This document shows positions 1 to 64,000 of a stretch of DNA of 64,000 bases, piece by piece. How positions within the stretch are numbered: position 1 is the first letter of the stretch; each line of letters begins with the position of its first letter. The notes below the pieces were generated by a model. That model did no database searches and had not been told where the DNA came from. It saw only the letters and a list, made by a program, of their open reading frames with translations. The stretch lies in IMG/VR virus record IMGVR_UViG_3300018915_000002. One strand, written 5' to 3'. Made by a program: the position numbers and the translations under genes. Origin of the DNA: a virus.

Positions 1-1140
1 GATATCAAGGATGGTGATTCTCTCGTTCAGTACCATGCCGGGAAAATCTTGAAAACCCAGGAAGAAGTGGAGGCTGCCTTAGAAGAATTCGTTCAGAAAC
101 GCGCAGCACGGAGTTCCGTGGTAGAGGAGCCAGAAGAATCCTTGGTTCTAGAGGAAGAGGATGACGAGAAATTGTCTACTGAACCTGAAGAAGTCAAGAA
201 GAGCAACGTACTCCAATTTATGGCACGGAGTTCCGTGGTACAGGAGGAAGTTATTCTAGAAAAGCCTGAACCTGAGGCTACTAAAGAAGAAACTCCGTCT
301 GAGACTGTGCCACTGGAACCCACGGGCGAGACGGAGGAAGAAGATTGGATTTATATTAGCCCAGATCTGGAGAGAAAATGTGAGACCGTTGCCTCGCAAA
401 TTATCTCGATTACTCAGCCTTATGCAAAGGCTATTACACAATTCCTGTGGGAACTTAAGTTTGTTGTGTTCGAGGATGACCATCGTCGAAAATCCCGAAA
501 ATTCGGGACATTTGAGCAGATGTGTCGGCATCTTCACCAGGAGCATGACTTCCCCCTGCACCCCAACACTGCTCGTGAAAGGGCAAATGCTGAACAAGAA
601 CGTCGTACCCTACGTCAGTTGCTCCCAACTGTTGAGGTAGAGACGATGAGTGATCATGCGGCGTTAGAATTGAGGCGAATAGATTCCTTCAAAGGGGCTG
701 AGCCAGAGGTTATTCTGGAAGCTAAGAAGGCGATTGTTAAAGAGGCTCCAAAGCTCACCCAAAAGGCGATCGCCGACACGATTAAGTCTATGGCAGAGGC
801 GGAGGATTGGGAAGATAAATACAGGTTTCGCTACAACCCTAAGCCCAAAAATCGTGAGCAGGGAGAGAAGCCAGAACCGATTTCCAGGAAGGAGGTTGAA
901 GATCTCCAAAATCGAAATGCCCACTTAAATAAGCAGGTGCAACAGCTCCAGTCAGAAGTGACGGGGATGATTTCCGAAATGATGCATCTCAAGGAGGAGA
1001 ATGATCAAAAAGCTCGTAACGAAAAATTCCTCGCCGATAACTTGGAGTTGGCTCAGAATCAATTGAGTGAGAAAGACCAGGAAATTGAGCGGTTGAAGCA
1101 GGAGTTGGAAGAGGCTCGGAGAATGAGGTTCGCAGGATGA
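1..1140 (+). CDS. Acidic/coiled-coil hypothetical protein, possibly DNA-binding; probably 5'-truncated by the window
   Basis: Frame is open from base 1. Has an FGTFEQMC...ARER helical segment and a C-terminal coiled coil. Carries two CACGGAGTTCCGTG copies in frame (ARSSVV). Confidence 0.6.
   Translation, partial: DIKDGDSLVQYHAGKILKTQEEVEAALEEFVQKRAARSSVVEEPEESLVLEEEDDEKLSTEPEEVKKSNVLQFMARSSVVQEEVILEKPEPEATKEETPSETVPLEPTGETEEEDWIYISPDLERKCETVASQIISITQPYAKAITQFLWELKFVVFEDDHRRKSRKFGTFEQMCRHLHQEHDFPLHPNTARERANAEQERRTLRQLLPTVEVETMSDHAALELRRIDSFKGAEPEVILEAKKAIVKEAPKLTQKAIADTIKSMAEAEDWEDKYRFRYNPKPKNREQGEKPEPISRKEVEDLQNRNAHLNKQVQQLQSEVTGMISEMMHLKEENDQKARNEKFLADNLELAQNQLSEKDQEIERLKQELEEARRMRFAG
107..120. 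repeat. Palindrome CACGGA-GT-TCCGTG
   Basis: Exact copy, inside a CDS. Confidence 0.95.
224..237. repeat. Palindrome CACGGA-GT-TCCGTG
   Basis: Exact copy, inside a CDS. Confidence 0.95.
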
Positions 1141-1159
1141 GCGCGATCACATCCTAGAC

Positions 1160-1173
1160 CACGGAACTCCGTG
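1160..1173. repeat. Palindrome CACGGA-AC-TCCGTG
   Basis: Exact copy, between a stop codon and a terminator. Confidence 0.95.
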
Positions 1174-1176
1174 ATA

Positions 1177-1218
1177 CGAAAAACCCCTCGATCTTCACAA
1201 GGATCGAGGGGTTTTTCG
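1177..1218. terminator. Bidirectional intrinsic terminator
   Basis: CGAAAAACCCCTCGATC / GATCGAGGGGTTTTTCG inverted repeat between convergent genes. Confidence 0.8.
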
Positions 1219-1539
1219 CTAAGAGCGTCTTAATTGTTTCCGTGCATCGGGGTAGGAGTATTTATCGTCGGGCAATGGTTGCTCGTCGAGAAATATCTCG
1301 TAGCAATCGTTCCACGGATCAAAGAAGCGTCCGGGTTCCTTTTCCCAATTGCTTTGTAGGCTGAGAGAACGATGAACTCCTTTGGGTGTTATTTCTAGTT
1401 CAGCAATTATTGTTGCCCCACGGCAAGCAATAAGAGCCTTCTGTTCGACGGCTGACTGATTTCTACTCCTTTGTATTACAACAGGCGAATACATCGGTAG
1501 AGCTTCTATTTCTCGAAAAGTTAGCGTGGTTTTACTCAA
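1219..1539 (-). CDS. Hypothetical protein
   Basis: 106-aa ORF ending at the terminator, co-oriented with 1563..1745. Confidence 0.55.
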   Translation of the reverse strand: MSKTTLTFREIEALPMYSPVVIQRSRNQSAVEQKALIACRGATIIAELEITPKGVHRSLSLQSNWEKEPGRFFDPWNDCYEIFLDEQPLPDDKYSYPDARKQLRRS

Positions 1540-1562
1540 TCATCTAATACATCAGGTGTTTT

Positions 1563-1745
1563 CTAAGTATCTCGCCTAGGACACCCCGGAGGAGGGGATT
1601 GAGTCCTGTCCGAGCAATCAACCTTAATTTCTGTCCCTGCTGTTGTAGCTACTGGCACTACTGTTCCCCTTGCCTGAGTAGGGATAGCCGGCATTGTAAG
1701 ATTGGTCGCTACAAGAGCGATCGCAATCAATTTTTTCGCGTTCAT
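1563..1745 (-). CDS. Small secreted peptide (signal peptide, C-terminal C...PPPGCPRR)
   Basis: MNAKKLIAIALVATNL...TQA signal; AAAGCAAAA leader; TGTTACAAT upstream. Confidence 0.65.
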   Translation of the reverse strand: MNAKKLIAIALVATNLTMPAIPTQARGTVVPVATTAGTEIKVDCSDRTQSPPPGCPRRDT

Positions 1746-1902
1746 GAATTTTGCTTTAATAATTAGTAGACACTGGGCTGTTTTTGTTCAATCGGAATTA
1801 ACAGCCATCTTCCTTATTGTAACAAGCCTACAAAGTGATCGCAAAAATGTAGGTGAATTATCAAAAATAATTGATATTCTAAGTATCAAAGCGAGGAAAA
1901 GT

Positions 1903-2154
1903 ATGTTTGACCTAGAAGCAGAGCTAGGAATGACGTGGGCAGATATTGCCCAAGCAACTTATGAAATCGAGGCAGCGATCGCAGAGGATCGGGGGCATGA
2001 GACCCCGTCTTGGGATGATCTGCCGATTGAGAAAAAGATTGCCAGAGAGTGTGGGGTAAGAGTGCTTGAGGCGTTTTTTAATAATAGCCCTACTGATATT
2101 GAATACTGGCAAAAATTTGCGAGTAAGCGTTTGAGTAGAAGGACGGCTAAGTGA
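1903..2154 (+). CDS. Hypothetical protein
   Basis: ATG 1903 after GAGG; stop overlaps the endolysin start. Confidence 0.55.
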   Translation: MFDLEAELGMTWADIAQATYEIEAAIAEDRGHETPSWDDLPIEKKIARECGVRVLEAFFNNSPTDIEYWQKFASKRLSRRTAK

Positions 2155-3731
2155 GCGATTACCGTCTATCAATTCGCAAGGCAGCCTATCAAAAGCTATT
2201 TGATAGCTGTCAATTACGGGCAAACTGGCAACCTCGGATTGAAGAAGCGATCGCGACCATCCTCGAAGGGCGATCTCGCTATGAGTTTATTGAGGAGAAA
2301 ACAACAGTTCCTTGGTGGTTTGTGGGGATACTCCATTACCGGGAGTCCACCTGTAGTTTTAAGTGCCACCTGCACAACGGCGATCCTCTAACCCGGAGAA
2401 CCGTCCAAGTACCCAAGGGGCGACCAACTGCTCCCCCACAAAAGGGGTCTTCCTACACTTGGGAGGAATCGGCAATTGACGCGCTGGTCTGGAAGACCTA
2501 CCACAATGCGAAAGATACCTCAATCGCGGCTTGGCTGTGGCGATTTGAATTGTGGAATGGCTTCGGCTATGCGATGCGGGGATTGAATTCAGAGTATTTG
2601 TGGGGTGGCTGCAACCATTTTGGTTCCCCTCCCCACTGTGGAAAATTTGTCGCTGATGGGCGATTCGATTCTAGGGCCGAGTCTCATCAAGTTGGGGCAG
2701 CCGTTTTGTTGTGGGCAATGAACCAGCGGGGATTACTTGCTACCACGAAAACCGAGGTACAGGTTACCTTGCAAACTGTACCTGAGGAGCAAACTGTAGC
2801 TGAGGAAGAGATGACAGAACTTAAAGGGGGGCAATGCGATATCCGCATCCTTCGGGATACCTGGTTTGTGCAATCTGTTGCCCTTGCCCCAGAATTGCTG
2901 CCGGAAGATCAGAAACTTTTCCTTCCAGCAGGCAGTGTTCTCCCAGTGTTAGCGTGGCGATCGCTGCCTACTAATCATCTGGTCGTCACCTTGAATAACG
3001 TTGTTCTCAAGGGACGCAACACCTGGCATTGCTCACTTGATGAGGTGAAAATGCGGTTACCTAAGGTCGCCACCCCCGCACCCGCAGCTACCCCTGTGAT
3101 TCAACACGCGACTCCTCGCCCAACCGTTCCAGGTGATTTATCCAGTCTTCCTGGGGAGAAGGTGATTCGGTTCATGAGGAGTCGGGATTTCCGAATCCGG
3201 GCGCTCAATATTGTGTATCTGGTTAATGCGTCCGCCCAGGACTGGTCTCCCTTAGCCAATACAATAGACACCTGGAACGATGTCCGCTGCATTGTTCGGG
3301 ATACCGGGGAAGTATTAGGCAGTTGGCAGGCGACAACAGATCCAGGACAGCATTATTTGCACAACTGGATGAATCCAAAGGGGTGCGCCATACTCGCGCT
3401 AGGGCAGCACCGGGATGCGTGGAGAATTGGGTTGCATCATGGTCATCCGGCGCTCTCTCAATGCGATAATTTAGTGATATATCGCGATCGCACAAAGAGC
3501 TTGATGCGATCAGGGCACACAGTTATTGCTGGTGCCGAGTGCGGCATCAATCATCATGGAACATCAGGGAAAGATGGCAACCCTAAGTCAATTGGGCGCT
3601 ACAGCGCTGGCTGCTGCGTCGGACTCTATTGGAAATCGCATTTGCAATTCATCGAATTTTGTCACCACTCCGGAAATTCGCGCTTTGATGCAACCCTCAT
3701 TGATGGGGGGACGCTGCATCAGTTCGCCTGA
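2151..3731 (+). CDS. Modular endolysin: lysozyme-like N-domain, central binding domain, C-terminal L,D-transpeptidase/YkuD-like domain
   Basis: HYRES...LHNGDPL...WEESAIDAL...ELWNGFGY (COG5526-like lysozyme); GINHHG...SAGC His/Cys motif. Confidence 0.75.
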   Translation: MSDYRLSIRKAAYQKLFDSCQLRANWQPRIEEAIATILEGRSRYEFIEEKTTVPWWFVGILHYRESTCSFKCHLHNGDPLTRRTVQVPKGRPTAPPQKGSSYTWEESAIDALVWKTYHNAKDTSIAAWLWRFELWNGFGYAMRGLNSEYLWGGCNHFGSPPHCGKFVADGRFDSRAESHQVGAAVLLWAMNQRGLLATTKTEVQVTLQTVPEEQTVAEEEMTELKGGQCDIRILRDTWFVQSVALAPELLPEDQKLFLPAGSVLPVLAWRSLPTNHLVVTLNNVVLKGRNTWHCSLDEVKMRLPKVATPAPAATPVIQHATPRPTVPGDLSSLPGEKVIRFMRSRDFRIRALNIVYLVNASAQDWSPLANTIDTWNDVRCIVRDTGEVLGSWQATTDPGQHYLHNWMNPKGCAILALGQHRDAWRIGLHHGHPALSQCDNLVIYRDRTKSLMRSGHTVIAGAECGINHHGTSGKDGNPKSIGRYSAGCCVGLYWKSHLQFIEFCHHSGNSRFDATLIDGGTLHQFA

Positions 3732-3769
3732 GGCAAAGGTTTATACCTGTAGTAAGTGCCATCAAACCT

Positions 3770-4072
3770 CTACCGACCTTGATGTTTTGCGACGGCTTTG
3801 TGTGACCGACAACTGTCCGTATGACGATTAATGATGAGGTTTGTCTTGTTGAGTATGATCGCCGTTCTCTCAACTGCTACCCCAATCTCAAATAATGCCC
3901 ACGCACACTGCTGTTGTTGCTCTTGATTGAGTTTGTCCCACGGAAGTCCGTGACGGATTCTAGCGATATCGTTCAGCAGCCTCAGTTGGGCTGAGCCACT
4001 CATCGTCTGGAGAGTCAAATCCGCCAGTTGTGGGATACTCTTCTGTTGGGGGGAGACTGTAACCATCGGCAC
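3770..4072 (-). CDS. Hypothetical protein
   Basis: 100-aa ORF overlapping the upstream gene; start uncertain. Confidence 0.4.
   Translation of the reverse strand: MPMVTVSPQQKSIPQLADLTLQTMSGSAQLRLLNDIARIRHGLPWDKLNQEQQQQCAWALFEIGVAVERTAIILNKTNLIINRHTDSCRSHKAVAKHQGR
3939..3952. repeat. Palindrome CACGGA-AG-TCCGTG
   Basis: Exact copy, 7 nt from the stop at 3960. Confidence 0.9.
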
Positions 4073-4367
4073 TGACGTTCATCTCAGAGATGTTAGACAT
4101 AGATCCAGACGAGGCTGCAACATTCTCTACTGGTCGTTGGAACTGTTGCTGGACAACTGAGGCTTTCTTGGGATCGTAGATAATACCGCCTAACCCTCCC
4201 GCTGCTAATAGCGTTTGCGCCCAGGCGGGAAGATCGATTTTGTTGAGGGAGAGGATAACTACAGTGGATGCGATCGCAACAATAGACACACAGGTGGTTA
4301 GTGTGCCACCCGTCTTTTCAATGAAGTCCCCAACGGCATCTAAATTTTCCTTAAAGCTGGATGGCAT
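3960..4367 (-). CDS. Two-TM membrane protein, holin candidate
   Basis: Two hydrophobic segments and an acidic tail, next to the endolysin. Confidence 0.5.
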   Translation of the reverse strand: MPSSFKENLDAVGDFIEKTGGTLTTCVSIVAIASTVVILSLNKIDLPAWAQTLLAAGGLGGIIYDPKKASVVQQQFQRPVENVAASSGSMSNISEMNVSADGYSLPPTEEYPTTGGFDSPDDEWLSPTEAAERYR

Positions 4368-4406
4368 GGCTTTGAAGAGTGTTTGTCGATACCTTAGTTT
4401 AAACGC

Positions 4407-4444
4407 AAAAAAGCCGCCCACTAGAACTTCTAGTGGGCGGCTTT
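4407..4444. terminator. Intrinsic terminator hairpin
   Basis: AAAGCCGCCCACTAGAA / TTCTAGTGGGCGGCTTT. Confidence 0.7.
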
Positions 4445-4525
4445 ACTAATAAGACGCTCTATTTCTTCGTTTCAAGTATATTTATGACCGGAAGTGGCTT
4501 CCATTGCTATCGAGTTATGCTTTGT

Positions 4526-4539
4526 TGCGGAACTCCGTG
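4526..4539. repeat. Palindrome variant TGCGGA-AC-TCCGTG
   Basis: 12/14 match, 1 nt from the WYL stop codon. Confidence 0.8.
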
Positions 4540-4540
4540 G

Positions 4541-5236
4541 TCAAGGGCGGTAATGCGCGATCGCACCTTCTAACTGATCTATCAGTCTTTCTCGTACCCC
4601 ACTTTGGCTGAGTATCTTGCAATTCTTCCCGTATTGGATGACTTCTCGGATGAACCAGAAAGTGCTAGTGATTTGACGAGTGATGACTTTGGTTTTCTTG
4701 TCCCAGTAATCTAGGCGATCATTCGGTTGCAGGACGTAGGCATGTGCTAGCCAGCCGTAAAGCTCAAACTGTACAGGTAGAACTTCCAGCCCCTCCCTCC
4801 AGGTTGCTGAGTCTAATGGCACAACAGCAGAATCCTCCTCAGGAATACGATCAATCCGTAGGCTCCAGTTGTGCTGAAGTCCTGGGATGTCTTGGTTGTT
4901 TTCAGTCTGGTCGCACCAGCATTCCAGGTAATGCCGTTTTTCTCGATATACAACCTCGGCATACCGAGCGGTGAAGGTGAAAAATCGCCCTGCTGCGTCA
5001 ACGTAGCTGAGGTGGAAGGGGACTTTGTTTGTAATCAGTTCAAGGATTTCCGTCGCTCTCTTGTTGTTTAAGTCAGCAGGCTTGCTAACCTGCACCTCTC
5101 GGTAGGCGATCGCTTTATACAATGCCGTCTGATTCCCTCGATCTCCCCAGTTGAATCCCTGTTCCTGTGCGATCAATTCAAACTGTTGTTGTTCCTGTTC
5201 GGTGACATTTAGCTGTACGGTGTTGCGCTTGCTCAT
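4541..5236 (-). CDS. WYL-domain transcriptional regulator with RHH-like N-terminus
   Basis: HYLECWC...WSLRIDRI (WYL); WFIREVIQYGKNCKIL (WCX). Confidence 0.85.
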   Translation of the reverse strand: MSKRNTVQLNVTEQEQQQFELIAQEQGFNWGDRGNQTALYKAIAYREVQVSKPADLNNKRATEILELITNKVPFHLSYVDAAGRFFTFTARYAEVVYREKRHYLECWCDQTENNQDIPGLQHNWSLRIDRIPEEDSAVVPLDSATWREGLEVLPVQFELYGWLAHAYVLQPNDRLDYWDKKTKVITRQITSTFWFIREVIQYGKNCKILSQSGVRERLIDQLEGAIAHYRP

Positions 5237-5250
5237 TGACTTTTGTGTGA

Positions 5251-5280
5251 TAGCAGGATAGAAATAATTCTATCCTGCTA
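5251..5280. promoter_or_regulatory. 30-bp inverted repeat between divergent WYL and HAD genes; candidate operator
   Basis: TAGCAGGATAGAA-ATAA-TTCTATCCTGCTA, perfect 13-bp arms. Confidence 0.65.
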
Positions 5281-5296
5281 AACTGCTAAAATAGGA

Positions 5297-6058
5297 ATGA
5301 ACCCACAAAAGGAACGAATGCTTTGTTTGTTCGATAAGGATGGAACGCTGGTTGAAACCAAGTCTGGGAAACCGTTTCCTAAGCTTGGCGATCAGCGACT
5401 GATTCCCGGTGTCAAGGAACGAATTAGTGCCTTGGCTTTGACTGGCAGCATCATTGCCGTCACCAGCAACCAAGCTGGCATTGAGAAGGGGTATAAGAGC
5501 TTGGAGGATGCGATCGCAGAGTTTCAAGAACTGATGCAGTTATTACCCGAAGTCTCGGCTTGCTATTTTTGCCCCAATTTCTCTGGAAGCAAATGCTTCT
5601 ACGTTAATAAGGAAGGGCGAGTTGTAGCTGTCCACGAACAGTGGAAAAAGTACAGTGATTTGATCGGTCGCTTCAGGAAACCCAATCCAGGGATGCTTTT
5701 GTTGGCTATCGAACACGAACTATGGACATCTATGCTTGGGCAAAGGAAGCCGAACAAAGATGTCGCTTGCTACACAGGCGATCGCCCAGAGGATGAAAGG
5801 GCAGCCTATTTGGCTGATGTGCCATATCAGCACGTCACTGATTGGCTGCTAGATCACAACATGACGCACGGAGGAGATTGGAATTATCAAATTCTGGTGA
5901 CAACCCCTGAGTATGTCAGGGTGAAGACTTATGTCTATGCCCTCAATCAAATTGAAGCCATCGACTTCGCCAAACGCAATGCTTCTGCTCTGCTTAATTC
6001 AGGACAGGAGCTTGAGGATTTAAGCGAGTGGAAGACTGAATTTCTGAAGATGCCGTAA
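5297..6058 (+). CDS. HAD-IIIA phosphatase (polynucleotide 3'-phosphatase/GmhB-like)
   Basis: FDKDGTL, TSNQAGI, RKPNPGM and GD motifs. Confidence 0.85.
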   Translation: MNPQKERMLCLFDKDGTLVETKSGKPFPKLGDQRLIPGVKERISALALTGSIIAVTSNQAGIEKGYKSLEDAIAEFQELMQLLPEVSACYFCPNFSGSKCFYVNKEGRVVAVHEQWKKYSDLIGRFRKPNPGMLLLAIEHELWTSMLGQRKPNKDVACYTGDRPEDERAAYLADVPYQHVTDWLLDHNMTHGGDWNYQILVTTPEYVRVKTYVYALNQIEAIDFAKRNASALLNSGQELEDLSEWKTEFLKMP

Positions 6059-6082
6059 CTGGAAAATAAGAAAAGCAAAATC

Positions 6083-6346
6083 ATGATAACTTACGCTTAC
6101 AACGTCCAACTAAAATCAGACAGATCTCAGCTTCTTCTGCAATCCGTTGTATCCACAAATGAAGGGATACAAATAGGTGTTCTGCCAAATTCAGATGTTG
6201 AACAAGAATATGTAGAACGAAGAAATCCGGAAACCGGAGACATTTTATGGTGCAAGGCTGAGGACTACTATGAAGACAGCGAAGGGTTGTTGCAATTCTT
6301 GGCTGGCGAAGGGATTCAAGGTAATCCCTTTACGGAGACAACCTGA
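6083..6346 (+). CDS. Hypothetical protein
   Basis: AAAAGCAAAATC-ATG leader. Confidence 0.65.
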   Translation: MITYAYNVQLKSDRSQLLLQSVVSTNEGIQIGVLPNSDVEQEYVERRNPETGDILWCKAEDYYEDSEGLLQFLAGEGIQGNPFTETT

Positions 6347-6374
6347 TAATTACGGCAGTGAATGAAGCAAAACC

Positions 6375-6695
6375 ATGAACCAACATCAATCTCAAGATGA
6401 ATCTGAGCTTCAAAAACTCAGAGATGCAATCAACCACTACGTGGGATATATTGCGCGATCGCAGCCACGAATCAATCAGAACGATACGGCAATGCGGGAT
6501 ATATTCACGATTCTTGCCAAGGCATCGTATGAAAATGGCAATGATTGGGGCTTCGTTGAACAATTAACCCTAACCCTTTGGGACTTTGATCCAGAACTTG
6601 CCAATGTAATTGATGGTATCCGGATGAAGCGCATTGAATCTGGACAATACAGAGCAAATGTTCAACCTTGGATCGAAGGAGATAGCAATGAGTAA
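6375..6695 (+). CDS. Hypothetical protein
   Basis: GAAGCAAAACC-ATG leader. Confidence 0.65.
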   Translation: MNQHQSQDESELQKLRDAINHYVGYIARSQPRINQNDTAMRDIFTILAKASYENGNDWGFVEQLTLTLWDFDPELANVIDGIRMKRIESGQYRANVQPWIEGDSNE

Positions 6696-6978
6696 CTCGA
6701 TTGCAAGCACCCTAGATCTTCTACAGAAGGAATTCCCAAACCTAGAGTGGAAAGGATATCACCGTAATATAGACGAAGTCCATTTCTTTACTGCCGAATT
6801 CTGCGGCTGGTGGAAACTAATGGTACAAGTTCTCCCCAATGGCTGTATGGCAATACTTTCAATTCCAAAGTGTTGCCAAATAGCTGGTTCCCCCAATGAG
6901 CCAGGTAAAACATTGGAAGAAGTAGTGTCTTATATCAGGAATGAGTGGGACAAAATAGCTCACGCAATGAGCAAATAA
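6688..6978 (+). CDS. Hypothetical protein
   Basis: Overlaps the previous stop; followed by a terminator at about 6993-7023. Confidence 0.6.
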   Translation: MSNSIASTLDLLQKEFPNLEWKGYHRNIDEVHFFTAEFCGWWKLMVQVLPNGCMAILSIPKCCQIAGSPNEPGKTLEEVVSYIRNEWDKIAHAMSK

Positions 6979-7044
6979 TCACACATTTATGTGAAAAGCC
7001 TCGGTATTTTACCGAGGCTTTTTCTGTATCTACAAGGAGAAATC

Positions 7045-8721
7045 ATGATTGAGAAGTATCAATCAGCCCAGATAATTCCAAGCATCATCCAAACTTCTAA
7101 CGGCGACTATGCCCTACTGCTCTGGGACAAGGCAGTGGATCAAGACATTGTCACGGCTATCGAGCAGGGTCACACACTCGGCAACTACTGTTTGATTGGG
7201 GTTAGCGAAACGCCTTATGGCCCACTTTCTTGGATGTTATCTGCCATCGGTACAGTGGAGGAGTTCGCTGACCCTAATTCCACCCTGTTCTGGTTTGACT
7301 ATATTGTTAATCCAGGAAAAATCACCAGCTACGAGAAGCGCTGGTTCAAGATATTGAGCAAGCAATCTTCCCTGAGTCTTGGCATCCCATTAGGGACAAA
7401 AATTCGCCCCAACGGACTGATCTCTGACCGCACACTGGCGACATACCTTGAAGGCATCAACCACGCGATCGCTCATTGGCATATTGGCTGCGACTATGCC
7501 GCCGCTGTGGAGTGGCTCTGGAAGAATGAACTGGATGAACTCGTCAATGAAGCGATGCGAGAAATTCCCCAGAAGTACGGAAACCGCAATGGACAGGAAG
7601 TATTGGTTGATTGCTTAGGGCAAGCCGCCACTACTGTTTTAGATTCGGCTCATCCCCTGTGCCAGATTTATGAGCAGGGGCAGTTAGGGACGTATCTCCA
7701 AGCGTGGAAAAAGACAATTTCATTGAGTGATCTTAAAGAGCGATCGCAAGACCCAGCAGAAAACCTCAAACGAGACTGGCTTTTTGCCTCCACCTGCTTG
7801 ACCAAAAGTGAAAATCCCCTCAAGATTGCCGTGGGGTCTATCAATGGAACATGGATCTGGGCAGACTTTCCTTACAAGAGTAGTCGCCCAGAGTCCCTCT
7901 ATCTCCTGAGTAAGACTTACCGCTATTTGTTGGGGCATAACTTCAAGCCTTTGCTACATCGCAATGATGCTCTACTAAATCATCTTGAGCTTCCTGCCGT
8001 CGCCTCTTTAGGCAAAATACCCCAGCGCTCTTCCTTTGATCAAGTTGGCCGCATTCTCCAGGGAGCCATTCTTGACCGTGAGTTCGCCCTCCTTCAGCCA
8101 ACAGCAATCCTCGTAGGCAAACGGGGACTAGAAGAGGTTGAATATCACCCATTGACTAGGGGTGGTGTTTCCTGCCTCTTCAAGGTCAGGTTGATGGCAG
8201 ACTCTAATCGTGGGACGAATCTAGTCCTCGTTGGAAAACTGAACGCGGCTTCAGGAGTAATAGAAGCAATTGGGATAAAGGAAACTCCTGAGGTTAAGTT
8301 GATTTTGTTCCTCGTTGCGATAGCCTACCGAGATATCTTGGTTGCTCGGAATGCCGCAACTGTCCCAAGTAAGGGACGTGAAGGGAAGGGTAAATCCCCT
8401 CGTCGTTCACTAAGTCCCCCTGTGAAACTTGTGGCTCGTGTCAAGCAGTCCAGGACACAGATCCAGGAAACTTTTGCTGACCCACAGCAGTTGGTGCAGT
8501 CCTTACGAAAGTACAGCAGCTATCTACGGTCATGCCACCTGCGCCGTCTTCACGAAGGCTGGAATGCTTCTGAAAAGGCACTAAAGGTTGCTGAGCAATA
8601 TCAGTGGCTTGTTCCAGAAGGATTCACATTCGTGAAGCCAGCCATAGTTGAGGGGGATAGCGAGTTTAAGCTCAGGGAAGAATTCAAGTCCATATCCTTG
8701 ATGGATTTGCTATTTGGTTGA
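7045..8721 (+). CDS. Large hypothetical protein
   Basis: AGGAG SD before ATG 7045; long ORF with a C-terminal RSCHLRRL...TFVKP segment. Confidence 0.7.
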   Translation: MIEKYQSAQIIPSIIQTSNGDYALLLWDKAVDQDIVTAIEQGHTLGNYCLIGVSETPYGPLSWMLSAIGTVEEFADPNSTLFWFDYIVNPGKITSYEKRWFKILSKQSSLSLGIPLGTKIRPNGLISDRTLATYLEGINHAIAHWHIGCDYAAAVEWLWKNELDELVNEAMREIPQKYGNRNGQEVLVDCLGQAATTVLDSAHPLCQIYEQGQLGTYLQAWKKTISLSDLKERSQDPAENLKRDWLFASTCLTKSENPLKIAVGSINGTWIWADFPYKSSRPESLYLLSKTYRYLLGHNFKPLLHRNDALLNHLELPAVASLGKIPQRSSFDQVGRILQGAILDREFALLQPTAILVGKRGLEEVEYHPLTRGGVSCLFKVRLMADSNRGTNLVLVGKLNAASGVIEAIGIKETPEVKLILFLVAIAYRDILVARNAATVPSKGREGKGKSPRRSLSPPVKLVARVKQSRTQIQETFADPQQLVQSLRKYSSYLRSCHLRRLHEGWNASEKALKVAEQYQWLVPEGFTFVKPAIVEGDSEFKLREEFKSISLMDLLFG

Positions 8722-8809
8722 ATGTTCCGCAGTGGATTTAAACTTAGATCCACTGCGTTTCTTCTGTCCACTTCGCTTTAAACTTAAAGAGCCTTGGCTC
8801 GAACCGAAA

Positions 8810-9883
8810 ATGATGGACTTCATGCCCCACGGGGCTTGCTATCTCTGGGACGGAAAAATCATACTACTACACGTAGTTAGTGATGCTGGCATTGCTTTAG
8901 CGTATTTGTGCCTTCCGTTACTGCTTTGGCACTTTTCCCGGAAACGCAAAGACATCCCGTTTTCCTGGCTCTTCGCCATGTTTGGTGCATTTATTCTGAG
9001 TTGCGGCTCAACGCATCTTATGGGTATTTGGACATTGTGGCATCCCAGTTATTTGGCGGATGGATTACTCAAATTGGCGACAGCGGTAATCAGCCTAATG
9101 ACTGCGATCGCCCTTTTCACCCATCTGCCTGAGGTAATTGCCCTACCCTCTCCCTCTCAGATGTCCGAAAAGGAGCAACAACTGGAGGCGGCTTTGAAGA
9201 AGGAGCGGGAAATTAATGAATTTCGTCGGCGTATTGTCTCTACAGTGGCGCATGAGTATCGAACCCCACTAACGTCTATCCTCTCCTCTGCTGAACTGGT
9301 AGAGCGCTATCCAACTGGCAAGCGCTCAGTCCAGCACTTTGAAAATATTAGGAGAAAAATCACCTACCTTTCCAAGCTAATTGATGATGCCCTGATTCTA
9401 GATAAAGCTGAATCCGGGAGGTTGGAATTTCAACCTACTGAAATCGACGCAATTTCATGGTGTAGCGAGGTTCTTGCGGAATTAGATTGGGGAAAGCACA
9501 CGTTGCAGCTCAGTGCATTAGATGAGGCAGTAGGCTTATTCGATTTACGACTACTCAATGCCCTAGTTACCAATCTGGTGTACAACGCTTGTAAGTATTC
9601 CGATCCGGAATCTATTGTTTATGTTCGGCTACAAAGGGGTAACGAATCATTTATTTTGGAAGTTGAAGATCAGGGGATTGGCATTCCACTTGAGGATATT
9701 CCCCGCATTTTTGAATCTTACTTTCGAGCAGCCAATGTTGATTCTGCCCCTGGCACTGGTGTTGGACTTTCTATTGTGCAAGGATGTGTTAATCTCCACG
9801 ACGGCACTATCTCTGTTGTGAGCGAAGTGGGAGTTGGTACAACCTTTCGGGTTGTTTTGCCCCTGCGCCACGGAACTCCGTGA
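8810..9883 (+). CDS. Histidine kinase with ethylene-receptor-like 3-TM sensor
   Basis: FMPHG-CYLW, SDAGIALAY, AFILSCGSTH; H-box AHEYRTPL; N/G1/F/G2 boxes. Confidence 0.9.
   Translation: MMDFMPHGACYLWDGKIILLHVVSDAGIALAYLCLPLLLWHFSRKRKDIPFSWLFAMFGAFILSCGSTHLMGIWTLWHPSYLADGLLKLATAVISLMTAIALFTHLPEVIALPSPSQMSEKEQQLEAALKKEREINEFRRRIVSTVAHEYRTPLTSILSSAELVERYPTGKRSVQHFENIRRKITYLSKLIDDALILDKAESGRLEFQPTEIDAISWCSEVLAELDWGKHTLQLSALDEAVGLFDLRLLNALVTNLVYNACKYSDPESIVYVRLQRGNESFILEVEDQGIGIPLEDIPRIFESYFRAANVDSAPGTGVGLSIVQGCVNLHDGTISVVSEVGVGTTFRVVLPLRHGTP
9869..9882. repeat. Palindrome CACGGA-AC-TCCGTG
   Basis: Exact copy; overlaps the kinase TGA stop. Confidence 0.95.
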
Positions 9884-9929
9884 TAACGATTGCGTTACAA
9901 TAGAGGCAAGAGTTTTTCGGAAAATTGAA

Positions 9930-10811
9930 ATGTTCAAAAAAGCGACCAGAGAAAACCTTTTTCTGAAGATTGCATTGGTCGGTTCTCCAGGTAGCGGAAA
10001 GACCTTTTCCGCTTTGGCGATTGCAAGTCAATTCACAGATAAAATTGCTGTAATTGACACTGAGCGTGGTAGTTCACGTTTATATTCAAATCAGTTTGAC
10101 TTTGACATGTGTGAACTAACAGAACATAAACCGTTCAATTATGTTGAGGCAGTAAATGCTGCTCTAGAGATGGGATATGGAGCAATCATTATTGATAGCT
10201 TGTCTCACGCTTGGTTCGCTGAATTAGAGATGATTCAGGGGCGAAACACGTTTGCGGCTTGGGCGAAAGTTAGACCACAAGAAAGGGTATTAATTGAAAC
10301 CATCATCTCTGCCAAATCCCACATCATTGTAACGATGAGGGAAAAAACTGAATGGGACACATCTCAAAAAGATGAAGCGGGAAAGGTAAAGCCAGTCAAA
10401 GTTGGAACCAAAGCTATCCAAGCCGTCGGGATTGAGTACGAGTTTGATATCGTTGGACGAATCAACCAAGAACACGTATTAGCGATTACGAAAACTCGTT
10501 TTCCTGCGATCGCTAACCGCTCGTTCCCAAATCCCGGTAAGGCATTGGCTACAGAACTAAAAATTTCGATGGGGCTAGAGCAACCCTCTGTCGCTCCCAG
10601 CTTAATTCGATCAGATCAGCCAATTGATCCGACACAAGCCAATGAACAAATAATGGAGGAACTAAAGCGCATTGGCTGGTCAAAACAGGATGCCCAAGCA
10701 TACCTGGATCGGGTTTATAAAAAGACTTCGCGATCACATCTTACTGAGGCAGAACTACTGGAGTTTCTGTCCCACCTTCAGAGCCAACCGGAAAGCACGG
10801 CTCCTGTTTAA
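9930..10811 (+). CDS. AAA_24/Sak4-like phage recombination ATPase
   Basis: GSPGSGKT, VIDTE, IIIDSLSH, EYEFD. Confidence 0.8.
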   Translation: MFKKATRENLFLKIALVGSPGSGKTFSALAIASQFTDKIAVIDTERGSSRLYSNQFDFDMCELTEHKPFNYVEAVNAALEMGYGAIIIDSLSHAWFAELEMIQGRNTFAAWAKVRPQERVLIETIISAKSHIIVTMREKTEWDTSQKDEAGKVKPVKVGTKAIQAVGIEYEFDIVGRINQEHVLAITKTRFPAIANRSFPNPGKALATELKISMGLEQPSVAPSLIRSDQPIDPTQANEQIMEELKRIGWSKQDAQAYLDRVYKKTSRSHLTEAELLEFLSHLQSQPESTAPV

Positions 10812-10823
10812 ATCTTTCCCATG

Positions 10824-10856
10824 AAAAAGCCGCACTCGTCTGAGTGCGGCTTTTTG
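10824..10856. terminator. Bidirectional terminator
   Basis: AAAAGCCGCACTC / GAGTGCGGCTTTT. Confidence 0.8.
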
Positions 10857-10867
10857 TTGCGTATGCC

Positions 10868-10881
10868 CACGGAACTCCGTG
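10868..10881. repeat. Palindrome CACGGA-AC-TCCGTG
   Basis: Exact copy, 2 nt from the stop at 10884. Confidence 0.95.
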
Positions 10882-10883
10882 GT

Positions 10884-11111
10884 TCAATGCTTGATGACAA
10901 AGGCAACACCATTAGGCATTCCATCTGGTGCCTCTGGATGGTGCTTCAATTCGCTTAGAGCCTCATCAAAGTGCTTGGCACAGCAAAATAGTTCGCCTGC
11001 GACATCTAAGGGAATGTCTCTAGTTTTTACGCCTTCGAGTACTTCTTGGATATTGGCAAGGTTGGCTACCCTTGTTTCTTCGATTTTTGCTACTAATTCT
11101 GGCTTGTTCAT
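10884..11111 (-). CDS. Hypothetical protein
   Basis: GGAGGCAAAAAT-ATG leader. Confidence 0.6.
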   Translation of the reverse strand: MNKPELVAKIEETRVANLANIQEVLEGVKTRDIPLDVAGELFCCAKHFDEALSELKHHPEAPDGMPNGVAFVIKH

Positions 11112-11257
11112 ATTTTTGCCTCCGGTTCATCTTAATATTAGCGCTTCATGCGATCGCTTGTCTCATTATAGTCTTCAGCTTGTTACAAGAACACAAAAAG
11201 AAACACCCATTCAAGGCTTGCCTTGAATGGGTGTTTGCATCCGGTGGGATTGCAATG

Positions 11258-11710
11258 TTATTGGAAGTATTCCTCAACTTCCTTAATGAATGCAGCCTTA
11301 TTGGCTGCGAATTCTCGTCCAATCTTCTCGAAATTAACGTTTTGTGTTGACATCGAGGTGAGATTTTGTGCTGCTGAAAGGCAAGCGGGTTTCCCTACTT
11401 TCTCAAGCGCTTCGCACACAAGTGGGTTGTAGTAGTGGTATTCGTTGACTACCCATGTCGGATAGCCGTTCCCACTGATTTGCCCGTAGAAAGCCTTCAG
11501 CATATAGGCGTTCCGCTCTGCTTCAGGCAGAGTCTTAAAAAACTCGACCTCTCTGACCCGCCAAGGGGTCTTAATCTTAGTCGGCGAAAGCTTCTCTTCT
11601 CTCCTCGCCGTCTCCCAAAACATCTGCCACTTCTCAGTAGCTACTTGAGCAAGATTCCAGAAATTGGAATCCTCTGTGAATCGGGACACAGAGATTGTTT
11701 GTGTTTTCAT
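11258..11710 (-). CDS. Hypothetical protein
   Basis: 150-aa ORF, GCTATAAT about 27 nt upstream. Confidence 0.65.
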   Translation of the reverse strand: MKTQTISVSRFTEDSNFWNLAQVATEKWQMFWETARREEKLSPTKIKTPWRVREVEFFKTLPEAERNAYMLKAFYGQISGNGYPTWVVNEYHYYNPLVCEALEKVGKPACLSAAQNLTSMSTQNVNFEKIGREFAANKAAFIKEVEEYFQ

Positions 11711-11807
11711 AATAAATAGCGAATGTTGCTATACTCATTATAGCCAAGTCTTGTTATAACATCAATGGTTTTGTTACAATCGTAATAGGTCAATTATTAG
11801 CAAAATC

Positions 11808-12338
11808 ATGACGCATTTAGATACGATCGCTGCCTCTTACCAATCTGTTATCAATCAGATGGTTGAACGACTTAAGGAAATTCTCAAGGAAACCCAAACG
11901 CCTATAGATGGACTTACAGCCCAAGAGATCATTTGCTCTGATGATTGTTCCATCTGGGAACCCTTCATCTCCTTGGCTCGAAATTACAGTTCTTGTCTCC
12001 AAGGCTTTGACGTAATTCCCAGTGAGGTTGAGCGAGAGTGCGTTGAGAGTGCGATCGCTCAGCACAGGAAACAGAGGGAGTTGAGTTATCTTTTAGACAA
12101 ACTATCGGATGAGTTAATAGAATTACAGCATGTAGACATCACTTTTGCCACAGAAGCTGCGGTGAAAAAACTCATTGATCTCTGGATTCAAGTTATCCGG
12201 GATGGGCGCGAAAACCATGATTTTCGCTTAGATACCGAGGTTACGGTGAAGGAAATAGAGACTTGGTCGAGCAAGGCTGATCCTGTCCTCAAAAAGTACA
12301 GCAACAGGATTGCTCGCCTGAACGAACAACTAGGTTAA
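11808..12338 (+). CDS. Hypothetical protein
   Basis: TGTTACAAT at 11772 and AGCAAAATC-ATG. Confidence 0.7.
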   Translation: MTHLDTIAASYQSVINQMVERLKEILKETQTPIDGLTAQEIICSDDCSIWEPFISLARNYSSCLQGFDVIPSEVERECVESAIAQHRKQRELSYLLDKLSDELIELQHVDITFATEAAVKKLIDLWIQVIRDGRENHDFRLDTEVTVKEIETWSSKADPVLKKYSNRIARLNEQLG

Positions 12339-12355
12339 GAGCCTACTAGCTATTG

Positions 12356-12387
12356 AGCGCACCACGGAGTTCCGTGGTGCGCTTTTT
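12356..12387 (+). terminator. Terminator built around the palindrome (CACGGA-GT-TCCGTG at 12363-12376)
   Basis: AGCGCAC-CACGGAGTTCCGTG-GTGCGCT-TTTT. Confidence 0.8.
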
Positions 12388-12484
12388 GTTTGTGAGATCA
12401 AACAGACTGTTCCAACACGGAGTATGTTGCAATACATTTAGATATGTTACAATACATTTTAGAACTGTTTAAAGCAAAAACAAA

Positions 12485-12994
12485 ATGAACAAATCATTTC
12501 CTGTTTTTAGTATTGATCGTGAAGACATCAAGAACTACGGATACGATGGAGATTCTCTGACTGACGAACAGATGCAAACAATCTCAGCCAAAATGGTTGA
12601 AGAAATGTTGGATGAAGGCACCTATTTGTATTGCATCGAAAATGGCTTCACAGTCTATGATGCGGCAATTGAAAGGGTACTTAAACGACTGCATAAAGAC
12701 AAAGTCTTAGAGTACAGGATTCATCTGATGCCAACAAATTCGACTATTGTAGTAAAAGATGTTGAACGCAGTCCAGACTTTCCGTTGATAGAAGCTGCAC
12801 TCAAAAACAAGTTGTTAGTCGTTATTCTTTGTGTCCAGCAGAATAATTGGGTTAAAGTCACTTATCATTCAGCCCACCGATATCCTACGAGTGCGGATGA
12901 AGCCGCCGATCCATCTGGAAGTGATTCTTCTGTCTGGGTAGAATTAATTTCTCCTATCGATTGGGCAAACTGGGATTACGACTGGCAGTGGTAA
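12485..12994 (+). CDS. Hypothetical protein
   Basis: Duplicated TGTTRCAAT promoter and AAAGCAAAA leader. Confidence 0.7.
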   Translation: MNKSFPVFSIDREDIKNYGYDGDSLTDEQMQTISAKMVEEMLDEGTYLYCIENGFTVYDAAIERVLKRLHKDKVLEYRIHLMPTNSTIVVKDVERSPDFPLIEAALKNKLLVVILCVQQNNWVKVTYHSAHRYPTSADEAADPSGSDSSVWVELISPIDWANWDYDWQW

Positions 12995-13067
12995 CCTAGT
13001 TCCTAATTAACAAAGCCGTCCCGGCGCATTATATGCATCGGAGCGGCTTTTTGTTTTGGGATTTTAT

Positions 13068-15635
13068 ATGGTTTCCTTAGAAAAACTCGCCCGTCCAGAT
13101 TTCGCTGAAGGCAGATTTACAGACCTCAATGAAGGTCGAATAATGGGAGGACTCCCAGCCGAGATCACCTCGCTCAATGATCCAGAAAAGCTTGGTCGTA
13201 TCCAGGTCTGTTGCCCACTTATTGACGACACTGCAAACCTGCCAAACGGGGATGACGGTTGGATTCAAGCGATCGAGCTGTTTACGAATAACGCCACCCC
13301 CGGTGGTAGTCATCGTCTCCTGCACGTCGGTAGCCAAGTAATTTTACTACCTATACTAGGTCATCCCAACCAAATGATATTGCTGGGGTGTATCCCAAAT
13401 CGAATTGATCGCCCCTCTCCAGAAGTTGATCGCGCAGAAGGTCTCTACGGTCACCATACCCAGAATGGGGTTTTCAAAATTCGCAATGACAAGGAGCAGT
13501 CAGAAATCAATGCCTTTCCGCACGGTGTTACCCAACACGTTTCCGGCGGTGGAGATATTACGCAGCAGACTAAAGAGGGTGCGAAGGTTCAACTCAAATC
13601 TGACGGCACTGTTAGAAATGAAAATCCAAAAAGTTCAACGACACTCGCCCCAGATGGAACAGTTGAAACGAGGAACGCCGCCTCCGGCACCAGTGTGCTG
13701 ACCAAGGACGGGAACTGGGAAATTAAATCCAAGAACCAAGCCTCCCTCAAACTGAACGATGGCGATGCCGTGATGGAAGGTCCCAAGTCTCAACTTTCCT
13801 CCCTCGTCTCCGGACTCAAGCAAAAACTCGCCGGTACACTGGGACAGGGTGAATCTCTTGTGCGCCAAATCGAAGGACTCAAAGATTCGATTGGCAGCAT
13901 GAGTATAGAGAATTTATTGACCGAGTTACCCGATGCGATCGCCTCTGTAGACTCGATCATCAAATCATTCCCCGATGTACTCGATACCCTCGACGAAATC
14001 AAGAAGTTTCCTGTCGAGGAATTGGGCGACTCTCTGATGGGACAGGCTACCCAGTTCCTTGATGCGGGATTAGGAGGCATTATCCCTGTGATCCAGGAGG
14101 TATTATCCAGTCCCGGTGGCATCGAGGAGAAGGTTAGTGAACTGGTAGAAAACTTAGGCTATACAGGGTCTGTACAAGAGCTTCGCGACATCTTAACCGG
14201 ACTAGACGGGATGCCCGATATCCAAATACAAGCAATATCAAGCCTTGTAGCGCCTGGAGGCTTTGAAGCATCGAAGAATATATTTGGTCTGGGCTTAGAG
14301 TCTACACTGTCTAAACTAGATCTAAACCTGAGCTATACAGGCTCTGTACAGGGTCTAAACGAGACCTCTACGAATACCTCTATTCAAGGTCTAATACAGG
14401 GGTTGACAAGTACTGGTCAAGATCTAGTGCAGGGCTATACAGGCTCTGTACAGGATCTAAACCTAGCAACTGTTGCCAATACATTGAATAAACTTGGTCT
14501 CTCGCTCGACAAAGATGATCTGAACCTCGCCGCGATACTCAACCCAACCTTCACACCCAACCCCACTACACAGTCGGGCAATATCGCCTCGCTTGCCACG
14601 GAGTTCCGTGGCGCTCAACAATTCCTGAACCAGTTGATTGAGCAGGAAATCCCCAGTCTCCTACCTGCACCCCTCAAGGATCTGTTTAGCAATGACGATG
14701 TGATGAACATTGTCCAACTAGCCCTAATCGGTGGGAACCCGATGGGAATGTTGCTGGGTCAATCCGCTTCAAAGCTGATTGGGGATTTAGCGCCAACGCT
14801 ATTAGAAGGAGTAGGGCTGGGAGGTGCGATCGCGCCCGTCCAGCAGTTGCTCGGTTCTCTCCAATCCGGAAACCTGGAAGGTGTAGGAAGCATCATCGAC
14901 ACGATCATCCCTGGTCTAGATCTTGATAAGGTCTTGTCAGGTGGTGTACAGGGGATTGTAGAGAATGTATTGCCCGATGCTCTTGGTGGAATAACGGGAG
15001 CATTGGGTGGACTCTTCGGCGGCGGAAAGAAGAAGGCTAACTTAGCGTTCAATGCGCTGAATGGGGCTGCCAAAGGTGGAACGATTCGCGCTACCAAAGA
15101 TAAGGTAGAAGCCGTAGCTGATTCCGCCCTGCCCACCGCAAAAATGGTGATCACTCGAAGTAAAGCCGCCCTTGTTGCTCAGACTGGACTCGCCGAGGTC
15201 TTCGCTGGTGGTGCAACAGCCGGGGTCTCAACTCCTTATGGTAGTTTTGGGTTTGGAGCAGGTGGCGGTAGCCTATTTAGTAAGGGTGCGATGGCGATGC
15301 GGATTGCCCAAGATATTGGTAAATCTGCGGGTCTGGTGCTACATCCAAAGTCAGGCGTTTCCTTGGCGAGTTTTGCTGACAGTGATTTTGATCCAGATAA
15401 ATCAGACGACTGGGATAGGAAAACCGCTGAGGTGACGATTGATGAGGGGAACGTGTACATCGCCTCTCATGGTAGTGACCATGATGGGATTGCTGTTACT
15501 CCGAATGGCGTTTACCTGGAAGGGTGGCACATTCGGGAATTGGTTAACAGGCTTTCTAGCCTAGAGACTTCCTTTGCTGGATTGTCTGTTCAGTCTGTAG
15601 TTGATGATATGGTGGGAGGTGCAATTTTGCCTTAG
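13068..15635 (+). CDS. Baseplate spike protein (gpV/gp5/VgrG-like) with long helical insertion
   Basis: DPEKLGRIQV OB-fold motif, beta-strand repeats, Gly-rich C-terminus. Confidence 0.75.
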   Translation: MVSLEKLARPDFAEGRFTDLNEGRIMGGLPAEITSLNDPEKLGRIQVCCPLIDDTANLPNGDDGWIQAIELFTNNATPGGSHRLLHVGSQVILLPILGHPNQMILLGCIPNRIDRPSPEVDRAEGLYGHHTQNGVFKIRNDKEQSEINAFPHGVTQHVSGGGDITQQTKEGAKVQLKSDGTVRNENPKSSTTLAPDGTVETRNAASGTSVLTKDGNWEIKSKNQASLKLNDGDAVMEGPKSQLSSLVSGLKQKLAGTLGQGESLVRQIEGLKDSIGSMSIENLLTELPDAIASVDSIIKSFPDVLDTLDEIKKFPVEELGDSLMGQATQFLDAGLGGIIPVIQEVLSSPGGIEEKVSELVENLGYTGSVQELRDILTGLDGMPDIQIQAISSLVAPGGFEASKNIFGLGLESTLSKLDLNLSYTGSVQGLNETSTNTSIQGLIQGLTSTGQDLVQGYTGSVQDLNLATVANTLNKLGLSLDKDDLNLAAILNPTFTPNPTTQSGNIASLATEFRGAQQFLNQLIEQEIPSLLPAPLKDLFSNDDVMNIVQLALIGGNPMGMLLGQSASKLIGDLAPTLLEGVGLGGAIAPVQQLLGSLQSGNLEGVGSIIDTIIPGLDLDKVLSGGVQGIVENVLPDALGGITGALGGLFGGGKKKANLAFNALNGAAKGGTIRATKDKVEAVADSALPTAKMVITRSKAALVAQTGLAEVFAGGATAGVSTPYGSFGFGAGGGSLFSKGAMAMRIAQDIGKSAGLVLHPKSGVSLASFADSDFDPDKSDDWDRKTAEVTIDEGNVYIASHGSDHDGIAVTPNGVYLEGWHIRELVNRLSSLETSFAGLSVQSVVDDMVGGAILP
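14597..14610. repeat. Palindrome CACGGA-GT-TCCGTG
   Basis: Exact copy inside a CDS, extended as GC...GC. Confidence 0.95.
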
Positions 15636-16165
15636 CTCGTCGGATTAAGGACTTCGATTAAAAAGTCCTGGTTCAGCATAAATTCATAAGCAACTGCCTC
15701 AACGCCCTCTCTCGTTCTTGGGGTAGTAATCGAGCAAAGTGCTTCTAGTTGAGAAGGGGAAATTAAACTCTCGTTACAGGGAGACAATTGATTCATCAAA
15801 TCAATCGCCAAAAGCTTGTTTTCCCTTCGATAACTATCTAATGCCTCAAATATTGAACCCGCCTTAAACTGAAGGTTGCTCCAGCATGTATCAGGGTCGA
15901 AGCTTATGGAATTGATCAGTATAGCTATTTTCAATCCAAAGGCTTTTAAAAACCATGCTGTGAACAATATTGAAGCCTCAGATATCCCAAAGATCCGTAT
16001 ATAAGAACACAACATCCAAAATGAGTAATAGCTAAGTGTCGGATCTAGATCCTCCAAGATTTCAATCAATTCCTGGGTTTTAGCGACGGAGATGTTCCCA
16101 TCTGGATCAAGCCATTCTTTAGTTTTATTTTCGATTTCTTCTCTTTTATGGGGGTCAGGTATCAT
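15632..16165 (-). CDS. Hypothetical protein
   Basis: 177-aa AT-rich ORF. Confidence 0.6.
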   Translation of the reverse strand: MIPDPHKREEIENKTKEWLDPDGNISVAKTQELIEILEDLDPTLSYYSFWMLCSYIRIFGISEASILFTAWFLKAFGLKIAILINSISFDPDTCWSNLQFKAGSIFEALDSYRRENKLLAIDLMNQLSPCNESLISPSQLEALCSITTPRTREGVEAVAYEFMLNQDFLIEVLNPTS

Positions 16166-16249
16166 TGCTTTCTACAACCTAAACTAAACTCAATTTACTG
16201 GCTCAAGATTTTTCTTCACTCTCACCAAAACTATCCTAGCTATAAGTGG

Positions 16250-16366
16250 CTAGTGGCAACAGACTCCAAAAGTTGTTAGTATAAAAGGTAACCTATACAA
16301 GTGAATAACGATTGCTAGCGCCATTCTATCGGTGGACCCGCTAGCGCTTGTGAAGGGCTTGTTCAT
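16250..16366 (-). CDS. 38-aa hydrophobic peptide, not in the ORF track
   Basis: TAAAGCAAAACC-ATG leader; MNKPFTSASGSTDRMALAIVIHLYRLPFILTTFGVCCH. Confidence 0.45.
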   Translation of the reverse strand: MNKPFTSASGSTDRMALAIVIHLYRLPFILTTFGVCCH

Positions 16367-16419
16367 GGTTTTGCTTTAAATTAACGAAGGCTGCTTCACT
16401 CTGTGAGGCAGCCTGTTTT

Positions 16420-16944
16420 TTAGCTTGTGAGTCTACTCTTCTTTGTCTTAACAGGTGCGATAGGGATTGTAACTTCTGCTTCGAGATGCGCGATCGCCTT
16501 CCTCGCATGAGCCACCATGTCTTCTATCTCTGCTTGGAACTCATCCACTTCATCCCCCTTCATTTTTTCTAACTCACGAACCATGTGAAGTAGGCGACAG
16601 CGCTTGACCCACGCTTGGGGATTGTCCTTGAAATCGTCTTGGGTCAATGTTTTAGTCCTAGGTACAAACATCCAGTCGTTTATTAACTGAGTCATTAATC
16701 GAGTGGAATCAACCTTTTTATGGAAGTAGTATTCGAGGTCTTCATACTCCCCATTAAAACTTCCGGTTTCTTGGCACTCTCCGTGGTCATTAATGATTTT
16801 CCAATTGAATGCCTTGGATAACTGATGGTAGTACTGCGACAGCTCCAACTTCCACCCAAAGTAGTATTGACTTTCTAAAGCCATTTCCGGTGGAGGGGAT
16901 GCGATCACAGGGGTGGCTACAGCAGGCAAAGGTAGTGTGTTCAT
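16420..16944 (-). CDS. Hypothetical protein
   Basis: Start reassigned to the ATG after GAAGCAAAACCA. Confidence 0.65.
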   Translation of the reverse strand: MNTLPLPAVATPVIASPPPEMALESQYYFGWKLELSQYYHQLSKAFNWKIINDHGECQETGSFNGEYEDLEYYFHKKVDSTRLMTQLINDWMFVPRTKTLTQDDFKDNPQAWVKRCRLLHMVRELEKMKGDEVDEFQAEIEDMVAHARKAIAHLEAEVTIPIAPVKTKKSRLTS

Positions 16945-16994
16945 TGGTTTTGCTTCGAGTTTACTCAATCCTAGCTCAGGATTCTGTTGCAAAA

Positions 16995-17040
16995 GAAAAA
17001 GAGGTGATCGCTTATTACTACAGGCGATCACCTCTTTTTT
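16995..17040. terminator. Intrinsic terminator downstream of the sigma gene
   Basis: AAAAAGAGGTGATCGC / GCGATCACCTCTTTTT. Confidence 0.75.
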
Positions 17041-17044
17041 GGGT

Positions 17045-17058
17045 CACGGAACTCCGTG
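17045..17058. repeat. Palindrome CACGGA-AC-TCCGTG
   Basis: Exact copy, 1 nt from the sigma stop. Confidence 0.95.
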
Positions 17059-17059
17059 T

Positions 17060-18025
17060 TCAGAAAACGTCAATCGACCGAATCTTCTTTCTCCTTGCAG
17101 TTGCTTGCAACCGCCTCAAAGCCTTTGCTTCGATTTGTCGAATCCGCTCACGGCTTAACTCTAGTTTGTCGCCGATTTGGGATAAACTCATGGGTTCTCC
17201 CTTTTCCCCATAGAATCGCAATCGGATAACCTCCTTTTCTCTCCCACTCAAAGAGGCGAGTAGTTCCGTTGCCGCGTCCTTTACGTCGGGCGAAACGTCG
17301 TCCTCTCCACGTCTATCAGGGATTAAATCGAGCAATTCGGTATCCTTCTCGTTGCCAATGTAGGTGGAAAGGGAGACGACGTTTCTGGCGTTTGCCAAAA
17401 TCTCTGCAATATCCTCCGGCTTCATCCCCATTTGGGCGGCTACTTCAGTTCTCCTGGGCGGTCTACCTAGCTGGTTTTCGAGTTCGCGAATTGTTTTTTT
17501 GATCTTATTGATCTTCTCTGTTACATGGATTGGGTTCCTAATCGGTCGTGCATCATTGGCGATCGCACGGGTGATTGCTTGCCGAATCCACCAGTAGGCG
17601 TAGGTTGAAAATTTATACCCTTTTTCAACGTCAAACTTTTCTGTTGCTCTCTGTAGCCCCATGTTTCCCTCTTGGATTAACTGAAGCAAATCCAGTCCCC
17701 TATTCTGGTACTTTTTGGCAACTGAAACCACCAGCCTTAGGTTGCTCTCAACCATTTTTTTCTTCGCCCGCAGCCCCCTTTCTAAAATCCGATTAAAGCT
17801 ATCGGGATCTATGTTTGCTGCCTTCCTCCACTCGTCCTGGGAGGGTTCTCGGTCAAGCGTCTCTTCTAGGCGATCGCGAATCTCCTCTAACTTGACCCGC
17901 TCGGTGACGAGTCTCGCTAGTTCAATTTCCTCATTCGGCTGTAGCAGTGGAATTCGCCCAATTTCACACAAATATTGGCGAACTCCATCAGTTGTTAATG
18001 GTTTTGCTTTCTTGGTAGCTGGCAT
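17060..18025 (-). CDS. RNA polymerase sigma-70 factor (cyanobacterial group 1/2-like)
   Basis: YLCEIGRIPLL, NLRLVVSVAKKY, KFSTYAYWWIRQAI, SRERIRQIE. Confidence 0.95.
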   Translation of the reverse strand: MPATKKAKPLTTDGVRQYLCEIGRIPLLQPNEEIELARLVTERVKLEEIRDRLEETLDREPSQDEWRKAANIDPDSFNRILERGLRAKKKMVESNLRLVVSVAKKYQNRGLDLLQLIQEGNMGLQRATEKFDVEKGYKFSTYAYWWIRQAITRAIANDARPIRNPIHVTEKINKIKKTIRELENQLGRPPRRTEVAAQMGMKPEDIAEILANARNVVSLSTYIGNEKDTELLDLIPDRRGEDDVSPDVKDAATELLASLSGREKEVIRLRFYGEKGEPMSLSQIGDKLELSRERIRQIEAKALRRLQATARRKKIRSIDVF

Positions 18026-18260
18026 GACTTTCTTGACTCGCCTTCTCGAACATCCTATCCCGGTTTGCCACAAAAAAGCGATCCGCATGTGGAGAATGCG
18101 AGTCGCTTGAGCCAGGGATACATCTCCCTGAATCATATATTTTTTTGCGGAAGAATACAAAAAAGCGATCGCAAGTGAACGATCGCTCAGCCAAGGTGAT
18201 CTACATTTGCAATCATGTTATCGTTTCTGTGGCTATTAAATGATTTACCCAAGCAAAACG

Positions 18261-18482
18261 ATGAGCAATGTTCCGGTAGACTCTTCTGGGAAAACCTTTC
18301 ACCTCCCCGACGAGTTAGTTCAGACCGTACAAAATGTAGCAGCAGCGGAGGGCGTTAGCGAAGATGAAGCCCTTCGCCGATTGATTGTTGACGGAGCTTT
18401 CGTTCATCAACAGATGAATCGAGGTTGCAAGGTTCTTCTCCAAGACCCGTCGAAGAAAACCAAGGAAGTGATTTTTCGGTAG
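18261..18482 (+). CDS. CopG/ribbon-helix-helix-like protein
   Basis: TFHLPDEL...AAAEGVSEDEALRRLI; AAGCAAAACG-ATG. Confidence 0.65.
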   Translation: MSNVPVDSSGKTFHLPDELVQTVQNVAAAEGVSEDEALRRLIVDGAFVHQQMNRGCKVLLQDPSKKTKEVIFR

Positions 18483-18503
18483 GTAGACCTAGACTTAAAA
18501 CCC

Positions 18504-19794
18504 CTGCTCTCTAAAACTTGATCAAAGGTAACCATAGCTGGTCAGAGCTTATCCGTCTAGTTCCTGTTTCACCCTAGGAAGTCGGCTCCTTCTAGTCCAC
18601 AGGCGTAAATTCCGCTCAAGCCAAGCGTACTCGGTCGTCAGGGGCATTTTCAAGATTAATCGACGCATTTTCGTCGCGGTCTTGGGAGTACCCACATTTT
18701 TGGCAATTAAAAACCCTGTCCTTCAGCTTCATATCTTGGACATGACCACACTTAGAGCAGGTCTTGGAACTGGGATACCAACGGTCTACCAGTTCTACCT
18801 TTGTCCCGTAGTGAGGTTGCTTGTAAATAAGCTGACGACGGATTTCGTAAAAGCACTTGTCACTCACAGCATTAGCCAACTTGTGGTTGGCAATCATACC
18901 TGAGACATTGAGGTCTTCTATGCGGATGTTGTAAACACGACGACTTAGGTCTGTCGTCATCTTCTGAGTCGTGTCTTGGCGAATATTAGCAATTCGCGCA
19001 TGACGACGAGAGAGCTTAACGTAGTACCGTCTAGCCTGACCGGAGGCTTGTATCTTCAGCTTTTTATTTCCCAGAACCTTGTTACGATTACGCCATTGCA
19101 GTTTGCCGAGCTTGGTTTTCGCCCTTATTGTGGCAGCAGGCATCTCGTACTTAGTTCCATCGGAAACTGTAGCTAGACATTTGACTCCCAGATCCACTCC
19201 GACTCGTTGCAGTGGATGGATAACTGGGGGTATTTTTTCAGCATCTAGGGTGAAAGAAACGTACCATCTATCCGCCGTTCTCGAAACCGTGAAGGTCTGA
19301 GAACTACAGGTAAAGTCTATCTTCTCTTTCAAACGAAAGGTCGCCAACCCTGGAAGCTTAATTCGCTTTCCAGGATTGACGACCACTCTGTTTGTAAAGG
19401 GTAGTGCAGGCTTCCCTTTTTCGGGATATACTCCAGCCGTCTTATAGACAGTGAAGGAGTCTCCTCTCTTTTTGGACTTCTTCTTAGGAAAGCCAGATAA
19501 GCCCTTGCGCCAACGAGCAAAAGCTTCTTTGATGTCGATGAATGCAGATTGGTAGACCGTGGAGGGATACTTCTTCATCCACGCGAATTCTGGTTTCTGC
19601 ATTGTGACATTGGTAAAAACCTTTTTAATTGCAGCAATCCGCTTGGAATCACTCGCTTTTACATCTTCAAAGTCCCAACTGACGACGATTAAGTCGAGGC
19701 AGTAGTTATAAACAAAGCGCTTAAATCCAGCACAGCCACGCATGAGAGAACGTTCTCTGTTATTCAGTTTTAGTTCTCTTTTGAGGGCGTACAT
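18504..19794 (-). mobile_element. Solo TnpB element (IS607-like right end, no TnpA) with predicted omegaRNA region about 18504-18650
   Basis: Structured 3' segment ending ...AAGTTTTAGAGAGCAG on the minus strand; boundaries approximate. Confidence 0.6.
18616..19794 (-). CDS. tnpB: TnpB RNA-guided endonuclease
   Basis: HTH_OrfB N-terminus; RuvC GVDLG / IEDL / DRDENA; CxxC-CxxC zinc ribbon. Confidence 0.95.
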   Translation of the reverse strand: MYALKRELKLNNRERSLMRGCAGFKRFVYNYCLDLIVVSWDFEDVKASDSKRIAAIKKVFTNVTMQKPEFAWMKKYPSTVYQSAFIDIKEAFARWRKGLSGFPKKKSKKRGDSFTVYKTAGVYPEKGKPALPFTNRVVVNPGKRIKLPGLATFRLKEKIDFTCSSQTFTVSRTADRWYVSFTLDAEKIPPVIHPLQRVGVDLGVKCLATVSDGTKYEMPAATIRAKTKLGKLQWRNRNKVLGNKKLKIQASGQARRYYVKLSRRHARIANIRQDTTQKMTTDLSRRVYNIRIEDLNVSGMIANHKLANAVSDKCFYEIRRQLIYKQPHYGTKVELVDRWYPSSKTCSKCGHVQDMKLKDRVFNCQKCGYSQDRDENASINLENAPDDRVRLA

Positions 19795-19827
19795 GATTAG
19801 ACTTTTATCTTCGTGTGTTGATTATAA

Positions 19828-19860
19828 CAAAGACCTTGAGTGGCACTCAAGGTCTTTGTG
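19828..19860. terminator. Hairpin, probable terminator, upstream of tnpB
   Basis: ACAAAGACCTTGAGTG / CACTCAAGGTCTTTGT. Confidence 0.6.
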
Positions 19861-19894
19861 GTGAAGTTTATGTGGTGGGTGAGATCGCCTCTTC

Positions 19895-20671
19895 TTACCG
19901 GCTGATGATGATGTCCGTTGGCGTTGAGATTGCTTCTACCCCAAGGTTCTGCGAGAGTTGATATGCCGTTCCAGTCTCATCAATAAAAGTGAGGTACTGA
20001 TGCGTAATCTTCCGCCAGCTTCCGTTCCCAGAGACACAGCGCCAAGAAACGTCTACTCTAGTCTGTTCTGGAGTGATTACAGCGTTTTTTAGATCTCGAA
20101 TAAACTCACCTGTTTGTCTCCGGAACTGGGATAAATCAAATTCATGCCAGAACTCATGCCGTCGTCTGTTCACGGCTTGTTTCAAGGTGGTGGTAGTTAA
20201 CAAGGCAACGGAAGAGGCACTCATGACGACCTGCCTTTCGTCGCGAACTCGCGTAATTCCAGTGATCAATTTTGGGTTTTCCATCATCCAAGTGACTCGA
20301 TTCAGAACTTGTGGGCTAACAGTCAGTTCGCCAACCTCAATAGTAGGAACGGTAATGAGCGGTTCGTCTTGCATGGTAAAATCTCCTGATAGTTGACTTG
20401 TTGGTGAAGCGGATACAGGGATAGGGTTGTGGCTCATTGACCAAAAAATTTCTACAGCCGATTGTCCCCAGTCCCTGCAAGCACTCGCCAATTTCTTCCT
20501 TTTTTCCTTGTACAGCCTTTTGGCTGCCTGTGCGCTCGGAGTAAAGATGCGTATGAGATCGGAGCAAAACGCCCCAGGATAGGGAATATCATGCTCCTGA
20601 GCAAACATTTTCCAAGCAGCTTGGCTAACGATGAGTGATGCATCCCTGATTAGCGGTCCCGTTACTTCCAT
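19895..20671 (-). CDS. Hypothetical protein, C-terminal PAS-like fold suspected (alternative start 20374 with GGAG SD)
   Basis: Coupled to the repressor-like gene; fold guessed from sequence pattern only. Confidence 0.55.
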   Translation of the reverse strand: MEVTGPLIRDASLIVSQAAWKMFAQEHDIPYPGAFCSDLIRIFTPSAQAAKRLYKEKRKKLASACRDWGQSAVEIFWSMSHNPIPVSASPTSQLSGDFTMQDEPLITVPTIEVGELTVSPQVLNRVTWMMENPKLITGITRVRDERQVVMSASSVALLTTTTLKQAVNRRRHEFWHEFDLSQFRRQTGEFIRDLKNAVITPEQTRVDVSWRCVSGNGSWRKITHQYLTFIDETGTAYQLSQNLGVEAISTPTDIIISR

Positions 20672-21350
20672 TCCCAAATTCCTCCTTACGCATTTTCATT
20701 AACTGATCAAGACTTACCCCCGTAACGGACGAAATAAGTTCTAATTCTTCGTCGGTCGGTCTACCACCTGCTGCGATTGCACTAACTCGATTTTCGTGAT
20801 CCGTGATGATCTCGTCGAACAGCTCGATGCATTCATTTCGGTTTGATGTGACCAGCTTGGCTATAGTGGAAGGTTCAACTGATGATTGAATAGGTGACTC
20901 CAGTACGTTTTTTAGCCTGTCTTGGAGAATATTCCACGCTTTATTCATCACTTCCACTAGAAATAGTGGAGAGAGCTTGTTTAATAGCCGTAGAATCTCT
21001 CCAGCAATCTGAGCTTCATCAATAGGGGCTTCTGTTTCGTTTATCGCGGCGAAAATGCGATCGCTTGATAGATTACCTTTGATGTACTGTTTGAGATCGT
21101 TCTCATTGACCTCGATTGCCTGTGCCAGTTGACCAATGTTTTGATCGAGTATTCCCTGAGTCCCTCTTTCCCACCTCTTAACCGTTTCGACAGAGAAGCG
21201 TTTAGATGCCTCTGGAATATTTCGATTCAAGTAATTCGCCAAGGCAATCGAGTCCTTGCTTCCAATGCGCGATCGCACGAAAGCTATTAATTCTGCTAGC
21301 CGCGCACGAGTGGCTAGCTTTTCTTCTTCTGGTTGTTTTTTTCTGCCCAA
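20625..21350 (-). CDS. HTH repressor-like protein (CI-like position)
   Basis: FSVETVKRWERG XRE-type HTH; second HTH-like segment at the C-terminus; divergent from the 21601 operon. Confidence 0.65.
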   Translation of the reverse strand: MGRKKQPEEEKLATRARLAELIAFVRSRIGSKDSIALANYLNRNIPEASKRFSVETVKRWERGTQGILDQNIGQLAQAIEVNENDLKQYIKGNLSSDRIFAAINETEAPIDEAQIAGEILRLLNKLSPLFLVEVMNKAWNILQDRLKNVLESPIQSSVEPSTIAKLVTSNRNECIELFDEIITDHENRVSAIAAGGRPTDEELELISSVTGVSLDQLMKMRKEEFGNGSNGTANQGCITHR

Positions 21351-21600
21351 CTTCCTCCCTCCTCACTTCTCGTTGATTCTCTCATTTATCTCGTCTATTC
21401 AGCAATCTCATTGTCACAGGCTGAATAGCTAGATACCTGAGAAGGTTTTTCTGCACCCCTTGTCACATTTCGTTTTACTTGCTTATACTGATTGTAGTGA
21501 TTAAACGAGAAAAACGAAACTCAAGTTACTCGTTAAACACAAGCACCCTGACAGCGCACCACCTTCTCACCGAGGTGGTGCATCTCTAAAGCAAAACCCA

Positions 21601-22233
21601 ATGAACAAGCCCACAGAACAACTCAACGCGATCGCCTCCTCCCTGGAGGCTATCGCTTCACTGTGGGCGTATCGCAGCACGGAATTCCGTGGTCAAACCC
21701 GTCATGGAGAGATTATGAAACACAGGTTAATCAAGTTAATGGCAGGGGGCGCGATCGCACTCCCACTACTAATAACAACAACCTCTTGTAGAGGAGGCGC
21801 GACTGCTGTCCCAGTGGCACCGATTGTAGTAACTCCTGTTGCTGCTCCTTCGGTTGCCTCAGCTAATCCCCAAGCAGATAGGTGTCCTGATACGTGGACA
21901 GCGACTCTTTGGGTAAGTGATGTTCAACCAGAACAGGTTGAGGACATCAAGGTAACCGCCAAGTCTGATGCCGTATTCTGCCAACGCTTCGTTGGTAATA
22001 CTGATTCTGAGAAGGAATCAGAAGTAGGCGTAATGGTTAAGGTCGATGTGCCTGATATTTCAGCCGCACTGCCCCAGGAAACGATAACCTTCGCTAACCA
22101 AAAGGAAGCGGCGGAACACATCGCTAAGACCGAGGCTATGCTGTTGGATTCTGGGATAGAACCCAAAATCGATGCCACTCTCAAGCTCCTAGAAGAGGTT
22201 GGGTACAAGGTATCGGTCGGCTCTCTTGGATGA
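21601..22233 (+). CDS. Putative lipoprotein (alternative start 21715)
   Basis: MKHRLIK...LLITTTSC lipobox-like signal; leader motif before 21601. Confidence 0.6.
   Translation: MNKPTEQLNAIASSLEAIASLWAYRSTEFRGQTRHGEIMKHRLIKLMAGGAIALPLLITTTSCRGGATAVPVAPIVVTPVAAPSVASANPQADRCPDTWTATLWVSDVQPEQVEDIKVTAKSDAVFCQRFVGNTDSEKESEVGVMVKVDVPDISAALPQETITFANQKEAAEHIAKTEAMLLDSGIEPKIDATLKLLEEVGYKVSVGSLG
21678..21691. repeat. Perfect palindrome CACGGA-AT-TCCGTG
   Basis: Exact copy. Confidence 0.95.
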
Positions 22234-22260
22234 TCGCGAGTTCCGCATTAAAGCAAAACT

Positions 22261-22572
22261 ATGACTAATTTCACTCCAGAAACTACGGGTAGAGATATTT
22301 ACTTACAGGACTTCACTGATACCTGTAGGCTGATCTCCGCGTCCCAAGTAGTAGAAGAGTTAGAACTGCTTAATCAAGCGATCGCGAAAGCCAATCAACA
22401 AAATACTGGTGCAACGGATCGCTTGCTGATTGCGGGTCAACTGTACATCGACGGTAGCCAGTGTGATTCTGGCAAGGAAATCATGCGACAGTTTATCGCT
22501 CGAACCAATGCCAGCACTGAGAAATCACTGAATCGCCTCAGGGCGCAGTTAAATAACACCGATGATTGGTAG
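22261..22572 (+). CDS. Hypothetical protein
   Basis: TAAAGCAAAACT-ATG. Confidence 0.65.
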   Translation: MTNFTPETTGRDIYLQDFTDTCRLISASQVVEELELLNQAIAKANQQNTGATDRLLIAGQLYIDGSQCDSGKEIMRQFIARTNASTEKSLNRLRAQLNNTDDW

Positions 22573-22594
22573 GCAATGCCGCCAATTTTGTCCC

Positions 22595-22608
22595 CACGGA
22601 ACTCCGTG
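22595..22608. repeat. Palindrome CACGGA-AC-TCCGTG
   Basis: Exact copy, intergenic. Confidence 0.95.
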
Positions 22609-22634
22609 TTTAGTTTTCTAAATAAAGCAAAATC

Positions 22635-22841
22635 ATGATCAAAAGCATAAACAAGAAACCAGAAGTCATTAAAGTTCATTTGGAATTAGAGTTTTCGCCT
22701 CATCTTTTTAGGGCAATCAGACTGTTCCTCACTATCCGAAATATCACCTTTGAGCAGTTAATTGCCTCCTGGTGCGATCGCCTCATCCCCGATGCTCCCG
22801 ATATCCCTGATGAGGTGTCGGAGGTCGAGCGATCGCGCTAG
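22635..22841 (+). CDS. Small RHH-like protein
   Basis: TAAAGCAAAATC-ATG; beta-alpha-alpha pattern. Confidence 0.55.
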   Translation: MIKSINKKPEVIKVHLELEFSPHLFRAIRLFLTIRNITFEQLIASWCDRLIPDAPDIPDEVSEVERSR

Positions 22842-22949
22842 TCAGGGAGTTTTTCCCACCCGTGCTTCTGAAGAAGAAGGCGGGATGGGGTAATCCCCCG
22901 TAAGTAAGAGCGGAGTGTGGTGTGTGAGATTAGTCCAGCGATTTTAGTC

Positions 22950-24020
22950 ATGGCATTAAAGATTGAATATGGCGACAAACCATTTGACGAGGGAGAGGAA
23001 GGAGTTCAGTCGGAACCCGAACCCGAACTCGAAAACTTAGAGGAAGAGGCAAGATCTGTGCAAGCTGAAGTCCTTTCACCAGAAGAGGAGATCAACTACC
23101 CACCAAATGAACCAAGTCGGTCATCAGAGGAAGAGGACAATACCTACGTCTTTGACACTAGGGTTGGCAAACTCGAACTCATTAACTACTTGCCACGAGT
23201 ACCTCGCGAGGTACTTGATGGAGAGCGCGATTTTACCGAAGAAGAGTGGGCGCTCGCCTCCGAAGATTACAACCGAGGCTTTCGACCAATCGAGAAGCGG
23301 TATCTCATCAAGTACCAGGTTCCCGATGATGCGTCCAGGTTCCGTACCCAGGAGGATCTAAGCCGCTACTGCATCAAAATGTCTCCGGGCATGATTGGCA
23401 GGTGGGTAAAAGCGACGACAAATGAGTCGGCTCAGAGGTTTCCGAGGCATCTACTCAAGGATGACTACGGGTTTACCCAGTATGCGGTAGCCGTCTACCG
23501 CAACTTAATGAATTACACCTGCACCAGGCGATTCAAGGCGGATGCCAACGGATTCATTGATTGGGAAAAGATTGATCGGGATGCCGAAGTCTCGCCCATT
23601 AAAGATCCGGAATTGAGCGAGGCTAATCCAAGTCACGCGCTTAATTCCAGTTACTGGGAAAAACTTCAAGAGCAGTGGGATGACTACTGCAACTTGATGG
23701 CTTGGATAGAGGAATACAAGCAGTTTCTTTCCCTCAGAAGCCAACAACCAGAAGTGATGGACTTTGATGGACAAGGCGATCGCGTCTTAGCTCAACAGAT
23801 GAGCCAGTTCGCTGCCAAGGTTGAACTCACTAAACAGGCAGCACTCCAATACCTTGATCAAGAACTGGATGATCTCAATAAAAAGGCGGTGACCAAGGCA
23901 AAGGTGAAGGCGGCAAAAGGCAGGGCGGATGCTCTAGATGCCTACGCTGAAACCTTTAATCAAAGAGATCCCCAGCCAGTCCCTGAGGAAGAAGATTTGT
24001 GGTCAGGCGAACAATCCTGA
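22950..24020 (+). CDS. Acidic/coiled-coil hypothetical protein upstream of the ParM-like gene
   Basis: Long ORF in the operon. Confidence 0.7.
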   Translation: MALKIEYGDKPFDEGEEGVQSEPEPELENLEEEARSVQAEVLSPEEEINYPPNEPSRSSEEEDNTYVFDTRVGKLELINYLPRVPREVLDGERDFTEEEWALASEDYNRGFRPIEKRYLIKYQVPDDASRFRTQEDLSRYCIKMSPGMIGRWVKATTNESAQRFPRHLLKDDYGFTQYAVAVYRNLMNYTCTRRFKADANGFIDWEKIDRDAEVSPIKDPELSEANPSHALNSSYWEKLQEQWDDYCNLMAWIEEYKQFLSLRSQQPEVMDFDGQGDRVLAQQMSQFAAKVELTKQAALQYLDQELDDLNKKAVTKAKVKAAKGRADALDAYAETFNQRDPQPVPEEEDLWSGEQS

Positions 24021-24047
24021 CCGCGTACACCCTAGAAAAGGATAGAT

Positions 24048-25253
24048 ATGAGTACGTCCAAAGCAAAAGCATTACCGGCAGCCAATCTCGGTCTCGTTCA
24101 GTTTACTGACGAGAAAGACGACATTGATCCGGCTGATAGCGCGATGCAAATCAAGCTTAGTTCCAGTGATCCGGATCGCGCCATCATCAAACTCGCTCGA
24201 CCAGAGGCTCTTCCTGATGGGCACAACGTTTGCATGGATATGGGACGGCGATTCATCAAGATTGCCTACTGGAAAAATCCTTCAACCATTGTCATCGACA
24301 AAATGCCGACGGAACTCGCTGACGTGCCAGCGGAAAAAAACCTAGGGGTAGCCAAGAGTAAGTTCTTGGCTAGGAACCAAAAGAAGGTAGCGGCTAAGAA
24401 TCGAGTTAGTATCACCTATTTGGATAAGACCTACACTGCCGCTCTTCGCGCCCAGAAGCTAGGCGGAAAAAGAGGATTAGGGGAAAAGAAGACTAAAGAT
24501 CTCCTACCTCGTGTCCTTTGTGCCTTGACCCTGCACGAAATAAAGGAAGGGAAAGTTAACCTCATCCTCACTATTCCCTTTGAGGGGGCTAGTGATTGGG
24601 CTACCCAAGAAGCTATGGCGGCTGAGCTTGTGGATGGCCAACGAGTTTGGACTTCGGACTTGGGTCTACATGATGTCACCATTCGGTGTGCTGTTGTCCC
24701 TGAGAGCTTCTATGCCGAGAAGTTCCCTCGGCTTTCCGGTTCGGAATCTCCGGACTGGGAAGAAATTGACCACCACGTTTTTGACTTCGGATATCAAACC
24801 TTCCTGAAATCAACATTCGTGTTTGACCCAATCATGGAACGGTCTTCCTTTGACCCAGACCTTTCCGCTTGCTACGACGGCAAAGGCTTAAGCCTCTACT
24901 ATGAGTACGTCGCAGTGGCTTGTGGTTACGGCAAAGAGAATTCTGAAGACCCAGCTTTTATCGAAGCGGTTAACAGAGAAGACGAAAACTTTGTGTGCTC
25001 GAAAGGAACGCTGGTTCTCACACCGGCGATCGCAATAGCCTCTACTCGTTACCTCAACGAGATCGTCGCGCTTGCCAATCCTTCTCCTGGTATCGTTCAC
25101 TTCCAGATAGTAGGTGGTGGAGCATATAAGTTCGGTCAAGAATTCTGCAATCACTTTGAGTACGCAGAAACCTTTGTGACTGACTTACCTGACCTAGCCA
25201 ACATCATTGGTCAAGCGATTAGCTTGCCAACTGAAGAATTATTCAACGATTAA
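24048..25253 (+). CDS. ParM/StbA-like actin ATPase
   Basis: MDMGRRFIK (phosphate 1), VPES, FDFGYQT (phosphate 2), VGGGA (adenosine). Confidence 0.8.
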   Translation: MSTSKAKALPAANLGLVQFTDEKDDIDPADSAMQIKLSSSDPDRAIIKLARPEALPDGHNVCMDMGRRFIKIAYWKNPSTIVIDKMPTELADVPAEKNLGVAKSKFLARNQKKVAAKNRVSITYLDKTYTAALRAQKLGGKRGLGEKKTKDLLPRVLCALTLHEIKEGKVNLILTIPFEGASDWATQEAMAAELVDGQRVWTSDLGLHDVTIRCAVVPESFYAEKFPRLSGSESPDWEEIDHHVFDFGYQTFLKSTFVFDPIMERSSFDPDLSACYDGKGLSLYYEYVAVACGYGKENSEDPAFIEAVNREDENFVCSKGTLVLTPAIAIASTRYLNEIVALANPSPGIVHFQIVGGGAYKFGQEFCNHFEYAETFVTDLPDLANIIGQAISLPTEELFND

Positions 25254-25316
25254 GTAGCCACGTCACCCAGTCCATAAGGACTGGGTGAGGATGCAAGCCG
25301 AAACAAAAAGGAATCC

Positions 25317-25745
25317 ATGACTAACTCAACACAAACCCTTACCCCAGAAGCTTTCAAGGCAGCACTCCTCGGAATGGAGACTCAATATCCGAAATTAGCC
25401 TCTTCTCTAGAGAACCTAAGGAAAGAGGTGGAGGGCACCTTGTACGGACACCTGATGGAACCTCATCTTTGGATGAAAATGGCGGTGGGTCTTGAATACC
25501 CAGAAATCGCAGCCCAAGGGGCAGACATAGCGGCTTGTTTCACTGTTGAATTTATTGCAGGAATGGAGAAACAAGCCGGATATTACCTGGAATATTTACC
25601 TAAGTACTGTAATAGCTACCCGATGGTTCAGGAGTTCCATGAACTCGTAACTAAGTACATCAAGGAACACTCAGGTCAATTCATCCGCCAAGCCCCTCCA
25701 ATCACTAACGAGCGGATTGATCGTGCCCGCAGGAATTTCGGCTAG
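25317..25745 (+). CDS. Hypothetical protein
   Basis: AGGA SD, 142 aa. Confidence 0.65.
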   Translation: MTNSTQTLTPEAFKAALLGMETQYPKLASSLENLRKEVEGTLYGHLMEPHLWMKMAVGLEYPEIAAQGADIAACFTVEFIAGMEKQAGYYLEYLPKYCNSYPMVQEFHELVTKYIKEHSGQFIRQAPPITNERIDRARRNFG

Positions 25746-25768
25746 TAGATGACTGCACCTTCCTAGCT

Positions 25769-26401
25769 ATGGTGGCTAGGCGGGATGGAGTCATTTACCA
25801 GACGAACATGACAAAAACTGCTCTTGCCTCAGATTGGGGGGATGAAGATGAACCTAACCCCCGAAAATTCAACCGCTTCTACAATCGCCCAGGAGCAGAG
25901 GTGTTACGAAACCTCAAAATCCCGGTCGATATCTTAGATCGCATTGAACGGTTTAAGGAAGAAAACAATCTAGATCCAGACAAAATAGCCAAGGCGGCTG
26001 AATCAGGCAGTGAAATTGCGGATGCAGTCAGCGAGGAATTAACTAACGTCAAGCTTATAGCAATGGAAGGCTTGATCGTCCAGCAGGGAATAAATTCCCT
26101 ATCAAAAACCCAAGCAGGCGTTGAACAACAGCAAAAAATTCATACCCGAAATCAACACCTGCTTAAGCGAAATCGAGAGTTAGAGGCATACACAAAAGAT
26201 CTAGTCATAACGTTGACTTGGACACAGCTTAAAGCCGCTCTCCCTTACATTGGCATTGCTGCTCTTTGCATCACTGCTGTTGCCGTAACCCACCTAGCCA
26301 CTAAATCGTCAAATGGTAGTAGCGTTTCGCCCAACCAAAGTCAGTCGCCAGCCGTTCAGCCCCAAGTCGTGCCATCTACTGGGGCAAGTCCAGGAAGTTG
26401 A
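25769..26401 (+). CDS. Coiled-coil protein with C-terminal TM helix
   Basis: LPYIGIAALCITAVAV. Confidence 0.65.
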   Translation: MVARRDGVIYQTNMTKTALASDWGDEDEPNPRKFNRFYNRPGAEVLRNLKIPVDILDRIERFKEENNLDPDKIAKAAESGSEIADAVSEELTNVKLIAMEGLIVQQGINSLSKTQAGVEQQQKIHTRNQHLLKRNRELEAYTKDLVITLTWTQLKAALPYIGIAALCITAVAVTHLATKSSNGSSVSPNQSQSPAVQPQVVPSTGASPGS

Positions 26402-27581
26402 GGAGAAACTTGCCTCCCTTCAGGAGCTGGTCAAATTCAACTCAGATTGTGTTCAAGCTCATTTTTCATTCCATGAACTACTTGTCCTTGTTGAAGACCG
26501 TTCCACGGAACTCAAGAAGGCAGGTAAATACAACGAGGCGATACGCCAACTTATCGCTCTTGCCGCTGTTATTGGGGTTTCAATCGCCACGTTTGGTGGA
26601 GAGGTTCGCGTAGAATCCTCCTCCTCGCCTCACCTTGTTGGCGATCGCATTGAAGTTGTTCAAGGCACATCCACCCAAGACTCGCAAGCTGTTCAGTCGA
26701 AACAAGTTGCTCCCAGTGCCGTGCGTAAGCAGGTTGCCACCCAAGACGAGAAAATTACGGCATTGATGAGAGCCATTATTGGACAGGAGTCTGCGGGTAA
26801 GTTCAAGGCGGTGAATCCGCACTCCGGAGCATTGGGCTATGGCCAAGTCATGGCAGCTAATGTGCCAAGTTGGACAACGGAAGCCCTCGGCTATGAACTT
26901 TCCACTAGCGAGTTTCTGAACTCGCCCAAGCTGCAAATTAAGGTGATCAAATTCCAGCTTAGTAAAGCTTGGAACTCTCAATTAGCTGTAGCTAAAACAG
27001 AAGAACAGCTCGTTCGCCGTGTAGCTTCGATCTGGTACTCTGGACGCTCTAAGCTCTGGAATAATACCAAGCCCCAGTTCTACAACGGACATCCCTACCC
27101 CAGTATCAATGATTACACCAAGTCGGTGTTTCAGAAGTACCAGAGGGAACTTAGTGGGGAGAAAAGTGAACTAAAAATTGATAGTGCCACACCCGCTAAG
27201 GATGAGCAGATTGCTGGCTATACCGTTACTTCTCCTTGGGGCAAGCGCAATACGGGAATTCCAGGGGCAACTAAATTCCATAAAGGCACTGATCTGAACT
27301 TACCCGAAGGGACAAAAGTTTATCCCATCGGCGAGGCAAAGAACTTCCGCTGCTGGTGGGATAACAGTGGAGGTGGCAATGTTGCCAGCTTTGATGTCCC
27401 TTCCGTTGGCAAGTCCTTCGACTACCTTCATCTGAAGGAGTGCAATGCGGCTACTAAAGAAATGCGGAGTGGTAGCACCGGCATTGGTGCCGCACACCTC
27501 CACATCACTCAGAGGGATGCCTCTGGGAAGAAGGAACCAGCTTGGAGGAAGTTCATCAAGCAGGCAATTAGAGGAAAGTGA
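26313..27581 (+). CDS. Membrane-anchored lytic transglycosylase plus M23 peptidase (start probably near 26395)
   Basis: TM helix; QES...GALGYGQVM (SLT-like); HKGTD and HLH (M23). Confidence 0.8.
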   Translation: MVVAFRPTKVSRQPFSPKSCHLLGQVQEVEEKLASLQELVKFNSDCVQAHFSFHELLVLVEDRSTELKKAGKYNEAIRQLIALAAVIGVSIATFGGEVRVESSSSPHLVGDRIEVVQGTSTQDSQAVQSKQVAPSAVRKQVATQDEKITALMRAIIGQESAGKFKAVNPHSGALGYGQVMAANVPSWTTEALGYELSTSEFLNSPKLQIKVIKFQLSKAWNSQLAVAKTEEQLVRRVASIWYSGRSKLWNNTKPQFYNGHPYPSINDYTKSVFQKYQRELSGEKSELKIDSATPAKDEQIAGYTVTSPWGKRNTGIPGATKFHKGTDLNLPEGTKVYPIGEAKNFRCWWDNSGGGNVASFDVPSVGKSFDYLHLKECNAATKEMRSGSTGIGAAHLHITQRDASGKKEPAWRKFIKQAIRGK

Positions 27582-27820
27582 CTCAGAATATAGACCTTCT
27601 AAAAGAGTTTGACTTTTGCAGACTCCGAATACTTTTAGTCACAAAAAAGGAAGAAGATTTAATGCGTGATCTCTTGGATTTAATGAGAGGTGTGCGCGTC
27701 GTCTTTCACTTACTTTCTGAAGATTGCAAACAAGAAGCTATCGAACTGTTTCATACAAGAGGATACTTTACTGCCACAACCAAGGTTCGCATACTGGTTT
27801 CAAAGAGCAAGCTACTTTAG
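27578..27820 (+). CDS. Hypothetical protein, paralogue of the next gene
   Basis: Shared DL.K.F.F...RDLL...GYF...VSKS. Confidence 0.65.
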   Translation: MTQNIDLLKEFDFCRLRILLVTKKEEDLMRDLLDLMRGVRVVFHLLSEDCKQEAIELFHTRGYFTATTKVRILVSKSKLL

Positions 27821-27822
27821 CC

Positions 27823-28077
27823 ATGCTTGACCTAAACAAACACTTCAACTTTTATTTGATAGCAAACGCGCTTTGGAGCACATCTAAAGAAGATGACGAA
27901 CAGCTATCGCGAGACTTGCTGAAGCTCTACAAAGGACAAGAAGTTGTTTTGCGCTTAGGTAAACCATCAGGTCTTTCTGATGCGGTAGAACATCTAGAGT
28001 CTCTTGGTTATTTCTGTGTAAGGATCGGCGGCAACCTGATTGTTTCAAAGTCTAATACAACAACCGAGAAGAAATGA
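27823..28077 (+). CDS. Hypothetical protein, paralogue of the previous gene
   Basis: Shares DL.K.F.F...RDLL...GYF...VSKS with 27578..27820. Confidence 0.65.
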   Translation: MLDLNKHFNFYLIANALWSTSKEDDEQLSRDLLKLYKGQEVVLRLGKPSGLSDAVEHLESLGYFCVRIGGNLIVSKSNTTTEKK

Positions 28078-28244
28078 GTAAAAGAACGTACATTGAGACT
28101 GGGAAGATTTCAATTATCTACTCGTTCCGTATCCCATTCATCGAACAAGATATCGATCTAAGTTGGGATTTTACTTTGTTGAAAATCAGCATTCATGATA
28201 TGCGAAGAACACCAGAACACAAGGATAACAACAATGGATCTTGA
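28074..28244 (+). CDS. 56-aa hypothetical protein, not in the ORF track
   Basis: ATGA overlap with the previous stop. Confidence 0.45.
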   Translation: MSKRTYIETGKISIIYSFRIPFIEQDIDLSWDFTLLKISIHDMRRTPEHKDNNNGS

Positions 28245-28426
28245 ACTTAAAACAGAAGATCTAATGAATTCGCCAGATAAATTAGAGGTTGCTCTCAATC
28301 GGTTATTCACCTTAGATGAGCTATACCACGACAAATAAAAAGTCACTGTACAAAACTATTTCGCACCCTAACTTACGTGACAGGTAAGTGGGGCTGGGGA
28401 ACTAGTCTCACACCCCCAGGAGAAAT

Positions 28427-28618
28427 ATGGAAGACGGCACTACTTACGTCTATCAGGACAGCAAAAATGTTTATGTGGTTACGGACAAAGACAGCGAAGG
28501 AGAGGCTCGTAGAGCCGTAGAAGACCGACGTTCTAGTGGCGACAGCGATAGGGTCAAGATCGTTTCCTCTGACAACACAGGGGTTGTGGCGATCCCTAAA
28601 GGTTACCTTGCCGACTAA
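28427..28618 (+). CDS. Hypothetical protein
   Basis: AGGAG SD; palindrome follows the stop. Confidence 0.6.
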   Translation: MEDGTTYVYQDSKNVYVVTDKDSEGEARRAVEDRRSSGDSDRVKIVSSDNTGVVAIPKGYLAD

Positions 28619-28627
28619 ATCCTGCCC

Positions 28628-28641
28628 CACGGAACTCCGTG
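28628..28641. repeat. Palindrome CACGGA-AC-TCCGTG
   Basis: Exact copy, 9 nt after a stop. Confidence 0.95.
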
Positions 28642-28674
28642 TTCACGTCAAAACATTCATCTAAAAGGAAGAAA

Positions 28675-28911
28675 ATGGCAATCTTTGGAGATACAGGAAA
28701 ATTAGAAAATCGTGTTGCTCAACCTGCGCCAGTAGCTGAAGGCGAAATAGAAGCCAAATACAAGCAAGCGGTGGCTGAACTGCAAAGGCAAGATATGCCA
28801 ATCACGCGAGAGGAAGAGCTTGCTGCCGATGAGATAAACAGACGTTATCCTGGCATAGATGATTCAATCCTTGATCATCCGAATCTAGAGGACTTTAACC
28901 CGCCTACCTAA
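28675..28911 (+). CDS. Hypothetical protein
   Basis: AGGA SD. Confidence 0.55.
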   Translation: MAIFGDTGKLENRVAQPAPVAEGEIEAKYKQAVAELQRQDMPITREEELAADEINRRYPGIDDSILDHPNLEDFNPPT

Positions 28912-29354
28912 CGGACGGCAACCTTGTGCTTGCCGACAACCAGCCCGCTCTTCTTGTTTTTAACCTCAGCAAAATAGCGGGGTTCAGAACCCGAAGGCTC
29001 TACTGACATATAAGCTCCTTCTCGAATCCGCAAGATCACCGTCGTCTTAGATTGTGTGTCCCAACGATCAAGAAGGAGTATTTTTATGTCCCCCTGAATC
29101 CTAATGATCGCCTCATCAAACGTATCCTTACGCGGAACATTTTTAGGAGGCGACTCCTGCCCAGTGCTTAAATCCAGCATGGGCAGTGAAGTTGTAACCC
29201 CGTACTTTATCTCCACATTGGGTGAGCCGTGCCGAAGATTAATTTCAATGGCGACAGCTTTATTGTTGTGGATCTTCGTATCTGCGATCGCACTACGAAC
29301 CAAGGGAGACAGGCGCTCCATGATTAGCTGTAGGGGTGTTTTCTCGGTCGTCAC
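28908..29354 (-). CDS. Hypothetical protein
   Basis: GGAGG SD, GTG start. Confidence 0.6.
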   Translation of the reverse strand: MTTEKTPLQLIMERLSPLVRSAIADTKIHNNKAVAIEINLRHGSPNVEIKYGVTTSLPMLDLSTGQESPPKNVPRKDTFDEAIIRIQGDIKILLLDRWDTQSKTTVILRIREGAYMSVEPSGSEPRYFAEVKNKKSGLVVGKHKVAVR

Positions 29355-29374
29355 AATCTTCTTCCTCCGTACCC

Positions 29375-30448
29375 CTACAGATCATCGTCTGTCGTTAGAT
29401 CAAAGCTCTGATACAGGAATTGTCTCGGTAAACGCGCCCAGTTAATCTGATAGGGAAATGTTTCCTGCCCACAGGCACAAGCAATCCCGTCGATGATCGT
29501 CACGGGACCGGGATTCAATCGCCCCGCTGCATTTCTAAGGGCACTAATGTCACGGGTGCTCATCCTCTTGTACAAGTCTGAGCAGAGTGGGCTGCCAGCC
29601 TTTCTGCCGTACATTTCCGATTCTGGAATCTCACTCACCATCGCGGTGATCATTTCGATATCCGGAACCTTATTCCCTGTTATGAATAACCCCAACTGGT
29701 AAAGCTTCAACGGCTCTACATAGAAATGCTTGATGACCGACTTCCCATCATTAATCTCGTGCTGAAGCGTGAACTTAAAGAGGGGTTTGTCCGTTAAGCC
29801 TGGAATAGACTTAATCTTAATGTCCTTCAACGTCTGGAAGGAGCGGCAGCGTTCTCGGCAATCAGGGGCAGGACACTCTCTCTCAACAGCAATCCGATTT
29901 TTATCAATTTGCTCCCCAGTTTCCTCGTCAATTCCTTGGTACTCACCGATCTGCAATCGTGCGGCAAACATGATCGTGGCAACGTCGCCAAGGAACATAT
30001 TGCTGATAAGCTGCGCCCCAGACGTGTACTTCGTTTTCTGGGAAACAAATTCCCGGAAGTCATACCCACCCAAGCTCTCGATCGCTCCCAAGTGGTAGCC
30101 GTCTTTGGTCTTCCCACCACCAAGAAACGCGCAAATCGTATCCACAGTTCGCTTCGGATTGTCGCCCTGTTTGGGGTCAAGATTGGCGAGGAATTCGTCA
30201 AAATCCCCTAGATGAATGTTGGGGCGAATTGTGAATTCAGTAATTCTCTGCTTGGGTTCACCCTCATCTTCCCCGTCAATAAACAATCCTATCGGTAGTT
30301 GAAGGGGTCTCTCCGCATAGTCTCCAATCGTTACAATATCGTACTTTACATCTTCGATTGGAATACTACGGGCTTCTATCTCTCGTGCGCGGTCACTCCC
30401 GTCATCAGATGGGGTGAGCGCTGGTGCTGCGAATCCACTTCTTGTCAT
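29375..30448 (-). CDS. Possible tail/baseplate assembly chaperone (T4 gp26/gp51-like)
   Basis: GDVATIMFAAR, CPAPDC and CACG zinc-knuckle pattern. Confidence 0.5.
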   Translation of the reverse strand: MTRSGFAAPALTPSDDGSDRAREIEARSIPIEDVKYDIVTIGDYAERPLQLPIGLFIDGEDEGEPKQRITEFTIRPNIHLGDFDEFLANLDPKQGDNPKRTVDTICAFLGGGKTKDGYHLGAIESLGGYDFREFVSQKTKYTSGAQLISNMFLGDVATIMFAARLQIGEYQGIDEETGEQIDKNRIAVERECPAPDCRERCRSFQTLKDIKIKSIPGLTDKPLFKFTLQHEINDGKSVIKHFYVEPLKLYQLGLFITGNKVPDIEMITAMVSEIPESEMYGRKAGSPLCSDLYKRMSTRDISALRNAAGRLNPGPVTIIDGIACACGQETFPYQINWARLPRQFLYQSFDLTTDDDL

Positions 30449-30545
30449 GTCACCCTGTTTTTTCTGGGTTTTTACTCTACCCAGACTAGGGTTTTGCAAT
30501 CTAAAATTTTAAAATTAGGCACAACAAGTCAGGAACTCGCGCAAA

Positions 30546-30857
30546 ATGCAAGAATTGGCGATGATACGACGCGATCGCACGGGTTGGTCGAAGGAAAAGA
30601 TATTAGGAGACGAACTTCGTATAGCCAGAGAGTGCCTGGGACTATCGCAAGAGGAATTGGGGCAGAGGATTGAATTGTCTCGACAACAGGTGGGGCTTAT
30701 AGAGCAGGGGAAGCGAAAGCTGGAGTGGGATGAATTTGAGAATTGGGCTACGGCTGTGGGGCGGACAACTGACAGCTTTCGTAGGATTGTCCGACAAGAA
30801 TTAGAGAAAAAAAAGCTACCACGGAACTCCGTGATAGAGGAAATTAAGGGTTCTTAG
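30546..30857 (+). CDS. XRE-family HTH regulator
   Basis: LRIARECLGLSQEELGQRIELSRQQVGLIEQGKR. Confidence 0.85.
   Translation: MQELAMIRRDRTGWSKEKILGDELRIARECLGLSQEELGQRIELSRQQVGLIEQGKRKLEWDEFENWATAVGRTTDSFRRIVRQELEKKKLPRNSVIEEIKGS
30820..30833. repeat. Palindrome CACGGA-AC-TCCGTG
   Basis: Exact copy in the 3' end of the XRE gene. Confidence 0.95.
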
Positions 30858-30978
30858 CTAAATCGCCGTAAGCCCCGCACTCTAATCGACGCGGATATAT
30901 CGAGCATTTATGCGAGTACCGCGTGACGATTGAGTGTCGGGATATAAGGCGGGTCGCCGGAAGTATGGAGGCGACCAA

Positions 30979-31452
30979 TTAATCTCGGTTGTCACAAGTA
31001 ACTTGTTCAATCAGTTCACGCGGTTGTGTTTGAACATATTTTATCAACACATCTAGCTTTGCCCCACCCACTGAATTAATAGCATAAGATTCATTCCAAA
31101 ATACTCTTACCTCTTTACCTGTTTTGGGATTAATAGTTGGCGGATATATAGTCCGTAGATACTCGTCATAGTTTTGATTCATTCTTCTACTGGAAACACT
31201 TTTAAGATTATCAATAAGTTTGCTTAGCTGAAGTTGAGGGTAATAACGAAAGATTAAATGGAAATGGTCTGGCTCTCCATTGCCCTCTGTATATTCACAT
31301 TGCCATTTTTCGCATAACTCTTCCATAACCAACTTCAAATAGGTCAACATAGGTTCAGTTATCACCTTATACCTGTACTTAGTTGTCATCACAAGATGAG
31401 CGTGTAGATTACTAACCCCTCTAGACCTTAGCTTATAGACTTGCTTGGACAT
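30979..31452 (-). CDS. tnpA: Y1 HUH transposase
   Basis: HLVMTTKYR, DHFHL, KYVQTQ. Confidence 0.93.
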   Translation of the reverse strand: MSKQVYKLRSRGVSNLHAHLVMTTKYRYKVITEPMLTYLKLVMEELCEKWQCEYTEGNGEPDHFHLIFRYYPQLQLSKLIDNLKSVSSRRMNQNYDEYLRTIYPPTINPKTGKEVRVFWNESYAINSVGGAKLDVLIKYVQTQPRELIEQVTCDNRD

Positions 31453-31513
31453 ATTGACTAAATATGAGTGTGTGATGTAAGTTAGAAGGTAACGTTGATA
31501 GAGGTCGATGTCA

Positions 31514-32896
31514 ATGCAACTCACTTACAAATACAAGCTGAAGCCCACTAAGCCGCAAATAGCTACTTTCCAGACTTGGCTTGAACTATGTAGACGGCAG
31601 TATAACTTCAGACTAGGACAGCGCTTTAATTGGTACGAACAAACACGAACATCAATTAATGCTTGTCCTTTAAATGTAAGTATTGTTGCTATTGACGACA
31701 TCTACAAAAATATCCCCTTAGAAAAAGAGCTATCTAAGGGGAAAAGAAAGGGAGAGATGAAGTCCTTGATTAATCAAGGCTATGTGGATTGGGCAATCAT
31801 CCAGAAAGATGATTTAACTTCTACGAAGAAACTCTTCCCAGAATACAAAGCCCTGCATTCTCAAGTCTTACAAGATGTAGTCAAGCGAGTTGATTTCGCT
31901 TTTGACCGCTTCACTAAACCAGATAAAAATGGCAATCGAAGTGGAAAACCGAGGTTCAAAGGGAGGCACTATTACAGCAGCTTCACTTATCCTCAGCTTG
32001 ACATCTCTGACATCACTAAAGACGAAAGAGATAGGAACTGTGTCAATCTTCCTAAGATAGGCTTAGTGCCTTTCATTCTTCATCGCCCAATTCCTGATGG
32101 GTTCTCGGTTAAGACAGGTACGATAACTCGTTGTGCCGATGGATGGTATATTTCCATCACACTTGAAGACAAAAACGTACCTGTAACGGTTGCAGAAATT
32201 CAGCCGACTGAAGAAAATAGTCTTGGAGTTGACCTAGGCGTGGAGAATTATGTAGCTCTCTCTACTGGAGAGATGATTGAGCATCCTCGGTTTTTAAGGA
32301 AGTCAGCCAACAAGTTGGCAAAACTGCAACAGAGACTGATGCATAGAGCGAAACACTCTCGCCCTTGGAGGATTCTCAAGGGAAAAATTGCCAAACTACA
32401 TCAGCACATTGCAAGAGCTAGGCTAGACTTCCAATTCAAACTAGCTTACTCCTTGTTTGAAAGGTGTGATGTCCTAGTTATTGAAGACCTTAAGCTGAAG
32501 AATCTCACCCGACGAGCTAAGCCCAAGATTGACAATGATGGAACCTGGTTGCCTAACAATCAGAGTGCTAAGTCAGGACTCAACAAGTCAATGCTGGATG
32601 CGGCTCACGGTCAATTTGTTCAAGTACTGAAGTTCGTCGCTTGGAAGCTAGGTAAAACAGTTACTGAAGTCAATCCCAAAGGGACTTCCCAACATTGTTG
32701 GAACTGTCTAACTGAGGTGCCTAAAGAACTAAAAGACCGATGGCACTCTTGCTCTTGTGGAGAAGAATGCCATCGGGATGAAAATTCAGGAAAACTGATT
32801 AAAAAGATTGGAATAGTGGGGATGGATGTCGCCTCACTTAAAACCGCTCTTGGACTAAACTCTAAGAGAAGCCAGCGCTCTACCCGTTTCGGGTGA
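31514..32896 (+). CDS. tnpB: TnpB RNA-guided endonuclease
   Basis: GVDLG, IEDL, HRDENS; zinc ribbon. Confidence 0.93.
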   Translation: MQLTYKYKLKPTKPQIATFQTWLELCRRQYNFRLGQRFNWYEQTRTSINACPLNVSIVAIDDIYKNIPLEKELSKGKRKGEMKSLINQGYVDWAIIQKDDLTSTKKLFPEYKALHSQVLQDVVKRVDFAFDRFTKPDKNGNRSGKPRFKGRHYYSSFTYPQLDISDITKDERDRNCVNLPKIGLVPFILHRPIPDGFSVKTGTITRCADGWYISITLEDKNVPVTVAEIQPTEENSLGVDLGVENYVALSTGEMIEHPRFLRKSANKLAKLQQRLMHRAKHSRPWRILKGKIAKLHQHIARARLDFQFKLAYSLFERCDVLVIEDLKLKNLTRRAKPKIDNDGTWLPNNQSAKSGLNKSMLDAAHGQFVQVLKFVAWKLGKTVTEVNPKGTSQHCWNCLTEVPKELKDRWHSCSCGEECHRDENSGKLIKKIGIVGMDVASLKTALGLNSKRSQRSTRFG

Positions 32897-33071
32897 GCGT
32901 CTGGAGTACATCACTAGGACGCAAGCCAAGGCGCTTGGCTCCTACTTCAAGATATCTCCAGAGTTATTTATTTGAAGCGCGATCGCATCCTTAAAAAATT
33001 TGCGATAGTTTAAAAAACAGTCAAACACACAACCCACACCGGGGCTTCCTGAAGCCTCGGTGTTTTTTTGT

Positions 33072-35645
33072 ATGGTTCAATCCCCATCACCAACCTCATC
33101 TACGACAGTTGACAAGGGCATAAAGCTTACTCCTCTAACGGCTCCAGTCGGGAAGGAATTGGACTTGTCGGGCAAGGTTGAAGTTACTAAAGCCGACTTC
33201 AAGATTGAAGAGATTTCAAAGTCCGACACTGAATCTGGAATACCAGAATCAGATGATCGCTACAAGGTGTTCTTCCGCGTCAAAATCGGGGGTGCAAGTA
33301 CTGTTGGAAAGGCTCAAGCTGCACAGCCCTCAGCTTCTGATGCGATCGCCGTCTCCGCCACCCCGCAGACTGCGGGAACGGGAGAGTACAAAGTAAAACA
33401 GACCCTTGAAGGTGGGGCTAGCTTCTACGGAAAAGGTGATCAGTTTCAGGGGCGTAAGACCGCTAGTGGTGAAATTTTCGACACGAATAAGCTGACAGCC
33501 GCGCACAAAAATCTCCCCTTCGGCACCCAGGTTCGAGTGATCAACAAGGCGAACAATAAGTCAGTCATGGTCAAAATTAATGACCGTGGTCCCTATGTAG
33601 GTGGGAGAATCATCGATCTCAGCTACAAGGCTGCCCAAGAAATAGACATGGTTTCGGCGGGTCATGCCGAAGTTAAGGTGGAGGTTTTGGAAAAGCAGGC
33701 AGCGAGTAATCCAGGTTCTGCAACTCAACCTTCTTCTAATTCAGAAACGGCTAAACCAGATTCTAGTAAGCCAGAATCTACCGCACCCAAATCTGCCCCC
33801 ACTAACCAAGAGGCTATATCAAAGAACCCCCTTGCACCAGACACCAAACCTGCAAACGCCACACAAGCATCAACGTCCCCGCAAAGCAAGGTTGAACCTC
33901 TCCCTACTCAACCCGATCCAAACCTCCCTGATACCCCAAGAGAATTCCTCTTTGATTCCCTCAAGGGAGACATTGTGGTTACTGGAGAAACGCCCCACAT
34001 TTCTCTCTCCAGCCATCAGCACAGTACGGCTAAGTTCGTAATCAATGATCCTGACGATAGCTTGCGTCCGCAGATCGCCAAACTGGAAAATGTAGAAATT
34101 GAGGCAGGCTTCGTCAACGGCTACAAGATATCCAAATTCGTGGGAGTGATCTACAACATTGGTAGACGCTTACCAGGTGGCACAGAGATTGAGGCGATTG
34201 ATGTAAGTGCCCAACTGGCAGCGACAAGCGCGGGAGCCGTAAGTTCCGCCAATGTTGATCCAACGGCAAATGCTGCAACTCCTGAGACTCCCGCTACGAG
34301 CTTCAAGGTAAAATCTACCTTCACTGGAGATGCTAGCTTCTACGGAAAAGGGGACAACTTCAATGGCAAAAAAACTGCCAGTGGAGAGATTTTTGACTCT
34401 AGCAAAATGACTGCGGCCCACAAGACGCTCCCTTTTGGGACGATTGTCCGGGTGGTCAATACCAAGAACAACAAATCAGTCATTGTCCGAGTCAATGATC
34501 GCGGACCCTATTCAGCCGGACGGGTAATCGACCTCAGCTACGCCGCCGCCCAAGTGATTGAAATCGTATCCGCTGGACATGGAGCAATCAAAGGGGAAGT
34601 ATTGGATGCCCCGGTGGGAACCGAGGTGAATCAAGGGAAGACGGCAACTGGCACTCCATCATCTAGTAAGCCAGATTCTACTAAACCAGATTCTAGTAAA
34701 CCAGAAGCTGCTAAACCTCTTGCCCCCTCATCTCAAGGTGCGCTTGCTCCAGACAAGCCTGCGGCTCAAACAGCTACCTCTCCAAAGCCAGATGAAGACC
34801 TGACTCAGATGTTCTCGTCGGCAGCCCCAAAGCAATCGCTTGCTAAGGCATTTGTTGAAGGAACCAACTTAAAAATTGCCCCAGAGGAATACAAGCTGGA
34901 AAAGCAAGGAGCTGCCATCATCCAGCAGTCTGCTCTCGCCGCTGCCGAGCAAGAAGCCGCTCTCCAGGGGAAAATCATCGTCGCTCGTGGAAATACTGTA
35001 ACGGTGACCGCTCCCGGTGAAGGGAAACCATCAGGAGTAGTTTTGGACTACATGGGCAATCGCGCTGCCTTTATCGGGAATCCTGTGGTCACCCAGCGCA
35101 CGAATCGCCAATTACAGTCGGCGTATGGTGCGATCGCGGTGCAGTACTACAACATGAACAACAAACAGGTAGAGGGGGCTGTAGTTAACATCCCAACACC
35201 TGTGACCCAGCATCCTACTGGAGTGATAACTGCACCAGACTGGAAAACCATTAAATTGGCTGACAAAATTCCAGGGCAAGGAATCTACACTTGGGCTGAT
35301 GCCACCAAAAACGGGAGGAGAGTCCCGACGAGTAGCGAAATCATGGATGGCATCATTAGAATTGCTCGAATCCTTGCCCAGTTAACCCAAGAAACCGGAC
35401 AAACTAAGTTCACCGTCAACTCTTGGTATCGCGATCCTGTGAGCAATCGAGAGGTAGGAGGAAAAGTTGGCTCCAGACATTTAGTTGGAGATGGGGTTGA
35501 CTTCCATTTCTCTGGTTCTGGCTATCTTGTCCTATTCAGAAAACTTTGGGATACATGGCCCGGAGGTGTAGCCAAAGGCGACGGATTTATTCATCTCGAT
35601 GACAGGCATACGCAAGGCAAAAGCCGCGCCAGGTGGAATTATTAG
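33072..35645 (+). CDS. Probable baseplate hub protein with two RlpA (DPBB) domains and a C-terminal peptidase M15
   Basis: Two ASFYG...TASGE...TAAHK.LPFGT...NDRGP domains; SWYRDP...SRH...D...FIHLD; EIEAGF...KFVGVI hub-like segment. Confidence 0.75.
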   Translation: MVQSPSPTSSTTVDKGIKLTPLTAPVGKELDLSGKVEVTKADFKIEEISKSDTESGIPESDDRYKVFFRVKIGGASTVGKAQAAQPSASDAIAVSATPQTAGTGEYKVKQTLEGGASFYGKGDQFQGRKTASGEIFDTNKLTAAHKNLPFGTQVRVINKANNKSVMVKINDRGPYVGGRIIDLSYKAAQEIDMVSAGHAEVKVEVLEKQAASNPGSATQPSSNSETAKPDSSKPESTAPKSAPTNQEAISKNPLAPDTKPANATQASTSPQSKVEPLPTQPDPNLPDTPREFLFDSLKGDIVVTGETPHISLSSHQHSTAKFVINDPDDSLRPQIAKLENVEIEAGFVNGYKISKFVGVIYNIGRRLPGGTEIEAIDVSAQLAATSAGAVSSANVDPTANAATPETPATSFKVKSTFTGDASFYGKGDNFNGKKTASGEIFDSSKMTAAHKTLPFGTIVRVVNTKNNKSVIVRVNDRGPYSAGRVIDLSYAAAQVIEIVSAGHGAIKGEVLDAPVGTEVNQGKTATGTPSSSKPDSTKPDSSKPEAAKPLAPSSQGALAPDKPAAQTATSPKPDEDLTQMFSSAAPKQSLAKAFVEGTNLKIAPEEYKLEKQGAAIIQQSALAAAEQEAALQGKIIVARGNTVTVTAPGEGKPSGVVLDYMGNRAAFIGNPVVTQRTNRQLQSAYGAIAVQYYNMNNKQVEGAVVNIPTPVTQHPTGVITAPDWKTIKLADKIPGQGIYTWADATKNGRRVPTSSEIMDGIIRIARILAQLTQETGQTKFTVNSWYRDPVSNREVGGKVGSRHLVGDGVDFHFSGSGYLVLFRKLWDTWPGGVAKGDGFIHLDDRHTQGKSRARWNY

Positions 35646-35711
35646 GCGCATCCTTTATTACTTCATCGTTACCTAATGTTACAATGAAGGTAACACTTAT
35701 AAAGCAAAATC

Positions 35712-36701
35712 ATGGCTGGTTTTTCAGATTTACCCGAATCAATTCAAGTGCTTGTTCGTAGTGACAAGCCTGGTCATTTGTTTGTAGAACCAAAAAGTGA
35801 TCGCATCAAAGCGATCATTGCTGAAACCAATACAAAAGGGTGTCATAGTCTCGTACTAGAGTGCGACGGAGAGATTGAGGAATTTCTGACTCTATTGAGA
35901 GAATCTGCTCAATTGCGAGATTTCAGCAAGACTTCTACTGTGCTTGTTAATACCGTACCTTATGTCCAGTTAGTGATTGAGATTGCGGCTCAACCTGCTG
36001 ACAACCGCGTTGATTTCTCAAAGTTGCCGAAAAATATTTTTGTGACTATACAGAAAAACCAACAAGGTCACTTAGAGGTAAGACCTAAGAGCCATGGCTA
36101 CGACCATATTATTCCCAAAGTCACGGTTAAAGGCGATCGCTCATTCTGCATTCAAGACGATTACAACGTCAGGTGCTTCATTAAAGAGTTCATTCCGCCT
36201 TCTAAGCGAAAGACTCTCAATGAAGGGCAAGATGTGGTCATTCGACTTCCTTTCCCTCGCTACCTAGTACACCTCGGTGAACCAAGTGATGCTTATATTG
36301 AATATGTTTGGAAAGAGGAATGGAAGTCTGAATTTGAAGAACAGCAACTCCCCAATTTATTTGCTCAGATAGAAGGGATTCCCATCTACCATGTTCACAA
36401 AGACTATGGCGAAGGTCGCGAATTAGACTTTTGGTATAGCACAGTTCAGTGTCCTGAAGACCTCCACGAAGAATACAAATTCCGAGTGGATGAACTTGAT
36501 CCAACATGTCACGTAGAGCGCGTTGGTGACGAACCTCCTATCGAATCTTGGAACCGCTTTATCGAACACTGCAAGAGAGCGATCGCGCAAGGACTGCGCG
36601 AGAACAAAATCAAATTACCTCCTCCCCCAGGTGCTGCCGTACTTGGCGGCAACGACAGGAATCCTGAACCAGGTTCCGTTGTATTAGGAGGCAATCGCTA
36701 A
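35712..36701 (+). CDS. Accessory hypothetical protein with internal duplication and C-terminal AVLGG motifs
   Basis: Own promoter, leader, palindrome and terminator. Confidence 0.75.
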   Translation: MAGFSDLPESIQVLVRSDKPGHLFVEPKSDRIKAIIAETNTKGCHSLVLECDGEIEEFLTLLRESAQLRDFSKTSTVLVNTVPYVQLVIEIAAQPADNRVDFSKLPKNIFVTIQKNQQGHLEVRPKSHGYDHIIPKVTVKGDRSFCIQDDYNVRCFIKEFIPPSKRKTLNEGQDVVIRLPFPRYLVHLGEPSDAYIEYVWKEEWKSEFEEQQLPNLFAQIEGIPIYHVHKDYGEGRELDFWYSTVQCPEDLHEEYKFRVDELDPTCHVERVGDEPPIESWNRFIEHCKRAIAQGLRENKIKLPPPPGAAVLGGNDRNPEPGSVVLGGNR

Positions 36702-36702
36702 C

Positions 36703-36716
36703 CACGGAACTCCGTG
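36703..36716. repeat. Palindrome CACGGA-AC-TCCGTG
   Basis: Exact copy, 1 nt after TAA. Confidence 0.95.
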
Positions 36717-36721
36717 GTAAA

Positions 36722-36759
36722 GGAAAACCCGTTAGATCGGTTGATCTAACGGGTTTTCC
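36722..36759. terminator. Intrinsic terminator
   Basis: GGAAAACCCGTTAGATC / GATCTAACGGGTTTTCC. Confidence 0.8.
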
Positions 36760-36821
36760 TATGAAACAAGCCTGTAGTATCAATGTTACAATATAAGTGT
36801 TGGCGTTAATAAAGCAGAATC

Positions 36822-37706
36822 ATGTCTCAAGTTAATTTCTCAAAAAAGAAGATTAGATTTATTTGCGTTGGTCGTCCTGCATTACTCATCTTCGATGCTG
36901 TTCAAAGAAAAACAGAAACGCTCTGGAAATCGCAGAAACTCGTAGATTCTAAAGGGGTAAATTTCTGGTTTGTGGGAGAGTTGATTGTTAAAGAAGGAGA
37001 GGATCTCACTCTAGTTATGCTGGACATAACGCCAGATCTTTTAGAGGAAGAACACAAGGCAGCAATAGTTTCATCTATTGCTGATGAACACTGGCGTACA
37101 TGGAATGATATCCCTACTAACACAAAATTAAGCCTGATCTACGAACGCTTTTGCCCAAGGGGTAGGTTTGTGTCTGGGGAACTAACAGGGAAAGATGCCT
37201 ATTCGTTATTCCAAGACTACAAAACTCTCTGCGAACAGTGGTTAGAAAACCGATGTTCTACGGAAGATCCCGCTCCTGACGCTGCGGTACTCGGAGGGCA
37301 ACCCTCTGTCCCAACAGGAAGTGCAATCCTGGGTACGGCATCACAATGTTATCACCCTGACCACATCCAGTTCTGCCGCGATATGGCAGAGGCTGGAATC
37401 GCAACTCAGATAGACGGAATGCGTTTCTTCTGGCATGGTCCCACTGCCACCTGTACGGATATCTCACAAATTATGTCTAAGACTCAAATCCCTTGTATTT
37501 GGGATGAGAGAGGAAAGGAATTCGTCGTTTACCCGAAGGTGTATGGCGAAAAGGACTTGGTGAAAGCGATCGCACGTTTTCACGACGATGACTTCAAATC
37601 AGATTTAGTTCACCACCTGATGCAGGGGCATCCCTTGAAGGCGATTGCCCAAAATGTCATCGACCAACTAGCGCCCTACTTTACTGAAGAGATTAAACAA
37701 GGCTAA
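36822..37706 (+). CDS. Accessory hypothetical protein with AVLGG motif
   Basis: Own promoter, leader, palindrome and terminator. Confidence 0.75.
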   Translation: MSQVNFSKKKIRFICVGRPALLIFDAVQRKTETLWKSQKLVDSKGVNFWFVGELIVKEGEDLTLVMLDITPDLLEEEHKAAIVSSIADEHWRTWNDIPTNTKLSLIYERFCPRGRFVSGELTGKDAYSLFQDYKTLCEQWLENRCSTEDPAPDAAVLGGQPSVPTGSAILGTASQCYHPDHIQFCRDMAEAGIATQIDGMRFFWHGPTATCTDISQIMSKTQIPCIWDERGKEFVVYPKVYGEKDLVKAIARFHDDDFKSDLVHHLMQGHPLKAIAQNVIDQLAPYFTEEIKQG

Positions 37707-37707
37707 C

Positions 37708-37721
37708 CACGGAACTCCGTG
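37708..37721. repeat. Palindrome CACGGA-AC-TCCGTG
   Basis: Exact copy, 1 nt after TAA; terminator at about 37728-37763. Confidence 0.95.
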
Positions 37722-37928
37722 ACACTGAATCCCCTGGAAGAAAAATCCAAGGGGATTTTTTTTGGAACCTTTCGGTAAAAAAACGGATTCTGTCTGACAA
37801 TCCATGTGGTAGATTGTTGACAGATTTAGAAAGCAACTTCTTCTTTACAAAGCCCCTCCGGGTGAGCCGCTTTATGCGCTTCTTTCGGAGGGGCTTTGTC
37901 TTTTTGCCCCCTATCCTTCCCTGCTGCC

Positions 37929-39224
37929 ATGAAAAGAATCGCAACAACGTATGGTTTCGATGGACGGAATACAGTTACGGGGTTGCGTACCCCAACGGCT
38001 GATCTAGATGGATTGCGACTTATTGATCTGCGGACAGCCGAGACAACGATTAATAATGCGATCGCAGCAGGCGATCAACAGTTGCAGCAAAACCTGACGG
38101 CAGGTGATCAAGCTCTACAGAACAACCTCAATGCTGCGATCGCACAGCTAGAGGCAGCTTATCAAGCGGCTGACCAAGCCGAGATTGCTGCACGTCAAGC
38201 GGATATTCAAGCCTTGGTTAGCGGGTTCACGCCAAAAGATCCCGTTCATGCGGTAATTAATGTCCCCTCTACCCTGTCCGGACTTGATGTTACAAGCCCC
38301 TCGTTCACAGGAAGACTTCCTGCGTTAACGGATGGTGCGCCAACTCGTGTATTGGTAATTGGTCAGGGTGGGGATGCGATGACCCCAGATCCAGCCAACG
38401 GAATCTATACAGTTGCTACAGGAACCTGGACACGCGCCACTGACTTTGACGAAGACACTGAAGTTCGTCGCAGCATATTGGTTCCAGTTGGCAGGAATGG
38501 TGGGGATGATTTTGCTAATACAATCTTCTTCCTCCGAGATCCGGAAATCTTCCAGAATGTTGATGTTGGTGTCACCCCACTACGTTTTGCTCGGTGGCTA
38601 GGCACAGAAAACACCCGTGCTGATGAAAGTACTCTGCATCGTGAGGGCAATGTTTATTCCGCCCGACTCAATCCCGGACAGCTCCAGGCTGGAGCAACCG
38701 GAATTCAACTCACTCCAACCTTCGAGGCTAACCTCCGCAATCTTCCAGAGGCAACCGGACTTCTTGGGCTAAATCAGATTGCTGGACTTGATCCACATAT
38801 CCTGACCTTTGCCCTAAACCAGTTCACTGCCCCCACTGCTCCCGTTGCTTTTGGCAATCAAAAGCTAACTGCACTCGCTGATCCGACCGCAGATACGGAT
38901 GGTGTAAACCTGCGATCGCTTGAAGCTGCGATCTCTCAAGCCACAGCAATTCTGAATCAACAGATTGCGAATATCCTTGCGCGTGACTTTTCTACTCCTT
39001 TAATGGGTGCGCGGGAAGTGGATGGCGACACCATCTACGACGTGACACACAGTCTAGGCTCTCGCCTAATCCTGAAAGAAGTATTTGATAGCTCCACCGG
39101 CGAAACCGTCGATACCGATTTTGTTCGAGTTCAAGCGGACACCAATACCTGCCAAGTCATCTTCCGCAACCAAGTTGGCATCCCCGCTAACCGCTACATC
39201 TTGATGCTTCACAAAGTGGGATAA
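37929..39224 (+). CDS. Tail fibre/whisker-like structural protein
   Basis: RVLV..Q...NGIY....W.RA.D domain; L.DPT...D repeats; C-terminal THSLG domain. Confidence 0.7.
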   Translation: MKRIATTYGFDGRNTVTGLRTPTADLDGLRLIDLRTAETTINNAIAAGDQQLQQNLTAGDQALQNNLNAAIAQLEAAYQAADQAEIAARQADIQALVSGFTPKDPVHAVINVPSTLSGLDVTSPSFTGRLPALTDGAPTRVLVIGQGGDAMTPDPANGIYTVATGTWTRATDFDEDTEVRRSILVPVGRNGGDDFANTIFFLRDPEIFQNVDVGVTPLRFARWLGTENTRADESTLHREGNVYSARLNPGQLQAGATGIQLTPTFEANLRNLPEATGLLGLNQIAGLDPHILTFALNQFTAPTAPVAFGNQKLTALADPTADTDGVNLRSLEAAISQATAILNQQIANILARDFSTPLMGAREVDGDTIYDVTHSLGSRLILKEVFDSSTGETVDTDFVRVQADTNTCQVIFRNQVGIPANRYILMLHKVG

Positions 39225-39389
39225 ATGCCTGGAAAACGTAAGCGATTCCCAAACTTTTGGTGGGCGGTTCATAACCTGATCGCCCACCCTCTGTCCGAGA
39301 TTCTGTACTGGCTCGGATTAGAGGGGATTGGGACGCTCTTGCACGACGAAACCATGCCTGCACACGAGGAAGGGAAAGGTAGAGGATGA
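39225..39389 (+). CDS. 54-aa His-rich protein, not in the ORF track
   Basis: MPGKRKRFPNFWWAVHNLIAHPLSEILYWLGLEGIGTLLHDETMPAHEEGKGRG; coupled to both neighbours. Confidence 0.7.
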   Translation: MPGKRKRFPNFWWAVHNLIAHPLSEILYWLGLEGIGTLLHDETMPAHEEGKGRG

Positions 39390-39823
39390 CGCAATGCTTT
39401 GATCATAAGAAACTGATTGGTGGTGCGGCTTTCCCCGGAATTGGAGAGGGTTTGTTCCTGTTCACAGGAAACGATTCCGAGGTTGTGGGCGTATCTCTTC
39501 CTTCCATCCAATTTGCTCGGTTTGAGCAGCCTGTTCCTTCCTCTAATTGGTTTTTTGAGCATAACTTCGGTTCAATGCCCCTTGTGCAGGTCTATAACCT
39601 TTCAGGCAGTGTGATTAACGAAGCCGTTCACGTCAACGTCACATCAACTGCTGTCACCGTTTCAACAGAAGGGGGGGTTTTAATGGCAGGATTTGTCACC
39701 CTTCTGGTTGCAGGTGTAGGGGAAGGGGGGTCTGGTGGCGGTGGATCTGGAGGATCTGGTGGTTCTGGAGGGACAGAATCAGGACAACCGGTTGCGACAA
39801 ATATTGATGGAGGCGTATTTTGA
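39386..39823 (+). CDS. Fibre adaptor-like protein (HNFG domain, C-terminal IDGGVF)
   Basis: Domain similar to the C-termini of 37929 and 59500. Confidence 0.65.
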   Translation: MTQCFDHKKLIGGAAFPGIGEGLFLFTGNDSEVVGVSLPSIQFARFEQPVPSSNWFFEHNFGSMPLVQVYNLSGSVINEAVHVNVTSTAVTVSTEGGVLMAGFVTLLVAGVGEGGSGGGGSGGSGGSGGTESGQPVATNIDGGVF

Positions 39824-41193
39824 CTTTTACAATCCAAGTTAAGCGATCACCAAACAATACTCCTGCAAACCTTGCTCCTGGTGAGATGGCTTGGTCTGAA
39901 TCAAGTCAGACGTTCTTCATCGGGACAATTGGGGGAGGTGTTCTTCCGATCGCGGGTTTAGGGTCTCCCTTAACCAATCGAGCAAACCACAAAGGGACTG
40001 ATGGGGGCGCGGTAATTTACGCGGCTGACTTTGGGGCAGGGGGAGATTTAGTCTATTCAAAACCTACCTACAACACAGTAACGAGAGTCTCTGGTACGGA
40101 TACGACCTCAAAAATCCAGGACGCATTGAACGTCGCAGGTTCAAAGGTTCCCAGTGATGTCAACCTGGACTACGAACAATGCATCACCGTTGTTGTTCCT
40201 AGTGGCAAATACTTTATCTCTAGCCCTCTTGTCGTTCCTCCCAATGTTATTCTTGATGCGAGTAACGCCTACCTATTTAACTTCCTTGCTGACCCTTTTA
40301 CGCCAGTCGTACAAGGGTCTCGTCATAGCCATTGCACCCATATTTCGGTTCACGGAAATAGCAAATCAGGTATCGCCTGGGGAGATCAATCGGCTGGAGG
40401 AGTGCGGTGTGATTCGCGGTTAGAGAGCATTTATGTTGAACACGCAGGAGTAAATTATGACTCCAGTAGACCTGGAAATCAGCAAAAGTGTGGACTGCGT
40501 TTGAGTGGCTTGAACTTCCGACTAAATCGAGTTGAGATCAAGGAAGCTAACATCGGGCTGGACTTGTACCAAGCCTCAGATGTGCTTTGCCCCTCAGTTT
40601 TTATGATCGGCTGCTCTACCGGGATTCGCCTTGAGTCTTGCGAACAAGTCATCTTACCCCTAGTGGCATTGGATACCACAATCCAAACGGGTATCCAGAT
40701 TGACAACTCGAATAATGTTTACATGCAAGCCAATGCCTTTGTAAACAGCGACGGCTATGGGACTCCGATGGAATACGGGGTGGTGGTTGGCCGTTACTCA
40801 GGGATGACGAACAAAAATATTGTTCTTGATTACATTGCCCAATCCACAGGTGGCTATGCCTTAGAGGTCGGAAAAACGGAAGATTGCGAATTCTCAATCA
40901 AAGCGACCAATTCCCGCACATTCTCGCAGACTAGTGGCAGAGGCACAGCGAATAGCCACTGGAATCCGCTGCCATCTGGGGCGCTACTTGCTCATGATCT
41001 TGGGACTCGTTATTTCCCTTACGGCAACGAGGGTACTCCGGGAAGCCTGATTAAGTACATGGAAGGGTCAATCGGTTACCTGAAGATCCGACTAACCCGC
41101 AATAAATCAATTGCCAGAATCTACGAAGGCACTCCTTACGGTGTTCTCCTCGAAGAATCTGGTCTTTTAGCTATGGATGGAGGAGTGTTTTAA
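39820..41193 (+). CDS. Tail spike/depolymerase (pectate-lyase-3-like beta-helix)
   Basis: ADFGAGGD...DTT..IQ.AL...VVVPSGKY; N-terminal IQVKRS...GEMAW. Confidence 0.8.
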   Translation: MTFTIQVKRSPNNTPANLAPGEMAWSESSQTFFIGTIGGGVLPIAGLGSPLTNRANHKGTDGGAVIYAADFGAGGDLVYSKPTYNTVTRVSGTDTTSKIQDALNVAGSKVPSDVNLDYEQCITVVVPSGKYFISSPLVVPPNVILDASNAYLFNFLADPFTPVVQGSRHSHCTHISVHGNSKSGIAWGDQSAGGVRCDSRLESIYVEHAGVNYDSSRPGNQQKCGLRLSGLNFRLNRVEIKEANIGLDLYQASDVLCPSVFMIGCSTGIRLESCEQVILPLVALDTTIQTGIQIDNSNNVYMQANAFVNSDGYGTPMEYGVVVGRYSGMTNKNIVLDYIAQSTGGYALEVGKTEDCEFSIKATNSRTFSQTSGRGTANSHWNPLPSGALLAHDLGTRYFPYGNEGTPGSLIKYMEGSIGYLKIRLTRNKSIARIYEGTPYGVLLEESGLLAMDGGVF

Positions 41194-42180
41194 GTGTTAA
41201 TTCAAATCAAGAGATCACCCAATAATGTCGCTCCAGCAAGCCTTGCGCCAGGGGAATTGGCATGGGTAGAGGGATCTAAAACTATCTTTCTTGGCTTGAT
41301 TGGTGGAGGCATGGTCGCGATCGCTGGCGACGGTGCTGGCTACCTGAAAGAAAACCAGCAAGTCACCTTGTCTGGAGATGCTAGTGGCTCAGGGAAGACA
41401 GCTATTAATGTCGCCTTAGCCAACGTCGTTACGGCGGGTACGGGAACGAAAGTAACCTACGACAGCAAGGGACGTGTTACCGCCTCCGCCGCTTTGGGAG
41501 TGAGTGATGTTCCAGATTTGCCAACATCGAAGATCACTAACCTGCAAGCGACTCTTGATAGCAAGGCAACGCTGACCAACGGGAAGATTGCCCCAGAAGC
41601 ACTTCCAGCACTTGCAACTACAGAGACCTTTGTTGTCGCCTCCCAAGCTGCAATGCTTGCTCTCGCCGCTCAACGAGGCGACATGGCGGTGAGAACCGAT
41701 GGGGCAGGCAGTTTTATTTTGCAAGGGGAAACGCCTGGAACCCTATCAAATTGGGTGCGCCTAAATCCTCCAGATGCTGCTGCATCGGGAGTTCAAACGG
41801 TCAACGGGATAGCAGGTCCCAATGTCACCCTTGGAGCCAGTAACGTTCCCTTTGCTCCAACAGGGAATATTGCGGCAACCAACCTACAGGCAGCCCTAGC
41901 TGAACTGGATAGTGAAAAGCTCTCAGGCAACCAGCCGATAACGGTTTCGGGGGATGCAACAGGTACAGGGACAACAGCTATTGCTCTTACTCTTGCAAGT
42001 ATTGTTACGGCTGGAACAGCTCCCAAGGTGACCTTTAACAGCAAAGGTCTGATTACAGGAAGCTCTGCACTTGTGGCTGCTGATATTCCTGCGATCGCCA
42101 TCACCCAAGTTACGGGATTACGAGCCGAGCTTGATAGCAAGATGAATTCCACCGCCACAATCGACGGAGGAACGTTCTAG
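41194..42180 (+). CDS. Tail fibre protein
   Basis: IQIKRS...GELAW; duplicated NQ..T.SGDA.G.G...KVT..SKG; VQTVNG. Confidence 0.8.
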   Translation: MLIQIKRSPNNVAPASLAPGELAWVEGSKTIFLGLIGGGMVAIAGDGAGYLKENQQVTLSGDASGSGKTAINVALANVVTAGTGTKVTYDSKGRVTASAALGVSDVPDLPTSKITNLQATLDSKATLTNGKIAPEALPALATTETFVVASQAAMLALAAQRGDMAVRTDGAGSFILQGETPGTLSNWVRLNPPDAAASGVQTVNGIAGPNVTLGASNVPFAPTGNIAATNLQAALAELDSEKLSGNQPITVSGDATGTGTTAIALTLASIVTAGTAPKVTFNSKGLITGSSALVAADIPAIAITQVTGLRAELDSKMNSTATIDGGTF

Positions 42181-42686
42181 TGCCGCAAATTCTGCTCAAA
42201 CGTACTAATACTCAAAATCCACCCACAGGGCTTGCGGCAGGAGAGGCAGCTTGGTCAGAAAACGGCTTCCTATATATGGGTCGAGCCGATGGTTCTGTTG
42301 TTCCGATCGCTCAGGTTTCAGGGCTGCTACGGGTTGCCTCGGAAGTTCTGTTCGCAGGAGCTTTGGTCAACATGTGGAACAATAACGGCACAGAGTCCGT
42401 GCGGCTTGCCAATGCCAATACTGGGCATTCAGCCCACGGCTATGTGCTTGGTGCTGTCGCTGCGGGTGCTAGTACCTTTGTTGTCACCACCTATGGTGGT
42501 ATCAACCGTCAGGCAAGAGCGCCGGGAGGTGCGGCTCTCGTGACTGGAGAATACGCCCTTTCGGGTGACGCAGGCAGAATCGTTCCAATAGCAAATGCGC
42601 CTCCTTCTTCACTGATTTATCAACAGGTAGGAATGGTATCAGGCGCTGACCTTGTTTTTAATCCTGGCATGGTGATATGGCGGTAG
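42180..42686 (+). CDS. Fibre tip/decoration protein
   Basis: ILLKRT...GEAAW N-terminus. Confidence 0.65.
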   Translation: MPQILLKRTNTQNPPTGLAAGEAAWSENGFLYMGRADGSVVPIAQVSGLLRVASEVLFAGALVNMWNNNGTESVRLANANTGHSAHGYVLGAVAAGASTFVVTTYGGINRQARAPGGAALVTGEYALSGDAGRIVPIANAPPSSLIYQQVGMVSGADLVFNPGMVIWR

Positions 42687-43426
42687 AAGTTAATCAAACA
42701 AGTGATACCCTGCAACTGAAGCATCAGCCTACTGGGAAGTGGTCTGAAGGCGTAACCCTACTTCGCTTGGAGGAGGGGTTTGATATTCGGCTTGTTGACG
42801 AGCAGATGACGGAGATTGAATCCCTGGTTCAGGCTGTTGCTTCGCTTGCTACTTTATCTTCCGCTCAAGAAATCCAAAAGGGGATAAAAGCCGTTGAGGA
42901 ATCCTTGGGGAAATTACTCACTCAGGAGACAAATCAATCAACTAGCATCACTAACTTTTATCAGGCAGTATCCAATGCCGTAGCCCAGCTTACACAGCTT
43001 TCTACTGCTGCGAATGCGACCAATCAAAGCATCGCCTCTAACCTAACTGCCTTATCAAATGCGATCGCCTCCCTCACCACCTCCTTGACTCAGTTATCTA
43101 GTGATAGCGGTTCATCTGCGGTTGCGGATACGGGGGAATCGGAGATTGACGAGCGGGTGATTGTGATTCCTAGTGCGGGTAATGTTCAGTCCGTCATCTT
43201 GCCCAATACGACGCGATCGCTCGTGTTCTCTGGGAGGAAGGATAGTCTTGGGAGATCCCATGATATTTTCTGGTCGTTTCGGAACGACAATATGACTCAG
43301 GGGAAACACAAGATTTTATGGGCGTTTTGCGAATTTCAAAAAACAGGACTGAGTTTCAAAGATAAAGTTCTATACTTGTCTTGCGGTGCGCCAATTCAAA
43401 TCGATGTGTGCGCTTACTACTCTTGA
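42677..43426 (+). CDS. Coiled-coil structural protein
   Basis: Heptad repeats; lies in the fibre operon. Confidence 0.6.
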   Translation: MAVEVNQTSDTLQLKHQPTGKWSEGVTLLRLEEGFDIRLVDEQMTEIESLVQAVASLATLSSAQEIQKGIKAVEESLGKLLTQETNQSTSITNFYQAVSNAVAQLTQLSTAANATNQSIASNLTALSNAIASLTTSLTQLSSDSGSSAVADTGESEIDERVIVIPSAGNVQSVILPNTTRSLVFSGRKDSLGRSHDIFWSFRNDNMTQGKHKILWAFCEFQKTGLSFKDKVLYLSCGAPIQIDVCAYYS

Positions 43427-43431
43427 TCTAT

Positions 43432-43445
43432 CACGGCTCTCCGTG
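43432..43445. repeat. Palindrome variant CACGGC-TC-TCCGTG
   Basis: 1 mismatch; fills a 24-bp intergenic gap. Confidence 0.8.
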
Positions 43446-43450
43446 GCGAA

Positions 43451-44128
43451 ATGCAATATTTAACTAATCACTCTAATTCTTCTTCTGGAACCCTTGAGAT
43501 TATTCGTGTCGAATCACGAAAATACTGGTATAGGGGGTTAAAGCAGGCTGAGTTAATTATTCGGGAAAAAAAGGCAGCTTTGTCATCGAATCGGAGGGCA
43601 AGGGAACGGATGCTTCGAGACATTCAGTTGATCGAAGAGTCCTTAATCTATTTGCGCCCGATCTCCAAGATTCTTCGTCCTATCCCAATTTTGGGAACCT
43701 GGCTGTTTAATCGAGTTTGTGATCAAGACGATAAAATCGTCGATTGCAAAAATTCGATGATTGAAAACGAATCTTTATTCCGGGATTGTCAAACGGAATT
43801 AGAAGTTGCAACCCTAGAATACAATCGTATGCTCAAAGAGCATCCAGAGGCGACCGAGTTAAGTTTCCAGGAGTTAGAGGCTCTGCATGGATCAATTGCC
43901 CTTCTAGCGCAAAAAGCCAGCTTTGTGTCTCATCGAATGTTTGCGATAGAGACCGGATTACCGATAGAAGCAGCGATCGCGTTACTCGAAGCTGATCCCG
44001 AAGAGCGCGAATATCTTTGGGAGCGAATTGCGAAGGTAAGAAATGAAATCGGGGTAGGCGAAGCTGCTGCTTTCATGGGTGCAGTCTCTCCCGACCAATT
44101 ATTGGTTGAGGAGGGCGCTGTTGAGTAA
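43451..44128 (+). CDS. Coiled-coil hypothetical protein
   Basis: 225 aa, in operon. Confidence 0.65.
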   Translation: MQYLTNHSNSSSGTLEIIRVESRKYWYRGLKQAELIIREKKAALSSNRRARERMLRDIQLIEESLIYLRPISKILRPIPILGTWLFNRVCDQDDKIVDCKNSMIENESLFRDCQTELEVATLEYNRMLKEHPEATELSFQELEALHGSIALLAQKASFVSHRMFAIETGLPIEAAIALLEADPEEREYLWERIAKVRNEIGVGEAAAFMGAVSPDQLLVEEGAVE

Positions 44129-45314
44129 AAACATTAATGTCTATCCGGATGACTTTAGTCGCGTCATCACTAGCAATGGCGTGATTGATCCGAGTACTGC
44201 ACTGGAAACCGCTGTAAGTGGCTTGGAGATGGCCGCCCGTGACACCGCTTTACGTCTTGTACGGCAACGCCAGAAAGCAGCAAGAGCGATTATCGCAACC
44301 CAAAACAAAGTAGTTCGTGCCTCTCACAGACGGATGCCTCCGAGGATAGTGGGTAAGGCTATTACCCCTTCCGTGACCCTTGGTTCGTTCGCCTTTATGC
44401 CTGGAACAAAAGGGTTGCAGGTATTTAACCTCCTGAATGAGATATTTCGTCGATCCTCAAGCGTCCTTCCTAGTGAGCATGTTTATGGCTCGACTATTGG
44501 AAATGCCGAATCAGGGAAGTTTATTGGAGGTCACACGGATGCTATCGGAGCTGCCGTAATTGCCTCTATCGACAAGGTTCTGTACTTCCCTAATGAGCAA
44601 GTTAAGGGGCAAATAGCCAAGCTCTCCGAGCCGCGACTGTGTGCGATCGGGCAAATGGGAGATAGGACGAGGGGGATAATTGCTGGGGGAGTTAATTCCT
44701 TTGGAGTACTAAAGCAAGATTGCCATGTCTACAATCACTCCAACGACACAATCGCCTTGCTTGCGAACTTCCTTCAAAGAACCCGTTTCGCCCCTCATGG
44801 TGGGTTATCCAGTAAGTTTGCTGGATACACATTAGGTGGAAGTGAAAGGGCTTGGGGCGGACAACTGATTAATTCAATTGAAAAAGTGGATTATGTCACC
44901 GCTTTGTCGAGTTCTCGCTATATCACTGGAACTAGTCCCCATGCCCACGTCATTCACGCGACATTTGGAAACGATGTAGCAGGACATCTTGCGGGGGGAT
45001 CTAATTCTTTTCCTCCAAGCAGGAAGTGGAATACGAATGACATCACGGAATTTCCTTTCGCGACAGAGACCCCGTTCTTAAGCGCGACCAAGCTAACTAA
45101 CGAACTCGCCTGTTCGTTTGGCTCTGGAAATAGTGAAGCGGGTTATGTATTTTCAGGCTTTGTTGATAGCAATCTTTCGACTTTAACAAATAGTGGCGTT
45201 TTCAAATATCGCTATTTCGATAAACAAGCTTTCTTAGTTGACTCTCGCTTACTAGAGCAGGCATGGGATAGGGGTGCGGTGTCGGATTACGGAGCAGGAT
45301 TTAGCTATGCTTAA
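44121..45314 (+). CDS. Kelch-like beta-propeller protein
   Basis: Repeated G(Y/H/I)xxGG...I(D/E)K blades. Confidence 0.65.
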   Translation: MSKNINVYPDDFSRVITSNGVIDPSTALETAVSGLEMAARDTALRLVRQRQKAARAIIATQNKVVRASHRRMPPRIVGKAITPSVTLGSFAFMPGTKGLQVFNLLNEIFRRSSSVLPSEHVYGSTIGNAESGKFIGGHTDAIGAAVIASIDKVLYFPNEQVKGQIAKLSEPRLCAIGQMGDRTRGIIAGGVNSFGVLKQDCHVYNHSNDTIALLANFLQRTRFAPHGGLSSKFAGYTLGGSERAWGGQLINSIEKVDYVTALSSSRYITGTSPHAHVIHATFGNDVAGHLAGGSNSFPPSRKWNTNDITEFPFATETPFLSATKLTNELACSFGSGNSEAGYVFSGFVDSNLSTLTNSGVFKYRYFDKQAFLVDSRLLEQAWDRGAVSDYGAGFSYA

Positions 45315-47418
45315 AGCCAAGGTATTTTCTGCTATCCAAGGCAGTTTAAACAATCTGTTATCCTCCGATGTCCCTAATTTCAGTCGCTCTACCCCAACCT
45401 GGGTAGAGACTTATATTGGGGATTCACTGAAAATTGAATCAGTCGAGGCTTATCAACCCAGCATTCATCCAGAAGATAGTGCATTAATCCTGGAACCTTC
45501 TGGAATTAACCTAATTACCCACAACAGGAGCCTATCGCATAGCTCTTGGATTAAGGGAACCAATGTGAGGGTATATCGGGGGGAAGTTGAATCTCCCGAT
45601 ACAACTACGTTCCAAGGTGACCGAATTGACTGGGGGAACGGAGAAGGGGCAACTCAGCTAATAACCCGGAAGTTGTTTTTAAGAGCGGGGAAAACCTATA
45701 CCTTAAGTGCCTTTTTAAGGCTTCCCCCAGGAGAACAGGCATCCGACAAGGACGTGATGAGATGTGGGGGATCTGTCTTTGCTCTAAAGCGATTAAATGA
45801 AGCGATCAATCGCTATCGGATTTGCGAGTTTCAGTTCAAAACACCTGGGTCACAGCTAGTTCTTCCTTCGTATAGTCACAGCACGAGCTACAGCGTGACA
45901 GCGGTTACCCCAAATACAGTTACCCTTGCAATAACCGATGGAACTGTTGCGGCAAACCAGTTTACTGGGGGACAAGTTCAGTTTGGTACAGAAGCTCGTC
46001 TGTATTTAATCTTGGGTAATACGCCCTCCTCAGGCACGAATAACACGACAACCTTAACGCTAGATACAACGACGCTTGTCAGTGATGGGGTGACAGTGAG
46101 TAGTCCTGCGCGGCTTCATGGCGCTCCAGATCAATCCGTAGATTTAGAGTTCTACTGCGAGAGCAGCTTGTCGCTTCATTTTGGGGGAATTCAGCTTGAG
46201 GAAAGGGATTTCCGCACCTCAATGATTTACCAAGATGAAGCCTTTGAGGTTAGAGCCGCTACATTTTTGTCATATCGCCGCAATCCAATTGGCAAACTCA
46301 AGTCGTTTGGAGTCTTTGTTGACTTAAAAGAATGGCGAGGGGAGGGAAACTTAATAGATTTAGGGAACATCCAAGCCAGTATCACCAATAATCGCCTTGT
46401 TGTGGTTGCTGGTGGAGTGACGATGACTGCCCCTGAACCACTCCCAAAACGTTCCAAAATCTACATCCAGGTGTCCGCTGAGAATACTAATATCTGTGTG
46501 TACATCAATAAGATTTTGGTCGCCAAGTCCAACGTGTATGACTTTGCGGGAGATCATCGCGCTGAATTTCACTTGACTTCAGTTGGAATAAGGGCATTCT
46601 ATGCGATCGCATTTTTTGATCGCACTTTGCTGGATGGGCAACCTGCCACTAATCAACTCGCATCAAGTGAGGTTGCTGAATTGTTTGATACCAAGGTTCT
46701 CCTTGACTCCACGATGATTGCGGCAAATCCCTCTCCCTTCGTTTTACCTACTCTGACCGTCCCTCCGAGCCGACCACCCCTAGCGAGGTCTCAGATTAGA
46801 TCATTTAATCCCACGTCTGGGATAGTGACGCTCTATGACCGTGCAGGGTTTGCCGTGAACACTCCGGTGGCAATTGTCCGTGGGAATAGCGTTGTCTATA
46901 ACACACGTATTATTGCCATTCCTGCCTCATCCCCAAACGGAGTGCAGCTAGAAGTTGCTTATAGTATCGTTCCAGGCGATTACTTGGTCTATGGAAACGT
47001 TAATGAGCCAGGGCAAGCCACGGTACGTTTCCCTTACACTCCAATAGATAGTGCCACTATTTTAGATATTACTCCTAGCTTGAATCGACTAAAGATAGTC
47101 TCATCCTTGGCTTTCTCTCGTTCGAGAGCTTTTGTTACTTCAGATACCGATGAAGATATAGCTGAAGTCTCGATCACCAACAAGGATGACCAACAAGGTT
47201 TCTTGTTTGTCGATTCTCTTGATAGATTAGCAATTGGGCATATCATCTCTCAGCCAGAAGACGAACAAATCATCGATCCGAGCTGCTATGACGCATACCT
47301 GCTTCAAGAAATTGAAGGAGTGGAAATCGATGACAAATATACAAATGGGGTAAAAGTTATCAACCGTAATAGCGTCCCTATCGACGTTCAAGTCGCTATC
47401 CTGCCATCCGCATACTAA
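45307..47418 (+). CDS. Large structural protein with carbohydrate-binding/LamG-like domains
   Basis: LILEPSGINLI, YTLSAF, GIQLEE. Confidence 0.65.
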   Translation: MLKAKVFSAIQGSLNNLLSSDVPNFSRSTPTWVETYIGDSLKIESVEAYQPSIHPEDSALILEPSGINLITHNRSLSHSSWIKGTNVRVYRGEVESPDTTTFQGDRIDWGNGEGATQLITRKLFLRAGKTYTLSAFLRLPPGEQASDKDVMRCGGSVFALKRLNEAINRYRICEFQFKTPGSQLVLPSYSHSTSYSVTAVTPNTVTLAITDGTVAANQFTGGQVQFGTEARLYLILGNTPSSGTNNTTTLTLDTTTLVSDGVTVSSPARLHGAPDQSVDLEFYCESSLSLHFGGIQLEERDFRTSMIYQDEAFEVRAATFLSYRRNPIGKLKSFGVFVDLKEWRGEGNLIDLGNIQASITNNRLVVVAGGVTMTAPEPLPKRSKIYIQVSAENTNICVYINKILVAKSNVYDFAGDHRAEFHLTSVGIRAFYAIAFFDRTLLDGQPATNQLASSEVAELFDTKVLLDSTMIAANPSPFVLPTLTVPPSRPPLARSQIRSFNPTSGIVTLYDRAGFAVNTPVAIVRGNSVVYNTRIIAIPASSPNGVQLEVAYSIVPGDYLVYGNVNEPGQATVRFPYTPIDSATILDITPSLNRLKIVSSLAFSRSRAFVTSDTDEDIAEVSITNKDDQQGFLFVDSLDRLAIGHIISQPEDEQIIDPSCYDAYLLQEIEGVEIDDKYTNGVKVINRNSVPIDVQVAILPSAY

Positions 47419-47422
47419 TAAA

Positions 47423-48490
47423 ATGCAAAGACTCGTAACCCTCGTCCACACGGGCGCTCAAGGTCAATTGTCTCCTAACTGGGACAAGAATTTCTTGTTA
47501 AATCCTGGTTTTCGGATTTCTCAATCCCCTCTCGGAAGCTCCTTTAATTTCGCCGCCTCCACCGTTGCTTTGTTGCAATACACTCTCGACCAGTGGCTAG
47601 CTGCCTTTACCCCAGATGGAGGAACAACTGCCGCTGCCGTTGTCTCACGACAAAACTTTGTGTTGGGGCAAGGCGTTGTCGCTAGGGAACCTGTCAACTT
47701 TTTGAGAGTTCAAAATAGCACGGTTGGGGTAAACCTAGGGGTTAACTCGTTCCATAACATAATCCAAAGAATGGAGGGTGTTCGGACACTTGCTGGGGAG
47801 GTTGTTACCCTCTCGTTCTGGGCACAGAGTTCAATTCCTAATAAAGTGCTAGGAATTTACTTCCTGCAATCCTTCGGATCGGGTGGAACTCCTAGTAATA
47901 CTGTTGGACTTGTAGGGGGCAGTTGTGTTCTAAGTACGTCTTGGCAAAAATTCACCCTAACGGCTAGGATTCCGACTCTTGCAGGCAAGGTACTAGGAAC
48001 AAACGGGGATGATCATTTAGCCGTCATTTTTGTCCTCCAAGGGGGCGCAACGATAATCGATCCCTTGTGCAGAACCACTGGAGGAATTGCTTGGGGTGGA
48101 ACCGGGACTGTCGATTTCGCCAATATTCAGCTTGAAATGGGTTCAACTGATAGCGACTTTTTTGTTCGTCCACCCGAAGTGGACTTGCTCCGCTGTCGGC
48201 GCTTTTACTATTATCAAGCCAATTCGCAACATGCTTGGTATGCGATCGATGCTACCTACTTAGAAGGCAGCAATTTCTTCCCGACTCCCATGAGAATCCC
48301 GCCCTCTTTGAGGTTTACTTCAAACGCTGGAGGCACTTTAGGGCTGATGCATACGGTTTCGGGAGTTGTTGTCAATGACATCGGTGGTAGTCCTTCAACT
48401 CACGGTGTTACAGAACTGTATTCTGGTGCCAATCGTTTGTCTGTGGGCGGAATTTACTATGGTTTTATGGAAGCGAATGCAAGACTATGA
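47423..48490 (+). CDS. Tail fibre/receptor-binding protein
   Basis: LLNPGFRISQ, VTLSFWA, IQLEMGS, LLRCRRFY, PTPMRIPP. Confidence 0.75.
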   Translation: MQRLVTLVHTGAQGQLSPNWDKNFLLNPGFRISQSPLGSSFNFAASTVALLQYTLDQWLAAFTPDGGTTAAAVVSRQNFVLGQGVVAREPVNFLRVQNSTVGVNLGVNSFHNIIQRMEGVRTLAGEVVTLSFWAQSSIPNKVLGIYFLQSFGSGGTPSNTVGLVGGSCVLSTSWQKFTLTARIPTLAGKVLGTNGDDHLAVIFVLQGGATIIDPLCRTTGGIAWGGTGTVDFANIQLEMGSTDSDFFVRPPEVDLLRCRRFYYYQANSQHAWYAIDATYLEGSNFFPTPMRIPPSLRFTSNAGGTLGLMHTVSGVVVNDIGGSPSTHGVTELYSGANRLSVGGIYYGFMEANARL

Positions 48491-48987
48491 CTATTAGCTA
48501 TAAAAGAAACCGGAATTTTTTCCTTCGCTTTGTTGATGGCGAATTTGAAGGAACATCGTTTCCTGATGATATGGCGAATCCTGATCGCCAAGCCCTCCAA
48601 GAATGGCTAGATGCAGGGAACGAAGTAGAAGAAATACAATCCGCTGCTCCAGAGCCATCTGTAGACAAATGGAAAGGACTTGCCGCCGCATTCAAATTAT
48701 CTGAACTCAATGGCATTCTCAAGGGACTTAAAGATGCAGGGGATAACCCAAAAGTCAACGCCATCTGGCGAATCTCCGATGACCTGACGTTAGTGATCTT
48801 GAACGATGTATTCAGCGACGATATTCGCACGAAGTCAATGACGCAAGAGTTCATCGCTTTATTCCAGAAATTAGAGGAAGGGGAAGTAGTGGTGCCTGAC
48901 TCAGCTCGGATCGAGATTCGCGAAGCTTTAGAAAGACTGGGCTTTGACTCAGTTGTTGAAGCCTTGTCACGGAATTCCGTGGTCTAA
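48487..48987 (+). CDS. Probable tail-fibre assembly chaperone
   Basis: P.D..N.DR....EWL.AGN motif directly after the fibre gene. Confidence 0.6.
   Translation: MTISYKRNRNFFLRFVDGEFEGTSFPDDMANPDRQALQEWLDAGNEVEEIQSAAPEPSVDKWKGLAAAFKLSELNGILKGLKDAGDNPKVNAIWRISDDLTLVILNDVFSDDIRTKSMTQEFIALFQKLEEGEVVVPDSARIEIREALERLGFDSVVEALSRNSVV
48968..48981. repeat. Perfect palindrome CACGGA-AT-TCCGTG
   Basis: Exact copy at convergent stop codons. Confidence 0.95.
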
Positions 48988-50075
48988 TTTGTCAGGTTCT
49001 TGAACACCAGTCTGAATATAGTAGTAGGCAATCCCCCTCGGACATTAGACTTGGCTGCAACCCCCATGCCCCCTTCTAATTCCAAGGGGATTGTCTCTTG
49101 CCCACCACCTGCACCAATCCCGCCCTCTACATAGCAGCCAAGCGTTAAATCCAGTGGAGGTAGGTAGAGTCTTCCTTCGTCACGAACCTTGTGCATGATT
49201 TGATTCGCGATCGCCTGAGCGTCCTGCCGTTCGGCAGCCATCACCGATACTTCAATCGGCAAGTCAAAGTTCGCTACGGGATAATCTAGCTCTGATCTAC
49301 CCTTCTCTGTCAGCACAGGCTCATACCGCAATGGGGCATGATATTCACGGATATCCAGTTCTCTTAATACTACGCAAGGGGATTGCTCTATCTGGTAAAT
49401 CCCCTCAGTGAACTCCACCTGGGGTTTTATTGAAAAAAGGAGCTGTATTGGCTGAGGTGGCAAAGGAGTTTCAGGACGAATGCTGTTACCCGATGCGATC
49501 GCCTTTATCGGTAGTCCTTCAAGCCCCCACACCTGCACATCTAACAGTTGCCCCACGTTGTAGCCCTTGGGAATTTCTACTGACCCATCAGCTTTTAGTC
49601 GAGTGATGCGATTAAGTCGGTAGGGCTGCGAGAGCCAATTTGGAATAGCAAACTGTAACATATACTCGATTGGATCTATTTCAACCTCATACCCAACGAT
49701 CAGTTCCTTGAGCGTCTTCCCCTGTTCAATCCGAGCGTGGAACTGCAACGCTCCAGCCCAAAGCCCAATCCCTTCACGAATCGTTTCTGGGGATTGATAG
49801 ATGGCTTCTGGAGTAGGTCGCCATATCCCATCCCAGTAAAAGAAGCCTGGTTCTTGTCCTGACGGTCGATATCCGTTGGGGGCATAGACTGCAATGGTTA
49901 TTCCCTCCTCTGGGTGTGCCTGAAACCCTAAATAGTGCCATGCAGATCGAGGATGAACTACCGGGGTTACCACCCTCCCCTCTTCTTTGGCAATTAAGTT
50001 GTCTTTATAGAAGAAAACACCTGAATGTGGCTGCTGAAAGAGCGCGATCGCACTGAAATTGCGAATTATTTTCAT
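48984..50075 (-). CDS. Possible tail terminator/completion protein
   Basis: PCVVL...FDLPIEVSVMA....A..IAN pattern. Confidence 0.45.
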   Translation of the reverse strand: MKIIRNFSAIALFQQPHSGVFFYKDNLIAKEEGRVVTPVVHPRSAWHYLGFQAHPEEGITIAVYAPNGYRPSGQEPGFFYWDGIWRPTPEAIYQSPETIREGIGLWAGALQFHARIEQGKTLKELIVGYEVEIDPIEYMLQFAIPNWLSQPYRLNRITRLKADGSVEIPKGYNVGQLLDVQVWGLEGLPIKAIASGNSIRPETPLPPQPIQLLFSIKPQVEFTEGIYQIEQSPCVVLRELDIREYHAPLRYEPVLTEKGRSELDYPVANFDLPIEVSVMAAERQDAQAIANQIMHKVRDEGRLYLPPLDLTLGCYVEGGIGAGGGQETIPLELEGGMGVAAKSNVRGGLPTTIFRLVFKNLTN

Positions 50076-50161
50076 ATTGTTATAACGAAACTATTGACAC
50101 ATAAGTAAAACTTATGAGATAATAGAGATATCAAAAGATTACTACAACTAAAGCAAAAACC

Positions 50162-50482
50162 ATGAACGCGATTATTTTCCTCGTCGTAACCGTGCTATTT
50201 CCTGTTGCTGATATTATCTGGCAAGCAAGATGTAATCAGAAGTTTGGGCAAATGGGTCATTTTATTGACATAGTGATTCACTCCTCCGACTTCTCTCACC
50301 TAGCCGCTGTCAGCATAATCGCTGCACTTGTTACAGTGTGCTTCCTCTTTGTTTGGGCTAAAGCCATGAAGTGGGCTTTCCCAAAACTGAATAAGTTGTT
50401 TGGAGAGGAGGTTGTCGGAACCTTTATCTGGTTCTGCCTCACCCTCTGGCCCATCGCAGTTAACGCGATAAAGCATTTTTGA
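50162..50482 (+). CDS. Three-TM membrane protein
   Basis: Hydrophobic segments; AAAGCAAAAACC-ATG. Confidence 0.65.
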   Translation: MNAIIFLVVTVLFPVADIIWQARCNQKFGQMGHFIDIVIHSSDFSHLAAVSIIAALVTVCFLFVWAKAMKWAFPKLNKLFGEEVVGTFIWFCLTLWPIAVNAIKHF

Positions 50483-50487
50483 TAAAG

Positions 50488-50522
50488 AGTCCTCGTCACG
50501 GAGTCCCGTGGTGAGGACTTTC
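50488..50522 (+). terminator. Terminator built around palindrome variant CACGGA-GT-CCCGTG (50497-50510)
   Basis: AGTCCTC...GAGGACT-TTT. Confidence 0.7.
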
Positions 50523-50577
50523 TGTTTGTATGTCATTTTACGCTACAATGTGAATAGCTACTTATTAAAGCAAAGTC

Positions 50578-51366
50578 ATGCACAAGAAACTGGATAAAAC
50601 CCTCCGTCGCCGCTACTATCGGTGGCGGAACATGGAAAACAATTACTGGAAACTTCCGATTGAGGTCAGTGAAGATGGATACTTGATTGCTCGGTATAAT
50701 TCCCTTGGTATTTCTTGGCGCGAGGAAAAAACACCAATTCTTGCATTTCCACCGGGATGCAAGGGAGAGGAGGGTGTTATGGCAACTGAATGGCAGAAAT
50801 CACAACTGCCATCCTCGATGAATATGTCGGCATACCTGCTGTTTAAGCATTTTTGTCATTCAGATGACCCCGACGTATTTCTTGAACCAACTCCGATACC
50901 AGAGCGGTTAACTATTGCGATGGGGCATTACGTCTCTGTTGTGATGGAGTGCGATCGCTCTATCACCATATATCCCACGCCAGCAGCCTTTGAGGAAATG
51001 GACGAGCTTCTCAAGATGAAGCCACTCGATGCTTCATACGAGTTGTTCGGTGATCTGCTTCGCAATGGGTGGGATTCTGACTTTGAACTTTACGAGCAAG
51101 TAACCGAAGACGGAGCGTTTTACCTTGACGATGATCGAGGTGAAGGTTACTTCTGGGTATACGGCTGGAGCTATGACGATTATGTTTTTCGTCTCTTGCA
51201 TGAAGATATCCTACTTCGTGGAGAAGCCAAGATGTCTTATTTTCGCAGTGACCTTAGCGATATCCAGCGGGATGTTTTATATCGACAGCAAAATGGAGTA
51301 GGTGATGAACCGTCCTTAGCTAAAAAACTTGCCGAAGCCTGTGGATATGAGGTGATTATCGAGTAG
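50578..51366 (+). CDS. Accessory hypothetical protein
   Basis: CGCTACAAT and AAAGCAAAGTC-ATG. Confidence 0.7.
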   Translation: MHKKLDKTLRRRYYRWRNMENNYWKLPIEVSEDGYLIARYNSLGISWREEKTPILAFPPGCKGEEGVMATEWQKSQLPSSMNMSAYLLFKHFCHSDDPDVFLEPTPIPERLTIAMGHYVSVVMECDRSITIYPTPAAFEEMDELLKMKPLDASYELFGDLLRNGWDSDFELYEQVTEDGAFYLDDDRGEGYFWVYGWSYDDYVFRLLHEDILLRGEAKMSYFRSDLSDIQRDVLYRQQNGVGDEPSLAKKLAEACGYEVIIE

Positions 51367-51377
51367 CATTTGCTACG

Positions 51378-51417
51378 GAAAAACCCCTGTCATGAATCGC
51401 CATGACAGGGGTTTTTC
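51378..51417. terminator. Bidirectional terminator
   Basis: GAAAAACCCCTGTCATG / CATGACAGGGGTTTTTC. Confidence 0.8.
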
Positions 51418-51421
51418 GTGC

Positions 51422-51949
51422 CTAAATTTGGTATTCCAGTTCTCTCCAGAAGTTCTTAAGCTCCTTCCTCGCCTCTTCCCTCGCATCGCGCAGCGAGTAT
51501 TCCCAAGAGTGTCGTGCGGGAATTTGAATATGGGTGGTTGTCGCTTTCAGGAATATTCCATGATAGGCAAGAAACCCTCTCATCCGTTGCGTTACCTGGA
51601 TTGTTGCACCTTGGTCTTGGACTTTTGCCACTGTTGTAGGACGACCTTTGGGGATACCAAGTGTAGCGGTAAAGGTATTCCCTTGCTGGTTGTAGGTCAA
51701 TTCGATATGATTGCGAATGCCACTGCCATTTGGCTCACCTAATCGTTTGTAAAGGTGCCTTGTTACTGCACTCAATGGAGGGGGTTGCCCACCTCTCCCT
51801 TGAGTCGCAAGGCGATCGCGATACGTGTCATCAAAAAACTGTGCTGATTGCCTCGCCCACTGCTCTCCTATACGAGGAACCTCTTTCTCAATTTCAGTGA
51901 GGCGTGTTCGTAGCAGGGGATAATTGTTTTTTTTGGTAGTTAACCGCAT
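51422..51949 (-). CDS. Virion morphogenesis/neck protein
   Basis: PPLSAVT, AKVQDQGATI, IQIPAR. Confidence 0.7.
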   Translation of the reverse strand: MRLTTKKNNYPLLRTRLTEIEKEVPRIGEQWARQSAQFFDDTYRDRLATQGRGGQPPPLSAVTRHLYKRLGEPNGSGIRNHIELTYNQQGNTFTATLGIPKGRPTTVAKVQDQGATIQVTQRMRGFLAYHGIFLKATTTHIQIPARHSWEYSLRDAREEARKELKNFWRELEYQI

Positions 51950-52393
51950 TTAAATGTAGGGGCGTGGCGACATTGAATTGAGTTGAGACTGCATCTGACT
52001 CACCATACTCTGGAACATAAAGGCATGTTGAGCTACAACAATCTCCTTGAGATTTGCCTCTATCACCTGCCTGACAAATTCAGAAGGGGTAGCGCCAGTG
52101 GCTGTCCAGATGCCCTGCTGGTATTCGGGCTTAGCTAATTCCTCTTTGATCTTTTCAACAAAGATTGCCTTGATCTCCTCTTCAATCAGAACCTTTAATG
52201 GAGCTTTGACTGTTGACGACCTGCCAGAGTAAAGATCATTTTGGACTCTATCTTCTGTAAATGCTTTTATCTCTCCTTGGACTAACGCATCAAATTCCTC
52301 TGGCGAAATCAGCTCTAGAAATGTTTCCCGAATTCGATCAGATACACGGCTTTTGATGTCACGAGGCTTGGCAAGGCTTGAGTCGTCTGTCAT
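51950..52393 (-). CDS. Hypothetical protein
   Basis: Start reassigned to avoid overlap with 52427. Confidence 0.6.
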   Translation of the reverse strand: MTDDSSLAKPRDIKSRVSDRIRETFLELISPEEFDALVQGEIKAFTEDRVQNDLYSGRSSTVKAPLKVLIEEEIKAIFVEKIKEELAKPEYQQGIWTATGATPSEFVRQVIEANLKEIVVAQHAFMFQSMVSQMQSQLNSMSPRPYI

Positions 52394-52426
52394 CGTATTA
52401 GAACAAGAGAGCAACCCCTCGATCTT

Positions 52427-52870
52427 ATGACTAACTGGCTTGCCCAACAACCCAAGTCTTGGTTCTACCTCGAAGCGCTGCGGAATTGCGCCCGTGAAAA
52501 GGGCGATGATATTCGGATGTGCAAGAGATCGCTCGTCCAGGAATCGCAACCTGAATATGGTGTACCAGCCGAGTATGGATGGGTTTGCCGCCCACTTGAA
52601 GGCTGGGTAATTACTAAGAAGCTAAGTGCGATCGCAATCAATCAAGGTGCAGGCGCAATCAAGGATTCAGAAGAGAATGCCTATATTTTCCCAATTGACT
52701 TTTCCCTAAAGGATATTGATGAATCGACCTACTTCTGGGTCAACACGCGGTTCTATCAGGTGGAACTAATCTACGTTTGCCCACATAGGCATGACGTGAT
52801 TTTGTACTATCAATTTCGGCTGATAGAGACTGATGAAACCATTGACGAGGCTATATCTAGCGAACAATAA
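52427..52870 (+). CDS. Possible head-tail adaptor/closure protein
   Basis: Beta-rich, 147 aa, near the neck gene. Confidence 0.45.
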   Translation: MTNWLAQQPKSWFYLEALRNCAREKGDDIRMCKRSLVQESQPEYGVPAEYGWVCRPLEGWVITKKLSAIAINQGAGAIKDSEENAYIFPIDFSLKDIDESTYFWVNTRFYQVELIYVCPHRHDVILYYQFRLIETDETIDEAISSEQ

Positions 52871-52987
52871 CAGCTAAACAAGCAAGCCCCCTTGAATGTA
52901 TTCAAGGGGGGCTTATTGAGTTTAAATTATATGTAACAAGTCGTTAACAACAAAAGTCGCCTTCTATGAGGGCGGCTTTTCTTGTAG

Positions 52988-53001
52988 CACGGAACTCCGT
53001 G
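52988..53001. repeat. Palindrome CACGGA-AC-TCCGTG
   Basis: Exact copy, abuts the stop at 53002; terminator at about 52951-52980. Confidence 0.95.
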
Positions 53002-53280
53002 TTACGCTTCGGAATGCTTGGAAAACCCAACGATTTTTTGAGCTACTGCTACCTGCAACCCTTCCTCCAAGTCATCGAAGACCGAACCAATTTGGTTCTC
53101 GACGAGAAACTGACGGTGTTGGGTGTAGTCGCCTCCATTCTCATGGATGAAGCTTGGCAACAAAGTACCATCGTAAATTGCCTTGACAGCAGGCGTTCCC
53201 CGATCAACAGGAGCGCCGTAGGTTACGACTGGCGTTGAGTAGATGCGTCGGGAAAGTGATTCCCATGTATTGTCAGGCAT
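53002..53280 (-). CDS. Hypothetical protein
   Basis: Coupled within the operon. Confidence 0.55.
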   Translation of the reverse strand: MPDNTWESLSRRIYSTPVVTYGAPVDRGTPAVKAIYDGTLLPSFIHENGGDYTQHRQFLVENQIGSVFDDLEEGLQVAVAQKIVGFSKHSEA

Positions 53281-53653
53281 TGCTATCCTCTACTTCTTTG
53301 ATTACCTGTGCCAGCGCTGGAGGTTCCGCCCCATAAAGCTCTGTTTGTAGTTTTAGTTCCTCCCTAAAGACATCTATAGGGATATTTTCTTTTTTTGCTA
53401 CACACCAGATTGCCCTCCACATCGCCACTCGGTATTCATAGGATGGTTCTACTCCACTGTTGACAACTTCCTGTCCGTCACGATAGGTTCCGTAGACGGC
53501 TATCTGCAATCCTCGCTCAACCATCCCCCAGTGCCGTCCGCACATTAAATACTTTGCGGCGATAGGGGCTTTGCAGCCTTTGGCATGACAGCGATGTACT
53601 ACCCGATTTGAAGGATTTCTGGCTGTTCCCGTACTTGAAACTCTCTTGCCCAT
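53273..53653 (-). CDS. Zinc-finger hypothetical protein
   Basis: HRCHAKGC...MCGRHW. Confidence 0.65.
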   Translation of the reverse strand: MGKRVSSTGTARNPSNRVVHRCHAKGCKAPIAAKYLMCGRHWGMVERGLQIAVYGTYRDGQEVVNSGVEPSYEYRVAMWRAIWCVAKKENIPIDVFREELKLQTELYGAEPPALAQVIKEVEDSNA

Positions 53654-54585
53654 TCCTCTGGATTCCCTCCTTTTTTGTCTTCAAATTCTACTTGCCAGTT
53701 TGTGGATTCAGCCCCAGTTCCCGCTATATAGGGAGCCGAATCCACAGGGTTCGCGCCCATTTGCTTGAAGAATGCCTTGACACCATGCTCTCGACACTGG
53801 TGAAGAATTGATCGCCCCCAATTTAGGTTGAACTGTCGCGCTTTATGACCGGATTCTCCGCCAATGATCACCCAGTCTACGGGATATTTATCGAGGTGCA
53901 GGTTCACGTCTCCCAGTAATGGCTCTGCCGAGATGAAGGTGTGCCAGCCCTGTCGCTTGAGTTGATGCATCATAGGCATCCGTTCATCCGCTCTGATTTG
54001 ATCTTCCACGGAAGCGCCCAGCATCATGTTGGGAAGGGGAAATTGATCACATTGCTTCCCATCAAGTTTGCCGCCCACTTTATACTTATCGATTGCCTCG
54101 TTGATTACTTCAAAATGCTGTCCTGGAGGCAAGGATAAGTCCGTAATGAGGTTTATCAGGGAAATATGGGAGTCTTTGTACTTAATAGCTGACTGAACAC
54201 TGCTCCTCAGGGGAGAATCCAGCCATCTCAGAGCGCATTCTGGTCGTTTGGTTAGCATCAAGAATCGATGCAGTGGGCATAAGGCTGCTGTCAAGAATGC
54301 CATTGCGATCCAGTCGTCTGGAGACTCCTCGTGGAATGGATCGGTCATTGAAGGGAACCATGTTGTTGGTTTTGACAGCAGAGGTTCAATTAACCCCATT
54401 ACGTGGAAGTTGAGTGTTCCATCCCATGCCGCGATCTCCTCTGTGTATTGAGGTACTTTTGGGTTCTTCGCTAACCTCTTAGCAATCTTTTCGGCGTAGC
54501 ATCTGGCGCAACCGGGGCTTTTCGGCGAACACCCTTGTTGATACCCCCAGGAGTCGCCTACCCACTCAATTGTGGTTTTACTCAT
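53599..54585 (-). CDS. DUF5131 / phage Gp37Gp68 radical-SAM-like protein
   Basis: TTIEW, GCSPKSPGCARCYA, SMTDPFH, LTKRP, SAEPLL, WVIIGGESG, FFKQMG. Confidence 0.9.
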   Translation of the reverse strand: MSKTTIEWVGDSWGYQQGCSPKSPGCARCYAEKIAKRLAKNPKVPQYTEEIAAWDGTLNFHVMGLIEPLLSKPTTWFPSMTDPFHEESPDDWIAMAFLTAALCPLHRFLMLTKRPECALRWLDSPLRSSVQSAIKYKDSHISLINLITDLSLPPGQHFEVINEAIDKYKVGGKLDGKQCDQFPLPNMMLGASVEDQIRADERMPMMHQLKRQGWHTFISAEPLLGDVNLHLDKYPVDWVIIGGESGHKARQFNLNWGRSILHQCREHGVKAFFKQMGANPVDSAPYIAGTGAESTNWQVEFEDKKGGNPEEWAREFQVREQPEILQIG

Positions 54586-54853
54586 CCTTCACCTCCTCGC
54601 CTGCAATAAATGCGCCAAAGTCTTCTAGTCCATTACCTGATGCATCCAGCATCCATTCTTCTAGTTCCCGAATGGATGACATTGCAAATGCGATCGCGTG
54701 TTTTGCTCTGGTACTTTGCGATCTAAACAATTCTTCGGAGGTGCCTGGAAAATCGTACCCATTTGATAAGAGCCACAGCCGAGCCATTCGTTCCATGAGC
54801 GGATTGAATTGGCTGGGTATGGGATTAGCCGCTGTTCCTCTTAATGTCTTCAT
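54578..54853 (-). CDS. Hypothetical protein
   Basis: Coupled within the operon. Confidence 0.6.
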   Translation of the reverse strand: MKTLRGTAANPIPSQFNPLMERMARLWLLSNGYDFPGTSEELFRSQSTRAKHAIAFAMSSIRELEEWMLDASGNGLEDFGAFIAGEEVKDE

Positions 54854-54855
54854 TG

Positions 54856-56241
54856 TTAATTTCCTATTAGCGATCGCACAATTGCTTCAGCAAGCTTGCA
54901 GGGAACGCCATTCCCAATCCCCTTGCAAGCCAATGTGTTCTTTACTGGCAACTCATACCAGTCTGGTAACGTTTGGAATCGGGCAAGACACCGAGAGGTC
55001 ATCTGCACGACTCTTGCCGAGTTTAAGATTGCCTTTGGCGTAGAGGCTGGACGACGCATCTTCTCTGCCGTGATCGTGAACGACGGCTCATCCATTTCCC
55101 TGACTGTGCAGTCACGGATCGTGTTGACGACATCAATTAGCACGGCTTTTGACTGATGGCTGGGTTTGCCATCGGTAATTACAGTTGGTGCGGGTTCAGA
55201 GTACTCCCTAATCCCATCCCCATACTCCTGATTCGGGTTTTTGGACTGAATGAGCATAGCCCTTAAGGCTTGGTGGCTGCTAGTAACAGTGAGAGCCGGC
55301 TCCTCGTGTTGTCGAGTTGATACAGATTCGCCTCTATTTCCAATGCCACAGACTAAAACAGCCTTGGGTCTATTTCCGGTTCGCTCGGTATCACTTACGG
55401 TTGCCGCAGGTTCGTAGCCTTCACGGATAGTGAAGCTACTGGCATTTCCTCCAGGAACTAAGATTGCTCTAGCTTTGCTATTTGTTGCTGCATCAGCAGG
55501 GATTGTAGGTAGAGGCTGATCCCTTTTTCTTATCCCTGGAATCGTTGGACGGTTATCTATTGCGAATTGCAAGAAGCTTTCCGAGCAGTTCGAGCCACCA
55601 ATCCACAAATCCCCATCAATGTCTTGCCCTTTTTCAAGGGCAGCCCCTAGTCGATCTAGCTGCCACTTGGCAAGCTTTGTTTCTGGCAGGGTTGGCAATA
55701 AATCCTCAATTGACTGATACCATCCCATCCAGTCCTGGGTTTGCGGCATTGGTGGTACAAATCCATGTCTGACCGCACGGAGAATCAATCTTCTACGGGT
55801 CTGAGGAACCCCGAAGTCGGCGGAATTGACTACCTGTCGGTCAATCCAATATCCGAGGCTATATAGCGTATCCTCTATTATTTTCAAAGACTTACTTCGC
55901 TTGTAAGCCTCGACGTTTTCCAGGATGAAATACTGGGGTTCTAAGGCTGTAATGGCATCCTCAATTGCAAAAGCGAAGTCCAGATCTAAGCCACTTTCCT
56001 TCGCGCCCTTCTTCGCTACGCTGAAATTAATGCATGGAGGGCTAGCCCAGAGGATGTCGGGCTTCTCTAGTTTTCTAAAATCGGTTTTGCTCACCGATTG
56101 ACATAGGACTTTGTGTCCTAGTTGACGAGACACTTCTGCGATCGCCTCATCAATCTCAATTCCCCAAGCCAGTTCACAACCTGCCAGTTTTGCGCCAATG
56201 TCGGCTAGTCCAAAGCCAGTGAAAAGTGATGCAAAGATCAT
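54856..56241 (-). CDS. DNA (cytosine-5) methyltransferase with repeated variable region
   Basis: LFTGFG (I), SPPC (IV), ENV (VI), QTRRR (VIII), RFQT (IX), GNGV (X). Confidence 0.93.
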   Translation of the reverse strand: MIFASLFTGFGLADIGAKLAGCELAWGIEIDEAIAEVSRQLGHKVLCQSVSKTDFRKLEKPDILWASPPCINFSVAKKGAKESGLDLDFAFAIEDAITALEPQYFILENVEAYKRSKSLKIIEDTLYSLGYWIDRQVVNSADFGVPQTRRRLILRAVRHGFVPPMPQTQDWMGWYQSIEDLLPTLPETKLAKWQLDRLGAALEKGQDIDGDLWIGGSNCSESFLQFAIDNRPTIPGIRKRDQPLPTIPADAATNSKARAILVPGGNASSFTIREGYEPAATVSDTERTGNRPKAVLVCGIGNRGESVSTRQHEEPALTVTSSHQALRAMLIQSKNPNQEYGDGIREYSEPAPTVITDGKPSHQSKAVLIDVVNTIRDCTVREMDEPSFTITAEKMRRPASTPKAILNSARVVQMTSRCLARFQTLPDWYELPVKNTLACKGIGNGVPCKLAEAIVRSLIGN

Positions 56242-57059
56242 TCACTTCCTCCTTCACGGACTTCCGTGGTGAAGTTTAAAGCCCAGACCCAAGGGTTGGG
56301 ATAAGCATGGCAGGGAATACCCTTGCGACAAGCATTGAGGGGCTTTTCGGGGATGTCATCCTCGTCCCAAGGGTAGCAGATATAGTAAGCAAGGGTTCCC
56401 CCTTTACGGACGGGAGTCCATTTACCATTTATCTCGTTCCATAGCGATCTGAAACTTCGTCGTCCAGCATCTCCGTCCTGGCTTGTGCAGGGCACTTGAA
56501 GTTCGTAGTTAAAGTATCGCACTCGGCTTTTAAACGGAGGGATTGCTCGCAAGATTTCTAAGGGTTGTATTCCTTCTCTGATCGCATCCTCTTCACTAAT
56601 CTCACTAATGCGCTGAACCCGAACCTCGGTGATCTCCCTCCAAATCCTAGCTGCCCACTTGGGCATGAATATTGCACTATGGCTTTCCGTTTCTTTGTGA
56701 TGCGCCCAAGCAATCATCGCTCCCTCATTCTTCTTTGCAACCATGACTGTTTCATGATCCGCGTCATAGTGCCAGCAGTGGTCGCTACCAAGGTAGAGCG
56801 ATTCTTTACAGTAAAGGCGATCGCCTACTTTGTATGGAGCCTTCGATAGCATCAAGGGACTATCTATCAGTGGTGCGTTAGCTTTTTTGTCTCTCCGCCA
56901 CACCCAAGAGCCATTCTCTAAAGTGGGCTGAGGATCGATTATTCTTCGGGTTTGAGTCTTGGGACTTTCATCTCTAAGCAATGCCTTGATCAGGTGCGGC
57001 TTAAAAAGTAAGCCGATATCCTTGCCAGTGGCGACTGGCTCTTTGTCGATGGTTTGCAT
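56238..57059 (-). CDS. ASCH/PUA-like phage protein
   Basis: KTQTRR, GDRLYCKE, FMPKWAAR, ISEEDAIREG, NPWVW. Confidence 0.75.
   Translation of the reverse strand: MQTIDKEPVATGKDIGLLFKPHLIKALLRDESPKTQTRRIIDPQPTLENGSWVWRRDKKANAPLIDSPLMLSKAPYKVGDRLYCKESLYLGSDHCWHYDADHETVMVAKKNEGAMIAWAHHKETESHSAIFMPKWAARIWREITEVRVQRISEISEEDAIREGIQPLEILRAIPPFKSRVRYFNYELQVPCTSQDGDAGRRSFRSLWNEINGKWTPVRKGGTLAYYICYPWDEDDIPEKPLNACRKGIPCHAYPNPWVWALNFTTEVREGGSE
56255..56268. repeat. Palindrome CACGGA-CT-TCCGTG
   Basis: Exact copy in the last codons of a gene, just upstream of the methyltransferase start. Confidence 0.9.
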
Positions 57060-57111
57060 AATGATTTTTGCAAAATACCTTAAAATTGTAACATCACACT
57101 AATTAAAAAAA

Positions 57112-57597
57112 GTGAAGCAGGTTATTGCACTTGGTATTGACCCTGGCTACGGAATTTGTGGATACGGAGTGGTGGGATTAGAGGGCGGTGTTCAGTGGGG
57201 AACAATTGAGACTCCTCCAAATAAGCCATTCCCTAGGCGACTAGTGGAACTTGATCAAGATATTACAACTCTGCTCAAGCAATTTCGCCCTGATGTAGTG
57301 GGGATTGAGGAAGATATGTTTTTGGAGCGCAATACCAATGCATCAACTGTGATGCAAGCCTATGGAGTGATTCGATGCGCGATCGCACGGTTAGACATTC
57401 CTGAAATTAAATTTTCTCCTCGCGAGATCAAAGAAGGCGTTTGCCATAGCCGTGCTAGTAAGTCAGAGATGATTCGAGCTGTCAAAGAACTGTTTGAGAT
57501 TGATCAGCCGATCAAGGAAAATGATTCCGCAGATGGCTTAGCGGCAGCTTATCTCGCGCAAACTCGTTATAAACTAGAATTTTTGACCAATGGTTGA
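57112..57597 (+). CDS. ruvC: Holliday junction resolvase RuvC
   Basis: LGIDPG, GIEE, SADGLAAA. Confidence 0.9.
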   Translation: MKQVIALGIDPGYGICGYGVVGLEGGVQWGTIETPPNKPFPRRLVELDQDITTLLKQFRPDVVGIEEDMFLERNTNASTVMQAYGVIRCAIARLDIPEIKFSPREIKEGVCHSRASKSEMIRAVKELFEIDQPIKENDSADGLAAAYLAQTRYKLEFLTNG

Positions 57598-58210
57598 TCA
57601 ACCCGCTCCTCATGATGTTGTCCTTGGTGGGCATCAAAAGCAAAAGATTGAATATTCTTTACGAGATGATGTTGAGGCTGTACTGCGCCATTTAGAACAA
57701 GAAGATCGTCGAACAGACAATGAATTAGTTCGCGTTAAGCTTAACCACGAGCAGCGGATGATTGCATTATTAATGGAAAAAGGTTCCAAGAAGATGTTGG
57801 TTCCTTTGATTCAGTGGATAGACGCGCTGGAGGTAATGCAGCGCCAAAGGGAAGAACAATTGCAACAAGAGTGCGATCAGTTATTTAAAGAAAATCGCGC
57901 CCTCAAGGCGAAGCTGGCGGCTGTTCACTACGAATTGAGTGGGGAAAAGGAGATAGATCGCGATCGCCTACTAAGCCTTCTAGATACTGAATTTGGCGAC
58001 GAATTTAGGGATTTACTGGGCATCCTATGGCAGTCTGGGACAATCGCCAATTGGTATAGAACTGGAAGAAGAATCTCTGCGCCACGAGTACGGCACCTAG
58101 CCACTTTAATCGAGGAGTTCCAGTCAAAATACCCACACTTCTCCCGGAGCCGCGTCTATCGAGAGGTTCGTGGAGAGTCGTTATATGATTCATCGCTTGA
58201 AGATGACTAA
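57590..58210 (+). CDS. Coiled-coil hypothetical protein with N-terminal DVVLGG motif
   Basis: Coupled to ruvC. Confidence 0.65.
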   Translation: MVDQPAPHDVVLGGHQKQKIEYSLRDDVEAVLRHLEQEDRRTDNELVRVKLNHEQRMIALLMEKGSKKMLVPLIQWIDALEVMQRQREEQLQQECDQLFKENRALKAKLAAVHYELSGEKEIDRDRLLSLLDTEFGDEFRDLLGILWQSGTIANWYRTGRRISAPRVRHLATLIEEFQSKYPHFSRSRVYREVRGESLYDSSLEDD

Positions 58211-58650
58211 CCAATTACAACTTCGATTGCATCCTGTGCGGGCGGGATAGAAAACCCAAAACCTATCTGGTTCTCGTCTACCTTAAAAATTTCACACTCA
58301 ATCCTGTATCGGTGAGTTCCCACCAATTCCCACGCTGAGGCATCCACGTCAAGTGACTTTAACCCGTGGTTGACAATAATTTCTGTGTCCGTGCCATTGC
58401 CGATGCGTGTCCTAACTTTCCGAGGGGCGACAACCAGATTACCCGCGAACGGGAGGATGGCCTTGCTTCTTGCATCGAAGTAGTAGGGAACGATGCGATC
58501 GCTGCCTCGAACAAAAAAGACCCAACCGTCTCGCCTGAGGGCTTCACTGGTACTCAGTTCCGCAACGCTGGGCATCGTGTCATAGACTTCCCAGCGGTGC
58601 TGATCAACTATATTGAAGCGAACTTCAAGCGTGTTGGAGTAGCGAGGCAT
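58207..58650 (-). CDS. Structural protein with NHGL domain
   Basis: IIVNHGL...F..PPA....VVIG. Confidence 0.65.
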   Translation of the reverse strand: MPRYSNTLEVRFNIVDQHRWEVYDTMPSVAELSTSEALRRDGWVFFVRGSDRIVPYYFDARSKAILPFAGNLVVAPRKVRTRIGNGTDTEIIVNHGLKSLDVDASAWELVGTHRYRIECEIFKVDENQIGFGFSIPPAQDAIEVVIG

Positions 58651-58654
58651 TGGT

Positions 58655-58668
58655 CACGGAACTCCGTG
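58655..58668. repeat. Palindrome CACGGA-AC-TCCGTG
   Basis: Exact copy between the terminator at about 58676-58714 and the ATG at 58650. Confidence 0.95.
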
Positions 58669-58775
58669 GTAGAGCAAAAGCCCTCCGAGTGAATTAAATC
58701 ACCCGGAGGGCTTTGTGTGTTGTCTAGGGTATTTTACCTTATGAAGGGCAAAGTTAAGTCAAGCTTGACGGAAAA

Positions 58776-59429
58776 CTAAAGGCTCCAAGGCTCTATATTG
58801 TCTTCTACTGTTTCTGTCTTTCCACTTTCAAAAGTATATTTCAGTAACACAAAAGACCAGCCCGACTCTTGATTAATAAAGTTTTTCTTTCTTCTCATCA
58901 AATCTCGCGCTCCTTCTAAAGATTGGGCTGCTCCGATAAAATCGGTAGAATGCCCTTCCCATACACCTGAGTGTATGGTTAATGTTTCTTCCACTAATTC
59001 TTCTTGAGATAAGACGATATAGATCTCTTGGGATGCTATTTGAATCTCGCTGATGGCTTTACTTTCTTCTTCGTCAGGAATGGTTAGTTCTTCCATCACT
59101 TCTGGTCTATTCTTTTTCAACCAGTCTAGAGCGTGTTTTCCATCTACATAACACTCTAATCCACACTCATCTTTTTTAGCGTGAACGTAGTCAAATAGCG
59201 GCTTGAGTACGCCATCTTCGTAGTGAAAAGCAACATAATCACCTGGATAATTGCCACCCCAATCATAATTTATTAATGCTTGCAATTCTTCGGTGTCAGC
59301 CACCCTCATAAAGTCCACTGCGTCAAAGTTTATCTCTATGACGTGATCGTCCGAATGCGCTTCAGCAGGTATCAGGAAGTTTGTTTTTTCTTTGCCTTCG
59401 GAAGCTACTATTCCTAATTGTTCGTTCAT
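58776..59429 (-). CDS. Accessory hypothetical protein
   Basis: TGTTACAAT and AAGGCAAAGCC-ATG; own terminator. Confidence 0.7.
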   Translation of the reverse strand: MNEQLGIVASEGKEKTNFLIPAEAHSDDHVIEINFDAVDFMRVADTEELQALINYDWGGNYPGDYVAFHYEDGVLKPLFDYVHAKKDECGLECYVDGKHALDWLKKNRPEVMEELTIPDEEESKAISEIQIASQEIYIVLSQEELVEETLTIHSGVWEGHSTDFIGAAQSLEGARDLMRRKKNFINQESGWSFVLLKYTFESGKTETVEDNIEPWSL

Positions 59430-59499
59430 GGCTTTGCCTTAAATCAACTAAGACACTAATTGCGTCTGTAATCTTATTGTAACAAATTACCATAGAAAT

Positions 59500-62400
59500 T
59501 TAGTTGCAAAACACGCGACCAATGGTTGGTTCAGTGAACGAAATAACAATCGTATTCCTGTCGATATATCTCACATCCCCATAGGATTTATTCCCTTCTC
59601 CATCCACCGTATCCACATAAGTCACAGACGGATACTTGCCCAAATTATGATCAATTCGCACCTCTAGGCTTAGTGTCTCAATGGTATGGGGGAAGTGCTT
59701 ATCCCCTCCTTTGTCGCGAATCAAGTCACGTAGCGATCGCAGGATTTCGGTCAGGCTTTCAGGATCAACAGCAGGTTCAGAGGGTAGAGTTGTAATCACG
59801 GGTGTTGTTGGGATTAATCCAGACGTAGTGGGTAAGCCAGCCAGTTGCAGTAGCTCAGTCGTTAGATTTGGCAGAATTTCTTCTAGTAATACCTCCTCTT
59901 GTGGTGAACCTGCACCACTGGGTAACCTGAAGGGTACGTCAAAGACAAAGCCAATTCGTGCTTCATCGGGTGCATTCAGCTTGTAGTAGTAGTTCTGGTG
60001 CTGAATCAGTTTACCTGCAAGGGATAGTGATGCCGACTGGATGTAGGTGTCTTCCTTGGGTTGAAAGACAAACTCCAGGTACAAGTCCGTCATCTTCTCC
60101 TCGAACGAGAAGATCTGCGATCGCCTGACATCCTTCCCGACTGGAATCTTTTGCCCTTGCTTCTTCCAGAACATCGTTACAGGCTGCAAGATGTAATATT
60201 CCTCGGTAGTTTCTACCAAGAGCTTCCATTGCTCTCCATCGCTTGCTTGGGCAAGTAGCGGGTAGGCATCAAAGATTGAGAAATCCCCTTCCTGTATCTC
60301 TAGCTTGTACTGATTAACGTTTGTTGGGGTTAGACTGCTCCACCCTCCGAATACATTACAGAGATATCCGTCAATTTCAGGTGTAGCAGACAGTGTCTCT
60401 ACGGCGTTCCATTCCGATGTGTTGATACTGAGTGTCTCTATGGGGACAGCGACTTCTGTGATATCACCATCAAAACCAGAATCGTAGTAGTAAGGGTAGT
60501 TTTCGTAGCCATCGTTATAGGTAGCAACAAGAATGGGTTCTTCCAGCCCCATTTGAATGCGTGTCGTGGGGCTGATCCACACTCGTGGTGGATCATCCAC
60601 TCCCGCACTTAGCGTTTCTCCCGTTAGCGTTGGCTCAGGATCGAACTCATTGACTCCAAAATTGGCATCATCAAAGCCCTCGGTAATAGGATAGTTGCCC
60701 TGAGTCCTCGCCCTCTCAAACCCTTCAATGCTTCCAGCCTCAAAATCGATTGTGTCTGTTGCAGGACTAGATATTTCCTCTACTGGCTGAGTGACCGGTC
60801 TACTCACTGGAATACTAGGAGTAATAGGAGATGGCGAGAGGTCTTGGGTAATGGACGCATTCTCAAAGCCATTTAGAACAGGGTAGTTTCCCTGAACTTG
60901 TCCTCGTTCAAATTCAAGTAGGGGAACGCTTTGTTCCTCTTCTGTTTCTGTGATCACAGCCGCACTCTGGAAGTCACTAGAAGACAAGATAGGTGTAACT
61001 GGACTTTCTACTACAGCTTCGGCTACTTGAATTTGTTCAGGTCGGAAGACGGTCGCTGGTTTAAATCCAGGAACAGGAACACTTTGCTCCGCATATCCAG
61101 ACTCAAAGTTTGGTTCCGAGACATCTGTGGATTCTGATCTGAGGAAGCTTGCTTCTATCCAGTCCCCTTCCGGCACCTCTTCTGCTGAAGCATCATAGAA
61201 TCCCCCTGCATTAGGTCGTGGGATATAAATAGTCAGCGTTTCTTGGTATGTCTCTTCACTAGAAGTTACCTTTGGTGCGCCTTCTTCTTCATAAGGGACA
61301 AGTAACTGATTAGTTACAGAAGCAAGCGATCGTCCTAATGAGATGGTTAAGGTATCGGGACTGGAATCAAACTTAATTGGAATCCCTTCCAAACACCCTG
61401 TCCCTGGATGCTGCACCGTAATCGTCTCAGTAATTGTCCGTTCCTCCCAAGGTGAATACCAATAGGTTGGGGCAATTTCCGTATAGTAAGGGAGATCTTT
61501 CGTACTGATACTGAGTGTCTCCCCTTTTAAAGTGGGAACTGGTTCTAGGTTTACAGTTATTGAGAGGGATTCATGGTTTGCCCTCTCCCCAATTACCGTA
61601 CCCCACGGCTGCCCGTCCCACCATTCTGGGTCCCACATCCCCCATTCAATTTGGGATTTTACGGTTTCTATAGATGTGTAGGGATCTGCAACATCAAAAG
61701 ACCATAGAGTTCCGGCGTAAGCCCAGGTATTGGCAGGCAAATGCCAATCCTCCGTCGCCATGAGCTGACCCCATTGCATTCCATCAAACTCAAACTCGGT
61801 TACTGTCTGCTCTTCAACTGAGCGAGGAGTTTGGATTAGTGGTTGAATTGCAGGTTGCCGAATGCCTTGGAGCCAGCCAAATACAGTGGCAGTTGTTGTG
61901 ATTGGGAGGATTTCTAAATTAAGGTCGAAAATGTCTGGGAATATTCGATTCCACTCCGATTCCTGGAGGTAGAAGTGCATCCAGAGTTCGCGATCGCCCA
62001 TCCGTGAGCGATCTAGATAGATATCTGGCGGCTCTACATAGTTGAGTGTTTGAATGATTTCCCCGTCTTCAACCCTATCCTGCCAAGGCTCTCCAGGGGT
62101 GAGGCTACCTTCGTCCCCTGGTTCCACTAGCCCTCCCCACTCCCAAGCCCAATCCGCCTGGAGCGTAAAGTAGTCAGGTCGGTGGTGATTTCCCCAGTAG
62201 TTCCCCCACCCCAGTCGTTGTTTCTCTGGAAAGGTTTGATTTAGCGAAACATCATACGGGGTATTCCAACCGTGCCAATTGGGTGGCTCGTCGGTTGGAG
62301 TTGTCCCAAACGGGAGGTTGAGCAGTAAGCGTTTTTTATCCTCGAAGCGCAACCACATTGCGATCGCTTCTCGAATTCCCGCCTCACTTCCCTTGATTTG

Positions 62401-62709
62401 CCAGTATTTCCACGCCCGTTTAATTACATCAATTTTGGTAGCAATTGACCAAGTGGGTTTAAGTCCAACTCCGAGCCAATGACCGTCGAGAATTCCTAGT
62501 CCGACGAACTGCCCTAACCAGTCTAGATGCCCCCAACTCGCAGGATGATCCGGATCGTAGAAGTACTCCTGAAGCCGAATCTTGGAATAGATCTCATCTA
62601 GTTCTGGTTGGATGCCCCAGTCGCAAATATGCCGCAGCAATCCACGTTCCTCGTCCACCATCCGGGCGTAGATGGGGAGCATGTCATAGAGTCGTCGGGA
62701 ATAGGACAT
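59500..62709 (-). CDS. Baseplate wedge/tail protein I-like protein with long acidic extension
   Basis: LYDMLP..R..D, LDWLGQFVG, IKGSEAGIR (P2 gpI-like); C-terminal HNLGKYPSV. Confidence 0.75.
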   Translation of the reverse strand: MSYSRRLYDMLPIYARMVDEERGLLRHICDWGIQPELDEIYSKIRLQEYFYDPDHPASWGHLDWLGQFVGLGILDGHWLGVGLKPTWSIATKIDVIKRAWKYWQIKGSEAGIREAIAMWLRFEDKKRLLLNLPFGTTPTDEPPNWHGWNTPYDVSLNQTFPEKQRLGWGNYWGNHHRPDYFTLQADWAWEWGGLVEPGDEGSLTPGEPWQDRVEDGEIIQTLNYVEPPDIYLDRSRMGDRELWMHFYLQESEWNRIFPDIFDLNLEILPITTTATVFGWLQGIRQPAIQPLIQTPRSVEEQTVTEFEFDGMQWGQLMATEDWHLPANTWAYAGTLWSFDVADPYTSIETVKSQIEWGMWDPEWWDGQPWGTVIGERANHESLSITVNLEPVPTLKGETLSISTKDLPYYTEIAPTYWYSPWEERTITETITVQHPGTGCLEGIPIKFDSSPDTLTISLGRSLASVTNQLLVPYEEEGAPKVTSSEETYQETLTIYIPRPNAGGFYDASAEEVPEGDWIEASFLRSESTDVSEPNFESGYAEQSVPVPGFKPATVFRPEQIQVAEAVVESPVTPILSSSDFQSAAVITETEEEQSVPLLEFERGQVQGNYPVLNGFENASITQDLSPSPITPSIPVSRPVTQPVEEISSPATDTIDFEAGSIEGFERARTQGNYPITEGFDDANFGVNEFDPEPTLTGETLSAGVDDPPRVWISPTTRIQMGLEEPILVATYNDGYENYPYYYDSGFDGDITEVAVPIETLSINTSEWNAVETLSATPEIDGYLCNVFGGWSSLTPTNVNQYKLEIQEGDFSIFDAYPLLAQASDGEQWKLLVETTEEYYILQPVTMFWKKQGQKIPVGKDVRRSQIFSFEEKMTDLYLEFVFQPKEDTYIQSASLSLAGKLIQHQNYYYKLNAPDEARIGFVFDVPFRLPSGAGSPQEEVLLEEILPNLTTELLQLAGLPTTSGLIPTTPVITTLPSEPAVDPESLTEILRSLRDLIRDKGGDKHFPHTIETLSLEVRIDHNLGKYPSVTYVDTVDGEGNKSYGDVRYIDRNTIVISFTEPTIGRVFCN

Positions 62710-62764
62710 TAAACTAATTCGATTGCTACAATCGGTCTATCGTTTACTGGGAAGAAGTTGCCTC

Positions 62765-63118
62765 ATGACAAAGACAGTGGCAGTTTTTGCTTTCAAGGTT
62801 TGTGTTAAGTCAAATTTTCCTGAAAGGCTTGTCCCTCTGATCACAACAGCACTGCGTGGGGGTGAATCAATAACGTTTGTTGAGGTCGAAAACCTTTGTT
62901 TAGTGGCAAGAGGTCGCTTCATGACAGAGGTAGTGACGGCTTTTGTTTTCAAAGTCTGTGTTGAGTCTATTTCTCCCCAGCAAGTTGTCTCACATATTGC
63001 AGCAAGGCTACGAGATATTGAGTCGGTGACGTTTGTTGAGGTCGAAGAATTTCAAGAGCGGACAGGATTAATTTACTCTCAAACGGACAACGACATTAGC
63101 TACCACGGAACTCCGTGA
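62765..63118 (+). CDS. Hypothetical protein made of two tandem repeats
   Basis: F.FKVCV.S..P....ES.TFVEVE twice. Confidence 0.6.
   Translation: MTKTVAVFAFKVCVKSNFPERLVPLITTALRGGESITFVEVENLCLVARGRFMTEVVTAFVFKVCVESISPQQVVSHIAARLRDIESVTFVEVEEFQERTGLIYSQTDNDISYHGTP
63104..63117. repeat. Palindrome CACGGA-AC-TCCGTG
   Basis: Exact copy; overlaps a TGA stop at a convergent junction. Confidence 0.95.
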
Positions 63119-63119
63119 T

Positions 63120-63416
63120 CTAGTCGCTGATCTTCCAAAAGATTCGATTAAGGCTATTGGCAACGCGAACAGCTACGAATAAAGAGTTGAAGTACCCGTA
63201 AGGGAATTTGATTACTTTTCCGTTATGGTTTTCTTCCATGATTAATACCTCTAATACTAGGAGTATGGCTCTTTTGTGGATTTCCACACTAAAATTCATG
63301 CGCTGAACTATTTTCTTTTCTAGTGTTTGACTTAAAATATCGAATGGGCAATGCTCCGGATGTTTAGCTACACCCAATTCAATTAATAAATCAATAAACG
63401 TTTTCTGCTTTTCCAT
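63120..63416 (-). CDS. Hypothetical protein
   Basis: 98-aa AT-rich ORF. Confidence 0.5.
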   Translation of the reverse strand: MEKQKTFIDLLIELGVAKHPEHCPFDILSQTLEKKIVQRMNFSVEIHKRAILLVLEVLIMEENHNGKVIKFPYGYFNSLFVAVRVANSLNRIFWKISD

Positions 63417-63496
63417 AAGACACTCTAACTAAAAAAAACCACTGAGGAATGCCCCTCAATGGGTTTTATTGGTTGTAGTAAAAAAGCGATGACTTC

Positions 63497-63697
63497 TTAG
63501 TCTGGGATTTCGCTTGCGTTGATCAACGCAAGTAGAAACTCAACGTCAGCAAATAGGCGACCTGGATCGCGATCGCCTTCTTCTGGCTCTCCGTTATTAA
63601 TTCTCGCGGCTCGTTTTTTAACCGACGAGAGTTGTGATTTCTCATTGACTGTTAGAAATCGCCTCTGTATTGCGATCGGGGTTACTGTATTTTTCAT
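63497..63697 (-). CDS. Hypothetical protein
   Basis: 66 aa, followed by a hairpin at about 63433-63467. Confidence 0.5.
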   Translation of the reverse strand: MKNTVTPIAIQRRFLTVNEKSQLSSVKKRAARINNGEPEEGDRDPGRLFADVEFLLALINASEIPD

Positions 63698-63699
63698 GT

Positions 63700-63918
63700 C
63701 TATAATAAATCCGACAATTTGTCGGTCATTGAATTCAATAATCCATCAGTTCGTTGTGCTATATCATCGCCAAAGCCATTAGGAGGCAAAGTTATTGATC
63801 TTGAGAAGTGAGGTGGCGAGTTCTGCTGCTTTATCTCTGTGGTATTCAGGAACGCCGCAAGTTCCTCTTCGTCAAAGAACAAACGAAAAGGAGCGTCATG
63901 CGGAACCTCTCCGGGCAT
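63700..63918 (-). CDS. Hypothetical protein (start uncertain)
   Basis: Adjacent to 63697 on the same strand. Confidence 0.45.
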   Translation of the reverse strand: MPGEVPHDAPFRLFFDEEELAAFLNTTEIKQQNSPPHFSRSITLPPNGFGDDIAQRTDGLLNSMTDKLSDLL

Positions 63919-64000
63919 TGACAGACAATCTCGCTGATAAAATCTCAGCCCAAGTATTTCGACTGCTTCTATTCCTCCTGGATGCCTCTCGTCAAGAAGT

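Follow-up and report, generated by a model that had tools for sequence, protein, structure and literature searches.

A 14-bp palindrome dispersed at gene ends in a giant cyanobacterial phage, a candidate target for a phage-encoded dimeric DNA-binding protein

Overview

The DNA analysed here (the window, 64,000 nucleotides) is part of a cyanobacterial phage of about 243 kb (242,772 bp) related to pC052_F of Nostoc sp. C052, and carries 20 exact copies of the palindrome CACGGA-NN-TCCGTG. We propose, with a probability of roughly 45%, that these copies form a stoperator-like network, in which the 14-mer would be read by a dimeric helix-turn-helix protein of the phage lineage and would act on transcription of the replicon. 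Dense palindrome networks had been seen in phages before, in the Cluster O mycobacteriophages, with neither a reader nor a function assigned. The network described here recurs in a family of giant cyanophages, where its sequence differs by lineage, and follows a sharp rule, the palindrome standing at the stop codon and away from promoters.

Number and sequence of the sites

Every one of the 20 exact copies located by the sequence-only reading is present at its coordinate, as are the variants at 43432 and 50497 (one mismatch each) and 4526 (two mismatches), while an additional two-mismatch match at 5041 is not above chance (1.8 expected). A chance origin of the copies is excluded, 100 dinucleotide shuffles of the window having yielded 0 exact copies. 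The copies had been described as a lattice, a term that their marginal spacing regularity bears out only in part (CV 0.66; P 0.03 against uniform placement and 0.05 against random gene ends). The sites, listed without strand, are:

107..120, exact, within the acidic linker of ORF 1..1140 and in its reading frame, translated RSSVV
224..237, exact, also in frame within that acidic linker, its second copy there
1160..1173, exact, 19 nt past the stop of ORF 1..1140, bidirectional terminator next
3939..3952, exact, convergent gap, 7 nt past a minus-strand stop
4526..4539, variant with two mismatches and a pC052_F-type half-site, 1 nt past the stop of a WYL/WCX-like gene
9869..9882, exact, overlapping the stop of a histidine kinase gene (HGTP-stop)
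10868..10881, exact, 2 nt past a minus-strand stop, terminator next
12363..12376, exact, tip of an intrinsic terminator
14597..14610, exact, deep within ORF 13068..15635 (baseplate-spike-like)
17045..17058, exact, 1 nt past the stop of a sigma-70 gene, terminator next
21678..21691, exact, divergent gap or leader, 23 nt upstream of the likely start, the exception
22595..22608, exact, tandem junction, 22 nt past a stop
28628..28641, exact, tandem junction, 9 nt past a stop
30820..30833, exact, last codons of the XRE gene, a placement kept in relatives
36703..36716, exact, 1 nt past a stop, terminator next
37708..37721, exact, 1 nt past a stop, terminator next
43432..43445, variant with one mismatch, between a stop and the following start
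48968..48981, exact, where convergent gene ends overlap
50497..50510, variant with one mismatch, tip of a terminator
52988..53001, exact, immediately past a minus-strand stop, terminator next
56255..56268, exact, last codons of one gene, methyltransferase start 13 nt on
58655..58668, exact, past a terminator, minus-strand start 4 nt away
63104..63117, exact, convergent gene ends, 2 nt past a minus-strand stop, plus-strand ORF ending HGTP-stop

The palindrome is built of 6+2+6 bp, with a variable two-base centre that falls into seven dinucleotide classes. Read in the sense strand, the centre AC is found 19 times and GT 13 times; since GAGCTC is absent genome-wide (0 versus 15 expected), this preference is no proof of directionality. 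In the two GC-centred sites found, a substitution abolishes GAGCTC, and avoidance of this hexamer leaves the rarity of the AT centre here unexplained. Searches for tRNAs and against Rfam gave no match, and a literature search found the exact 14-mer in no publication. The HIP1 repeat occurs 69 times here, and small repeats are abundant in the host group.

Position relative to stops, terminators and promoters

The reported association with gene 3' ends is strongly upheld. In the hand-curated gene set, a stop codon lies within 25 nt of 18 of the 23 copies, against a background of 7.9% (binomial p 3e-16), and 200,000 permutations of stop distance never placed more than 10 copies so close. Among intergenic sites only, 13 of 15 are near a stop, compared with 24.7% of intergenic positions (p 8e-7). 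Fourteen of the 18 gene-end sites begin at most 10 nt past the stop or ahead of it, and about a quarter of the phage's genes end with the palindrome. Two ORFs do end HGTP-stop, the histidine kinase (8732-9883) and the ORF 62921-63118, a putative gene.

The absence of sites from divergent regions, also claimed, fails at 21678, which is located between divergent genes, 23 nt ahead of the likely start 21715, and lies inside an ORF only under the alternative start ATG 21601; these regions are modestly depleted (P 0.02 counted by bases, 0.27 by junctions). Both IS elements are free of sites, as stated, and none was found at the TnpA gene. Of the many copies said to abut a terminator, six have the stop on one side and a separate terminator hairpin on the other. 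A role of the 14-mer as an intrinsic-terminator loop was rejected, only two of the 23 copies in the window (12363 and 50497) capping a terminator.

Distribution among phages and host replicons

pC052_F carries 13 copies of a variant of the palindrome, and pC052_A and pC052_B, which share its cell (878 kb), have 0 copies, as do two other plasmids. The palindrome is kept in at least six further lineages at a protein identity of 45-55%, and is absent from four more distant phages (G001-G004); in two of these, G002 and G003, gene junctions are densely set with A+T-rich palindromes of unrelated sequence. Nearly all matches in scans of viral and metagenome contigs were single and chance-like, and 0 of 61 metagenome matches had a second copy. 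These counts show the site to be specific to the phage.

Candidate readers

The genes considered as readers, or for partition and recombination, are:

30546..30857, plus strand, XRE/Cro-C1 helix-turn-helix protein, leading candidate reader
1..1140, plus strand, P0001, 3' part of a 470-aa gene, second candidate reader
24048..25253, plus strand, ParM/CorM-like actin, pointing to a partition module of type II that has no relation to the pC052_F ParAB
9930..10811, plus strand, AAA_24 ATPase, presumably a Sak4-like annealing protein

Two of the six binders put forward by the sequence-only reading, 30546 and 1..1140, remain candidates. The other four (18261, 20625, 22635 and 22950) were rejected because they have no homologue in pC052_F, a complete genome that bears the motif; 18261 has one in the motif-less G001 and 20625 one in G002. 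The WYL and sigma genes also pass the motif co-occurrence filter.

The family of the XRE protein matches the 434 repressor and C.AhdI/C.BclI, and its homologues are 66-78% identical, the Arg that opens the recognition helix being invariant. The gene is found in pC052_F and missing from four motif-less relatives, a co-occurrence that is confounded because all motif-bearing genomes form one clade. A site lies at the 3' end of the XRE gene in all three loci for which DNA is available, while only 4 of 240 genes in pC052_F have one; a further six homologues terminate in HGTP, HGVP or HGSP, which brings the placement, from DNA loci and protein endings together, to at least 9 of 13 homologues. The divergent promoter of the XRE gene (30448 to 30546) and the orthologous gaps hold no site, unlike those of lambda-type repressors, which speaks against this protein as the reader. 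G003 has a denser palindrome yet no HTH_3 gene, and G002 has HTH genes without a site nearby. We infer both protein binding and its assignment to XRE; our own split gives XRE about 35%, P0001 about 20%, and a protein outside the 74 kb examined about 45%.

P0001 comprises a beta-rich N-domain, an acidic linker, a helical core and a coiled coil. It is rather unlikely that this protein acts on the sites as a CTPase-less dimer resembling KorB and Noc and having a long coiled coil, its binding serving to organise, position or protect the replicon; gene-end placement would then mark only where a site is tolerated. The core is modelled confidently (pLDDT 83.5) and gives weak but coherent structural matches to StbA (Z 6.0), KorB (Z 5.1 and 4.8), Noc DNA-binding domains and DUF3102, none of which is significant (every Z under 8; Foldseek E 1.8). 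The predicted homodimer scores 0.65 against 0.00 for the best control (of the solved pairs 20 of 30 attain this mark, of the single chains 1 of 23), with contact agreement of at least 82% and pLDDT of at least 80 between runs, but a coiled coil passes this test easily. Sites cluster at the P0001 gene (4 versus 0.9 expected here, 3 versus 1.1 in L134, 1 versus 0.14 in pC052_F), a perfect site lies 43 bp upstream of the start of a homologue with 37% identity, and P0001 is missing from the motif-less phages; against this, L180, L179 and L243 have no site near the gene, distant homologues occur on plasmids without any site, and 8 of 30 residues in the putative recognition region differ between two 98.8%-identical strains whose sites are identical. 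P0001 belongs to no Pfam, PHROG or PDB sequence family apart from coiled-coil noise, its family has no ParB_N domain, an Atlas shape search with the model gave no match, profile comparison with the pC052_F ParB was negative, and KOW/Tudor-like matches of the N-domain are not significant. Searches of IMG/VR, GTDB and metagenomes with P0001, the XRE protein and a tail protein found no locus.

Alternative explanations for the sites

The 14-mer behaves like a double-stranded DNA site rather than like an RNA hairpin, as the sites show no orientation bias and no excess flank pairing (Watson-Crick pairs fall below permutation expectation, 12 versus 17.4 and 17 versus 20.4), and so few of them cap terminators. 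An RNA element with a 5-bp stem and a four-base loop in the 3' UTR, serving an RNA-binding protein, a nuclease or termination, is quite improbable: the stem has a computed folding energy of -5.9 kcal/mol, sites lie within transcripts upstream of terminators or, in two cases, on top of them, and a symmetric double substitution is seen twice in L134, but the stems are otherwise invariant and without covariation, A.C mismatches exceed G.U wobbles in pC052_F (9 versus 5), where 8 of 14 sites lie deep in coding sequence and variants inside genes retain as few as 3-4 pairs, and the A+T-rich motifs of sister phages do not fold. Far less probable still, and largely refuted, is a host repeat (REP, HIP-like or SDR), a partition centromere or chance. 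Small repeats such as HIP1 are common in the host group, some sites have a GTAG-like foot, and centromeres of the HTH type are 13-16-bp inverted repeats (10.1101/2022.04.29.490116), but the co-resident plasmids lack the site, no metagenome match had a second copy, and copies are single rather than paired and avoid the IS elements and TnpA gene. The partition ATPases of two motif-bearing genomes are unrelated, and no close relative of the pC052_F ParB is found on the 242,772-bp contig within its best 120 matches (a comparison covering 74 kb of this genome plus these matches). Partition, one of the functions suggested beforehand, is therefore unlikely, since the two genomes use different systems, ParM-like here and ParAB in pC052_F.

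Low probability also attaches to a reading in which the palindrome, frequently flanked by a stop and a ribosome-binding site, is a recombination junction for gene insertion, deletion and swapping, and spreads as these take place. Homology breaks at sites when this phage (Z-site-MTase-site-RNaseH) is set beside L131 (Z-site-RNaseH) and L134 (W-site-MTase), L246 has a deletion of ~350 bp whose end lies 2 bp to the left of a site, a divergent allele block starts about 15 nt past one in L137, an RBS-like consensus follows the sites even where no gene begins, and a study of Cluster O reports repeat-to-repeat recombination (PMC4351075). Sites are missing from many rearranged junctions, however, most pC052_F sites lie inside genes, the first 7-11 kb are free of rearrangement in four assemblies of this genome, and breakpoints gather at any repeat. 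Dedicated site-specific recombination, likewise suggested, is disfavoured by the absence of a tyrosine integrase (PF00589) from five relatives, with the positive control found, and by the seven centre classes, which strand-exchange overlap would not permit between partners; yet rearrangement joints do fall at sites. The recombinase-type genes listed for pC052_F are IS607 transposases only, and the AAA_24 ATPase could recombine the short repeats.

Proposed mode of action

The idea of a phage-encoded dimeric protein marking the replicon thus keeps its core, since a phage-specific site for a symmetric protein that reads sequence is supported indirectly by its confinement to the phage replicon, its conservation across lineages and the lack of orientation bias and pairing signal, and loses partition and dedicated recombination. 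The stoperator-like network would most plausibly keep the phage replicon quiet in a plasmid-like prophage state, lysogeny of this phage being presumed from a relative. The bound protein would hinder RNA polymerase, and the slot between the stop and the terminator or next ribosome-binding site would offer a place for a site that covers no promoter. Polymerase stalled at a gene-end site may release an mRNA without its stop codon, because 14 of the 18 such sites begin so close to the stop or ahead of it. Copies may have spread partly via short-homology recombination between them. The six sites just before a terminator, where little read-through remains to stop, speak against a roadblock. The lack of orientation speaks against the stoperator model, stoperators needing a fixed orientation (PMC9283540). 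An extended version, which we consider unlikely, is silencing at 3' ends: a repressor at the stops would stall polymerase, stop-less transcripts from about a quarter of the genes would be destroyed via tmRNA, and the lineage-specific palindrome and its reader would form an immunity-like code.

If the roadblock reading is true, prophage genes would be controlled at their ends instead of at promoters. The carrier pC052_F resides in a cultured Nostoc strain, and, with two small candidate proteins, the question can be tested directly.

Comparison with known systems

Noc with its NBS sites and MatP with matS are dispersed-site replicon systems, and plasmid RK2 has 12 palindromic OB operators for KorB (10.1101/2022.04.29.490116; PMC11790492). 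As in these systems, palindromes of 13-16 bp are dispersed across the replicon, some of them inside genes, and the P0001 core bears a weak resemblance, below significance, to the KorB/Noc DNA-binding domain. Unlike KorB and Noc, P0001 has no ParB CTPase domain, so that it would form no sliding clamp, and site density is far higher; unlike for KorB, no cognate ParA-ParB pair is common to the motif-bearing genomes. With lambda/434-type systems the phage shares an encoded XRE/Cro-C1 helix-turn-helix protein, but their operators overlap divergent promoters beside the repressor gene, and the 30546 locus has no such sites.

The stoperators of Cluster A phages (L5) number more than 20 per genome, dispersed in short intergenic spaces, and have been proposed to halt elongation; these 13-mers are asymmetric and aligned with transcription, a two-domain monomer binds them, and they act as promoter operators too (PMC9283540). 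The present sites are likewise many, dispersed and mostly at gene junctions, but they are symmetric, unoriented 14-mers modestly depleted at promoters. LacI bound at the end of lacI is a roadblock that leads to tmRNA tagging, as cited in PMC13584721. The XRE site, at the 3' end of the candidate regulator's own gene, would be similarly placed for non-stop mRNA, but the case cited there concerns one site and one gene, whereas the geometry proposed here would apply to about a quarter of genes.

The closest phenomenon is that of the Cluster O mycobacteriophages, whose genomes each contain more than 30 near-invariant 17-bp dyad repeats (Cresawn et al. 2015, PMC4351075); their reader and function are unknown, they bound indels, and they are absent from the host (PMC4351075). 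Both sets consist of dozens of near-invariant, phage-specific dyads with a preferred asymmetric centre and no orientation, and short gaps between genes hold many of them. The two sets are unrelated in sequence, host phylum and phage, and the sites described here are of 6+2+6 bp and associated with stop codons (p 3e-16); they belong to a temperate, plasmid-like lineage that has a carrier in culture and whose sister lineages swap the motif. The palindrome network is no new kind of system, and the likeness to Cluster O is descriptive and implies no sequence homology.

The replicon and its relatives

HIP1, with 69 occurrences, marks the window as part of a cyanobacterial replicon. Its first ORF is also recorded on a 242,772-bp contig, and the 10 kb upstream of the window hold six further sites of the palindrome CACGGA-NN-TCCGTG (the 14-mer). 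The closest annotated relative, pC052_F of Nostoc sp. C052, was deposited as a circular 223-kb plasmid, encodes a terminase, a portal and a tape measure as well as ParA/ParB, and has about 25 genes (25-55% identity) in common with the window, whose source we infer to be a temperate, plasmid-like giant cyanophage. A ParM/CorM-like actin gene (PDB 9rmi, E 1.5e-9) and the small genes behind it (24048-26401), one ribbon-helix-helix-like by eye, probably form a type II partition module in place of the ParA/ParB of pC052_F. Seven kb upstream of the window (L127 3304-4260), a rolling-circle Rep_1 (HUH) gene, without homologue in pC052_F, lies between two sites. Genes for an ethylene-receptor-like (ETR1_N) histidine kinase (8732-9883) and a full sigma-70 factor (17060-18025) end at sites, and a divergent WYL/WCX-like and PNK3P-like pair (4541-6058) is kept in pC052_F and the related L131. 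Genes present in family members include Ro60/TROVE, Tad6, DpdA, orphan Cas5d and orphan Csx3.

Loci of these genes in family members
L127, 638-2248
L179, 93-203
L242, 87-950
L123, 38696-39394
L124, 17272-17586

Placement and distribution of the palindrome

All 20 exact copies and three variants (4526, 43432, 50497) listed by the sequence-only reading were recovered, the exact ones at their positions, and shuffled sequences gave none. Its clustering at stop codons was borne out: for 18 of the 23 sites a stop is no more than 25 nt away, against a 7.9% background (p 3e-16, curated gene set). Since enrichment holds within intergenic DNA alone (13 of 15 sites versus 24.7%, p 8e-7, same set), sites hug stop codons beyond mere gene avoidance. 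Eight start 0-2 nt past the stop, a proximity also claimed, and 14 of the 18 gene-end sites start at most 10 nt past it or before it. Both IS elements are free of sites, as claimed; divergent promoter regions, also said to be free, are not, copy 21678 lying in a divergent gap. The copies of the supposed window-wide lattice are real and their spacing only marginally even; many were said to abut an intrinsic terminator, and six do lie between the stop and a separate terminator, while just 2 of the 23 cap one.

The variant YRCGGAATTCCGYR has 13 copies in pC052_F; a count found none on pC052_A and pC052_B of the same strain (878 kb) or on two other plasmids. Other lineages, whose proteins are 46-55% identical (L131, L134/L245, L180), also have the window-type 14-mer, as do two short contigs whose homologues are yet more distant (L179, L242); it is absent from four more distant phages, three of them at least 98% complete. 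Two of these four carry other palindromes dense at gene junctions, WTAAA(CC/GG)TTTAW in G002 (39 copies in 107 kb) and WAATYRATYRATTW in G003 (93 copies in 149 kb), enriched at stops like the 14-mer but, unlike it, also at starts. Because relatives carry the 14-mer and these phages other gene-junction palindromes, the network appears to be a family trait whose sequence is lineage-specific. G003 (IMGVR_UViG_3300005673_000003) also has about 8 copies of ACAT-N7-ATGT (e.g. 2316, 12482, 119688), in promoter-like settings beside its main motif; in G004 (IMGVR_UViG_3300032431_000001), many bidirectional terminators (e.g. 13615, 52383, 121716) have ATTAAWTTAAT as a common loop region, and their stems often contain HIP1 halves.

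DNA site or RNA element

Comparison of the sites favours double-stranded DNA over an RNA element. Read on the sense strand, 47 sites, some orthologous, have AC (19) or GT (13) among their centres, and flank pairing does not exceed that of permuted flanks (12 versus 17.4 at position 1, 17 versus 20.4 at position 2). The asymmetric positions of pC052_F sites comprise nine A.C mismatches and five G.U wobbles, 8 of its 14 sites lie deep within coding sequence, and the G002 and G003 motifs showed no folding. Two symmetric double substitutions in L134 count against the DNA reading. Restriction avoidance partly shapes the centre spectrum: none of the genomes examined contains GAGCTC, and each of the two GC-centred sites holds one change abolishing it. 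Window and relatives completely avoid several 6-bp palindromes genome-wide (GAGCTC, GTCGAC, CTCGAG, CCGCGG), a putative restriction fingerprint that could point to the host.

Candidate readers

A candidate reader, the protein recognising the site, had to be encoded by pC052_F and missing from phages that lack the motif; this filter was passed by the XRE protein, P0001, a WYL protein and a sigma factor. Among six binders proposed earlier, it retained two:

30546..30857 (+), XRE protein, an XRE/Cro-C1 helix-turn-helix protein
1..1140 (+), 3' part of the 470-aa gene P0001

Those at 18261, 20625, 22635 and 22950 were ruled out.

The XRE protein groups with 434 repressor and restriction controller proteins, and its homologues are 66-78% identical. 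In each of the three loci represented by DNA, a site stands at the 3' end of its gene, in differing reading frames; one of them is pC052_F, which has such a gene-end site at only 4 of its 240 genes. Six further homologues terminate in a site-encoded peptide; the XRE gene promoter, when examined, held no site. Across 29375-30857, the conserved 29375 gene faces a divergent regulator that is swappable, being XRE in the window and pC052_F and a protein PadR-like by eye in motif-less phage G001.

For P0001, modelling gave a confident helical core that weakly matches the StbA, KorB and Noc DNA-binding domains; no CTPase domain was found in the protein. Its homodimer prediction scored 0.65 against 0.00 for the best control; the mark is one that 20 of 30 solved pairs attain, as does 1 of 23 single chains. 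Three lineages show sites clustered at its gene; three other loci do not. Two strains that are 98.8% identical and have the same sites differ at 8 of 30 residues of its putative recognition region, which disfavours P0001 as reader. The RNase HII-P0001 block of L134 (9300-11680) is a divergent allele of that in L137, the strains being otherwise identical over 8.8 kb; substitutions concentrate in the putative helix-turn-helix, possibly under diversifying selection. The core domain also occurs on Nostocales plasmids without a dispersed palindrome (L138 20013-20975, L139 700-1755), the L138 copy being joined to an annotated endonuclease domain and divergent from a small HTH gene. As about 170 kb of genome lay outside the DNA seen, the reader may be neither protein.

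Possible functions and known systems

Partition, one role offered by the sequence-only reading, is unlikely, because the ATPases of the two best-known carriers are unrelated (ParM/CorM-like in the window, ParA/ParB in pC052_F) and the ParB of pC052_F is of a type ordinary for Nostocales plasmids. Site-specific recombination, also offered, is disfavoured as a crossover-site role since a search of five relatives detected no tyrosine integrase and the centre varies; yet homology ends at a site in several junctions compared and one deletion stops 2 bp from a site, as reported for the repeats of Cluster O mycobacteriophages (PMC4351075). We read these breaks as a consequence and spreading route of the sites. 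Their placement, within the transcript, at the stop and away from promoters, fits a protein hindering RNA polymerase. When a protein on the DNA blocks polymerase, tmRNA tagging follows about eight codons upstream; the precedent is LacI, bound at the end of its own gene lacI (PMC13584721). By analogy, polymerase stopped so near the stop might yield non-stop mRNA. The same geometry is also explained if sites are simply tolerated in the sole free slot.

The 14-mer network resembles stoperator and KorB-type networks in how it would work. It falls outside the former, its sites being symmetric and unoriented, and outside the latter, there being no shared ParB CTPase; as a descriptive class, it matches the 17-bp dyad repeats of Cluster O (PMC4351075).

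Follow-up and report, generated by a model that had tools for sequence, protein, structure and literature searches.

Palindromic sites in the 64-kb window

The window, i.e., the whole 64,000-nucleotide stretch of a giant cyanobacterial phage genome that was analysed, carries a 14-base palindrome, CACGGA-NN-TCCGTG, that recurs about every 2.7 kb. We counted 23 copies, of which 20 are exact (ACGGANNTCCGT; 0.03 expected from shuffled sequence) and the remaining three, at 4526, 43432 and 50497, are variants. On the plus strand the central dinucleotide is AC in 13 copies, GT in 5, AT in 2 and AG, CT and TC in one each. The motif, the positions and these counts had all been given correctly in an earlier sequence-only reading of the window. 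A further 34.5 kb of the same phage was obtained from other assemblies with 100% identical overlaps, and the 98.5 kb thus read, to which all counts out of 34 copies refer, represent 41% of the 242.8-kb replicon.

The AC-centred copies (plus orientation, CACGGAACTCCGTG unless stated otherwise) are placed as follows. The copy at 1160-1173 is located 19 nt past the stop of a plus-strand gene, the degenerate copy at 4526-4539 (TGCGGAACTCCGTG, two mismatches) 1 nt from the 3' end of the minus-strand gene 4541-5236 (WCX domain), and the copy at 9869-9882 forms, with the next A, the TGA stop of the histidine-kinase gene 8714-9883 (...HGTP-stop). Further copies are found 56 nt past the plus-strand gene 9834-10811 (AAA_24; 10868-10881), between two minus-strand genes, with 1 nt separating it from the 3' end of the sigma-70 gene 17060-18160 (17045-17058), 22 nt past a plus-strand gene and ahead of a T-rich tract (22595-22608), and in an intergenic position at the edge of a gene block that two copies also bound in the related lineage D (28628-28641). 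The copy at 30820-30833 falls in the last 38 nt of the HTH_31 gene 30546-30857 and has the same orientation relative to this gene in lineage D. The copies at 36703-36716 and 37708-37721 both start 1 nt past a TAA stop; the former precedes by 3 nt a separate canonical terminator hairpin (36720-36758), and the latter is followed by its own terminator hairpin with a T8 tract (37728-37764). The copy at 52988-53001 abuts the 3' end of a minus-strand gene, that at 58655-58668 lies between two minus-strand genes and that at 63104-63117 is intergenic between minus-strand genes. Some copies have extended flanks in common (gctaac at 36703 and 37708, agctac at 30820 and 63104).

The copies in minus orientation (CACGGAGTTCCGTG unless stated otherwise, AGTT on the plus strand) include two, at 107-120 and 224-237, within a CDS ending at 1140. 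Since both encode the peptide ARSSVV, they probably stem from an old internal duplication rather than having arisen independently; their 117-bp units are identical at 53 of 117 positions. The copy at 12363-12376 sits at the tip of a hairpin that is extended by 8 further pairs and accompanied by a T tract, a genuine intrinsic-terminator shape, and the copy at 50497-50510 (CACGGAGTCCCGTG, arms intact, centre AGTC) similarly tips a long hairpin followed by a T tract. The copy at 14597-14610 lies within the baseplate-hub gene 13068-15635, in the codons for T-E-F-R.

The copies to which no strand was assigned are located 7 nt from the 3' end of the minus-strand gene 3960-4421 (3939-3952, CACGGAAGTCCGTG, AG centre), upstream of the minus-strand HTH_3 gene 20625-21350 (21678-21691, CACGGAATTCCGTG, symmetric AT centre), in the last codons of the plus-strand gene 48487-48987, 2 nt from a convergent minus-strand gene (48968-48981, CACGGAATTCCGTG, AT centre), and at the junction of two minus-strand genes beside the C5 methylase gene 54856-56241 (56255-56268, CACGGACTTCCGTG, CT centre). 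The variant at 43432-43445 (CACGGCTCTCCGTG, arms intact, centre CTCT) fills, as had been claimed, a 24-bp gap between two plus-strand genes of the long tail operon. In the related lineage B, a TTCT copy occurs at a place similar to that of copy 21678.

Each site consists of two inverted 5-bp half-sites (CACGG and CCGTG) 4 bp apart. All 34 copies have the same arms, as do those of lineages B, C and D; conservation extends over 5-6 bp on each side, with a partial preference at flank positions 1-2. The resulting unit of 14-16 bp is spread genome-wide, core genes included. Pairing of the flanks outside the arms does not exceed the background level. No compensatory stem changes were detected among the copies, and the degenerate copies lose pairing. 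The invariance of the arms, together with these two observations, indicates that the sequence matters and not pairing alone. In addition, the centre is asymmetric, a C precedes the motif and the flanking base is asymmetric (p=0.013), which gives the individual site a direction.

Placement and density of the sites

Of the 34 copies, 29 lie either between genes or no more than 60 nt from a gene end, whereas junctional sequence makes up 26% of the total (p=7e-13). The region from -30 to +60 nt of a gene 3' end holds 18 copies, and about 30% of the gene junctions hold a copy.

The sites had been described as evenly spaced, and this depends on which copies are counted. When the degenerate-centre copies are included (all CACGG-N4-CCGTG), the largest gap is 6,033 bp, compared with about 10 kb expected for 23 random sites (P=0.002-0.04), whereas the exact copies alone leave a gap of 11.26 kb and look random (P=0.6). 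Against a uniform null, the maximum gap of 6.03 kb had a P of about 0.012-0.025 in the window, calculated on the 23 sites of the sequence-only reading, and of 0.0006-0.002 over 98.5 kb. With the null restricted to gene junctions, P was 0.038 in the window and 0.0024 over 98.5 kb. Gaps that are all at or below 6.03 kb are thus rarer than junctional placement predicts, in agreement with the earlier suggestion of selection on density, and the density looks constrained, with a ceiling of about 6 kb between sites. However, the number of copies per kb is 3-6 times lower in lineages B and C, and a strict density requirement is therefore not universal.

Orientation of the sites

It had been proposed that the core is polarised by DNA strand. 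The bias in the window is weak (AC:GT 13:5, two-sided p=0.096), and it diminished when more of the same genome was included: the exact copies over 98.5 kb comprise 16 AC and 10 GT (p=0.33; 17:12 with variants), and the upstream 24 kb contains 6 GT and 3 AC. A change-point permutation test on the core orientation gave p=0.08-0.12, and the GC skew showed no switch that would match the shift in orientation upstream. Ten successive AC copies (17045-68388) form a run that is significant for exact copies (p=0.016) but not with variants (p=0.34). The apparent strand preference vanishes with more of the same genome, and it is therefore unlikely to signal a recombinase or the direction of replication.

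The accompanying statement that every GT copy is constrained describes the window correctly, where copies 107, 224 and 14597 lie in coding sequence and 12363 and 50497 at hairpin tips with T tracts. Beyond the window it does not apply: in the upstream flank, the GT copy at -22155 is intergenic and that at -3004 lies 3 nt after the stop of a plus-strand gene without an extended stem, and the codons of copy 14597 carry AACT in a relative. In contrast, the independence of orientation from transcription was borne out. AC copies follow both plus- and minus-strand genes in the window, and the gene-end copies, read in the mRNA sense, comprise about 10 AACT and about 10 AGTT. The direction built into each site does not serve as a polar signal along the genome: the ratio is close to 50:50 whether counted by strand or by transcription, and the direction can be reversed at an orthologous site. 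Taken as a whole, the sequence-only reading was partly confirmed in its observations and is partly supported in its interpretation.

Conservation of the arms and the centre in related phages

In this phage, 26 of the 34 copies have the centre AACT/AGTT, as do 5 of 5 in lineage D; lineage B has AGAA/TTCT (3 of 3) and lineage C has ATCT. Within a phage lineage the four bases of the centre are fixed, and they vary from one lineage to the next. The hub-gene copy at 14597 is orthologous in three other lineages, with the centres AACT, AGAA and ATCT, and its direction flips between this phage (AGTT) and lineage D (AACT) in the same codons. All 10 arm positions of this copy, including 3 synonymous third positions, are invariant across the four lineages, compared with a baseline four-way invariance of 14% at third positions of the hub gene. 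It is the only same-phase window of 760 with such invariance, and the surrounding stretch is locally divergent. Arms kept at synonymous sites in lineages with about 70% protein identity reveal selection at the DNA level.

The motif is phage-specific. The 5 + 401 cyanobacterial genomes sampled hold 11 CACGGANNTCCGTG in total, none of them AC- or GT-centred, which equals the level of the reversed-pattern control, and a distantly related Nostoc plasmid contains no copy. The motif is thus near-absent, at background level, from the 406 cyanobacterial genomes.

Possible role of the sites

With moderate confidence, we interpret the copies as putative phage-specific protein-recognition sites in double-stranded DNA, which occupy gene junctions, are maintained at a minimum density, have a centre specific to the lineage and show no overall polarity. 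We infer that a phage-encoded sequence-specific protein would recognise the duplex; the two inverted 5-bp half-sites 4 bp apart have a layout suited to a dimer. The sites lie where coding is left intact, in many cases with a stop codon on one side and a separate terminator on the other. The bound protein may cover or organise the whole genome (by loading, bridging, insulating or self-marking) rather than act at one locus, in which case sites at junctions with no gap above about 6 kb would be the expected pattern. A symmetric dimer does not explain the conserved asymmetric centre and flank. The candidate DNA-binding proteins in the window are all generic (HTH_31, 30546-30857; HTH_3, 20625-21350; the WCX protein, 4541-5236; and the sigma factor), and no ParB/KorB-like gene or ParBc domain was found among the ORFs scanned. 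A gene for an actin-like protein is present at 24048-25253.

A more far-reaching form of this reading, a "self-lattice", can be put forward only tentatively: a reader that co-evolves with the four-base centre might need a site at least every 6 kb or so, either as the place where a sliding or bridging protein is loaded or as a hairpin at which the Rep_1 HUH enzyme (re)starts DNA synthesis at many points. If so, it would represent a type of genome-organisation or multi-origin system that has not been described in phages, and a regional orientation pattern could still emerge on the other 59% of the replicon.

Alternatively, the copies could flank gene cassettes, with crossover or PeSL-like short-homology exchange inserting, deleting or inverting modules. 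These phages are mosaic, and several edges do coincide with copies: copy 30820 (L151:7071) marks the exact point at which DNA similarity to lineage D ends, both phages have a three-gene block with a copy at either end although its placement relative to the hub gene differs, and a Thy1-DCD insertion in lineage D has a copy at one edge. There are also precedents in deletions between Cluster O repeats and in PeSL mini-circles (PMC2839356), and lineage D encodes a MerR-resolvase. However, this resolvase has no homolog in the 98.5 kb, and no tyrosine or serine recombinase was detected among the 60 window ORFs (Pfam) or in the precomputed Pfam calls for the 34.5 kb of flanks. With only 5-6 bp conserved, the arms do not reach the length of a recombinase half-site, a crossover requiring about 11-13 bp on each side, and the copies have mixed orientations. 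Assemblies of this phage from at least four samples are colinear over 98.5 kb, and the sole strain-level indel seen, which is 390 bp long and belongs to lineage B, does not coincide with a copy. As about 30% of the junctions hold a copy, chance coincidence with breakpoints is expected. We consider the recombinase crossover site that had been proposed, and cassette exchange in general, unlikely.

A role in RNA appears improbable to us as well. In this case a transcribed hairpin with a 5-bp stem and a 4-nt loop at gene 3' ends would protect or process the mRNA or assist termination, as the concentration of 18 of the 34 copies around gene 3' ends and the two copies tipping real terminator hairpins (12363 and 50497) would suggest. 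Yet with orientations of about 10:10, the transcripts would carry two different loops, AACU and AGUU, the stems lack compensatory changes, and the hub-gene copy, deep in coding sequence, is conserved at synonymous sites in four lineages. Most copies also lack a T tract: at least 6 T in the 8-nt window beside the hairpin were found in 5 of 34 copies, of which only 12363 and 50497 are also long-stemmed. The site itself as an intrinsic terminator is ruled out by terminator features in only 2-5 of 34 copies and by the independent terminators that copies 36703 and 37708 each precede.

The copies might also be a functionless by-product, a short sequence spread by cassette-end duplication or gene conversion and now drifting. 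The extended flanks shared by 36703 and 37708 (gctaac) and by 30820 and 63104 (agctac) suggest that longer units were copied. We regard this as very unlikely in view of the non-random spacing, the arms conserved at synonymous sites across lineages, and a centre that changes in concert within a lineage while the arms are kept. As to mobile-element ends, hairpins of the REP/RAYT or IS200/IS605 type do not fit, as the 98.5 kb contains no TnpA/RAYT and the palindromes flank its three divergent TnpB genes (23-31% identical) inconsistently.

Finally, a strand-polar signal for replication, packaging or translocation (Chi/KOPS-like), or a single-stranded hairpin nicked or bound by the Rep_1 HUH protein (of the plasmid Rep family), is highly improbable: the asymmetry of the site, the 10-AC run, the change-point result at its lower value and a copy 16 nt before the start of the Rep_1 gene are outweighed by the overall 16:10 ratio, the upstream excess of GT without a matching GC-skew switch and the flip at the hub-gene site, as replication-interacting motifs are expected to show an orientation bias around the chromosome (PMC1939737).

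Comparison with known systems

Core sites of serine and tyrosine recombinases (hix, res site I, att, lox/FRT) have arms of 11-13 bp, occur once or a few times per replicon and have a cognate recombinase. The sites of this phage resemble them in the inverted arms and the short asymmetric centre that gives direction, but differ in having about 100 copies, 5-6-bp arms, mixed orientation and no recombinase in the 41% read.

Chi, KOPS and DNA uptake sequences are, like the sites described here, short motifs over-represented along a replicon. Chi and KOPS are non-palindromic and strongly co-oriented with replication (PMC1939737 for the reasoning), in contrast to the 16:10 ratio of this phage. DNA uptake sequences are also lineage-specific and without orientation bias, but act in bacterial transformation and not in phages.

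The HIP1 sequence of cyanobacteria (GCGATCGC) is a host-wide 8-mer, mostly in genes, that has been linked to orphan methyltransferases (PMC4390886, PMC5861425). It is likewise a highly iterated palindrome, its function is unknown, and it is abundant in this phage too (69 copies in the window). Unlike HIP1, the 14-mer is specific to the phage, is located at junctions and does not rise above background in the 406 cyanobacterial genomes.

PeSL cassettes of T4-type phages are single-gene cassettes with a promoter, an ORF and a stem-loop, and they are the known case of circles closed at two adjacent sites; PeSLs are composites of a promoter and a terminator stem-loop, of about 50 bp or more, that are confined to hyperplastic regions and recombine by homology (PMC2839356, PMC4122927). 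The likeness lies in repeated motifs at the gene boundaries of a large mosaic phage genome. However, the unit of this phage is 14-16 bp, genome-wide including core genes and usually apart from the terminator, and no circles or site-bounded indels were observed.

The closest parallel is provided by the 17-bp repeats of Cluster O mycobacteriophages (TGTTCGG-NNN-CCGAACA), present in dozens per phage genome, with invariant inverted arms and an asymmetric, mostly constant centre (TTT/AAA in 29/34) (PMC4351075). Their authors saw no meaningful orientation to transcription, found copies between and inside genes and none in the host, and, the function being unknown to them, suspected a dimeric binding protein (PMC4351075). 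All these features are shared by our phage, i.e., many copies with invariant arms around an asymmetric centre that is mostly the same, no rule of orientation, locations both between and within genes, and near-absence from the cyanobacterial genomes sampled. The sequence, the arm length (5-6 vs 7 bp) and the spacer (4 vs 3 bp) differ, phage and host are unrelated, and site-bounded deletions are seen in Cluster O but not here. Moreover, the copies of this phage favour gene 3' ends, sister lineages differ in the centre, and the spacing has an upper bound. The likeness thus denotes the same kind of dispersed palindromic repeat rather than a homologous family.

Palindrome copies in the phage genome

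The palindrome CACGGA-NN-TCCGTG (looser class CACGG-N4-CCGTG; copies are named by their start coordinates) is highly overrepresented in the window, where 20 exact copies of its 12-base core ACGGANNTCCGT were found against 0.03 expected from shuffled sequences. With three degenerate copies (4526, 43432 and 50497) included, there are 23, as reported in the sequence-only reading, and the central dinucleotides on the + strand were also as counted there (AC 13, GT 5, AT 2, and AG, CT and TC one each). When all AC/GT copies were oriented to the four-base centre AACT, the preceding base was C in 19 of 26 and the next base was G in just 8 (McNemar p=0.013; p=0.019 with the related phage lineage D added). 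Thus, the unit is about 16 bp long, (A)C-CACGG-AACT-CCGTG, and truly asymmetric, and every site has an intrinsic direction. The flanking sequence GTGATA was considered for a likeness to the site nicked by Rep proteins of the pC194 type, an idea that was dropped on finding it in 3 of 26 copies only.

Same-phage assemblies from ENA, Logan and JGI samples, which overlap the window at 100% identity (0-2 mismatches per overlap), added 23.8 kb on its upstream side and 10.7 kb on its downstream side. The resulting composite of 98,511 bp (window coordinates -23,773 to 74,738) covers 41% of the replicon, and its downstream end at about 74.7 kb is common to all same-phage contigs. The window has a G+C content of 47% and 69 HIP1 sites; it encodes phage baseplate and lysis domains, a sigma-70 factor, a C5 methylase, RuvC, DUF5131 and two TnpB proteins. 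Its proteins are carried by a metagenome contig of 242,772 bp, and the element is therefore jumbo cyanophage-like. Database searches found no match for the phage among INPHARED phages, PLSDB plasmids or IMG/VR, and Rfam gave zero matches within the window. The contig L127, considered as a relative at 98.9% identity, was rejected since it is this phage again, with indel errors of one base each, and is uninformative on turnover. The TnpB copies were likewise rejected as links to other parts of the replicon, their identity being just 23-31%.

Several other genes of this phage were noted. Within 98 kb there are three or more genes for C5 DNA methylases and one for DpdA (7-deazaguanine DNA modification) (composite -2112 to -949; window 54856-56241, minus strand; L131:1976-3010 and L131:5245-6108), and heavy modification of the phage DNA is probable. 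A rolling-circle-type HUH replication protein of the Rep_1 family (PF01446) is encoded in this 243-kb phage at L128:4880-5836 (window about -6969 to -6013), with a palindrome copy 16 nt ahead of its start codon, and the same contig encodes a Ro60/TROVE protein (L128:2214-3824). An actin-like protein (window 24048-25253; L140:20092-21291 in lineage B) is conserved among the lineages, matches MreB-like_C in the relative and, weakly, the PHROG 'partition protein', and may serve in segregation or positioning.

The copy within the baseplate-hub gene

Homologs of the baseplate-hub protein (13068-15635) were found on other contigs at 70-78% identity; an alignment search with the hub protein across metagenome and genome contigs returned zero related loci. 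Lineage D (L151; hub identity 71%) has the same motif as this phage, with AACT/AGTT centres in five copies in 14.5 kb (four AACT, one AGTT). In lineage B (hub identity 78%; several contigs of 237-245 kb, L140 among them) the centre is AGAA/TTCT in all three copies in 22.5 kb, and lineage C (L150; 70%) has one intact copy, with the centre ATCT.

One copy, located inside the hub gene itself, is orthologous in all four phages (window 14597-14610; L140:11488; L150:5129; L151:11467). It encodes T-E-F-R in this phage (AGTT), T-E-L-R in D (AACT), T-E-N-R in B (AGAA) and T-D-L-R in C (ATCT). The swap of the centre alters one residue (F/N/L) and the arms are kept at synonymous positions; the centre is thus lineage-specific, and its orientation can be reversed while the site stays in place. 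All ten arm positions are invariant in the four phages, three of them being synonymous third positions, and in the hub gene third-position invariance amounts to just 14%. Equal invariance was seen in one of 760 same-phase windows, namely the hub copy, and the flanks are highly divergent. This is direct evidence that the arms are under selection as DNA.

Position and spacing of the copies

Among the CACGG-N4-CCGTG copies, 29 of 34 were junctional (p=7e-13), that is, intergenic or at most 60 nt from a gene end, a category comprising 26% of the sequence. Gene 3' ends were prominent, the interval from -30 to +60 nt around them taking in 18 of the 34 copies, and two copies (9869 and -17956) write the TGA stop itself. 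The final codons and the stop (HGTP-stop) of a histidine kinase with an ethylene-receptor-like N-terminus (ETR1_N; 8714-9883) come from the palindrome.

The idea that the palindrome is a transcription terminator was rejected for most copies. A T-rich tract stands beside the hairpin in only five of 34 copies, and only 12363 and 50497 have long stems too. Moreover, copies 36703 and 37708 stand one base 3' of a stop codon, and beyond each of them comes a canonical terminator hairpin of its own, complete with T tract; the palindrome signal is therefore distinct from termination. These two copies belong to tandem single-gene cassettes (window 36699-36830 and 37704-37770) in which the stop codon is followed by the palindrome, the separate intrinsic terminator, a TGTTACAAT promoter-like box (36784) and the next gene.

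The copies had been described as evenly spaced, which held only in part. When exact copies alone were counted, the widest gap was 11.26 kb and the distribution was no different from random (P=0.6). When all CACGG-N4-CCGTG copies were counted (about 0.06 expected by chance per window), the widest gap was 6,033 bp. Under a uniform null, the probability of a maximum gap no larger than that observed was about 0.012-0.025 for the window, with the 23 sites of the earlier count, and 0.0006-0.002 for the composite; with sites placed at gene junctions only, the two values were 0.038 and 0.0024. Thus, an upper bound on spacing, more exactly than even spacing, is supported, a result that hinges on including copies whose centres are degenerate, for example 43432 midway along the tail operon. 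With the widest gap below the junction-null expectation, the suggestion that density is under constraint was also upheld, with the caveat that copies per kb are far lower in lineages B and C.

Orientation of the copies

The main statistical claim of the sequence-only reading, accurate as its count was, concerned strand polarity of the core, and this claim failed. The AC:GT ratio of 13:5 in the window is not significant (two-sided p=0.096), and neither is the 12:4 of its exact copies (p=0.077); over the composite the ratio fell to 16:10 for exact copies (p=0.33) and 17:12 with variants included (p=0.46), the 24 kb upstream of the window having six GT and three AC copies. Nor is every GT copy constrained by a coding sequence or terminator stem, as had been proposed: free intergenic GT copies lie in the upstream flank at -22155 and at -3004, the latter 3 nt past the stop of a + strand gene and with one extra pair only, and the coding GT copy in the hub gene reads AACT in its lineage D orthologue. 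Ten consecutive AC copies between 17 and 68 kb gave a nominal p=0.016; however, the run is broken once the GT-like variant 50497 is counted (p=0.34). A permutation test for an orientation change-point in the composite gave p=0.08-0.12. GC skew follows gene direction, without a switch matching the copy orientations, and was rejected as their cause. Taken together, the orientation, change-point and GC-skew results leave replicon-wide polarity unsupported; the apparent polarity is a sampling effect of a single 64-kb window, although a weak regional pattern may exist in the remaining 59% of the replicon. A tempting but wrong lead, polarity as a hint of a recombinase or replication signal, is thereby removed. 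The independence of orientation from transcription was confirmed, the gene-end copies in mRNA sense being divided between about ten AACT and about ten AGTT.

Possible recombination at the copies

Shuffling driven by homology, as in PeSL cassettes or at the Cluster O repeats, is a minority possibility. In the comparison with lineage D, similarity stops exactly at a copy (30820; L151:7071), a three-gene block is edged by copies in both phages, and one end of a Thy1-DCD insertion is marked by a copy. However, since copies occupy about 30% of junctions, their coincidence with module edges is weak evidence. In addition, same-phage assemblies drawn from four samples or more are colinear, and the single indel among nine lineage B assemblies, of 390 bp, does not coincide with a copy. 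This presence/absence polymorphism (L140:5333-5722) has a 3-bp microhomology at its junction, and several contigs end exactly there.

A recombinase crossover site, as suggested by the sequence-only reading, is made less likely by this colinearity, by the off-site position of the one indel and by conserved arms too short for known recombinase half-sites. Nor was a tyrosine or serine recombinase found among 60 ORFs of the window or the annotated proteins of its flanks, and the 98.5-kb composite encodes no homolog of the MerR-resolvase of lineage D.

Occurrence outside the phage

Five filamentous cyanobacterial genomes, including a Microcoleus vaginatus assembly, contained zero copies, and 401 further genomes of the class contained 11 altogether, all with centres other than AC/GT, which equals the level of the reversed-pattern control. 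A 14-mer scan of IMG/VR gave single chance matches only. Zero copies were also found in a distantly related plasmid, pC052_F of the cultured Nostoc sp. C052 (L139; NZ_CP040278.1; 223 kb); this plasmid carries a distant hub-protein homolog together with TnpB, IscB and IS200/IS605 genes and may be a phage-plasmid relative. Paired CACGG-N4-CCGTG copies 10-40 bp apart occur at no fewer than 120 unrelated loci (L152-L271), mostly on GC-rich metagenome contigs; CACG, CATG and CCGG are among their centres. These pairs represent another repeat family with the same arms.

Discussion

The palindrome is best interpreted as a putative phage-specific site on duplex DNA that a protein would recognise by its sequence; which protein reads it, and what its binding does, we infer. 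The sites lie at gene junctions, have a lineage-specific centre and free orientation, and would be maintained at a minimum density. In the sister jumbo cyanophages the arms are kept and the centre has changed, which predicts a reader protein that co-varies with it. The change of centre between constant arms, the synonymous-site selection on the hub-gene copy in four lineages and the apparent limit on spacing provide three testable handles.

Cluster O mycobacteriophages carry 17-bp repeats (PMC4351075) that are also dispersed palindromes and whose function has been unassigned for a decade. The palindrome described here makes the function of dispersed phage palindromes testable, and the Cluster O repeats are the same kind of object.
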